DNA of 54,761 nt from a virus (IMGVR_UViG_3300020578_000101:1-54761), one strand, 5' to 3'. Positions 1 through 54,761 are shown, counted from the first letter of the stretch. The notes: generated by a model not told the origin, from the sequence alone. Made by a program: numbers and translations.

Positions 1-284
1 TGGATGCAATTGCTGGTGGTATCAGACCAATGTTTTTCCAGCCAGTACTTGTATACTGCTGAAGCGTGTCCTCATCCGTGTTGAAGTAAATTGTTCCGAT
101 TGAAGGGCTCGCTGGGCGGTTGGCTTCTGTTCCAGACACGTGACCACCAACGCCAGCGGGGAGTGTGACGGTCTTGCCAGTAAGGTCAAGCGTCGACGCC
201 AACTTACCAGCAGTGACCGCGGTGTCCGCAAGTTTTACGGTGGTAACAGCAGAGTCGGCAAGGTCCGTAGTCTCGACGGTACCG
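1..284. repeat. Terminal direct repeat, copy 1 (circular overlap)
   Basis: Matches 54478-54761; 8 mismatches within 1-158, identical over 159-284. Confidence 0.95.
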
Positions 285-343
285 TCCTGAATGTTTCCGC
301 CCGTGAGTACCCCTTGGTACGGAGCGTTACCGATGTAACTCAT
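1..343 (-). CDS. N-terminal part of Gly-rich tail fibre protein (continues at 54761->53390 across the junction)
   Basis: ATG at 343 gives MSYIGNAPYQGVLTGGNIQDGTVETTDLADSAVTT..., in frame with the 53390..54679 ORF; ~476 aa in total. Confidence 0.85.
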   Translation of the reverse strand, partial: MSYIGNAPYQGVLTGGNIQDGTVETTDLADSAVTTVKLADTAVTAGKLASTLDLTGKTVTLPAGVGGHVSGTEANRPASPSIGTIYFNTDEDTLQQYTSTGWKNIGLIPPAIAS

Positions 344-353
344 CGTCTACCCC

Positions 354-680
354 TTACGCCAGATATGACGCAACAGCGTCGGCAGAGTTGGATGCGCTTG
401 CATAGGCGGTGATCGTGTCACCCTCTTCAATCACAACCTTTTGGTCGCCACCGACAATCGCCAGCGCGCCGCCAGGAAGAATCGTTGCATCCTTCACAAG
501 GAACGCCGAAGAGCCGCCGGACTTGTTTACCTTTGCCGACGCCGTGATGTTCGCCGCCGTCGTGTTGGCGATTGACAGCCCAATGAGCGTCGCCGTCGTT
601 CCAGAAGACACGGCTGCGGTGACGGTCGATGGACTGCCAGAGGTGCCAAGGTTCGGCGTTACTTTTGATTTGAATGCCAT
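354..680 (-). CDS. Virion/tail-fibre-associated small beta-rich protein (paralog of 52203..52556)
   Basis: 108 aa; shares N..T, IP/LP, EEGD and C-terminal SY pattern with the 52203 ORF. Confidence 0.75.
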   Translation of the reverse strand: MAFKSKVTPNLGTSGSPSTVTAAVSSGTTATLIGLSIANTTAANITASAKVNKSGGSSAFLVKDATILPGGALAIVGGDQKVVIEEGDTITAYASASNSADAVASYLA

Positions 681-683
681 TTT

Positions 684-908
684 TTACCCCAGGGCAATTG
701 CCATCGCAATAGCGTTGTTGACTGACTCCGTGTTGCTGGGCACGTCAAGGTTCGTTCTTGCGGTGGCGGCGTTTGAGACGTCGCTGAGATTGGACGACTT
801 CTCCATCTTGTCTGCATTTAGATTGATGAAGTTGTTGTCCATCTCGGCGTTCGTAAGAGGACTGCCTTTGGAGGTAGCCCCCGTTTCACGCGTCACTATG
901 GTTGACAT
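684..908 (-). CDS. Small virion protein
   Basis: KGSPLTNAEMDNNF and NLSDV..AATARTNL motifs typical of tail proteins; ends AIAMAIALG. Confidence 0.75.
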   Translation of the reverse strand: MSTIVTRETGATSKGSPLTNAEMDNNFINLNADKMEKSSNLSDVSNAATARTNLDVPSNTESVNNAIAMAIALG

Positions 909-921
909 GACGCCCTCCTAC

Positions 922-1362
922 TTAGGAGACAGTGATGGTCCAGGTGATCGTCATCGAATCGCCGGACTGTTTGTTCACAACGGGGAACACAGTGCGGCAA
1001 AGCATCGTGCCATCGGAGGCGGCGTTCAGAATGCCAGCCTCGGTCACAGCGCCAGTACCGGTACCCGCACCAAACGTAGCGACATAAGTGACCGTATTCG
1101 TTGACACGGTCGTGGATGTCAGCGAGACGCGACCGAGTTCCGTGCCGAGCGCTGTGTTACCGGCAGCGGCAGCAGTTGTGCCGGAGCCGATAGCCATGTG
1201 GCTCATCACGCTGCTGCTAGTGTCTTTCATGCGGCTGACGATGAAGTTCAGACCGGTGTCGACAACCAGGTTGAGATGATCGAACTGTTCGGTAGTACCG
1301 TCAGCCTTGTTAAGGACAACGCGCAGTTCGCCTTTGAGTTTCAGAATTTCATTCTGGTTCAT
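922..1362 (-). CDS. Tail/fibre-associated structural protein
   Basis: NLVVDTG, MAIGSGTTAA..NTALGTEL.R and EAGILNA motifs; lies in the structural operon. Confidence 0.75.
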   Translation of the reverse strand: MNQNEILKLKGELRVVLNKADGTTEQFDHLNLVVDTGLNFIVSRMKDTSSSVMSHMAIGSGTTAAAAGNTALGTELGRVSLTSTTVSTNTVTYVATFGAGTGTGAVTEAGILNAASDGTMLCRTVFPVVNKQSGDSMTITWTITVS

Positions 1363-1372
1363 TTCAATTTCC

Positions 1373-2995
1373 TCAGAAAGTTAAAGAAGTGCCTACATAG
1401 ATATCAGTGAAGTACGAGACATCACAGTAGTCCGTCATACGGAGCGAACCGCTGTCGCCCGTGCTGGCTTGTTCAGCCAACCCTTTACCAACCAGTGGCA
1501 CATGTATGTCGCTGGTGTGCGCAATATCGGACCGGATGGTCACGAACTGCATGGTCTGGTCATCCTCGGCGGTAGCGGTCCCGTCGAAGTCGTCGGCTGC
1601 GTCGACGACGTCAGATACAGCCTTCGATATGTCGAAGGTCTTGCTCTCTGACAATGTGCCGGTGTCGGACAGTGCCTTTCCGAATATCGACGAGTTAACG
1701 TCTGATACCGTCCAAGAGTCACTGAGGGCGCGACCGAACAACTTGTCCAGCACGTCCGACGACCCAACAGAATCTGCCCTGGCTGCGCTCAATGAGCGTG
1801 TAGCCGCATCAGATGTTGATGCCGAGTCGGATGCTGGCTTCTCAAGGAGACTGCCATGAGACTCAGAAGCCGATCCGGTGTCGTCAAGCGTCCTGACGAA
1901 CAGAGCCTGAACCGCGACTGTGTCGGATACCGTCTTCGCCTCTACGAACGGCTTGTTGAACACCCGAGCCGGACCGCCGTTTCCGACGTACTGACCGGCA
2001 AAGTATCCAAGGATGACGTAGTCCTCAATGAGGTTCGGTCCCTCCCTCTGAGCCCTGACGATCTCTTCCTTTGCCGCCTGGGCGAAAGTAATCGCCGAAG
2101 CATCAGACGCGCCAGCCTCGTCACCAGCCATTGGCTTGACGTAGGCGTAGGAGGTTTGCTCACTGATCTGCGGGGCGTCTGCAATACCTTTACCCAGGAC
2201 GAGCGCCCCCAGGCTGTCAGTCGTGGTCAGGCTATCTGTCTGGTTCTTGCCAAAGTCTGGCACCGCAACATCCGCCACTGTTGCCGCATCAAACCTGTTG
2301 GTCTGCATGAAGAACGTCTGCCCGTCGTCAGACTGGACCAACCCGTTGATCTCGTCTCCGGCGTCAAGACTCTCAGCCAGTGGCTTTTGGTAATCGAAGC
2401 CAAGAACTTCAGACGCATTTAACTGGTCATCGAGACCCTTTGCCACGTTGATGTTTGGGTCCGAGTCAACAGCCGACAACTGTTCTTCGGTGTTCTTCCC
2501 GAACAGAATGTTGTCCGAATCCGACGTCGCCATACCGTCTGGTATGACTCCCTTGACCAGGAACATGACCTGCTCGTCGTCAAGGTTTGCCTCGCCCAAC
2601 AGGTCGTCTGTTGCGTCCACCAAGTCAGCCAGTGATTTGCTGTACTCGTAAACCACAATCTCTGTGAGCGATGAATTCTCTTCGATGCCTTTGTTGATAA
2701 CAAATGGCTGCAACTGATCGACTGCGGTGTGGGACTCTACAAATCCCTTGCCAACGCCAAGCACCGCTGCGTCGACAACAACAGTGATCTCCCTGACAAC
2801 TGGGTTCAGACCGCGGTAATCGACTGCTGCCTCATAGACGATGTTTACCCATTTGATATCCGCTATGGGTACAACACGCGTAATGGCAGCCTGGGCTGCT
2901 CCGGCTTTTGTTCCTACCGAACCGGAGGCGCTGACCGTTACCGACGCAACCGGCGCTGAGATTGTTACGGTCGCGCGGATGCGGGACAGCGCCAT
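1373..2995 (-). CDS. Repetitive Ser/Asp-rich structural (fibre-like) protein
   Basis: 540 aa with degenerate ~20-aa 'FGKxLxDxxxxxD' repeats and two DY...YF...YVG motifs. Confidence 0.75.
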   Translation of the reverse strand: MALSRIRATVTISAPVASVTVSASGSVGTKAGAAQAAITRVVPIADIKWVNIVYEAAVDYRGLNPVVREITVVVDAAVLGVGKGFVESHTAVDQLQPFVINKGIEENSSLTEIVVYEYSKSLADLVDATDDLLGEANLDDEQVMFLVKGVIPDGMATSDSDNILFGKNTEEQLSAVDSDPNINVAKGLDDQLNASEVLGFDYQKPLAESLDAGDEINGLVQSDDGQTFFMQTNRFDAATVADVAVPDFGKNQTDSLTTTDSLGALVLGKGIADAPQISEQTSYAYVKPMAGDEAGASDASAITFAQAAKEEIVRAQREGPNLIEDYVILGYFAGQYVGNGGPARVFNKPFVEAKTVSDTVAVQALFVRTLDDTGSASESHGSLLEKPASDSASTSDAATRSLSAARADSVGSSDVLDKLFGRALSDSWTVSDVNSSIFGKALSDTGTLSESKTFDISKAVSDVVDAADDFDGTATAEDDQTMQFVTIRSDIAHTSDIHVPLVGKGLAEQASTGDSGSLRMTDYCDVSYFTDIYVGTSLTF

Positions 2996-2996
2996 G

Positions 2997-3377
2997 TTAG
3001 AAGTCCTCGCGTAACTTGAACTTCAGCAGGTCGTATACGGTTTGCTTGCTTCCATCAGAGTAGGTGATCTCAATCTCACCCTCGTAATCACCCGCTGGCT
3101 GACTCAGATCTGTCGACCCCCAGTTGAACTGAACCCGACCACCCGTTCCTGGGGTATCGTATGGAGCCAGCGAATTGATCGTCCCGTCCGCCTGGACGAC
3201 GCCAGCCAGAAGGGTGCCGGTCAGGGTCGCTAGGATCGTCGTGTCACCAAGGGCGCGGAAGTACATCCGAGCCGTGGCTCCATTAACGCCAATCGGCGCG
3301 CCGCTGTTCTCGTCGGTAAGGGAAACGATCAGGGCTGGTTTGGTGTCGCCCTGGACGAGTTTAATCTTGGTTGCCAT
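2997..3377 (-). CDS. BppU-like N-terminal domain structural protein
   Basis: IKLVQGDT...GDYEGEIEITYSDG..QT pattern. Confidence 0.65.
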   Translation of the reverse strand: MATKIKLVQGDTKPALIVSLTDENSGAPIGVNGATARMYFRALGDTTILATLTGTLLAGVVQADGTINSLAPYDTPGTGGRVQFNWGSTDLSQPAGDYEGEIEITYSDGSKQTVYDLLKFKLREDF

Positions 3378-4027
3378 TAGATTCTCCGCAGTTGGACGCC
3401 CAGGTCAGAGCGAACATGACCACGGTTGGCGCGCTGCCGTGCGACGTTAACGGCTTGACGGAAGATCTCCATCTGAGCGCCAGCCAGTTGTGGGTTTGTA
3501 TAGGGTTTACCCGGAGACATCATCAGGCGAGCCTTGGCTCCAGCCGCAATGGCTTCCGAGTAGTCTTCGAAAATCACATCCTCAACAGTTGTTGAGGTCC
3601 TCGATGGTTTGAACGCCACCCGCATCGTCAACCCGTTGGCAACCGTCTCAGCCGGGATTGGGTAAATGGACAGGGTCCGCTCATCCTTTTGAAGGATGTA
3701 CCGAGGGTCCTGGCGGTCTACGTTTGCACCGCGGAACAACCGGTTATAGACCTCAGCGTTCTGCACATCGTCAGGAGCCAGTGGCGTCAACTCGGTACCT
3801 TTGTACCAAGCGCGCATGATGCGCGTCGCCAGTTGCCCAGTGGGCGGCTCAAAGTCGTAATCGACAATGCCAGCCACCACGGTCACTGGGTCGTGGTCCC
3901 TTTGGAGGATTAGACTTTTCTCGCAGAACTCGACGCAGGAGTTCTTGATTGCATGGGTCGCAATCTCCAGGGTGCAGCCAGGGACGTCTGGCATGACGTC
4001 ATTCAGGAATGCGGTATAGGCGCTCAT
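3377..4027 (-). CDS. Head-tail adaptor / tail tubular protein A-like
   Basis: 216 aa downstream of the capsid gene; EFCEKS and AIAAGAKARLM..PGKPY motifs. Confidence 0.7.
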   Translation of the reverse strand: MSAYTAFLNDVMPDVPGCTLEIATHAIKNSCVEFCEKSLILQRDHDPVTVVAGIVDYDFEPPTGQLATRIMRAWYKGTELTPLAPDDVQNAEVYNRLFRGANVDRQDPRYILQKDERTLSIYPIPAETVANGLTMRVAFKPSRTSTTVEDVIFEDYSEAIAAGAKARLMMSPGKPYTNPQLAGAQMEIFRQAVNVARQRANRGHVRSDLGVQLRRI

Positions 4028-4356
4028 GCTGTCATCAATCCATTCTTGAACCGCTGGAAGAACGCGGTCGCACGGACGGCGGAGTTCTCTTCGTCCTCAC
4101 GCAAGCCAGCACGGAACACCACGTAGTCCTTAACAAAGGTCACGTACAAGTCGTCAATAGGTATGTTGTCCGTACCTAGATACGTAGACAGCGACGCGGT
4201 GTACGAGCCAAAGAACAAATCGGGGCGAACCTTCTTCACCTCACGGATGCCGTCGTTCGCAAAACGGAGCATGTCAGCGCCCGAGTAACGGGTGCCAGCC
4301 ACGTCGTTCAGATCGACGCGCGCATCACTGATGACTTGGTTGAAGGTGGTTGCCAT
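4024..4356 (-). CDS. Head-tail adaptor-like protein
   Basis: AR..LND..G.RYS...L....NDG....V..RPD motif; position after the capsid gene. Confidence 0.65.
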   Translation of the reverse strand: MATTFNQVISDARVDLNDVAGTRYSGADMLRFANDGIREVKKVRPDLFFGSYTASLSTYLGTDNIPIDDLYVTFVKDYVVFRAGLREDEENSAVRATAFFQRFKNGLMTA

Positions 4357-4510
4357 TCCTGTTTACCCTTTTTCTCTTAACAACGACCTGTTGCTGTTGG
4401 GGAACAACCGGCTCTTGCTTCGGTTCTTCGTAGATCTCGAACTCCGGGTCGTTAGCCAGAACCTTCGAGTACACGTACACAAATCCTGTCCGCTTGTTCT
4501 TCAAAAACAT
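4325..4510 (-). CDS. Small hypothetical protein
   Basis: 61 aa with AGGAG RBS, directly after the capsid gene. Confidence 0.55.
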   Translation of the reverse strand: MFLKNKRTGFVYVYSKVLANDPEFEIYEEPKQEPVVPQQQQVVVKRKRVNRNGNHLQPSHQ

Positions 4511-4527
4511 TAGGTCTCCTTAATGAC

Positions 4528-4552
4528 CGGGTGAGGGCGTGAGCCCCCACCC
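4528..4552 (-). terminator. Hairpin after major capsid gene
   Basis: GGGTGAGGGC-GTGA-GCCCCCACCC stem-loop; no clear U tract, so it may be a stabilising hairpin. Confidence 0.4.
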
Positions 4553-4560
4553 GTCAAGGT

Positions 4561-5535
4561 TTAGCCCTTGTAGAAGAAACCTTCTACGAGTGCTTCAGGC
4601 TTAATGACCTTGTAGCCATACACGTTCAGACCACGAACGATGTTGCCGAACGTAGAGGTGCTACGCAGGGTTTCCATCTTGGTGATCTGTGACGCGAAGG
4701 TGATTGCGTCACGGGTACCGGCAAAGGTCGAGAACGCTTTCACGCTGGAGTCCGCACCTTCGCCAGTGATGCTGGTCTGGCTGGGGAGCAGGTTGCTCAC
4801 ATACAGGGTGAAGCGATCGATCATGCCGAGACGACCGTTACGCAAGGGGGTCATCGAATCGCCGGTGATCGAAGCGTCCTTCAGATCGGAGGTCTTGATC
4901 TTTGCCGCCATCCAGGCGGGGATCAACATCCAACGACCATCTTCAGGAGCGTTCTGCTCGTCCAAGCACTGACCCATCGAGATGATGTAGTCGATCACGT
5001 TGGTGCTAGTGATCTTGCGAGCAGCCTTCGAATTTCCAGTCGAAACGCCGAGGTTGATATCGCCCGAGATGGCACCAGCCGTTGCGCCTTCGTTGGCTGA
5101 CACAGAAGCGCCAACCAAAGCAGACAGAACGTCAGTGTCGACGGCAATCTTCATCTGCTGACTTGCGTCATTGGTGAAGATGTCCATCAGTTTGAGGTCG
5201 GACTGCACATCATCCACATCGTCCACAACGACTTGGAAGTACTTACCCTTGTCGATGTTCAGTTCAACCACGTCATTGGTGGGAACCTGAGAGGTCAGGC
5301 TCATACCTTTGGTGTAGTTGTTGATGGTGATGGAGGGCACGGTACGGATCTCGACCTTGTCGCCTTGATCTTTGATCTCACCTTCCCAGTCATTGTTCGT
5401 GATTTCAGACAGAACAGTCGTCTGATAGAACTTGACTTGGAGTTTGCCCGACCAAATTTCGGGAATGAACTTACCGGAGTAAGCATCGCTTGCACTACCA
5501 GCCGTGTAGTAGCCGGAGGTTACGCCAACAGACAT
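4561..5535 (-). CDS. Major capsid protein
   Basis: 324 aa; FIPEIWS, WEGEI...GD.V.I and N.P..GR motifs; follows the scaffold gene. Confidence 0.9.
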   Translation of the reverse strand: MSVGVTSGYYTAGSASDAYSGKFIPEIWSGKLQVKFYQTTVLSEITNNDWEGEIKDQGDKVEIRTVPSITINNYTKGMSLTSQVPTNDVVELNIDKGKYFQVVVDDVDDVQSDLKLMDIFTNDASQQMKIAVDTDVLSALVGASVSANEGATAGAISGDINLGVSTGNSKAARKITSTNVIDYIISMGQCLDEQNAPEDGRWMLIPAWMAAKIKTSDLKDASITGDSMTPLRNGRLGMIDRFTLYVSNLLPSQTSITGEGADSSVKAFSTFAGTRDAITFASQITKMETLRSTSTFGNIVRGLNVYGYKVIKPEALVEGFFYKG

Positions 5536-5576
5536 GATGGTTTCCTTTCGTTAATGTCTGTGCCGCCCTCGCAGGT

Positions 5577-6554
5577 TTAACGGAATCGTCCTTCTGCTTG
5601 AGCGGCAAATATGTCTTGCTCTATCCTCACCGCCTCATCCTGTGAATACTTGCCACGGCGCATGTCGTCGTAGAAACGAGCGACCTCTGCGTTCGTGTAA
5701 GTTCTCTTGCCCTGCGGTGGTGCCGTACGTCCAGTGACCTTTGGGGTCACCTGTGGCTCCAGGCTTGGCTTTGGAGGGGGAGGTTCTTGTTTGGGCATGC
5801 CGTCTGAGAAAGCGTTGAAGAAGTTGGCAACGCGCCACGCATCCAACTTCTCGTATGCGTCGTCGAACAGTTGTTGGCGCTGTGCCCCGGTATAGGGGTC
5901 AAGTTCGCCAAGCCAGTCAAGGAATCCCTTGTCTTCGTTCAACGACTGCCATGTCGGTGACAAGCCGCCAAGTTCCTCGAAGAAACGTTTGCGCTCCAGG
6001 TTGCTCTGGGTCTTGCGCACCTCTTCGACCGACTGCTTGAGAGTTTCGACATCCCCTGGCACAACCTCACGGGCTGCGCGCTTGACGAAGTCGACGAACT
6101 TCTCACCGTATTCCTCAATCTCCTCTGGCTTGATCTGCGAAGAGGCAGGTTGGGTCGGTTGCTGCGGAGTAGAAAGTTTTCGCTTCAGGTCCTCGATCTC
6201 CGCCTTTAAGGTGCGGATCTCGGCTGCGTACCTTGGTACCTCAGCGCTGTACTTGTTAGCGATGACTTTATACTTCTGCTCCCAACTCGGATCGTTGGGG
6301 TCGGCGTCCGGAAACTTCGGCTTCGGCGCATCAGGAGCGTTTTCCTTTGGCGTCTCGGCTACAGGGTCTGTAGTTTGAGTCGCGTCTGGAGCGCTGGCTG
6401 TAGGCTCAGGCGTCGGTTGCGGATCTTGAGGTTGGGTCTTTTCACCCGGTTCCTCGTTCTTAGGAGCCTCGTCTGAGGTCTTCCCGTAGGCTTGTTGGTA
6501 CAACTCGTCAGCAAGTTGGGCTTGCTTCTCAACTGCTTTATTCACTTTGGGCAT
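5577..6554 (-). CDS. Capsid scaffolding protein
   Basis: Pro/Gln/Glu-rich with coiled coil; lies between portal and capsid genes. Confidence 0.75.
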   Translation of the reverse strand: MPKVNKAVEKQAQLADELYQQAYGKTSDEAPKNEEPGEKTQPQDPQPTPEPTASAPDATQTTDPVAETPKENAPDAPKPKFPDADPNDPSWEQKYKVIANKYSAEVPRYAAEIRTLKAEIEDLKRKLSTPQQPTQPASSQIKPEEIEEYGEKFVDFVKRAAREVVPGDVETLKQSVEEVRKTQSNLERKRFFEELGGLSPTWQSLNEDKGFLDWLGELDPYTGAQRQQLFDDAYEKLDAWRVANFFNAFSDGMPKQEPPPPKPSLEPQVTPKVTGRTAPPQGKRTYTNAEVARFYDDMRRGKYSQDEAVRIEQDIFAAQAEGRFR

Positions 6555-6632
6555 GTATCACTCCGTGAGCCGACCTTCGCGCAAGAGAGCCTGACGGTAT
6601 TCTCTGCCTACGATCCGGTATTCTCGGCAATC

Positions 6633-6656
6633 AAAAAAAATCCGGGTTGCCCCGGT
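6633..6656 (-). terminator. Intrinsic terminator upstream of scaffold gene
   Basis: Minus strand ACCGGG-GCAA-CCCGGA followed by T8. Confidence 0.65.
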
Positions 6657-6665
6657 CCAAGTACG

Positions 6666-6869
6666 CTACTTACGAGCGCACATCTCAGCGATATCTCGTA
6701 ATGCTTGGCAGTAGCCTTGCAGTTTGTGCGATTGGAGCGCTACCGTCGCGTCTTCCAATTCGACCAACCTCTCATTACGATACGCCGCTAGATACTGCAA
6801 AAGAGCCTGGAAATCTCCGTCAGCGCCCAACCGACGGATAGATTCCCGAACTCTTTGATCTGGGTTCAT
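6666..6869 (-). CDS. Small helical protein of the portal-scaffold region
   Basis: 67 aa, LQG...AL motif, tightly packed. Confidence 0.65.
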   Translation of the reverse strand: MNPDQRVRESIRRLGADGDFQALLQYLAAYRNERLVELEDATVALQSHKLQGYCQALRDIAEMCARK

Positions 6870-7216
6870 TACTTCTTAAATGACTGGCGCTGCCAGGACA
6901 TGCAGTCAGAGCGAGGCATTACCATCCCGCCGTTGCGCAGTAACTCGTTGCCGAACTCGTCGTACCGCGGGTCAGGCTTCTTCATCGAGTCAGTATTGTT
7001 AGTCACCGTTACAGGCGCGGCATTTGATGGGACGAGCGGGTTGACGGTAGGAGGGGTCGTTGCCTTCTCCTCCGTCTTCTGCGCGCCTATCATCTTGCCA
7101 AGGATTTGTTCATAGATCTTGTCTTGCTTCTCTTCGCGAGTCTTGCGGTCTTTGGCTTGGCGACCGGCGATAAATCCGCCGAGGATGCCAGCACCGAGGT
7201 TTGCCATCTTGCTCAT
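6869..7216 (-). CDS. Hypothetical protein
   Basis: 115 aa, coupled to the portal stop codon. Confidence 0.6.
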   Translation of the reverse strand: MSKMANLGAGILGGFIAGRQAKDRKTREEKQDKIYEQILGKMIGAQKTEEKATTPPTVNPLVPSNAAPVTVTNNTDSMKKPDPRYDEFGNELLRNGGMVMPRSDCMSWQRQSFKK

Positions 7217-9138
7217 TGCATTCCTTCCATGGGAGGTTGTTGTTGCTGTTGGGCAGCAGCCATCTGCATGGCTTGCTGTTGCTTCTGCTGTTCGATGATC
7301 TCTTCTGGGGACGGAATCAGTTTGTCCACGTCCATGTTCAAGGTCTTTGCCGCTTCGCGTAGCAGTGCTGCGCGACCAGCAGGACCCATGATCTGAATAT
7401 CAACCGGGTTCGAGGTAAGTTGCAAGAACTCGTTTCTGCGCTGTTGCACCGACTCTTTCAGGAGCGTCCCAACTACACCAGCCGGAATAATCTGCATGTC
7501 TCCCTTAATGGAGTCATCTGGGTCGTAGATCATGATGTGGTCATACATGCGCTGAAGGACCTCACTAACCGCGCTATCCAATGAAAGAATGGCGGTCTTA
7601 ATTCCTTTTGCGGCATTCTCCATCAGCATCGACAAACCAGATGCGGTGCGACCAGCACCCGACACGTTGCTACTGCCGTAGACGTAGTTCGGTACACCAG
7701 TCACTTCGTCAGCAATCTTCTGGAAGTACTGGTACACGTTGAGCAGGGTCTCGGCGTTCATACTCGGCTGGAAGAACCTGACGGCTGGCTGACCGCCACC
7801 GGTTCTATCTGATGTGGTCTGCCAGATCTTCCAGGGGTACATCTTGGTCAGGTCTTCACCATCAGGCAGTCGGTCAACAGAGACCTCGACCTGGGGACCA
7901 GACGCAATGCCCATGTTGTTTGCCAAGGCGCGAGCCGCGGCATTGCAGACAATCTGCACGTCGCGCATCATCTCAGGCAACGCCAGCCCCCAGAATGCGC
8001 CGGGGATGTTCTCCCATGACGCTTTGCTGTAAGGACGGCGACCAAGAGGATCGACGTTCAGAGCCGATTTGATCACAAAGTTGCCAACAACCCAGACGTT
8101 GACCTCATACTCGCGCCAGTCTTCTACGTTGTCCATACCCCATTCGCGAAGCATGTACCCGGAGACTGGACCCCAGAACTCAATGCCTTCGATTAGTTCG
8201 GTGCCAACCAGGGTATTGTTGCGACCCTGAAGCAGGTTGCGCTCTGTGTCGGACTGAACCAGTTCACGGTGACCGGTGGTCCCGTAGGTCATCAGAACCT
8301 CGTCAATCGCTTGCATGTTGTACTGCGGCATGCCGCGCATACCCTCAAGGTCAACACGGGTCAGTTGATGACGCTGAATGATGTAGCCGTCTTGGGTGGT
8401 AACGGCGTTAGGCGAGGGGAAAATGTCGTAAGGGGAGACGCGCTCAAAGTCCTCGACGATCTCTTCATCGACCTTTGGCGTCCAGTTCTTGCCCCACTTC
8501 AGAACCTTCTTCTTGCGAATGACTGGTCCTTTAATGAATGCGCAGGGGAAAGTTGCAAAGTCGTAGACCACTTCGCCCAGGCGATCCTTGAAGTGCGCGT
8601 GTTCCATCTTGTCTTGGATGCGCTTCTCCATGCCACGGGCTGCTTCGAGGGTCTTCTCCTTTAAGCGCTTCTTAACCTCTTCGTAGATCTCGCCCATACG
8701 AGCGTCAATGACCTTGGGGTTAACCCCAATCCCAGACATCTGGATCTCATTGGCTTCAGCAACAACTGTTTCAATAACCTCGTCGCGCAGTTCGTTGGGG
8801 ACGCTCGGCTCGGCGGTGGGGGTCAGGCTCCAGGACTTTTCACCCGTCGAGAACATGACGTCCTTCATCCAGGACTCAGCCGCACGGCACTTAATGTCCG
8901 TCAGCATCATGAAGATGTCTGAGCCACCGGTCTCACGGATCATGGAAAGTTTGTCCGGGTCGTACTCTCCACGGCGCTGGCGCTCGCAGCGCAGCAGACG
9001 CTCGGTAATGTCCGACCTGGCGGACTTCGCCTCTTCGTAGCAACGCTTAATGTAGGCGGTCAAAGAGAGAATAACGATCTCACTCTCAATCTTCGACTCT
9101 TCCTGCGCTGTCTGTAATCGTGTGGTTTGTAGTGCCAT
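7213..9138 (-). CDS. Portal protein
   Basis: 641 aa directly after TerL; RTASGLSML motif and Gln-rich C-terminus. Confidence 0.9.
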   Translation of the reverse strand: MALQTTRLQTAQEESKIESEIVILSLTAYIKRCYEEAKSARSDITERLLRCERQRRGEYDPDKLSMIRETGGSDIFMMLTDIKCRAAESWMKDVMFSTGEKSWSLTPTAEPSVPNELRDEVIETVVAEANEIQMSGIGVNPKVIDARMGEIYEEVKKRLKEKTLEAARGMEKRIQDKMEHAHFKDRLGEVVYDFATFPCAFIKGPVIRKKKVLKWGKNWTPKVDEEIVEDFERVSPYDIFPSPNAVTTQDGYIIQRHQLTRVDLEGMRGMPQYNMQAIDEVLMTYGTTGHRELVQSDTERNLLQGRNNTLVGTELIEGIEFWGPVSGYMLREWGMDNVEDWREYEVNVWVVGNFVIKSALNVDPLGRRPYSKASWENIPGAFWGLALPEMMRDVQIVCNAAARALANNMGIASGPQVEVSVDRLPDGEDLTKMYPWKIWQTTSDRTGGGQPAVRFFQPSMNAETLLNVYQYFQKIADEVTGVPNYVYGSSNVSGAGRTASGLSMLMENAAKGIKTAILSLDSAVSEVLQRMYDHIMIYDPDDSIKGDMQIIPAGVVGTLLKESVQQRRNEFLQLTSNPVDIQIMGPAGRAALLREAAKTLNMDVDKLIPSPEEIIEQQKQQQAMQMAAAQQQQQPPMEGMQ

Positions 9139-9140
9139 GT

Positions 9141-10583
9141 CTATACCCAGCCGCCTGTGGTCGCTTCACGGATGGTGCGCGCACGGACCGGGTTCATCTC
9201 GGCTCGTAGATGCAAGCATCCATATTGGAATGCGTCATGAATGTGGGAGAACTTATCTTTCACGGGTCGATCCTTAAACTTTGTTGTGCCAGAGGATCTC
9301 AACCGCTCATAGCGGTATCCCCCGTTGAATCCCTTGCGCAACATCTTGCAAGACGGGTCAAGCAAGAACCCAGGCTCACCGCCAGACATGCGTTGCAGGA
9401 AGAAAGCAACGCTTTCACGGCGCGCCAAGAATTCGTTTGTCGGTGCTGGCTCGCAGACCATGCCGAGCGACAGCAACTCCTGCATACAGGTCTTCTCGTC
9501 GGTCTGGGCTCGAATGTTTCCAGCCGGGTCGCCCACTGCCTCGATCCGGTTCCGCGGGAACTCGGAGAGGATGAAAGGGCGGACCACCTCGGAGTAGAAC
9601 TGCCGGATACCCATGTCCTCGGACACAAGTTCACGCAGTCCCAACAACTGTCCGCGTGGCGACATCTGGATGAATGCGCATGCAGGGGTTAAGCCAAAGT
9701 CAAACGCCGCAATAACCGGCATCCCATCAATCGGCTTGAGCGTGTCCTGCGCCAGATGAACCTTTTCGTTCCACTCTGGGTAAACCGGTTTGCCATCAAG
9801 CGTGGTCCCGTACTCTCCGAGCAGGAAGACCTTGATCCAGTCTTCAGTTTTACCTGCTACTTGGTTGAGGTAGTACTGGTACCCGAGCGCGTGGTTTTGG
9901 ATGTTTTCCGCTTGCGGGTTTGGGATGTACTGTTTGAACGTTTGGCTTTTTGGGTCGAGGTCTTGGTAGAGACCGCCCGGTTGTCGGAAGAACCGATAGG
10001 TGTCGGGTCTATTCTCTTCTGCGATTGTGTACCACCAGGAGTCGTCGTCTGGTGGGTTTGTGTCCATGATGACTCCAGTCCACGTTGGACCGCCGACCCT
10101 TTTCGAAGGAAAACGCCCAACGCGTTGGGTACACATGTCAAGAACCGCTTTATCCATTTCAGAGGCTTCATTGATCCACGCTCCAGTTAGTTCGAGGGAC
10201 CGGAGTTTGTTCACGTCCTCTGGACGGTCAATAGCAATGAACAGGACTTCAAGTTCCAGACCAGTACCGTCTCCGATATCCCCGATGTTGACCATCGATG
10301 TAATAGGCGTATCCCATTTCATGACGGCTATGTCCTGCATCCAGTCCATCCACGTACGAATGGTGGTGGACTTCAATTCAGGGTAGGTGTTACGCAGAGC
10401 CGCCCAACGAGAGCGGCGAATGCCATCTGATCCAGGCGCCTGTTCGAGCGCGCGGGACATGACCTCGTAACAGCATGCTGTTGACTTGCCGGAACCTACA
10501 GGTCCCATCAAGCCACGTACAAAAGAGTTGTCCAGGTGAAAGGCTTCACACGCCGCACCCGGTGGGGCGTAGTTGACTTCCAT
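9141..10583 (-). CDS. terL: Terminase large subunit
   Basis: Walker A GPVGSGKS, Walker B-like WINEASE, DTNPP, nuclease DFGLTP and SHIHDA. Confidence 0.95.
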   Translation of the reverse strand: MEVNYAPPGAACEAFHLDNSFVRGLMGPVGSGKSTACCYEVMSRALEQAPGSDGIRRSRWAALRNTYPELKSTTIRTWMDWMQDIAVMKWDTPITSMVNIGDIGDGTGLELEVLFIAIDRPEDVNKLRSLELTGAWINEASEMDKAVLDMCTQRVGRFPSKRVGGPTWTGVIMDTNPPDDDSWWYTIAEENRPDTYRFFRQPGGLYQDLDPKSQTFKQYIPNPQAENIQNHALGYQYYLNQVAGKTEDWIKVFLLGEYGTTLDGKPVYPEWNEKVHLAQDTLKPIDGMPVIAAFDFGLTPACAFIQMSPRGQLLGLRELVSEDMGIRQFYSEVVRPFILSEFPRNRIEAVGDPAGNIRAQTDEKTCMQELLSLGMVCEPAPTNEFLARRESVAFFLQRMSGGEPGFLLDPSCKMLRKGFNGGYRYERLRSSGTTKFKDRPVKDKFSHIHDAFQYGCLHLRAEMNPVRARTIREATTGGWV

Positions 10584-10897
10584 TACCAGAGTTTCTTGCG
10601 AGCCCAGTAGTTAGCGCTGAACTTGTCGTCCTTCGTCAATTCACCAGACTTGTTGCGAATGCCAGCAGACCGAGCAAGGTAGTTCTCGCGACGCTTCTCA
10701 CTACCATGTTGGCGGTAGTCTTCGTAGTCGCGATGACCGAACGACACCTTCTTAATCTCGTCCCCTTTCTTGGCGAGTACGACCATCTTGTGCTTTGACC
10801 CCGCTGGTGCCTTCTTTGGTTTGTTGAACCCCGGAAACTCCTCTCCCAGGTAGGTTAACTTCCCGCCCACTCTCTTCGCTGCTGTTGCTTTTGCCAT
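10583..10897 (-). CDS. Small basic hypothetical phage protein
   Basis: Lys/Arg-rich; V.FG...Y...H....RR.NY.AR and SA.YWA motifs. Confidence 0.7.
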   Translation of the reverse strand: MAKATAAKRVGGKLTYLGEEFPGFNKPKKAPAGSKHKMVVLAKKGDEIKKVSFGHRDYEDYRQHGSEKRRENYLARSAGIRNKSGELTKDDKFSANYWARKKLW

Positions 10898-11017
10898 AGA
10901 TCCTCCGCTGTTCTTCCTCGTACTTCCGCTTCTCCCTGATGTATTCCGCTGAACTTATGAGCCACTGGAATACATTCCCATCCACCCGCGGGTCGTACGT
11001 TGGGTACTTGCTTGGTT

Positions 11018-11482
11018 TCACGCAACCAGACCCGGCAAGTAGACGGTCTTGCCGTCTTTCTTGGTCGCGGTCATGACTTGCTTTTTGTTGTCTTCGGCAA
11101 CATACGAGACATGCACCCAACCGCTGTCGGGGATGCCTGGGGTATAGAACTCCAGAATCAATTGGCGGAACTCAAGGTTGTCCTTGATCCACTCTGCCAA
11201 CTCGGCGTTTGCTACGCCTGGAATCTCAATGTCTGCCGCTTGCCCGAGGCAATGATCTGAGGTTTTGCTTCCACCAACTTTAGCGTTGACTTCTGGGTGG
11301 CGGAATCCGGAGTTGACCTTAACACCCTTACCGTAGTGGTCCCTGACGGGCTGGAGGACTTTTTCACAAAGTAACTTAAGGTTGCCAATCTCTTTCTCCC
11401 CAGGCTCGTTCGGCATGTCGTGACGCAGAGCAGTTTCGCTCTTGATCATCTCCGACAGCGTGAAGTTCTTACTCAGGTTCAT
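11018..11482 (-). CDS. Endolysin, peptidase M15A family (Zn D-Ala-D-Ala peptidase fold)
   Basis: LSKNFTL.E, SGFR, S.H..G.AAD and WVHVSY motifs. Confidence 0.85.
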   Translation of the reverse strand: MNLSKNFTLSEMIKSETALRHDMPNEPGEKEIGNLKLLCEKVLQPVRDHYGKGVKVNSGFRHPEVNAKVGGSKTSDHCLGQAADIEIPGVANAELAEWIKDNLEFRQLILEFYTPGIPDSGWVHVSYVAEDNKKQVMTATKKDGKTVYLPGLVA

Positions 11483-11976
11483 GTCAGCAGCCTTTTGATT
11501 TTTTCGTCCTTCTCTTTTGACCCGGCGGAACTGCCGAAGTAGTAAGACAGGACTTGAGTTGCAGCGCTTGATAGGAAGCCAAGGACGAAGATGATGATGT
11601 TCTCTTGGCTGTCAGGGAAATTCACAAAGAACACCAATGCAGTCATCGCCATCGTTGACGCAAGAGTTCCAATGGCAAGCAGAGACGTGATGTTCTTCGT
11701 GATGAAATGAACATCAGCCTTTGCCATCTCGACTTCGCGAGTACGGGCTGAATTCCGATCGGCGTTGTGCAACTCCAACTCTTTAAGATCGAGTTCGCGC
11801 AACTTCAACGCGAGGCTGGGGTCAGCCTGGAGAGCCTTGGTCACTGACTCGACGTTGTTATCCACGCCGAGCATTCCAGAGATCATGGAGACAGCCTTGC
11901 CAGCCATCGGTCCACCGAGGGCAGTAGCAACAGCAGGGGCTGCGCCTTTAACAAGACCGATCAGCGTATCCATCAT
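11479..11976 (-). CDS. Holin-like membrane protein
   Basis: APAVATALGGP N-terminus, SAR.RE, two TM segments, YYFGSS; adjacent to the endolysin. Confidence 0.7.
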   Translation of the reverse strand: MMDTLIGLVKGAAPAVATALGGPMAGKAVSMISGMLGVDNNVESVTKALQADPSLALKLRELDLKELELHNADRNSARTREVEMAKADVHFITKNITSLLAIGTLASTMAMTALVFFVNFPDSQENIIIFVLGFLSSAATQVLSYYFGSSAGSKEKDEKIKRLLT

Positions 11977-11978
11977 GC

Positions 11979-12272
11979 TTACAACTCCTCAGCCTTCTTC
12001 TGCTCTTCTTCCTTCTTCAGAGCGTTGGCTGCGGCATAGGCACCTTTGCGACCGACGATCCCGCCCACGGCTCCAATACACAAGAGCATGATGTCCTTGA
12101 GAATCCCAAGGAACGCTTGGTCAATAGGGCTAATGCGCTCCATGTCGTGTTCTATAAACATCACTCCGAATATGATGCCGACAACAGACATGAGCAGGAT
12201 TAACGCGAGCATCATTACGATAATCGCCCAAACACGGACTTCGATTTCTTCAGTGGTGAGTTCCTTAAACAT
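11979..12272 (-). CDS. Two-TM membrane protein (lysis region)
   Basis: Two hydrophobic helices. Confidence 0.65.
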   Translation of the reverse strand: MFKELTTEEIEVRVWAIIVMMLALILLMSVVGIIFGVMFIEHDMERISPIDQAFLGILKDIMLLCIGAVGGIVGRKGAYAAANALKKEEEQKKAEEL

Positions 12273-12274
12273 CT

Positions 12275-12796
12275 TTACCCCTTAAATTCAATGATCATGG
12301 AAATCAACAGATAAAGTACAAAGATTCCAACACCAACGATTGCAGATCCACCACCCCAGAGGATGATGTTGTCCCAGAGTTCTGCTTGCATCTGCTCTTG
12401 CTCTTGCCTCATTTGGATGCGTTTGGCTCTAATCTCCCGGCGCATATTGCAGAACTTGGCGTAACCATCCATTCCACCGAAGCCATGTTCGAGGTTGCAG
12501 AAGGCTCCGTACAAAAACTCATGTCGGATGTCAGCCTCCATCTGCTTTAACTTATGCTCTGCCTCAAAGACATTGAAGGCATCAGCAGTGTCGTTTCCTT
12601 CTTCGGTGTTGCCGAATAATTTTGGCTTCTTTGGAGTGTTCTTCTCTTTTTGGATCGCCTGTTCTAACTGATCGGCAACACCACAATACTTTGAGAGTTG
12701 GGAGAAAACTCCCTCAGCCTCTTGCGCTAACTCTGAAGCCTTCTTGATTCCAGACCATATCGCGCTCGCAGTAGCCAGTAAGGTGATCGGGTCCAT
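12275..12796 (-). CDS. Membrane-anchored coiled-coil protein
   Basis: MDPITLLA N-terminus, coiled coil, C-terminal TM segment. Confidence 0.7.
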   Translation of the reverse strand: MDPITLLATASAIWSGIKKASELAQEAEGVFSQLSKYCGVADQLEQAIQKEKNTPKKPKLFGNTEEGNDTADAFNVFEAEHKLKQMEADIRHEFLYGAFCNLEHGFGGMDGYAKFCNMRREIRAKRIQMRQEQEQMQAELWDNIILWGGGSAIVGVGIFVLYLLISMIIEFKG

Positions 12797-12811
12797 TCAT
12801 TCCTCTTGAGG

Positions 12812-13075
12812 TCACTTGTCTTGCTTGCTATCAAGTTTCTTGAACAAAACACCAATCAAGTCTTTGATCTCTTTAAACCCCTCTTGCATATCTTTCTTAT
12901 GCTCTGCCATTGCGTCTTTGAAGTCGTCACGGCGTACAAAGTCTTCATGCATCTTTGTATCCATGTTTCGGACGTCCTTCTTAAGATCCTGGATGGCGTC
13001 CCAAATAATTTTGAGAATCCATCCGCCGCATGCGCCAGCAAGCGCAACCAGCCAGTTAAATACCATTTGATCCAT
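12812..13075 (-). CDS. Membrane-anchored small protein
   Basis: N-terminal TM plus coiled coil (FVRRDDF...LF.KLD.K.DK). Confidence 0.7.
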   Translation of the reverse strand: MDQMVFNWLVALAGACGGWILKIIWDAIQDLKKDVRNMDTKMHEDFVRRDDFKDAMAEHKKDMQEGFKEIKDLIGVLFKKLDSKQDK

Positions 13076-13115
13076 ACCAATCCTTTAACGACCAATAGGA
13101 TTGGTCGTGGCTCGT

Positions 13116-13322
13116 TTAATCAAGTTTGTTTTCGTCCAGTTTGTGTTCGCCGCACCAGTCCATAGGAAAGACGGCAGGAAATCCATTTGAGGTGGGCGCA
13201 TTACGTCTACAACGTCCAATCCGAATTAGATCTCCCTCAACCGCACTCTCATGCAGTTTCGGCACAAAGTACATACAGGTCGCGCACTTCATCTTCGCGG
13301 ACCGATGAATCCAGTTATCCAC
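13116..13322 (-). CDS. Small Cys-rich metal-binding protein
   Basis: CATC...GRCRR.AP....FP.V...DWCGEH. Confidence 0.65.
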   Translation of the reverse strand: MDNWIHRSAKMKCATCMYFVPKLHESAVEGDLIRIGRCRRNAPTSNGFPAVFPMDWCGEHKLDENKLD

Positions 13323-13424
13323 AGCCTTCTCCTAAAGGTGCCGGTTACGATAATCCGGCGTCGCTGCCGCCTGAGTTTGGTGGTAGGGAGGCACCCAGAC
13401 CTTTGAGAGCGAGGAGAAGCACCC

Positions 13425-13712
13425 TCATGCGACCGATCGAGCAGCCATTGACGCTTCCTCAAAAGAACGGAGCAGGTTCCTGACCAGCAGGACTATGTCA
13501 TCCGGACCCGTGAAGAGCGCCGTATTTATTTCCGTTTCGTAGTACTTCGGCTCCCCATCGATCAAAACGTACCCGCAGACCGTCATAACGTGCGGTGCAA
13601 TCGCTTGCCGTTCGGGAGACTCATACTGGACCGTCACGTTTCGGAGCGGCTGAAACCGTCTGAGTAGCATCTGTAGTTCGTGCGGATAAAGTCCATGCGT
13701 ATCCATAAGCAC
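13425..13712 (-). CDS. Hypothetical protein
   Basis: 95 aa, AAGGAG RBS. Confidence 0.6.
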   Translation of the reverse strand: MLMDTHGLYPHELQMLLRRFQPLRNVTVQYESPERQAIAPHVMTVCGYVLIDGEPKYYETEINTALFTGPDDIVLLVRNLLRSFEEASMAARSVA

Positions 13713-14025
13713 TCCTTATGCGCATGTAAAAAAAATAATCCAGACTGAAAGGTAGCCCCAGGGGGTCGAACGCTTTGGTCCGGTGGGGGTCGCGTGTGCG
13801 AGCCAGTGCGTGTGAATAGGTATGTGTGGTGGAGCCTCAACGCCGCCGGTCGTCGTCGTTCTGGTCCAGCCGGGGGTCCAGCGCGACGAGCCAGCCGTCC
13901 AGCCAGCCAGCCGGTCCAGCCCATTCAAAACGGGGTGGTGCCACCGTCCTGGTACAGCCAGAACAAAGGGCTCACCAACTGTTGAAAATGATGCATGCCA
14001 TCCCTCAATACCGGCAACGACCGGA

Positions 14026-14655
14026 TCAATGTTCCGCGGGTCGCTCCAATACTGGCATGGCGTTCACGTCGATTGTGGGTTGAACAGTGTGACCAACTGT
14101 TCGCTGTGGCAGTCCGATGTTGAATGTCACGTTCGTTTTTGGCGCCGCCACCTGGATATCGCCCCACTTGGTCGGCTTGAGTTTCGAGGCTATCCACTTC
14201 CTGGTATCTACGCGCAGACGTGCCGCCTGGATCTCCTCCAGGGTGCCGCTGGCGGCTTCGTCGGCAATGTCGACCATCTCGTCCGCCAGAGTGTCCGCCC
14301 GGTCGTCGTGCGCGCGCGCGTAGCGCTTGTGGAAATCACCGCGTTCTCTCAACCACCGGTATATCGTCGTCAGGTCTCTTCCCGTCGCTCTGCTGTAACT
14401 CCGCAGGGATTTGCCCTCTGCGATCCACGCACAGATCCGGTCTCCCTCTTCGTCGGTGTACTCAGAAGGTCTTCCCCGTCCCTGGCTTACCGTCCCTACC
14501 GCTCTCTCTCCCTCTACTGTCTCTTCCCCTACAGCAGTCACTACTGTTGCCGCTGTCAGCGCTGTTGGGGGCGCGCGATTTTCTGCTTCCCTTACCCGCT
14601 GGAGTTCTTCTTCCTGGATGCGGTCTTTCAGGGCGCGGCGTTCTTCCCTGGTCAT
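14026..14655 (-). CDS. terS: Terminase small subunit (Sf6-type HTH)
   Basis: GRPSEY...IC..IAEG.SL, TIYRW, YARA, RLRVDTRKW.ASKL.P.KWGD. Confidence 0.85.
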   Translation of the reverse strand: MTREERRALKDRIQEEELQRVREAENRAPPTALTAATVVTAVGEETVEGERAVGTVSQGRGRPSEYTDEEGDRICAWIAEGKSLRSYSRATGRDLTTIYRWLRERGDFHKRYARAHDDRADTLADEMVDIADEAASGTLEEIQAARLRVDTRKWIASKLKPTKWGDIQVAAPKTNVTFNIGLPQRTVGHTVQPTIDVNAMPVLERPAEH

Positions 14656-14897
14656 TTTCCTGTCCTCCTGTACTTCGCCGTCTTCCTGGCGACCGAATCG
14701 GGCTGGGCGACGAACTGTTTGCCCTTCGCCTTACCGGCTCTCTTCGCCCTGGTAGTCGCGGCATATTCCTCCGCGCTCAGTGCTTTGATTGCCCTCTCGG
14801 GGAGGTAACGCTCGCCAGTCTCACTGCTGGGCTTGCCGGATTTGGTGCGCCACTTCTGCGCGCCCCAGTCCTTGAGGCTCTTTTGGGGCGCTCTCAA
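14652..14897 (-). CDS. Small basic protein (DUF5872-like, C-terminal half)
   Basis: PQKSLKDW..QKWRTK.GK....ERYLP..AI; TTG start inferred. Confidence 0.65.
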   Translation of the reverse strand: MRAPQKSLKDWGAQKWRTKSGKPSSETGERYLPERAIKALSAEEYAATTRAKRAGKAKGKQFVAQPDSVARKTAKYRRTGK

Positions 14898-15076
14898 TCT
14901 CGATAGCCCCCGCCAGAAGCCTTGTACTGTTTCGCCAATAACTGTGCTTTCCTGGCGCTCCACTGCCCTGCCGCTGTTCCCTGGACGGCTTGCCCCTTGA
15001 TCTTTTCGAACAGGCGCTTGCGCAGGGCGGGTTTTGTGTAGTTCCCCGCGGCGTTCACGGTGGATTTCGACTTCAC
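14894..15076 (-). CDS. Small basic protein (DUF5872-like, N-terminal half)
   Basis: NYTKP.LR...GQWSARKAQL....YK..GGGY; GTG start inferred. Confidence 0.65.
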   Translation of the reverse strand: MKSKSTVNAAGNYTKPALRKRLFEKIKGQAVQGTAAGQWSARKAQLLAKQYKASGGGYRD

Positions 15077-15222
15077 TTGCCAGCCTTCATGCACTTGCCC
15101 ATGGCCTTGCATTTAGCGGCGTTCGGGCATCCAGAGCAGGGCTTGAATGCGCCGACTTTTCCACCGGCTTTGTAGCCCATGGGGGCGGTTTTCTTAGTTT
15201 TTTTCGATGCTGTTGCTTTCAT
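15073..15222 (-). CDS. Small basic Cys-containing protein, probable first late gene
   Basis: AGGAGGAG RBS; FKPCSGCP....C...GKC. Confidence 0.55.
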   Translation of the reverse strand: MKATASKKTKKTAPMGYKAGGKVGAFKPCSGCPNAAKCKAMGKCMKAGK

Positions 15223-15297
15223 ACAACTCCTCCTTAAGCCAGTATTGGCGCGGGTTACAGGGATGAACAACTATGAACAACTGTTTTGCTGTGTGTA

Positions 15298-15340
15298 AAT
15301 ACCGAATGGTATTGACAAAAGAAAATAAAGGGAGGAACAT
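15298..15340 (+). promoter_or_regulatory. Sigma70-type promoter overlapped by a 16-bp operator
   Basis: AATACC-GAAT-GGTATT (15298-15313) overlaps TTGACA (15312-15317); weak -10 GAACAT at 17-nt spacing. Confidence 0.6.
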
Positions 15341-15642
15341 CACAACTGTTCCGGTTGTTCTTTAGTGCTTCTGCCCTCTCCCGGAACGTGACCGAGGGCT
15401 GGGTTCCAGGTGACCGAGCAATGTCCTGGTTGGCGAGAGTCCTGCTGGTCGGGGCAAGACGCCGGAGGCGCGGTGCTAATCCGACCGTAAAGTGCGCTCG
15501 ACCAGCCCGCCGGGAATCCCCGCGCCCCAGTCAATTCTGTCTCTGACTGTTTCAGGGTTTCAGTCCCTGGCCCCCGAAAGTCTGCGGGGTCCAGGAGCGG
15601 ACGCCCTGTCCACCAGTTTTTAACCACCAGGAGGTAATCACC
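15341..15642 (+). ncRNA. Candidate structured leader/ncRNA
   Basis: ~300 nt without a credible ORF; at least five consecutive stems. Confidence 0.45.
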
Positions 15643-15726
15643 ATGTTTGCAATCGCGATCGTTCTCTCTGCGTTAATCACCGCCACGCTCGTTGTTGGCG
15701 GTTCTGTCGCCGTTCCCATTGAGTAA
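15643..15726 (+). CDS. 27-aa hydrophobic peptide
   Basis: AGGAGG RBS; MFAIAIVLSALITATLVVGGSVAVPIE; absent from the ORF track. Confidence 0.6.
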   Translation: MFAIAIVLSALITATLVVGGSVAVPIE

Positions 15727-15735
15727 GGAGCCGTT

Positions 15736-16005
15736 ATGCCCACCATCACCGTTCGAGTTCGCGACGTCTACGGCGTCCCGACCATTTACCCGGTCTGCAA
15801 CGCCGCCAAGTCGTTCGCGGCAATCGCTGGCACCAAGTCGCTGACGCTCAAGGCTTTGCAGGGCGTCGTTGCTCTCGGCTACACCATCGTAGTCGACGGC
15901 GGTAACTACGCGATCGGTCCCACCATCCACGGCAGTCTTTGCCTTGTCGAGGCTGACACGCCTCACTGCTGTGATCCCCGCTTCGAAACTTTCTGGAGTA
16001 CCTAA
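15736..16005 (+). CDS. Hypothetical early protein
   Basis: TAAGGAG RBS; VYG....YP.C..A..FA.IAGTK.LT motif. Confidence 0.7.
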   Translation: MPTITVRVRDVYGVPTIYPVCNAAKSFAAIAGTKSLTLKALQGVVALGYTIVVDGGNYAIGPTIHGSLCLVEADTPHCCDPRFETFWST

Positions 16006-16172
16006 TGAACGCCGCCCGAGCAATCACCCTTGAACTGCGCCGCCGTGAGCGACGTCGCTTTTTTATTGCCTTTCGACACTACCTTTTGGTAGTAGTCGGA
16101 TACTTTTTCGCTCTCTTTGGCTTGTATGTCTTTTGCGTCCTGTGGCTGTCCCTGGACGTCCTTTTCGCTTAA
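16005..16172 (+). CDS. 55-aa membrane protein
   Basis: TAATG coupling; basic N-terminus plus TM (MNAARAITLELRRRERRRFF...WLSLDVLFA); absent from the ORF track. Confidence 0.55.
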   Translation: MNAARAITLELRRRERRRFFIAFRHYLLVVVGYFFALFGLYVFCVLWLSLDVLFA

Positions 16173-16187
16173 CCAGGAGGAATCACC

Positions 16188-17411
16188 ATGTCATACGCTC
16201 ATCTGACCAAGCCGCAGTTGGTCGACATCGTCAAGCGATGCACCGGCTCTGCTGGCGACTACGCTCGCAAAACCAAGCAGGAGTACGAGGCGCAGGTTGC
16301 CAGTCTGCCTGTCGAGGACGTTCAGTCCGCCGCCCAGGCTCTCGGCATCCCGCTGATCTCTGGCGTCTGGTCTGGCGCCGCTACCGCTCCGGCTCCCGTT
16401 GTTGCCGATCCGGTCCCTGACGTCCAGGTCGTCGCGTCCAAAACACTGGGCGAGATTTTCGGCATCCGCGGCAAGTTTGCCAAGGAAGCCGTCGACGTCT
16501 GGAATGACCCAGCCGCCCCGGTCCTCGACCCGATCTACAAGTTCGACGGCGAACAGTTGTTCTCCGCTGTGACCGCACTCAAGCGCGGTCGCAATGTCTG
16601 GCTTGCAGGTCCTGCCGGTACCGGTAAAACCGAGTTCGTCAAAAACCTGTGCGCCGGTCTCGGTCGCGCTTTTGTCCGCGTTTCCTTTGACTCCAGTGCT
16701 GAAAAGTACGAGTTCATTGGCGGCGAGCGCGTCAAAAACGGCACCACCGTCTACCAGCGCGGCGTCGTTCTCCGCGGTTTTGTTCGTCCTGGTGCGGTGA
16801 TCCTGCTTGACGAAGTGTCTTTTGCCCGTCCCGAGTACCTGTCGGCGCTTCACGCCGCTCTTGAGCCCGAGGGCGTTGTGACCGTCCCGGAAACTGGCGA
16901 GGTCGTTCGCAAGGCTCCTGGCGTCGTGTTCTTTGCCGCCGACAACTCCAACGGTCGAGGTGACTACACCGGCATGTACGTTGGCATTCGCGAGCAAAAT
17001 GTCGCGTTTGTTAACCGCTTTGCCCGGACGATTGAGTTCAAATACCTGGAGCCAGCCGCCGAGGTCAAAGTCATCACCGCTCGCTCCGGCTGTAAGGAGT
17101 CCCTGGCGGCGCTTCTGGAGTCGTTCATTTGCGTCTGCCGCGAGGCTGGCGACCAAGCCCAGTTGGACCACGTCCCAACCCTTCGCGAGTTGTTCTACCT
17201 CGCCGAGGCGTTGACCGACGGGGTGCCTTACCGGCTCGCGTTCGAGCAGTGCATGGTCAACCGTGCCTCGCCCGAGTCGCGTGAGGTGTTGCAACAACTG
17301 TGGCGCGCCAACGTTTCTGACGACGCCATCAGGTTTGCCCTGGAAGGCATCACTCCTGCCAGTTCAGTTGTTCCTGCTGTTCAATCCACTGAGGAGACTG
17401 TCAATGTCTAA
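16188..17411 (+). CDS. MoxR/CobS/CbbQ-like AAA+ ATPase
   Basis: Walker A GPAGTGKT, Walker B ILLDE, AADN sensor, NRF; strong RBS. Confidence 0.9.
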   Translation: MSYAHLTKPQLVDIVKRCTGSAGDYARKTKQEYEAQVASLPVEDVQSAAQALGIPLISGVWSGAATAPAPVVADPVPDVQVVASKTLGEIFGIRGKFAKEAVDVWNDPAAPVLDPIYKFDGEQLFSAVTALKRGRNVWLAGPAGTGKTEFVKNLCAGLGRAFVRVSFDSSAEKYEFIGGERVKNGTTVYQRGVVLRGFVRPGAVILLDEVSFARPEYLSALHAALEPEGVVTVPETGEVVRKAPGVVFFAADNSNGRGDYTGMYVGIREQNVAFVNRFARTIEFKYLEPAAEVKVITARSGCKESLAALLESFICVCREAGDQAQLDHVPTLRELFYLAEALTDGVPYRLAFEQCMVNRASPESREVLQQLWRANVSDDAIRFALEGITPASSVVPAVQSTEETVNV

Positions 17412-19488
17412 CCGAGTCCAGGGCGCGCGCCTTAAAGCCGCCGCCTCTACCCATGCCGCCAAGCAGTTGGCGGCGTTGGGTGTTCCCATGTACAACCGAG
17501 CAGGGGGGCGCGCCAAGTTCGTTGGCGACAAGGCTTATGCCTACTGGAGCCTCAACAGCGAGGGTAAGGTCTCGTCGTACGGCATCAACTACCCGGCGAT
17601 GCCCGACAACGCCTTAGTTTCGCGCCGCGAGGCTGACCTGATCAGTGCCTACACGTTGCATGAAATTGGGCATATTGCGTTCACCGACAATCAGGCGCCC
17701 GGTGGTCAAAAGCCCCTGGTCTTCCACTTGTGGAACGGTATCGAGGACGCCCGTATTGAGCGCGCCGTGATCGCCTCTGGCAATGCCAAGGGCTCCCGCT
17801 CCGCGTTCAAGCGCCTCATGTCCAAGTTCACTGCCACGGCGGATGGCTCTGGCTTCAACCCTAGCAACATCAACTCCGCGCCGTTCGCTCTGGCTTTGGT
17901 CTGCCGCGCCGCGCTTGGTGACGGCAATGGGTACGCCAAAACGCTTCTTGCCCGTATTCCTGAACCCAAGCGCGCGCTGTATGCCGCCGCTTGCGAGGGC
18001 GCCAAAGGTCTAACCCTTGACCGCCAAGGCTCCTGGGGCGCTCTTGCCCTGGCGCGTGAGTTCCTGGATGGCTGGCTTGCAATTGAGCCCGACGCCCTCA
18101 AGGCATCTGAGCCGGTTCACCAACCTGCTGGCGCGCCAAGCGCCGAGGAACAGCAGGAACAGCAGTCCGATGCGGACGACGCTGGCTCTGCTCCCGCCTG
18201 GGGTGAGGAGGACGAGGGCGAGGACCAGGATGACGCTGATGCCAGCAACAGCGGCAACAGCAGTTTTGACTGGGACGGCGAGTCCGACGAGGACAGCAAC
18301 GAGGACGGCGACGAGGACAGTGACGGCGTCAGCGCCAGCGACCTCCGGGCTGACATGGAGGACGCCGCCGAGGAGGTTGTTAGTGGTCGCGACGACTCGG
18401 TCTTGTTTGACCAGTCTGACGACGACTCGGACGAGGGCGGCGAGGGCTCCGGCGGTTACGGTAGCGAGCCTTACGGTAGCGAGCCTTTCAGCGACGAGTC
18501 GGACACGTTCGACGAAACTCGCGTTGTTGCCGCCGAGCCAAACGTTGACGACCTGTTCGCCAGCATCCTGGCGCGCACCAAGGCTCCGGTCGACCTCCCG
18601 ATCATGGGCAAGGTCACTCGGTCTGTGATCCGCAACTGGTCCAAGGTTGTTGCGTTGGACGAGTCTGGTCAGCGTCGCCACTACCGGAAGTTCCACAAGT
18701 CTGCGCTTCCCGCTCTCAAGGCTCAGTTGTACCGGATTCTCAAGGCACCTGAGCGTTGCGGCTGGGACGGCGGCGCACTTGGCGGTCGGTTCGACGGCAA
18801 GCGCACGTCACGCATGATGGCTGGCAGCGAGTCGGTGTTCAAGCGCCGCTGGGTTAGCGAGGGCATCAACACCGCTGTGTCAGTGGTCATCGACATGTCC
18901 GGTAGCATGAAAGGCGAGCCGATCAAGGAGTCGGTTGACCTTGGCTGGACCATTGCCGAGGCGGCTGAATCTGCCGGTTGCGAGGTCGAGGTTCTTGGCT
19001 TCACCACCAAGTACGCCTCGTACCATGACGGCGGCCACACCATTGGCGGCGAATGGGTTGACGGCACCAACGCCCGTCACTCGGCACCGGCTACGCTGAT
19101 CGTTGCCAAGCGCTGGCAGGACAAGTGCGCCAACAGCGCCCAGTACTTCAGCATCATGAAGCGCGCCGCGGACGGCGGTACCCCCGATTACTCGGCAATT
19201 CGCACAGTCGCCGAACAGTTGTCGACGCACAGCGCCCAGCGCAAGTTGGTCATCGTCATCACTGACGGTTGCGGCGAGATCGGTTCGATGGCTGAGTTGA
19301 CCAAGTCTGCTTACGACTTGTACGGCGTCGACGTGATCGGTTTTGGTATCGGTATCTCCGAACACCACTTCAAACGGGCTTACGCCCTGGGTTCTGTGGT
19401 GAGCGGGTTTCTTTCCGACCTACACAAAACCTGCCTCAAGTCTGTCGCCGACCAGTTAGCACGGCGCGACTCCCGCAGGGTTGCGTGA
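17404..19488 (+). CDS. CobT-like VWA-domain protein with N-terminal HExxH motif and acidic linker
   Basis: LHEIGH...EDARIE; MIDAS DMSGSM, GGTP, ITDG; ATG at 17404 with GAGGAG RBS. Confidence 0.85.
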   Translation: MSNRVQGARLKAAASTHAAKQLAALGVPMYNRAGGRAKFVGDKAYAYWSLNSEGKVSSYGINYPAMPDNALVSRREADLISAYTLHEIGHIAFTDNQAPGGQKPLVFHLWNGIEDARIERAVIASGNAKGSRSAFKRLMSKFTATADGSGFNPSNINSAPFALALVCRAALGDGNGYAKTLLARIPEPKRALYAAACEGAKGLTLDRQGSWGALALAREFLDGWLAIEPDALKASEPVHQPAGAPSAEEQQEQQSDADDAGSAPAWGEEDEGEDQDDADASNSGNSSFDWDGESDEDSNEDGDEDSDGVSASDLRADMEDAAEEVVSGRDDSVLFDQSDDDSDEGGEGSGGYGSEPYGSEPFSDESDTFDETRVVAAEPNVDDLFASILARTKAPVDLPIMGKVTRSVIRNWSKVVALDESGQRRHYRKFHKSALPALKAQLYRILKAPERCGWDGGALGGRFDGKRTSRMMAGSESVFKRRWVSEGINTAVSVVIDMSGSMKGEPIKESVDLGWTIAEAAESAGCEVEVLGFTTKYASYHDGGHTIGGEWVDGTNARHSAPATLIVAKRWQDKCANSAQYFSIMKRAADGGTPDYSAIRTVAEQLSTHSAQRKLVIVITDGCGEIGSMAELTKSAYDLYGVDVIGFGIGISEHHFKRAYALGSVVSGFLSDLHKTCLKSVADQLARRDSRRVA

Positions 19489-19493
19489 TAACA

Positions 19494-19509
19494 GGGGGGT
19501 TCGCCCCCC
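19494..19509 (+). other. GC hairpin with UUCG loop between VWA and HD genes
   Basis: GGGGGG-TTCG-CCCCCC; no U tract. Confidence 0.5.
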
Positions 19510-19521
19510 AGAAAGGATCGT

Positions 19522-20043
19522 ATGTGGAAAAAAGTTGAACTCGAAAATGCCGACACCAGTGACGTCTTGATTGATCGGGCAATTAGGTTCGCAACCGCGG
19601 CGCATGATGGTATGTTCAGGGCTGACGGCGTCACCCCCTACATCAACCACCCCATTGCTGTCGCCAACATCCTGCGCGTCCTTGGTGAGCCAGCGAATAC
19701 AGTTGTTGCCGCTGTTCTCCATGACGTTATTGAGGACTGCGGGGTTGACCGCGAGTACTTGGCTCACAAGTTTGGGATCTGGGTCGCACTGACCGTCAGC
19801 GAGGTTACGTTCCCGGCTGGCGTCCCGAACAGGAGAGCCGCGATCATTGCGGCAATCCCGAACATGAGCCCTGCGGCTATCAAAATCAAAGTCGTTGACG
19901 CCATTGTCAACCTCGCCGACCTGCCCAACTCGGGCTGGGATCGTGGCAAGGCTGAACGTTATCGGGCTCACCTGGAGCGGGTCATTGCCGTTGGTGTTAA
20001 CACGCTCTGGAACTTGGCTTGGCGCCCGAAAAGCGAGGAGTAA
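19522..20043 (+). CDS. HD-domain small alarmone hydrolase (Mesh1/SpoT-HD-like)
   Basis: AH....R, PYINHP, LHDVIED, SEVT and K..D...NL motifs. Confidence 0.85.
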   Translation: MWKKVELENADTSDVLIDRAIRFATAAHDGMFRADGVTPYINHPIAVANILRVLGEPANTVVAAVLHDVIEDCGVDREYLAHKFGIWVALTVSEVTFPAGVPNRRAAIIAAIPNMSPAAIKIKVVDAIVNLADLPNSGWDRGKAERYRAHLERVIAVGVNTLWNLAWRPKSEE

Positions 20044-20073
20044 AAAATGCCGGGGGTGAGGTTCCCCCGGCTT
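20042..20073. terminator. Probable bidirectional terminator
   Basis: GCCGGGGG-N7-CCCCCGGC with an A-run on the left (U tract on the minus strand); lies between convergent units. Confidence 0.65.
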
Positions 20074-20345
20074 AAGGTTGCTTCCTGCCCCCAGTGACCG
20101 TCAGGTCGACTGGGTAAGGGCACGACGTACGTGTCCTTACCGAGACGTCCTGTCGAACGGTATTGCCGGTTGATATTGTTGAATGAATTTATTTCTGGTG
20201 ATCCAGAAATTTAGAGGACACTTGTCCCTTAGACCGGCGCGCAGGTAGTTATAGTTGTCTTGCACCTATGCCAAGGACTTTACACTAGTTTGGTTTACAC
20301 AACAACTGTTGGGCGAAAATAGTTATTAGGGAAAACCCCGATATA

Positions 20346-20894
20346 TCAAAGCCCCTCGCTCATTTGCATATCAACCTTCCTTCTTGCGGATCGGTACGCG
20401 TCTTCGGCGATCTCTTTCGCCAGTTCGATTCGCTTGTCCCACCAGTCCTGGGATGCATTGGCACCCAGGCGCATCACCTCTTTGCGCCACCGCCACGTCG
20501 GGATGAATATCCCGGTCCCGTTGCAGTGGTTGCACTGTCCCTTGCGCATCGGCTTCCACGTTCCGGAGTAGTCGATCAGCCTCTCTCCCGACCCATTGCA
20601 TGAACGGCAGATCCTGATCAGCCACTCTCGCAAAGCCTGGGTCGCCGCCAACTGCGCGTGGTCGTAACTCAACCCCAACCTCTTTCGTCCGCATGCCTTC
20701 TTAAGAACACGGGACAACTCCGCAATCGCTGGGTTCAGGTCGCTGACGTAACCGCCCGAGGCTACGTGTTGCAACTTCACCCCGAGTCGTGACGCAAACG
20801 CAAGCGCCGCTACCAAGTCCGCATCAAAATGAACCTCGTCGTTGCGCAAGTTCCCGCTGTTGAGAGCGGCTCCAATCCGTTCATTACTTGTCAT
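20346..20894 (-). CDS. Late antiterminator Q-like Zn-finger protein
   Basis: CRSCNG.G...C.HCNGTG; last gene of the replication/nin operon. Confidence 0.65.
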   Translation of the reverse strand: MTSNERIGAALNSGNLRNDEVHFDADLVAALAFASRLGVKLQHVASGGYVSDLNPAIAELSRVLKKACGRKRLGLSYDHAQLAATQALREWLIRICRSCNGSGERLIDYSGTWKPMRKGQCNHCNGTGIFIPTWRWRKEVMRLGANASQDWWDKRIELAKEIAEDAYRSARRKVDMQMSEGL

Positions 20895-21210
20895 GCAACT
20901 CCTCTCGCATCAACTTCACAAACTCTTCGAGGCGGACCAAAACAACTGGTCGCATGTCGCCATCAACGCGAACGATCACCATTGGGATCTCCCCAGGCTC
21001 TGCTCCAGTCTCCGCCTGTGTCAGGAACGACAATCCTACGAACCCCCGGCGTCGCTTCACCTCGATCCTGAACGGGGGGATCGATATGTCTTCGCCCGAG
21101 TCCCTGGCTTGACCCAACTTGCGCTTCACTACTGTTCCCAACTGTTCGCTTAGGTAGTTGGCTATTTCGCGCTCCGTTGTTGCGCCCCTGTCTCTTTGTA
21201 ATCGACTCAT
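20884..21210 (-). CDS. Holliday-junction resolvase-like PD-(D/E)XK nuclease
   Basis: R.RG...ERE, G.DI and IEVKRR motifs. Confidence 0.75.
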   Translation of the reverse strand: MSRLQRDRGATTEREIANYLSEQLGTVVKRKLGQARDSGEDISIPPFRIEVKRRRGFVGLSFLTQAETGAEPGEIPMVIVRVDGDMRPVVLVRLEEFVKLMREELHDK

Positions 21211-21370
21211 CGATAATCCTTTCGGTTGTTGCGTCAGCGATACGAACCATCTCCGCGGCACAGTCTTTACACACACGACTGCGTCCGGTGAGCGGCAAGT
21301 ACTTCAACTTGGTTCCGCTGACCGACTTGCTTTTCATGCACCGCTTGCAGATGAACAGTTGCCCCATCAT
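20963..21370 (-). CDS. Small Zn-finger protein (3' end overlaps the resolvase gene)
   Basis: CKRC...CKDC; coupled start. Confidence 0.45.
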   Translation of the reverse strand: MMGQLFICKRCMKSKSVSGTKLKYLPLTGRSRVCKDCAAEMVRIADATTERIIDESITKRQGRNNGARNSQLPKRTVGNSSEAQVGSSQGLGRRHIDPPVQDRGEATPGVRRIVVPDTGGDWSRAWGDPNGDRSR

Positions 21371-21681
21371 TGGGTGATCGCCTTTAGATCAACAGCCAGT
21401 GCGCCGGACTCGAACAGCCAACCAACTGTTCGTCGATGCGCAAGTTCCCAAACATCAATGCGCGACTGCTTGTCGAGGTGCATGCCCTGGTCCAATGTTT
21501 CATGACACTTCTGGCAGATGTAAGCAACGCGATAGTCCGAGGCTTTGTGTCCGGTGCCCTTGTTGTCCCGCTGTTGATTGCTGTGTGCAGCAACAACTGT
21601 TCCGTCGTTGTTCTTCATACACGACATGCAGTGGGGCGCAAAGCGCGCCGCCTGTAGGATCTTGTCGTTGCGGTAGGTCAT
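21367..21681 (-). CDS. DUF1364-like His-Me finger nuclease-domain protein
   Basis: CMSC...TVVAAHSN...KG.G.K..D...AY.C..CH..LD. Confidence 0.75.
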   Translation of the reverse strand: MTYRNDKILQAARFAPHCMSCMKNNDGTVVAAHSNQQRDNKGTGHKASDYRVAYICQKCHETLDQGMHLDKQSRIDVWELAHRRTVGWLFESGALAVDLKAITQ

Positions 21682-22136
21682 ACCGGCGCCTGTAATTCAT
21701 GGCGGTACGCGTTGAACGGTATCTTGATGAGCATGTCGAACCGAGCCCGGTTCTCATCCGAGTGATCGATCTCCGAGCGACTGCTCAATCCCAACAGCGA
21801 CAACATCCACCCCCTCGCTGTCTCTTCGCTGTTGACGCGATCAAACGACCGCTCGCTTGCCCAATACCAGAACGCTGGGTCCTTGCACAACAGGAAAGCC
21901 AACTGTGAATACCGCTGTTGCTGTTCGACCGGCTGTTCATCATCGCCAATCTGCACCAGGGCGCACATGAATCTCTGACCGGCTCGCTTGCCCGACCTGA
22001 TCGTGAAGTCTCGGAACGGGTGCGACTCGCTCTCGTTGTCGAGCAAGAACGTTACCGTCCTCCCCCTGGTGCTACTCTCTGCCCACTGCAAGAGCATGAC
22101 CTCGCCCTCAAAGGCGATCGCGTTTTTTATTTCCAT
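21678..22136 (-). CDS. Hypothetical phage protein
   Basis: GQRFM..LV.IGDDEQP and LC....F motifs. Confidence 0.7.
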   Translation of the reverse strand: MEIKNAIAFEGEVMLLQWAESSTRGRTVTFLLDNESESHPFRDFTIRSGKRAGQRFMCALVQIGDDEQPVEQQQRYSQLAFLLCKDPAFWYWASERSFDRVNSEETARGWMLSLLGLSSRSEIDHSDENRARFDMLIKIPFNAYRHELQAPV

Positions 22137-22399
22137 TTTTTCTTCTCCCTTTCGAGTGCTTCGCGTCCTTCGTAAATTTTGCTTTGTTCTCCCATCCAAA
22201 GACCTGCGCACACAAGTTCAAGGTCGTCAGACGGCGGTCGTGCGTACAGGGCTCCCTTGTACCCATCGCGGTAACCCTGCGAGTAACCATCTCGAAACGA
22301 TGTGGCGTATGCGTAGCCGGTGTAGGCAATGACCGTTGCGACGATCATCAAGAACAGCAGGAACGCGGCGGTAAGTGATCTACTTGTCATCGCAATCAT
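22127..22399 (-). CDS. Membrane-anchored hypothetical protein
   Basis: N-terminal TM; GY..GY repeats. Confidence 0.6.
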   Translation of the reverse strand: MIAMTSRSLTAAFLLFLMIVATVIAYTGYAYATSFRDGYSQGYRDGYKGALYARPPSDDLELVCAGLWMGEQSKIYEGREALEREKKKWK

Positions 22400-22683
22400 T
22401 CTTTGTACCTCGTATTTGATCTGCGCTTTTCACCAACAGTCTTTGCTGTTCGCGCTGTTGGTCTCGCTGTTGCCGCTGTTCGCGACGGCGTTTGAATGAT
22501 CGGAACCACCAAGTTAGACGGGTCTGGCTTTTCCCCGTACTCAAGATCACCAATCTTGAGATACGTGATCTTTGACCCCGGAAACTCCGCCCTGATCTTG
22601 TCGATCATCGACGCGAATTCCGGGTGCTGTTCCCGCGCCGCCCTCAACTTCTCCACGTCCTCCGGTGTGAACTTCATCCCCAT
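22396..22683 (-). CDS. Hypothetical protein
   Basis: AAGGAG RBS; basic C-terminus. Confidence 0.55.
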   Translation of the reverse strand: MGMKFTPEDVEKLRAAREQHPEFASMIDKIRAEFPGSKITYLKIGDLEYGEKPDPSNLVVPIIQTPSRTAATARPTARTAKTVGEKRRSNTRYKE

Positions 22684-23653
22684 CTCCTTGGTCAGTAACA
22701 ATCAATGCAGGTGAACGCCACGAAATTTCCGGCGGCACCCAGGTGTAAGGTCTGCTTAGGTAAGCGTCCGTAAAACTTTGCGGACCATTCGCAAGCCAGA
22801 GATTCAACTTCCCCTCCCAGTCGTAATGGCGTTGCTTTGTCCAGCAGAGAACGGCATCGCACAACTTCATGGCTTCTTCGAAAACCTCCGGTTTTGCCTT
22901 CGGGTCAGACAACGTCTTCTCTTTGACTCGGTTGCGCCAAACAATGCAGACGTTGTCGACAAGGTCGGTGATCGACGACGAACCCTTCACGTCAAACTTG
23001 TTTGGCACCGTCAACTCGTCGTCTTTTTTCTTGACGTGAGCAATCAGGTGGATGTGCATGCCAGTGTCTTGCGCAATAGCGCAGACCTCATTGACGAAAT
23101 CTTTCTGTCCGTTGTAGTCGTCTTCACCCTTGATCACCTTCATCATCGAATCAACAAAGAAGTGAGTTACACCTAGTTCGCGACTCGCGTAGAGCATCAC
23201 GCCGCGCAGTGTTTGCGAGTCGCATACACCTTGCTGGTCGTAGATCCAGAGCAGGTTGTCAGTCCACGCGTGGAACCGCTTGATGTAGTCAACAGGCGGT
23301 GAGCCTGTGCCAGACGATTGCTTTACCATGCGCGCCATCGTTGCCTCGCCCTTCATCTCAAAGGACGCAATGCAAACCTTTTCGTTTTGCACCAGCAGAT
23401 GAAGCGCAACGTGACTGCTGACCAGCGTCTTCCCGTGCCCGTTGATGCCAGCCCACAACGTCACCTCGCCTGGGCGCATCTGATAACTGTCGCCAAGTTT
23501 TGACCACGGGGTAACGGGGCTGTTGTTTGCTGTCTCGCCGTAGAGCCGATCAATGACACGGTCTACAAAAGTCGATGCGGACACTACCTTTTCGGTTCCT
23601 TCTGACTCCAAATAGTATTGTTTGAAGTCAATAGAATTCGGCACTAGTTTCAC
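22547..23653 (-). CDS. DnaB/T7 gp4-like SF4 replicative helicase
   Basis: G.NGHGKT Walker A, SFEM, FFVDS, IHLIAH, KGS..I.D..D. Confidence 0.9.
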   Translation of the reverse strand: MKLVPNSIDFKQYYLESEGTEKVVSASTFVDRVIDRLYGETANNSPVTPWSKLGDSYQMRPGEVTLWAGINGHGKTLVSSHVALHLLVQNEKVCIASFEMKGEATMARMVKQSSGTGSPPVDYIKRFHAWTDNLLWIYDQQGVCDSQTLRGVMLYASRELGVTHFFVDSMMKVIKGEDDYNGQKDFVNEVCAIAQDTGMHIHLIAHVKKKDDELTVPNKFDVKGSSSITDLVDNVCIVWRNRVKEKTLSDPKAKPEVFEEAMKLCDAVLCWTKQRHYDWEGKLNLWLANGPQSFTDAYLSRPYTWVPPEISWRSPALIVTDQGDGDEVHTGGRGEVEGGAGTAPGIRVDDRQDQGGVSGVKDHVSQDW

Positions 23654-24086
23654 GAGTAGCCTCCTTAAGAAAACGAACCATATCCTCGTTCTGAAACTTC
23701 AACCACGGCATGTCATCAAGTTCCCACCGCATGCGCTTGAAGTCCATCTTTTTCTGGCACACCGCCTCAACATCGTCAGCCCTTGGGAGAAGCCAAAGTG
23801 AACCACCAGCGCCGCGGTCGACGTGGTAGTACTCGACGGGCTGCTTGACAACCTTGCAGAGCGCCTTCATGTGCCGGTCAAAGCCATCGATGAGGGAGTG
23901 CCACACAACGTAAACGTTCAGCCCCTTAGCGAACCGCCAGTCATAGTCCTTGACTGCGTTTGCGTAGACGACCGGGTCGTAGTTGTTGTATCGCTTACCA
24001 CTGAAGACGATGAGGAGTGGATCGCTGGGGGCGAACCCACTCATCCTTGCCTTGAGAAGCACGTTGGCGTTCTCAGGAATAATCAC
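23628..24086 (-). CDS. Hypothetical protein (replication module)
   Basis: GTG start coupled to the upstream stop; DWRF..GL.V motif. Confidence 0.55.
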   Translation of the reverse strand: MIIPENANVLLKARMSGFAPSDPLLIVFSGKRYNNYDPVVYANAVKDYDWRFAKGLNVYVVWHSLIDGFDRHMKALCKVVKQPVEYYHVDRGAGGSLWLLPRADDVEAVCQKKMDFKRMRWELDDMPWLKFQNEDMVRFLKEATRETSAEFY

Positions 24087-24529
24087 AAAGCCCCTTCCCA
24101 GGGCATTGCAACGCCCTGCGAATCGCCGCCGTCCTCGTACCTCTTCTGATTGAGGTAGGTGAGGGCGTGAGGGATATAGCCATCGACCCACTGGCGCGAT
24201 CGCTTGCGGCAATCAACGTCAGCAAGGATCTGGTCGAGCATGGACGCGCAGTTGTCGCGCTTCCAAGCCACCAATGCTGGCGCCTTTTTTTCTTTATTTG
24301 GATAGGCTGACCAGAACTGGTCAAAGCCCGTCTCATCGCCCCGGACCAACGCCGTCTTCTTGACCTTGAATTCCTTGAGCAGGAAGTCGGCGATTTGTAT
24401 TGCCTGGTCCTTCGAAATCTCTATGGTGACCACCTCTTCAGCATGATCACCGACGCGCTGGGAGACTGTTGCAATCCCAACCTCGCGGTCAACGTTGATC
24501 TCTATTGGAAATTGAATGAATGCAACCAT
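24083..24529 (-). CDS. Phage replication initiator-like protein
   Basis: FDQFW.AYP.K..K..A...W...YIPH..TYLNQ.R.ED motif; upstream of the helicase. Confidence 0.7.
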   Translation of the reverse strand: MVAFIQFPIEINVDREVGIATVSQRVGDHAEEVVTIEISKDQAIQIADFLLKEFKVKKTALVRGDETGFDQFWSAYPNKEKKAPALVAWKRDNCASMLDQILADVDCRKRSRQWVDGYIPHALTYLNQKRYEDGGDSQGVAMPWEGAL

Positions 24530-24985
24530 CTTTGCTGTCCTTTCCTATTTTAGATTGACGTTAATGAATTTTACAAACGTTATAGAAGCGTGACAATACC
24601 TTATGGTGTTTTTTTTTGCAAAAAAAACGCCTCACGGCGAATTATTGCTCCGCCTACCAGGGAGATGGTGAGACGAAATTGACCCATTGTGGTCAGACGA
24701 AATTAAACTTCTGTCAGTGGAATGAACTTAACGTTATTAACGTTAAGAAACTTAACCTTCCTTCACACAGAACCCGAGACGAACCTAGCCCATACCTGGG
24801 GCATGAGCCAAGGTTCCTTCACACGTCACCGTCGACATGACCCGCCAGCCTTTTCGCGCCTGGGGTGCTGGCTTCGCCGCCCCGCTCACTTTCTCAGCGC
24901 TACCCACGGTAGTGATTTCTAGACTGCGCCCCGCCGTATTAGGATCACCGACAACGCAGTCGAGCGAATACTATACCGTAGTTAA
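24530..24985 (-). other. Non-coding replication-origin / structured-RNA region
   Basis: AT-rich tract, perfect 21-bp inverted repeat at 24727-24747, direct repeats, and a GU-compatible hairpin at 24781-24816. Confidence 0.5.
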
Positions 24986-25261
24986 CTACGACTCTGAGGT
25001 ATCGTCAATGAAAACAATTTCTGGTCGCTGATTGAGAGCGTTCTTCACGTAGTTCCAGTCAACAGCATCGCTCTTGTTGATCAGTGTGCGAAAGTCAACC
25101 GCGCCGTTGCTCATCTTGTCGACCGCAACCGCAAGAGCCATCGTTACCGAACTGCCCTTGTAGATCCGGTTGGTTATGTAGGCTCCGGTGTACCCAGCCA
25201 TGTGACCGAGGCGCTCCCGGTCCATTTGCGTCAACCCTCTGACGTAGTCCTTGAGTTCCAT
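24986..25261 (-). CDS. Cro-like HTH regulator
   Basis: Short HTH-like protein divergent from the repressor gene. Confidence 0.7.
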   Translation of the reverse strand: MELKDYVRGLTQMDRERLGHMAGYTGAYITNRIYKGSSVTMALAVAVDKMSNGAVDFRTLINKSDAVDWNYVKNALNQRPEIVFIDDTSES

Positions 25262-25283
25262 GAAATTCCCCTTGTTAGAAAAC

Positions 25284-25420
25284 ACTACCATTTGATATTG
25301 TGCCAGAGAATTGTTGGTTGACCACTACTAGATGTAGTACCCCCCCCAAAAAAAACCCCTTTAAGCGCATCAAGGGAGGGTAATAACTTATTGCCATAAA
25401 ATAATACCAAATGGTAATGT
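25284..25420. promoter_or_regulatory. cro/cI divergent control region with operators
   Basis: ACTACC-ATTT-GATATT (25284-25299) and AATACC-AAAT-GGTAAT (25403-25418); TTGCCA at 25391 and extended -10 TGgTAATGT. Confidence 0.6.
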
Positions 25421-25476
25421 TCGAATCCACTCACAAAAAGGAGCCTCGCAACTTGAGACCCCGTTAGGAAACTAAA

Positions 25477-26109
25477 ATGCTTGAGCAGATCCGCAGGTCA
25501 AATCTTGATGCACTCATCAAGGACCGATTTGAAGGGAACAGGGCGTCGTTTTGTCGGGCTACCGGTAGGCACCCTAATCTCATCAACCTGATCCTAAGCA
25601 AAAACCCGAACCTAAAACGCGGGATCGGAGAAAAACTTTGCCGTGGTATTGAAAAATCACTCGCTCTCCCGCAAGGCTGGCTGGATAAGCCATTTCACGG
25701 GGCGGAGGGTGCTGGTGCGGTCACGGTTTCTATCATTGACAACACCCGCATCGACGAGTGGTTGACGCTTGATCGCACCAGCCTCAAGGAAATGAGCGCC
25801 GCCACCCCAGCCGGTCACATCGCCGTCTTTCGAGTCAAGTCTGACCACATGTCCCCAACTGTGTCCGCGGGGGACCTGCTGTTCTTGGACACCTCCGAGT
25901 CCGAACGGAAGGTCGACCAAAGCGGCTCGATATTTGTCGTCAACGCTCAAGACGGACCAAGCCTTGTTCGTTTTCGCAAGACCGCAGAGGGGTGGGTGTT
26001 GTCTTTTGACAACACCGCCTATGCCCCGGTCAAGGTCACCCAGGCGTTTGTCAACAAGCAGGAAATCCTTGGTCGCGCCCTCACTTCGATGACCATAAAG
26101 AAATTGTGA
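25477..26109 (+). CDS. CI-like repressor (HTH + S24-like domain)
   Basis: IRR.NL N-terminus, IG.K..R.IE..L.LP.GWLD, M.PT...GD, DN..Y. Confidence 0.85.
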   Translation: MLEQIRRSNLDALIKDRFEGNRASFCRATGRHPNLINLILSKNPNLKRGIGEKLCRGIEKSLALPQGWLDKPFHGAEGAGAVTVSIIDNTRIDEWLTLDRTSLKEMSAATPAGHIAVFRVKSDHMSPTVSAGDLLFLDTSESERKVDQSGSIFVVNAQDGPSLVRFRKTAEGWVLSFDNTAYAPVKVTQAFVNKQEILGRALTSMTIKKL

Positions 26110-26114
26110 CGGAC

Positions 26115-45181: not shown

Positions 45182-45731
45182 GGCGAAATACCTTTAAAAC
45201 TAAACTCTGATCAATCGTGTCGACCGACGAGTAGCAATACGGCAGGTGGTGCAGAATTTTCCCAGGCTCCACGCACACGCCAATGTGCAGTTGCCGTTCG
45301 TACACCACCACATCTCCAACCTCGATAGGAGACGATGTCTCACTAAATCCAAGCGGCTGTAGCATGTGCATGTATCCGTCAAGGTTTAAACGGATGTACT
45401 CGTTACGGTTGACGGACTTAACGTACTCAACGGCACCGATGTCGTAGTTAGCGTCCATCCATTGTGCGGCAAGCGTAACGCAGTCCTTTACACGAAACTT
45501 GTACGGTCTACCTCTCCAGTCGCTCGGAAGAACGACCGGCGTAAAGCGATTCAAAACTTCGTCCACGTACACGGAGTTCACCACGGGGCTTTTCGATACG
45601 GTGAGGAATCCATTCTCTGCAAGCCGAATACATCCACTAATGATGTCTGCTTTTTCACCAACATGGTCGATCCAAAACTGCATGGTCGTTTCTGGGTCGA
45701 CTGGCTCTGGCTGGTAGTCGTATTCCATCAC
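45174..45731 (-). CDS. NlpC/P60 tail-assembly protein (lambda gpK-like)
   Basis: GRPY....DC..L, GDVV, HIGV...GKILHH; no intact JAB HxH motif. Confidence 0.75.
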   Translation of the reverse strand: MMEYDYQPEPVDPETTMQFWIDHVGEKADIISGCIRLAENGFLTVSKSPVVNSVYVDEVLNRFTPVVLPSDWRGRPYKFRVKDCVTLAAQWMDANYDIGAVEYVKSVNRNEYIRLNLDGYMHMLQPLGFSETSSPIEVGDVVVYERQLHIGVCVEPGKILHHLPYCYSSVDTIDQSLVLKVFRRG

Positions 45732-47227
45732 ACCGAAATTGAAATGAACTTGTTGGTTAGGTCGATGACAAACAGGTTGTCAGTACTCTGCATCTTCCCG
45801 GCGGTAATGGTCCCCATGTCGGCTTTTATTGAAGACAGGTTTGTAATAGTTGCTGTATCGATCTTCGCCAGGGTTATGGAAGCGTTTTGAATCATTGCTG
45901 TGCTGATGTGAACGACACCCCCACTTACCGTGAATGGCGAGTACGTTGTCCCGTTAGACGCCTGATTCTTTATTGAAAAATTGCCAGCCACAAAAGCGGC
46001 GTTTCCGCCCGAAATTGCTACTGTTGGATTGCTTGCGCTAAACGATCCATCTTGGTTGACCGACACCGTCCCACCGGCATACAACTCCGCGCCATAAACC
46101 TTTGCGCCATTGATGCCGATCGCAGCATTGATGTTTCCGGCAGTGATCTTGTTTGCAGTCAGGGAGGCAATCTTTGCCGACGAAATAGAGGCATCCTGGA
46201 TCATTGCTGATTTCAGGTGGACCGTCCCGCTCACCACAGCAAACGGCACTGCATCAGCAGACGGGCTGTTTGTCAGGTTGTTGAGAGAACTTGTTGGATC
46301 GACTACCGCAAACTTATCAGCACGGATGATGAAAGCAGAGGTTGTTGTCCCGCTAACTGTCTCTGATGCCAGACCGAACCCGGACACATGCCCGTTCTGG
46401 TCAATCTTGACCGTGTATTGCGCAAAGAGGCTGTTGTCAGCAGCGGCACGTGCAACCGCTTCAGCCTGAACAGTTGTTGATAGTGTCCCAATGGTTGCAT
46501 TGACGGTATCGATCTTCTTTACCGTAACGTCGTTCATCGTCCGCACGGTGTTTTGTATTGACGAAACAGTGTTGCTGTCTCCTTCAACACGCGCAACACG
46601 TGTTGACAACTGTTTGAACAGCGTCGACCGCGCCAATTCGGACTGAATCTTTGAAACCAGTTCAAAGGGGTTAACGTCAGCAACCGCCTCCACCGTCTCT
46701 TGGCTGAACGGACCACGAACGTCAGCCCGAGACACGAACCTCACCCAGTAGTAATACTTGACAGCAGCCTGTGGCGGACGGTCAAAGTAATTCTGGCTAC
46801 TGCTTGTCGCAATCAAACTTGCAGTCGCAACATCATCGGTTACATTGCGCCAGATTTCTGTAAAAGAATGATTCTGGTACTCCGGTTGACCCCAGTTTAG
46901 AAACACGGCCCCGATACCACCAGTTGCCACAACATTTACCGGCGCGGGAGGTGGAGTTAAATCCTGGGTTGGCTGGTAACCGTCAGCAGTAATGTCTGCT
47001 GGGACAAGCGGAACGAGCGCGTTTCTTGCCCCCTGAATGGATGCCGAGACAGCCCCACTTGGGTCAACCGCGAGTCCGAGCAAAGCCAATTCGCGAAACG
47101 TGACGTTCTTGTCAAGCCGGTCCCCGGACAGTCCTTCACGGACGTCCAAAAGCATCTTGACGTTCGATAAGACGTGATTTGGGTCTCCGATTCCTGGTTG
47201 AGGTATCGAGGGTACTTTGGTCGTCAT
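45728..47227 (-). CDS. Tail tip/host-specificity protein (FN3 + DUF1983/gpJ-like C-terminus)
   Basis: PPAP.NV, YYYWVRFV and AQYTVK...NG.V.GFGL.....SAF...AD.FAV. Confidence 0.8.
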   Translation of the reverse strand: MTTKVPSIPQPGIGDPNHVLSNVKMLLDVREGLSGDRLDKNVTFRELALLGLAVDPSGAVSASIQGARNALVPLVPADITADGYQPTQDLTPPPAPVNVVATGGIGAVFLNWGQPEYQNHSFTEIWRNVTDDVATASLIATSSSQNYFDRPPQAAVKYYYWVRFVSRADVRGPFSQETVEAVADVNPFELVSKIQSELARSTLFKQLSTRVARVEGDSNTVSSIQNTVRTMNDVTVKKIDTVNATIGTLSTTVQAEAVARAAADNSLFAQYTVKIDQNGHVSGFGLASETVSGTTTSAFIIRADKFAVVDPTSSLNNLTNSPSADAVPFAVVSGTVHLKSAMIQDASISSAKIASLTANKITAGNINAAIGINGAKVYGAELYAGGTVSVNQDGSFSASNPTVAISGGNAAFVAGNFSIKNQASNGTTYSPFTVSGGVVHISTAMIQNASITLAKIDTATITNLSSIKADMGTITAGKMQSTDNLFVIDLTNKFISISV

Positions 47228-49863
47228 ATCGCTTTGAGTTCAGTGATGGACTGCACAACCGCCACCAGGGTGATCTTGACTTGCCCCTCGACCGTTACGT
47301 ACCAGTCCCTTGCAATGTACCCGGACGGCAAGCGAAACGGCTTTGAGTCCGTAACCGAGTGTGTATGCTTCAACGCTCCGTCTCCGTACAACTTAAATGT
47401 AACCGCGGTTGCGTAGGATTCGGCTATGACCTGAGCCGCGCCGAAATTGATAGGGGTTGGGGACTCATGAATCTTGCTCTTCCACAGGTATGTTTTCTTG
47501 GACGAGCCCTTGTCAAGCATAACGATGTTGCCACTATTAACGATGTGCAATGAGTCCGCGGTTGGAACAACTGTTGCCGCTGTGGTGGTCTCAGTGCCCA
47601 AGGTCACTGGTGCATCCGCGCCATTGAGCGTGAATACAAGGTGGCCTGTCGTGTTGTCTGCTCTGGTGAAGAAGGCGTAGTAACGCCCTTCGTGCAGGTA
47701 AGCCCGAATCGACGATGGGTTGTACTCTTGCCATTGCTCCTGGGACAGAACTTTGCTGGTCAGAACATTGACCCCATTTAGCCCCAACTGCACCAAACCA
47801 TCCGGAGAGGCGTAGATCACGCTGTCGCCGGTTTCCACAATCGACCGCTTCGAAATGCATGCCTGTTGCAGGGACGTCTTAACGAGCGTCATTGCAGACG
47901 GGTCAATGCCGGTAGCAATGTAGGGGTAGGAGTCCGTTAGGATCGCCACAGACTGACCGAACGCTCCGCCGCCAACGATGTTGTGATCGACTGGTAAACG
48001 GTTCTTGGGGGACCATGCATGCGGCAGAAATGGTTCAGAAAAGCAGACGTCTTTCCCAGAAAAGCCGACGAAGATCCCGTTCGCCATCACCCGCAGCCCG
48101 AACATGTTCGATGGGGGCGACCCCCACTCAATCGACGGGATGACCTCGCCAAGGTTGGACTGCCGGATGTTGTCGGTAAATGAGGTAAGTGCAACCGCCT
48201 GTTCGCCCACAAACTGGTAGTCAGTCTCGCCGCTACCAGATGCTGTGCGGTAGATGTACTTCTTAGTAATGTTGAACGCACCAGTCGGCGCTCCGCCGGT
48301 CGTGACCGTTACCGGCTCCAAGGGGTCAATGTCGATTGCAGTGCTGGGGTCTGAAGGGGGTCCTTCTTCGCCATACTCGGACACAAAGGTGTAGACGTAC
48401 ACCCGGTTCTCGGCGAGGCGCTTGGGAGGCAGGGTTGCTGCTGCGCCGAATGCGCCATCAGGCGTGTCGAAGCCATCAATAACGGCTGGCGCAGCGTTAC
48501 CAGCAATAGACGACTGCGAATAGATGTCCACAAATACATCTTGAGATGCCGGAACTTCGCGCACCAGTCTGTAACCAGCCTCCGGCAGGTTATACGATCC
48601 GTCCGTGTACGTGAGGTTCTGGCGATAGATGCGCTTCTTGTCGATCTCAAGACCGAACTCTTCGACATGAGAGAGCCGCACCTTCGTCACATCGGCAACA
48701 ACAGACACAACACCACTGTCTTTACTAAGCGGACCCTCTACGCCAGCAAAAGTAACGTACGAAATAGCGTATGCCCTTGACGTTTCCGCCACCGGGCTTG
48801 CGCTATCCAGGTTGTCCTGAATCGATGTGTCGTCAAATGGGATAAGTACGTTGGGGGCAATGAGCGGTCGACGCGGTCTGTTTCGAATGCTGTCTGCAAG
48901 AGTGGCTGCTGACGATAGATCAGTGTCCGAGAAGGTGTCGGTATACTCGGTGTCATTAACCCCGATCGAAGCGACGAATTTGAAAGCGCCACTGACCTTG
49001 CGGTAGATGCGCTTATGGGTGATGGCTGCATTCCCGTTGGTATCGGTTGGCAGATTGGAGAGGCGGACCTTCGGCAGGTAGCGACGTTTGACGACATACG
49101 AACCGGAAGGGGCAGACCCTGGGAACGATTGGGTATTCTCGATCTTGACTGTCTTGACGTTCGATACCTCAACGACCTTCCAGGCGGCGTTCCACCCAGC
49201 AACAGAAGAGCCAGTGATTCCAATGTAATCGTCGACTAGGAGGTCGTGGTCTTTGTTGAAAGCAATGACGTACCGGGTCGCACTTTCTGACGTAAATGAC
49301 AATGGATAAAGAGTCCCAATGTCAGCGTAGTTGATCAGAGCCTTGACGATTACAGGATCGGTCGGACCAGATTGCTTGCTCCCGTTTTCGTTTGAAAACG
49401 TGATGATGTACTCACGCTCTTGCGTCTCTGGGTTTTGGATTGCAGAACCAATGGCGCTGATCGCTACGGTTGGCTTCGGGATTCCAAGCGTGTACGAGTT
49501 CCTTGGGTAAGGACCACTTCCAGACGCGAACGCAAATACAGTTGGGGCGTACTTTGGCAGGCCGTCACCGGACCAATAGATCCTGCCGTACTCGTCCTGG
49601 GTAATAGGGGAGAGCGCTACGTCAACATCACCGGAGAACTCGAACCAGTTCGCAGTTTCGTTCGCAGTTGCACGGGCGCGAAAGATTGTCTGAACCGTAC
49701 CGGCAGACTTAAGTGCAACAACTGTTTCGTTTGTTTTGACCGGTTCAATTGCCCCAGAAAACAAGCGCACGTCGACCGCTTCTTGCGCCTCTGCTGCATC
49801 AAGCAGTTTAGGGTTAAGGATCGGACGCATGCCCTTGAAGCCGCGTAATACAAATCCAGCCAT
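47224..49863 (-). CDS. Tail nozzle/tubular protein B-like
   Basis: F.GM.P...P.LL, GEEGPPS, FSEP..PHAW, C....S.V....V.YAS.DGL. Confidence 0.75.
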   Translation of the reverse strand: MAGFVLRGFKGMRPILNPKLLDAAEAQEAVDVRLFSGAIEPVKTNETVVALKSAGTVQTIFRARATANETANWFEFSGDVDVALSPITQDEYGRIYWSGDGLPKYAPTVFAFASGSGPYPRNSYTLGIPKPTVAISAIGSAIQNPETQEREYIITFSNENGSKQSGPTDPVIVKALINYADIGTLYPLSFTSESATRYVIAFNKDHDLLVDDYIGITGSSVAGWNAAWKVVEVSNVKTVKIENTQSFPGSAPSGSYVVKRRYLPKVRLSNLPTDTNGNAAITHKRIYRKVSGAFKFVASIGVNDTEYTDTFSDTDLSSAATLADSIRNRPRRPLIAPNVLIPFDDTSIQDNLDSASPVAETSRAYAISYVTFAGVEGPLSKDSGVVSVVADVTKVRLSHVEEFGLEIDKKRIYRQNLTYTDGSYNLPEAGYRLVREVPASQDVFVDIYSQSSIAGNAAPAVIDGFDTPDGAFGAAATLPPKRLAENRVYVYTFVSEYGEEGPPSDPSTAIDIDPLEPVTVTTGGAPTGAFNITKKYIYRTASGSGETDYQFVGEQAVALTSFTDNIRQSNLGEVIPSIEWGSPPSNMFGLRVMANGIFVGFSGKDVCFSEPFLPHAWSPKNRLPVDHNIVGGGAFGQSVAILTDSYPYIATGIDPSAMTLVKTSLQQACISKRSIVETGDSVIYASPDGLVQLGLNGVNVLTSKVLSQEQWQEYNPSSIRAYLHEGRYYAFFTRADNTTGHLVFTLNGADAPVTLGTETTTAATVVPTADSLHIVNSGNIVMLDKGSSKKTYLWKSKIHESPTPINFGAAQVIAESYATAVTFKLYGDGALKHTHSVTDSKPFRLPSGYIARDWYVTVEGQVKITLVAVVQSITELKAI

Positions 49864-49878
49864 GAAATCTCCAGGCGT

Positions 49879-49900
49879 AAAAAAACCCGCCGGAGCGGGT
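49879..49900 (-). terminator. Intrinsic terminator after the tail-fibre block
   Basis: Minus strand ACCCGC-TCCG-GCGGGT followed by a T-run. Confidence 0.7.
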
Positions 49901-49917
49901 TGGTTGCGTGTTGTTTG

Positions 49918-49995
49918 TTATGCTATGTATGTTTCTGGCTCTGCCACAATCACTTGTGTCACGATGCCGTCTTGTACTTTTGCAAAATGTGCTAT
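49918..49995 (-). pseudogene. Remnant of a paralog of 52958..53365
   Basis: AGGAG RBS, ATA in place of ATG, then AHFAKVQDGIVTQVIVAEPE (vs AHYVKVVDGLVVNGIVAEPE), stop after 25 codons. Confidence 0.7.
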
Positions 49996-50007
49996 TGCTT
50001 ACTCCTG

Positions 50008-51270
50008 TTATGCCGTAAATGTTCCAGAGGATGTGAATGTATGGATGGTGTATCCACCGCTAGAAGTCACAGTACCGCCAGTGCCGCGCTGTGATCCTGC
50101 GTAGCGGATGATGACAATACCAGAGCCACCGTTTCCTGTTGGGCCAGTATGTGTTGTATCCCCTGCACCAGCGCCACCACCGGTGTTTGCTCCGCCAGCG
50201 CCACCGTTTGCTCCAGAAGTTCCGGTTGGGCCAGCAGCGCCAGAGTTACGGGCAGAACCGCCACCAGTGCCGCCAGAACCAGTCTGCGTAGAGCCCCCAC
50301 CGCCACCGCCTAGGCCGCCGTTACCGCCGCCATTGCCGGATGTAAACCCACCGCCACCGCCACCGCCAGCATAGTAATAGTTGTTGCCGTCAATGTTGGA
50401 CTGAACACCTACACCACCTGCACCGGCTTTTCCAGTATTTGCAGTAGCCGATGTACCACCAACAGCCCCTGCACCGCCGCCGCCGCCACCGGGGTAGTTA
50501 GTTGACCCACCGTTACCATTACCTCCGGCGTATCCCTGACCTGTAGTACCAGCGCCACCTGTACCGTTCTCAGCACCGCCGCCGCCGCCAGAACCCCCTG
50601 ATGGCGCAGTTCCGCCAGCAGTTCCTACATACGCCTGTCCGCCGCCGCCGCCAATAGATGTGACCGTGGCAAAGACAGAGTTGTTGCCGTTCCCGCCATT
50701 TCCTTGGTAGGTTGATGTTCCAGAACCACCAGCGCCAACAGTTACGGTGTAGTTTGAACCCGGTAATACAGTCAACGGAGATTCAACAGCCCCGCCACCG
50801 CCTGATACTTCGCCAGCAACAGATGAACGATAACCACCAGCCCCCCCACCCGCTGCTCCGTGAGAACCCCCCATTCCACCACCACCGCCACCAGCAATAA
50901 CAAGGTATTCAACAGAATACTGTGCGGCTTGAGAAAACTTTAACCATCCAGCAGAAGCGGGGTCATACCACTCGGGTTCACCAATAGTCGTATTAAATCG
51001 AACCATCCCAGAACCGGGCGAACCGGGTCGTTGAGCAGTAGTACCAGCGGGCAAATCAAAATACCCAGTGCTTGAGTTGGCTTGATCGCTTACAGCAGTA
51101 GGGGTCGGCGAGGTTACAGTTCCCCAGGTGGCAGTTGTGCCGTTGGTAGTTAGGAACTTCCCAGACTGCCCAGACTGACTCGGGAGCGCATTGACGTTGT
51201 CCAGCGACGAAAGGTCAACGTCACCGCTGGAGTCGACCAACAGTTTGGATAAGTTACGTGCTTTAGTCAT
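50008..51270 (-). CDS. Gly-rich tail fibre/receptor-binding protein
   Basis: GTTAQRP, EYLVIAGGG, GSGIVIIRY and HTFTSSGTF motifs. Confidence 0.8.
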   Translation of the reverse strand: MTKARNLSKLLVDSSGDVDLSSLDNVNALPSQSGQSGKFLTTNGTTATWGTVTSPTPTAVSDQANSSTGYFDLPAGTTAQRPGSPGSGMVRFNTTIGEPEWYDPASAGWLKFSQAAQYSVEYLVIAGGGGGGMGGSHGAAGGGAGGYRSSVAGEVSGGGGAVESPLTVLPGSNYTVTVGAGGSGTSTYQGNGGNGNNSVFATVTSIGGGGGQAYVGTAGGTAPSGGSGGGGGAENGTGGAGTTGQGYAGGNGNGGSTNYPGGGGGGAGAVGGTSATANTGKAGAGGVGVQSNIDGNNYYYAGGGGGGGFTSGNGGGNGGLGGGGGGSTQTGSGGTGGGSARNSGAAGPTGTSGANGGAGGANTGGGAGAGDTTHTGPTGNGGSGIVIIRYAGSQRGTGGTVTSSGGYTIHTFTSSGTFTA

Positions 51271-51279
51271 GCTGAATCC

Positions 51280-52203
51280 TTATGCCGTAAAGGTGCCGGA
51301 GGATGTAAAGGTGTGGTAGGTATATCCATCCGAGGAAGTTACTGTGCCGCCTGTACCAACCTGAGCGCCCGGGTAACGAATAATTACAATTCCTGAACCC
51401 CCGTTTCCACCAACTTGTGAGGCACCGCCCCCGCTTGCTGTTCCACCAGTTCCACCGCCGCCGCCGCCTGTGTTTTCGCCGCCGTTAAAACCTTTTTGTG
51501 TGCCATTCCCGCCGCCACCACCGCCGCCACCTGACCCGCCGGTTGAAAAAGTTGCGGAGTCATAAATTCCGCCGCCACCGCCTCCTGCGTAAGATGTTCC
51601 TAAAGACTTCCAATTTATACCTACTCCACCATTTCCCGCTACACTTGTTGTTGCGTTTCCACCTGCGGAAGTTGCACCGCCGCCGCCACCACCAGGATAT
51701 TTATTTGTATACGCGGCAGTGCCACCAGCGTTTCCTTGACCAGACGTGCCTGTTCCCGGGTATCCTGTGGCTGAACTACTATTTCCTGATCCACCAGCAC
51801 CAGAACCACCGTTTCTTTCTGCTCCGTTGTAAACGCTATTGCTGTTTGGTGCTGAACCGCCACCTACGGCAGATGTGCCATGGAAAGCAAAAGTGGTATT
51901 CGATCCAGAAGTCGATGATTTTCCATCGTTTTGTGCAGCACCTCCGGTTCCACCGCCTCCAATTGTTACAGAATATGCGGTTCCAGGCGTAACTGTTCCG
52001 CTACTGTCAATTGCTCCACCAGCGCCGCCACCCCCAGTAGCGGCATTGTTAAAACCGGCGCCGCCGCCACCGCCCCCACCGGCAACAATTAAATACTCAA
52101 TAGTGTAAGTAACACTCGGCCAATTAGAACCCATAATGGCGTTCCGTTGGTCTTTTAAAGACCAGATACCGCTAGCACCTGTTGTGCTTGGAAACTGTGC
52201 CAT
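51280..52203 (-). CDS. Gly-rich tail fibre/receptor-binding protein
   Basis: ASGIWSL N-terminus plus the same Gly-rich domain. Confidence 0.8.
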   Translation of the reverse strand: MAQFPSTTGASGIWSLKDQRNAIMGSNWPSVTYTIEYLIVAGGGGGGGAGFNNAATGGGGAGGAIDSSGTVTPGTAYSVTIGGGGTGGAAQNDGKSSTSGSNTTFAFHGTSAVGGGSAPNSNSVYNGAERNGGSGAGGSGNSSSATGYPGTGTSGQGNAGGTAAYTNKYPGGGGGGATSAGGNATTSVAGNGGVGINWKSLGTSYAGGGGGGIYDSATFSTGGSGGGGGGGGNGTQKGFNGGENTGGGGGGTGGTASGGGASQVGGNGGSGIVIIRYPGAQVGTGGTVTSSDGYTYHTFTSSGTFTA

Positions 52204-52556
52204 TAGGAAATCTCCTCATAAGAGCACACGGCTACGAGGTCACTGGCTGCACTGGCTGTACAGCGAAGTGCGTCACCTTCTTCGAGGTAAATGGCTTTAG
52301 ACATCAGATCAAGCGTTGCATCCGATGGAACGGAAACTGTCGAGACAAGAGGGTAAGCCGTGCTTGAGCGAAACAAATCTACTGTGATGTTAGCAACGTT
52401 TGTGCCGTCCACATTTGAGATATAAAGAGCGTTGACTTTGAATACTTTGTTGCTGCCACTTGAGTTAGTGACGATTGCCGTAGCAGAAGTGCCGACAGCC
52501 TGTACCGCCGTCTTACCTGTGATGGTTGCTACATTGACGATATTAGGGGCTGCCAT
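52203..52556 (-). CDS. Tail-fibre-associated beta-rich protein
   Basis: MAAPNIVNV...IYLEEGD...SYEEIS; paralog of 354..680. Confidence 0.75.
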   Translation of the reverse strand: MAAPNIVNVATITGKTAVQAVGTSATAIVTNSSGSNKVFKVNALYISNVDGTNVANITVDLFRSSTAYPLVSTVSVPSDATLDLMSKAIYLEEGDALRCTASAASDLVAVCSYEEIS

Positions 52557-52559
52557 GAT

Positions 52560-52955
52560 TTATCCTCCGAATACAATTGCCATCGCAATTGCTTTACCTG
52601 TTGACGCCTTTGGCGCAAGAAGAGCATCAGCCTCTGCTTTTGTATAAGCACTATCAATCGGCTCGTAACGAGCGTCAGCCTCAGCCTTGGTGTATCCGTC
52701 ACTCAAACCGCGGGGCAGGAATGCCACCGTCTCAACCACGTCATCAGCAGAAGCAGCCGCAGTCAGAACAACTGTTGTGCCGTTCGACGCTGTGTAGTCG
52801 TCGCCATTGATTAACTTGACACCGTTGACATACACGTCGATGTAGCCGACCGTGTAGCCGCTGGTGGGCGTGAATGTTGTTTGCCCAGCAGTGGCGGTGA
52901 ACGTCGTCGTAATCCTTTGGGACGCTACGCCTGGACTGTTGCCGATGTACGCCAT
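52560..52955 (-). CDS. Tail-fibre-associated protein
   Basis: MAYIGNSP, ATAGQTTF, VYVNGV, YTKAEADA repeats; ends AIAMAIVFGG. Confidence 0.75.
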   Translation of the reverse strand: MAYIGNSPGVASQRITTTFTATAGQTTFTPTSGYTVGYIDVYVNGVKLINGDDYTASNGTTVVLTAAASADDVVETVAFLPRGLSDGYTKAEADARYEPIDSAYTKAEADALLAPKASTGKAIAMAIVFGG

Positions 52956-52957
52956 GG

Positions 52958-53365
52958 TTACTGTCCTTCGGTTTCGATTTCAACCCAGTTGGTGGTGTCC
53001 TCATCCCAGTGGTAGAAAGCGCCGTCCGTAGGATACGGAACGGGTGACTCCCACAAGCATGAGGTATCGTTTAAGGTCCAAGAATTCCAGGGCTTGGGCG
53101 GAATGAACGCATTCCTTACGCGGTCGTACGTGTACCCGATGCCAGCGTAATTCTTGCGCTGACGACCTTCGTCTGCGGCAATCATTCCTGCTTGATCAGC
53201 ATGTGGTTCGTTGGTTGCGGGATCGTAGTAAACGCCGCCACGCATGTTGTATGAGGTCTTGATCCACTCACCAGGAGATGAATCAACGAACGTGTCAAAG
53301 AATTCTGGTTCCGCGACGATGCCGTTGACGACCAGACCGTCGACTACTTTTACGTAATGTGCCAT
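52958..53365 (-). CDS. Tail-fibre assembly/partner protein
   Basis: MAHY, RKNYAGIGY.YD...AFIPP.P..SW.L...C.W..P motifs; follows a Gly-rich fibre gene. Confidence 0.75.
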   Translation of the reverse strand: MAHYVKVVDGLVVNGIVAEPEFFDTFVDSSPGEWIKTSYNMRGGVYYDPATNEPHADQAGMIAADEGRQRKNYAGIGYTYDRVRNAFIPPKPWNSWTLNDTSCLWESPVPYPTDGAFYHWDEDTTNWVEIETEGQ

Positions 53366-53389
53366 GTGTTTACTCCTAAAAAATTAGGT

Positions 53390-54761
53390 TCAAAGTTGAT
53401 ACCGAACGATAACGATGCCGGAGCCGCCTGCGCCTGAAAGGACATTCTTGTTTGCCACTGTTGCAGGTCCAGGATATCCGACAGAAGTCCCTCCCACACC
53501 CACGGTTACAACGTAGGTTCCAGCAGCAAGAGTGGCGCTAGAGTCAATATACCCACCAGCACCGCCGCCGCCGTGATTTTGACCCCACCAGCCGTCAGCA
53601 CCGCCACCGCCACCACCTTTATTTTCAGATCCGCTTACTGGGAGTGGGTTGTCAGAGCCTGCGACCCCTCCTGCGCCTCCACCACCAGCACCTCCCAGGC
53701 CGCGAACTTTCCCAGACCCGTTAGAGCCACCGCCACCGCCACCACCAGCGTAGAAAGTGCCAAGCGATTTCCAATTTATGCCTGCGCCACCATCACCCAT
53801 TTTCTTTGAAGAGCCTGCTTGCCCAGCCGCTCCCGCCCCGCCGCCGCCTCCTGATTCTGTTTCACCGCCAGAAACCGCATTACCGCCAGCATTTCCCTGA
53901 CCAGAAGTTCCAGAGCCTGCGCCGGTCGCGCTTCCACCCCCACCTCCGCCTCCAGAGCCACCGTCTTTCGTAGAACCAGGTCGGTTGTACGCTCGACCTC
54001 CACCGCCGCCGATTGCGGTTTGCGAGTTAAAAGAAGAATTTGTTCCTTTGTTTCCATCTTGGTAACCACTGCCTGTTTCAGACCAAACCCCACCAGAGCC
54101 TCCACCAGCGACAATCAAATACTCCGCGCTAACAGACATCCCAGAGGGAACTACAAAGGAAGATGAAGACGTGAATGTGTGGTAAAGGTATCCACCAGAT
54201 GTTGTAATCGTTCCGCCGGTTGGCACTGCGGTGACGGTTTTACTGGAACCGTTTGATACTTGACCACCAGCAATAACACTGATGGTTACCGACGTTCCAA
54301 CTGACTGACCGTACACGGCGCTTGGAACAGCAACTGTAATTTCTGTGTCACTAGATGGTGTCACTGATACATCTGAAGTTGATCCGCCGTAAGAAAAACG
54401 TACCGTTGCGCCAACACCAAAACCACCACCAGAGATTGTTAAATTCGTGGCAATTGTGTTGTAGATGTTCCCGCTAATGGATGCAATTGCTGGTGGTATC
54501 AGACCAATGTTCTTCCAGCCAGTACTTGTGTACTGCTGAAGCGTGTCCTCATTCGTGTTGAAGTAAATTGTTCCGATTGAAGGGCTCGCTGGGCGGTTGG
54601 CTGTTGTTCCTGACGCGTGACCACCAACGCCAGCAGGGAGTGTGACGGTCTTGCCAGTAAGGTCAAGCGTCGACGCCAACTTACCAGCAGTGACCGCGGT
54701 GTCCGCAAGTTTTACGGTGGTAACAGCAGAGTCGGCAAGGTCCGTAGTCTCGACGGTACCG
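53390..54761 (-). CDS. Gly-rich tail fibre protein with IPT/TIG-like domain (C-terminal part; start at 343)
   Basis: GTTANRP, TISG.GF...ATV.F (TIG-like) and the Gly-rich domain. Confidence 0.85.
   Translation of the reverse strand, partial: GTVETTDLADSAVTTVKLADTAVTAGKLASTLDLTGKTVTLPAGVGGHASGTTANRPASPSIGTIYFNTNEDTLQQYTSTGWKNIGLIPPAIASISGNIYNTIATNLTISGGGFGVGATVRFSYGGSTSDVSVTPSSDTEITVAVPSAVYGQSVGTSVTISVIAGGQVSNGSSKTVTAVPTGGTITTSGGYLYHTFTSSSSFVVPSGMSVSAEYLIVAGGGSGGVWSETGSGYQDGNKGTNSSFNSQTAIGGGGGRAYNRPGSTKDGGSGGGGGGGSATGAGSGTSGQGNAGGNAVSGGETESGGGGGAGAAGQAGSSKKMGDGGAGINWKSLGTFYAGGGGGGGSNGSGKVRGLGGAGGGGAGGVAGSDNPLPVSGSENKGGGGGGADGWWGQNHGGGGAGGYIDSSATLAAGTYVVTVGVGGTSVGYPGPATVANKNVLSGAGGSGIVIVRYQL
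54478..54761. repeat. Terminal direct repeat, copy 2
   Basis: See 1..284. Confidence 0.95.

Follow-up and report, generated by a model that had tools for sequence, protein, structure and literature searches.

Highly iterated short words are known from cellular chromosomes and include HIP1, the uptake sequences and Chi. The uptake sequences of the Neisseriaceae (DUS, with dialects) and the Pasteurellaceae (USS) are words of 9-12 bases that recur about once per kb in both orientations and are accommodated within genes in tolerated frames. These sequences fill the host chromosome and also are found in resident prophages; they are not palindromes, and DUS often are arranged as inverted pairs at terminators. 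Chi is a short word for which number, not position, matters, which confers additive protection from nuclease and which phages can mimic; it is asymmetric, orientation-dependent and only few-fold enriched. In phages, dozens of copies of a short word are read by a phage protein in the case of the stoperators of cluster A mycobacteriophages (L5 repressor) and the C1 operators of P1. Stoperator-type words are the immunity operator, are located mostly between genes and, in L5, lie in one orientation with respect to transcription.

HIP1 (GCGATCGC) of cyanobacteria is an 8-base palindrome that occurs once per 1131 bp in Synechocystis 6803 and is said to be maintained by selection, with an unknown function (PMC6604393). 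The title of a reference cited there attributes the spread of HIP1 to nucleotide substitutions (PMC6604393). One-base deviations from HIP1 fall preferentially at the ends of the word, and some lineages have alternate palindromes (PMC4390886).

The window analyzed here, a stretch of 54,761 nucleotides, is the complete circular genome (54.8 kb) of a temperate phage in which the 10-mer AACAACTGTT is iterated. The word matches HIP1 in four respects: its density, the bias of deviations to its ends, spellings that are specific to lineages and gain through substitution. Copies were found in both coding and non-coding DNA at a density of the order of one per kb, with values per kb of 0.31 (10-mer) and 0.47 (8-base core) in the window and of 0.73 and 0.79 in the related genomes G001 and G699, respectively. 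However, HIP1 is a property of cellular chromosomes and has resident-methyltransferase sites embedded, whereas enrichment of the phage word was detected on phage DNA alone and not in sets of 401, five and five cellular genomes or in the remainder of MAG G011, and the ORFs scanned included no methyltransferase. The phage word also is richer in A+T and its form in the window is not a palindrome. As with DUS and USS, it is a short word present about once per kb, in both orientations, in genes and in clade dialects, but it lacks a saturated host chromosome among the genomes searched, has an apparently palindromic ancestral form and does not form inverted pairs at terminators. Scatter of a short word over a temperate phage genome recalls the stoperators and the P1 C1 operators, but identity with the immunity operator, intergenic placement and single orientation are all absent. 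The phage word differs from Chi in the palindromic form assigned to its ancestor, an enrichment of at least 20-fold and a 9:8 orientation split.

Occurrence of the word in the window

The sequencing runs that contain the phage are lake-water metagenomes. The genome specifies a CI-like repressor, an integrase, an attP that includes the 3′ half of tRNA-Asn, an exonuclease of its own and a probable annealing protein, and contains no tRNA genes. A near-identical DNA search with the first 25 kb found no match among deposited phages. Proteins were scanned against Pfam and/or PHROGs for 43 of the ~70 ORFs. The combination of integrase and attP with no partition gene among the 43 scanned ORFs does not correspond to parS as the centromere of a plasmid prophage.

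Exact copies of AACAACTGTT number 17, nine on the + and eight on the − strand, and all have the starts given in a preceding sequence-only reading of this DNA. In 100 dinucleotide-preserving shuffles the mean count was 0.18 and the largest three, and no shuffle reached 17. Matches with at most one mismatch totaled 34, comprising the 17 exact and 17 one-mismatch copies, compared to a mean of 3.51 and a largest value of 10 in the shuffles. Single mismatches are at positions 1, 2, 9 or 10 of the word in 14 of the 17 cases, and the 8-base core ACAACTGT is present in 26 copies against a zero-order expectation of 1.3. The center of the word in the window is solely AC/GT: the perfectly palindromic 10-mer AACAGCTGTT and 8-mer ACAGCTGT are absent, and any center other than AC/GT or that of AACAGCTGTT has 0-2 copies each. 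Synonymous-codon shuffling within genes (n = 1000) produced a mean of 3.49 and a largest count of six, with three of the mean 3.49 being intergenic copies that the procedure leaves alone; with protein and codon usage preserved, ~0.5 genic copies were generated compared with the 14 seen. A 5th-order Markov model with the window as training sequence yielded a mean of 2.19 and a largest count of seven. Neither model explains the 17 copies, which bears out the proposal of a DNA-level signal: the excess is not brought about by protein or codon usage.

The 14 genic copies occupy three frames, with eight co-oriented with the gene and six opposite. The frame T-T-V is used by five copies, at 3584-3593 (−) in gene 3377-4027(−), 29245-29254 (+) in gene 28583-29290(+), 34792-34801 (−) and 38818-38827 (−) in the giant polyvalent-protein gene 30796-40065(−), and 46469-46478 (−) in the tail-fiber-like gene 45728-47227(−). 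Six copies are read as T-V-V, namely 8761-8770 (+) in the portal gene 7213-9138(−), 21592-21601 (+) in the HNH endonuclease gene 21367-21681(−), 35464-35473 (+) in the polyvalent-protein gene, 47566-47575 (+) and 49717-49726 (+) in the internal-virion-protein gene 47224-49863(−), and 52767-52776 (+) in gene 52560-52955(−). The frame Q-L-F accounts for copies at 5866-5875 (−) in gene 5577-6554(−), 16552-16561 (−) in the CobS-like AAA_5 gene 16188-17411(+), where the peptide is E-Q-L-F, and 38405-38414 (−), again in the polyvalent-protein gene. The three remaining copies are intergenic or at a gene edge. The copy at 15276-15285 (+) adjoins a CI-operator-like palindrome (15300-15313) and a TTGACA hexamer, that at 20301-20310 (+) is between convergent genes downstream of the Q-like gene 20346-20894(−), and that at 30570-30579 (+) shares its first base with the end of the integrase stop codon and is located ~100 nt from the attP core.

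One-mismatch copies in which the core is intact include GACAACTGTT at 2475-2484 (+), 19214-19223 (−) and 46605-46614 (+), AACAACTGTC at 9643-9652 (+), CACAACTGTT at 15341-15350 (+), which is 65 nt from the copy at 15276, AACAACTGTG at 17293-17302 (+) and 39136-39145 (+), and AACAACTGTA at 19698-19707 (−). The sequence-only reading had listed six such copies, of which the starts at 15341, 17293 and 19214 were correct and the other three begin one base earlier than given (2475, 39136 and 46605). The nearest exact 10-mers are 413 nt apart and the nearest pair of cores 65 nt apart (15277 and 15342). Gaps between copies look random, with short gaps at about the frequency of chance, which does not fit cooperative pairs or regular spacing. 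Overall, the word is scattered singly and at random across the genome in both orientations and all frames.

Full-text searches of the literature for AACAACTGTT, AACAGTTGTT and, in connection with phages, AACAGCTGTT recovered only primers and eukaryotic sites among the matches listed. This is in agreement with the sequence-only reading, which did not recognize the word as parS, matS, Chi or an SOS box; we know of no correspondence to any of these elements.

Dialects and turnover of the word among related phages

Words of this kind also extend over the genomes of uncultured lake phages in the family, the TerL proteins of which are 62-88% identical, at densities of up to ~0.8 copies per kb and in all frames and between genes. 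The word is spelled in dialects that follow TerL clades: one clade has the perfect palindrome ACAGCTGT and the clade of the window has ACAACTGT. Copies of ACAGCTGT number 43 in G001, 36 in G699, 34 in G008, 26 in G003, 22 in G002, 13 in G009 and 10 in G010, where the zero-order expectation is <1 per genome; the 8-base perfect palindrome is a feature of all of these genomes and not of the window. The AC form is present in 26, 14 and 13 copies in G000, G004 and G005, respectively. The word is sharply defined, with 140 exact 8-mers in five pooled GC-type genomes compared to ≤25 for any single-base variant. In a TerL tree of 47 rows, all nine AC-type rows are in one starred clade of 17 and 10 of the 11 GC-type rows are in another starred clade of 14, and none of 200 label shuffles needed as few changes. 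These results show that the exact spelling of the word tracks the TerL phylogeny of the phages. The description of the word as an AACA-N2-TGTT near-palindrome whose perfect form contains AGCT is upheld by the sister clade, which carries AACAGCTGTT genome-wide. The natural dialects of the word comprise GC and AC centers and A/T or C/G flanks.

The GC-type phages encode T-A-V, x-Q-L-x or N/D/H-S-C at word sites, the last with the rare residue Cys, and the window encodes T-T-V or T-V-V in place of T-A-V. Thus, the word overrides the encoded protein at the DNA level, with residues altered from T-A-V to T-T-V or T-V-V.

The avoidance of AGCT in the window that was noted earlier is complete (0 seen, 172 expected). 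Within the AC clade, depletion is confined to the window, L007 (0 seen, 22 expected) and L139 (3 seen, 20 expected), and AGCT is near expectation in most members, for example 243 seen and 267 expected in G004. The suggestion that avoidance of AGCT produced the asymmetric center is not sustained, as all nine AC-type rows belong to one clade in which most members have near-expected AGCT; avoidance is not a sufficient cause of the AC center. The AGCT-free center fits the total absence of AGCT from the window, yet predates the purge. GGCC is purged in most GC-type genomes (G001 has none where 292 are expected) and is not purged in the AC-type G004 and G005.

Word positions mostly turn over among relatives, and the orientation of the word flips at one position. 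At site 16552, relatives have AACAGCTGTT (L049 and L050), AACAGTTGTT (L009) or AACAACTGTT (L016), and at 5866 and 8761 AC-type copies are new where relatives have neither form. The word is gained and lost by point substitution, and therefore number is kept rather than positions. In eight separate genome pairs, 17 of 408 word columns differed compared with 9118 of 127600 other columns (odds ratio 0.56, Fisher p 0.016): in close pairs, copies already present are more stable than the sequence around them and are under purifying selection. At sequence divergences above ~10%, conservation of the word does not exceed that of its flanks. Conservation in homologous genes, which the sequence-only reading had named as a check, thus was observed for existing copies in close pairs but not for positions, most of which turn over. 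In contigs of four runs covering 20001-40000, none of the 40 variant positions listed was inside the eight 10-mers, a comparison that has no power with ~0.16 expected by chance. Overall, the data show selection acting on the word at the level of DNA.

Copy number differs between G699 (36) and the closely related G006 (five), which shares four of its five copies with G699 within a single tail segment. The 31.2-45.5 kb region of G699, where it most resembles G006, is devoid of the word. Recently exchanged modules lack the word and copies build up gradually. As word-rich and word-poor lineages exchange modules they must therefore meet in the same cells, and only some are rich. Any benefit per copy would be small because a 14-kb module without a single copy is tolerated.

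Candidate readers and cellular genomes

No evident reader protein was found among the 43 scanned ORFs of the ~70 in the window, and no gene had a distribution that included every word-rich genome and none of the word-poor ones. A CobS/CobT-like AAA_5 and VWA pair co-occurs with the word: G001-G005 and G008 have it, the word-poor G006 and G007 lack it, and all 17 loci found with the pair have at least 0.29 words per kb. The pair was discounted as a reader: the loci that carry it are all close kin, the contig of the word-rich G699 is incomplete, and the solved relatives of the pair are midasin and chelatase-type remodeling ATPases with no DNA role. The candidate small terminase (10583-10897) also was set aside, as its similarity ignores dialect, being 72% to GC-type G009 and G010 and 68-70% to AC-type G004 and G005. 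Integrase arm sites also were dismissed, with one copy only near the attP core. A look-up in the Atlas with a conserved 177-residue protein matched only viral clusters without names.

Enrichment in host genomes had been suggested as a check on the word, and none of the cellular genomes searched, in sets of 401, five, five and one, is hyper-enriched. In the 401 genomes of one bacterial class, the highest count among the matches listed was 37 per strand per genome, and several genomes had 5-10 times the count of a reversed-pattern control, in a 10-mer survey that is insensitive to modest, Chi-like enrichment of a few-fold. In five genomes that match the attP core with the 3′ half of tRNA-Asn (96-100% identity), the word is present in 1-5 copies per strand and TerL was not found. 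The only cellular record with a contig of the family is MAG G011, in which 22 of 26 MACAGCTGTK sites are on the wholly viral 61-kb family contig and four are in the other 3.1 Mb, although binning of this contig may be wrong. Scans for two copies of AACAGCTGTT within 30 nt recovered scattered density only in family members (one of 16 IMG/VR and one of 80 metagenome loci). A host at phage-like density would have ~50 times more DNA than the phage and therefore should dominate such pair scans, but scattered density was confined to phage-family loci.

Explanations for maintenance of the word

AACAACTGTT may be the local dialect of a highly iterated recognition word of this temperate lake-phage family, the ancestral form of which probably was the perfect palindrome RACAGCTGTY. 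Belief and doubt are evenly balanced on the proposal that selection preserves the word as a target for a symmetric DNA-binding protein that belongs to the phage family, with additive action of the copies, in a manner like HIP1. The protein, probably dimeric, would recognize the word as double-stranded DNA and would be a product of the phage family and not of the host, with each copy adding a small benefit wherever it is located. A host factor is the less likely reader because no cellular genome searched is enriched. Nevertheless, recognition by a host factor is conceivable, if unlikely, whether as a Chi-like site for RecBCD or AddAB, an uptake-like signal, or a site for nucleoid or repair proteins, in which case the dialects would follow host clades that happen to match the phage clades. 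The density of 0.3-0.8 per kb, random scatter in both orientations, turnover and clade spellings all resemble uptake sequences, the difference in GGCC avoidance between clades is consistent with different hosts, and the bacterial genomes that exceed the reversed-pattern control point in the same direction. Against these features, hyper-enrichment was not detected in any of the cellular sets, a palindrome with a 9:8 orientation split does not fit orientation-dependent Chi, the phage encodes its own exonuclease and probable annealing protein, and word-rich and word-poor relatives recombine with each other. Improbable to a somewhat greater degree is a functionless word that arises from sequence-biased repair or mutation, along the lines of the methylation-dependent mismatch-repair model that has been put forward for HIP1. 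On this view, the ACAGTTGT and ACAACTGT forms would be C-to-T deamination products of methylated AGCT, and as no methylation target would remain after one conversion, double converts would not arise: the double convert ACAATTGT is present in 0-1 copies per genome compared to up to 26 for single converts. Orientation flips at one position, the gradual accumulation of copies that are missing from newly acquired modules, and the concentration of one-base deviations at word ends, as reported for HIP1 (PMC4390886), are expected on this basis, and neutral drive would give the same picture as a small benefit per copy. However, no DNA methyltransferase was found in the 43 window ORFs or in 10 accessory proteins of G001 and G008, AC-type relatives keep AGCT near expected levels and therefore do not undergo general AGCT decay, the new AC copies at 5866 and 8761 are situated where relatives have neither form, and existing copies change less than their surroundings.

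The temperate gene set and the many scattered copies of a short asymmetric word could suggest, by analogy with L5 stoperators, extra prophage-repressor operators that block transcription through lytic genes during lysogeny. This possibility is very remote: the divergent cI/cro region has a different, TACC-N4-GGTA-like palindrome in inverted arms at 25281-25299 and 25403-25421, with a third copy at ~15300-15313, and contains no copy of the word, which argues against the immunity operator. Moreover, eight copies are in the same and six in the opposite direction to transcription, 14 of 17 are inside genes, and tblastn did not find a CI homolog in the word-carrying G004 or G005. It is more improbable still, and scarcely credible, that the excess arises secondarily from amino-acid composition, codon usage and the avoidance of AGCT, for example because Q-L cannot be written as CAG-CTG in this genome. 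The hexamers CAACTG/CAGTTG indeed are ~3-fold over-represented (82 seen, 26 expected), part of which arises because Q-L must be rewritten without AGCT, but the codon-preserving shuffle leaves almost all of the genic excess unexplained, copies are in several frames and in non-coding DNA, and relatives without AGCT avoidance also are enriched.

If the preferred proposal of a phage-encoded reader is correct, a phage protein is expected to prefer AACAACTGTT over AACAGCTGTT or AACAATTGTT. The word then may mark phage DNA as self for protection, organization or choice of DNA in packaging. As a bolder and rather unlikely extension, the family would write a fast-evolving self-mark with lineage dialects into its own DNA, and a phage-encoded reader would distinguish phage from host DNA for protection, replication or packaging. 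Such a reader possibly would be an early protein, or a domain of the ~3000-residue polyvalent protein that probably is delivered with the DNA. The AC center may reflect a shift in reader acceptance at the base of the clade of the window, and later could have let the lineage purge all AGCT in response to an AluI-type restriction enzyme with the word retained. Dialect shifts then would offer a way of evading restriction enzymes with cleavage sites inside the mark.

The phage word is tractable, as it resides in ~55-kb genomes and belongs to the phage and not to the cell by every test run. Word-poor relatives and word-free modules inside word-rich genomes provide natural controls, and binding assays with a few dozen proteins would put the maintenance of an iterated palindrome to a direct test. 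The case also illustrates mutual constraint between a dense recognition word and the avoidance of restriction sites, with AGCT absent from the window and present in every word copy of the sister clade.

Abundance of the iterated word in the phage genome

The word AACAACTGTT occurs 17 times in the window, nine times on the (+) strand and eight on the (−) strand. All 17 exact copies reported in a sequence-only reading of this DNA were recovered at their starts, and three of the six one-mismatch coordinates reported there were correct, the other three being one base too high. Dinucleotide shuffles contained 0.18 copies and none of 100 reached ≥17. Matches with up to one mismatch numbered 34 versus 3.5 expected, the 8-base core ACAACTGT was found 26 times versus 1.3 expected, and 14 of 17 one-base deviations fall on positions 1, 2, 9 or 10. 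The center of the word is AC/GT only: the perfect palindrome AACAGCTGTT is absent from the window and the remaining centers occur zero to two times each. Gaps between copies look random. Synonymous-codon shuffles within genes (n = 1000) yielded a mean of 3.49 and a maximum of 6 copies. As three of these are intergenic copies that the shuffle leaves untouched, ~0.5 genic copies are expected compared to 14 seen. A 5th-order Markov model fitted to the window's own sequence produced a mean of 2.19 and a maximum of 7. The genic copies are read as T-T-V (five), T-V-V (six) or Q-L-F (three), eight in the direction of the gene and six opposite to it; the other three copies fall outside coding sequence or on the edge of a gene. 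The excess survives both null models, and the iteration of the word noticed earlier is real and stronger than was then known. The next most frequent 8-mers in the window, CCGCCGCC and GGTGGCGG, are G+C-rich repeats.

The window spans the full 54,761-base record of a temperate tailed phage with genes for an SU10-type portal, large terminase (TerL), tyrosine integrase, CI-like repressor, primase/helicase, HNH endonuclease, Q-like protein, exonuclease and endolysin. The late genes are separated from the Q-like gene by a + strand cassette (16188–20043) that encodes an AAA_5 ATPase (CobS-like), a VWA protein (CobT-like) and an HD phosphohydrolase. One ORF crosses both window ends, so that the genome was assembled either as a circle or in circularly permuted form. 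At least half of the sampled words of the window are contained in each of 21 lake-water metagenome runs. Among deposited phages, there was no megablast match to the first 25 kb and the best TerL match was 48% identical. The giant gene at 30796–40065 (− strand) encodes a polyvalent protein of 3089 residues that contains LPD38 and MuF_C domains and is conserved family-wide at 22–61% identity; in the relative G699, 17 of 36 word copies fall in the corresponding gene. Within the giant gene of the window, contigs from three of four lake runs bridge 1002 bases (334 codons; 31758–32761), but this join may be a repeat artefact instead of a deletion variant as its shorter side comprises only 29 letters.

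Two spellings of the word across the phage family

The main new result of the analysis is that the word has two spellings across relatives of the window. Scanning IMG/VR for TerL identified 142 relatives; 80 were kept, and an unbiased k-mer count was made for each. In the closest group (TerL 82–88% identical) the top 8- or 10-mer contains ACAACTGT (AC-type) in many loci, and in the next groups (73–79% identical) the perfect palindrome ACAGCTGT (GC-type) replaces it. Whole relative records confirm both spellings genome-wide. Counts of ACAGCTGT and of ACAACTGT/ACAGTTGT, respectively, are 43 and 3 in G001, 36 and 1 in G699, 34 and 5 in G008, 26 and 4 in G003, 22 and 1 in G002, 13 and 0 in G009, 10 and 1 in G010, 0 and 26 in the window (G000), 4 and 14 in G004, 0 and 13 in G005, and 5 and 1 in each of the word-poor records G006 and G007. 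The double variant ACAATTGT occurs zero or one time per record in all records. The pooled GC-type genomes (n = 5) contain 140 exact 8-mers, and every one-base variant ≤25 times. Flanks differ by record, with A...T preferred in G001 and G699 and C...G in G008. In a TerL tree of 47 rows, which was restricted to loci of ≥8 kb and to rows with some 380 or more matched residues and in which many "poor" rows are short flanks, all nine AC-type rows belong to a single well-supported clade of 17, in which the window branches first, and 10 of 11 GC-type rows group in another clade of 14. As few spelling changes were obtained in none of 200 label shuffles.

AGCT is absent from the window versus 172 expected, and GGCC is found 11 times versus 250 expected. 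GCCGGC, CTGCAG, CTCGAG and GTGCAC also are absent (6–16 expected for each) and GGATCC occurs once (12 expected). The locus L007, the nearest relative of the window, lacks both AGCT (22 expected) and GGCC (24 expected), and the purge is partial in L139. The AGCT purge explains why the window tolerates no GC reversion. It was rejected as the reason for AC use by the clade: the remaining AC-clade members retain AGCT, e.g., 243 compared to 267 expected in G004, and therefore the AC center predates the purge. Most GC-type relatives have purged GGCC without purging AGCT.

Turnover of copies and exchange of modules

Conservation in homologous genes, which the sequence-only reading had looked to for support, was borne out only in part, as positions mostly are not conserved and the core is retained at site 3584 in some relatives. 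Relatives have unrelated sequence and no conserved word at sites 5866 and 8761. At site 16552, which encodes the conserved peptide E-Q-L-F, relatives possess AACAGCTGTT, AACAGTTGTT or AACAACTGTT, three synonymous spellings of which one is an orientation flip. In heavily non-independent site-by-relative comparisons, the word was kept better than its flanks at 90–99.5% flank identity (0.988 versus 0.957), and no better at 70–90%. Among eight phylogenetically separate genome pairs, word columns (either partner) differed at 17 of 408 positions versus 9118 of 127600 other aligned columns (odds ratio 0.56, p 0.016). The protein is overridden by DNA at word copies: GC-type phages encode T-A-V, x-Q-L-x and N/D/H-S-C, whereas the window encodes T-T-V or T-V-V.

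Word density is a property of modules. G699 and the word-poor G006 are close kin with structural proteins that are 75–94% identical. None of the copies in G699 lies in the 14 kb most similar to G006, and the five copies in G006 are all within one 5.7-kb tail segment, four being common to G699. The two records (loci L149–L151 and L102–L104, respectively) are strongly mosaic, with head/tail proteins 75–94% and early genes 35–76% identical, and the boundary between modules is marked by an abrupt change in word density. Copies thus build up slowly by substitution, and fixed places are unnecessary. DNA is exchanged between word-rich and word-poor lineages.

Phage or host determinant and candidate readers

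At ~30674–30724 (− strand), the attP core coincides with the 3′ half of a tRNA-Asn(GTT) gene including the CCA end, as judged from the sequence, from its match in 24 of 301 Pseudomonadota genomes (four of them 100% identical over 49–53 nt) and from contigs mapped on it, which displayed loose ends and a ~50-fold depth step exactly over this stretch; the step arises because tRNA genes of other organisms map there. In five genomes with a 96–100% identical tRNA half, AACARCTGTT occurred 1–5 times per strand and did not exceed the count of the reversed control. Among 401 genomes of the class to which a Steroidobacteraceae MAG belongs, none was enriched and the highest count listed was 37 sites per strand; this tally takes in the unpublished genomes G054, G311, G156 and G323, without which the result is the same. 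In the one MAG with a family contig, 22 of 26 MACAGCTGTK sites are on that 61-kb contig, which is wholly viral and so may be binned wrongly. Collection-wide scans looked for two AACAGCTGTT within 30 nt. The IMG/VR scan gave 16 loci with scattered copies in L126 only, a locus of the family member G699. The metagenome scan gave at least 118 stretches, of which 80 loci were examined; scattered copies were present among these only in L207, also a family member, and none of nine other loci checked for kinship qualified. A host with phage-like word density would carry ~50 times the DNA of the phage and should dominate such scans. The scan outcome and the recombination between word-rich and word-poor lineages therefore favor, but do not prove, a determinant carried by the phage.

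The best explanation, to which we give an even chance, is a phage-family recognition word: a candidate symmetric protein encoded by the phage would read the word, and the copies would act additively. That the host reads the word is unlikely, as the enrichment in cellular genomes that the earlier reading had suggested checking was not seen in any genome searched, the pair scans gave scattered copies only in family members among loci examined, and recombination links rich and poor lineages. A functionless repair or mutation drive is slightly less probable again, with no methyltransferase among 43 scanned window ORFs and 10 accessory proteins of relatives. Operators of the stoperator type are very improbable since the cI/cro palindrome differs from the word, and a codon artefact is scarcely credible given the genic copies lost in the codon-preserving shuffle.

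No gene tracked the word across the compared genomes. The CobS/CobT-like pair co-occurs with the word (present in G001–G005 and G008, absent from G006 and G007), but was rejected as reader as it is without DNA-related relatives. Integrase arm sites were dismissed because a single word copy is near attP. An immunity operator was excluded likewise, as the inverted arms in the cI/cro region have a different, TACC-N4-GGTA-like sequence. These palindromes (25281–25299 and 25403–25421) flank the divergent cI/cro promoters, and a third copy (~15300–15313) is beside a word copy and a TTGACA hexamer at 15.3 kb. They probably are CI operators, in which case the 15.3-kb promoter would come under repressor control.

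L5 stoperators, P1 operators, uptake-sequence dialects, Chi and polyvalent proteins form the background for comparison. Nothing was found in the literature on the word, by sequence or as a highly iterated palindrome in phage. The word behaves like HIP1 as portrayed in two accounts (PMC6604393, PMC4390886). The cyanobacterial HIP1 octamer itself occurs nine times in 18.6 kb in loci L049 and L050 (record G002, 64% G+C) and seven times in L062, counts which suggest an excess over expectation from composition alone.
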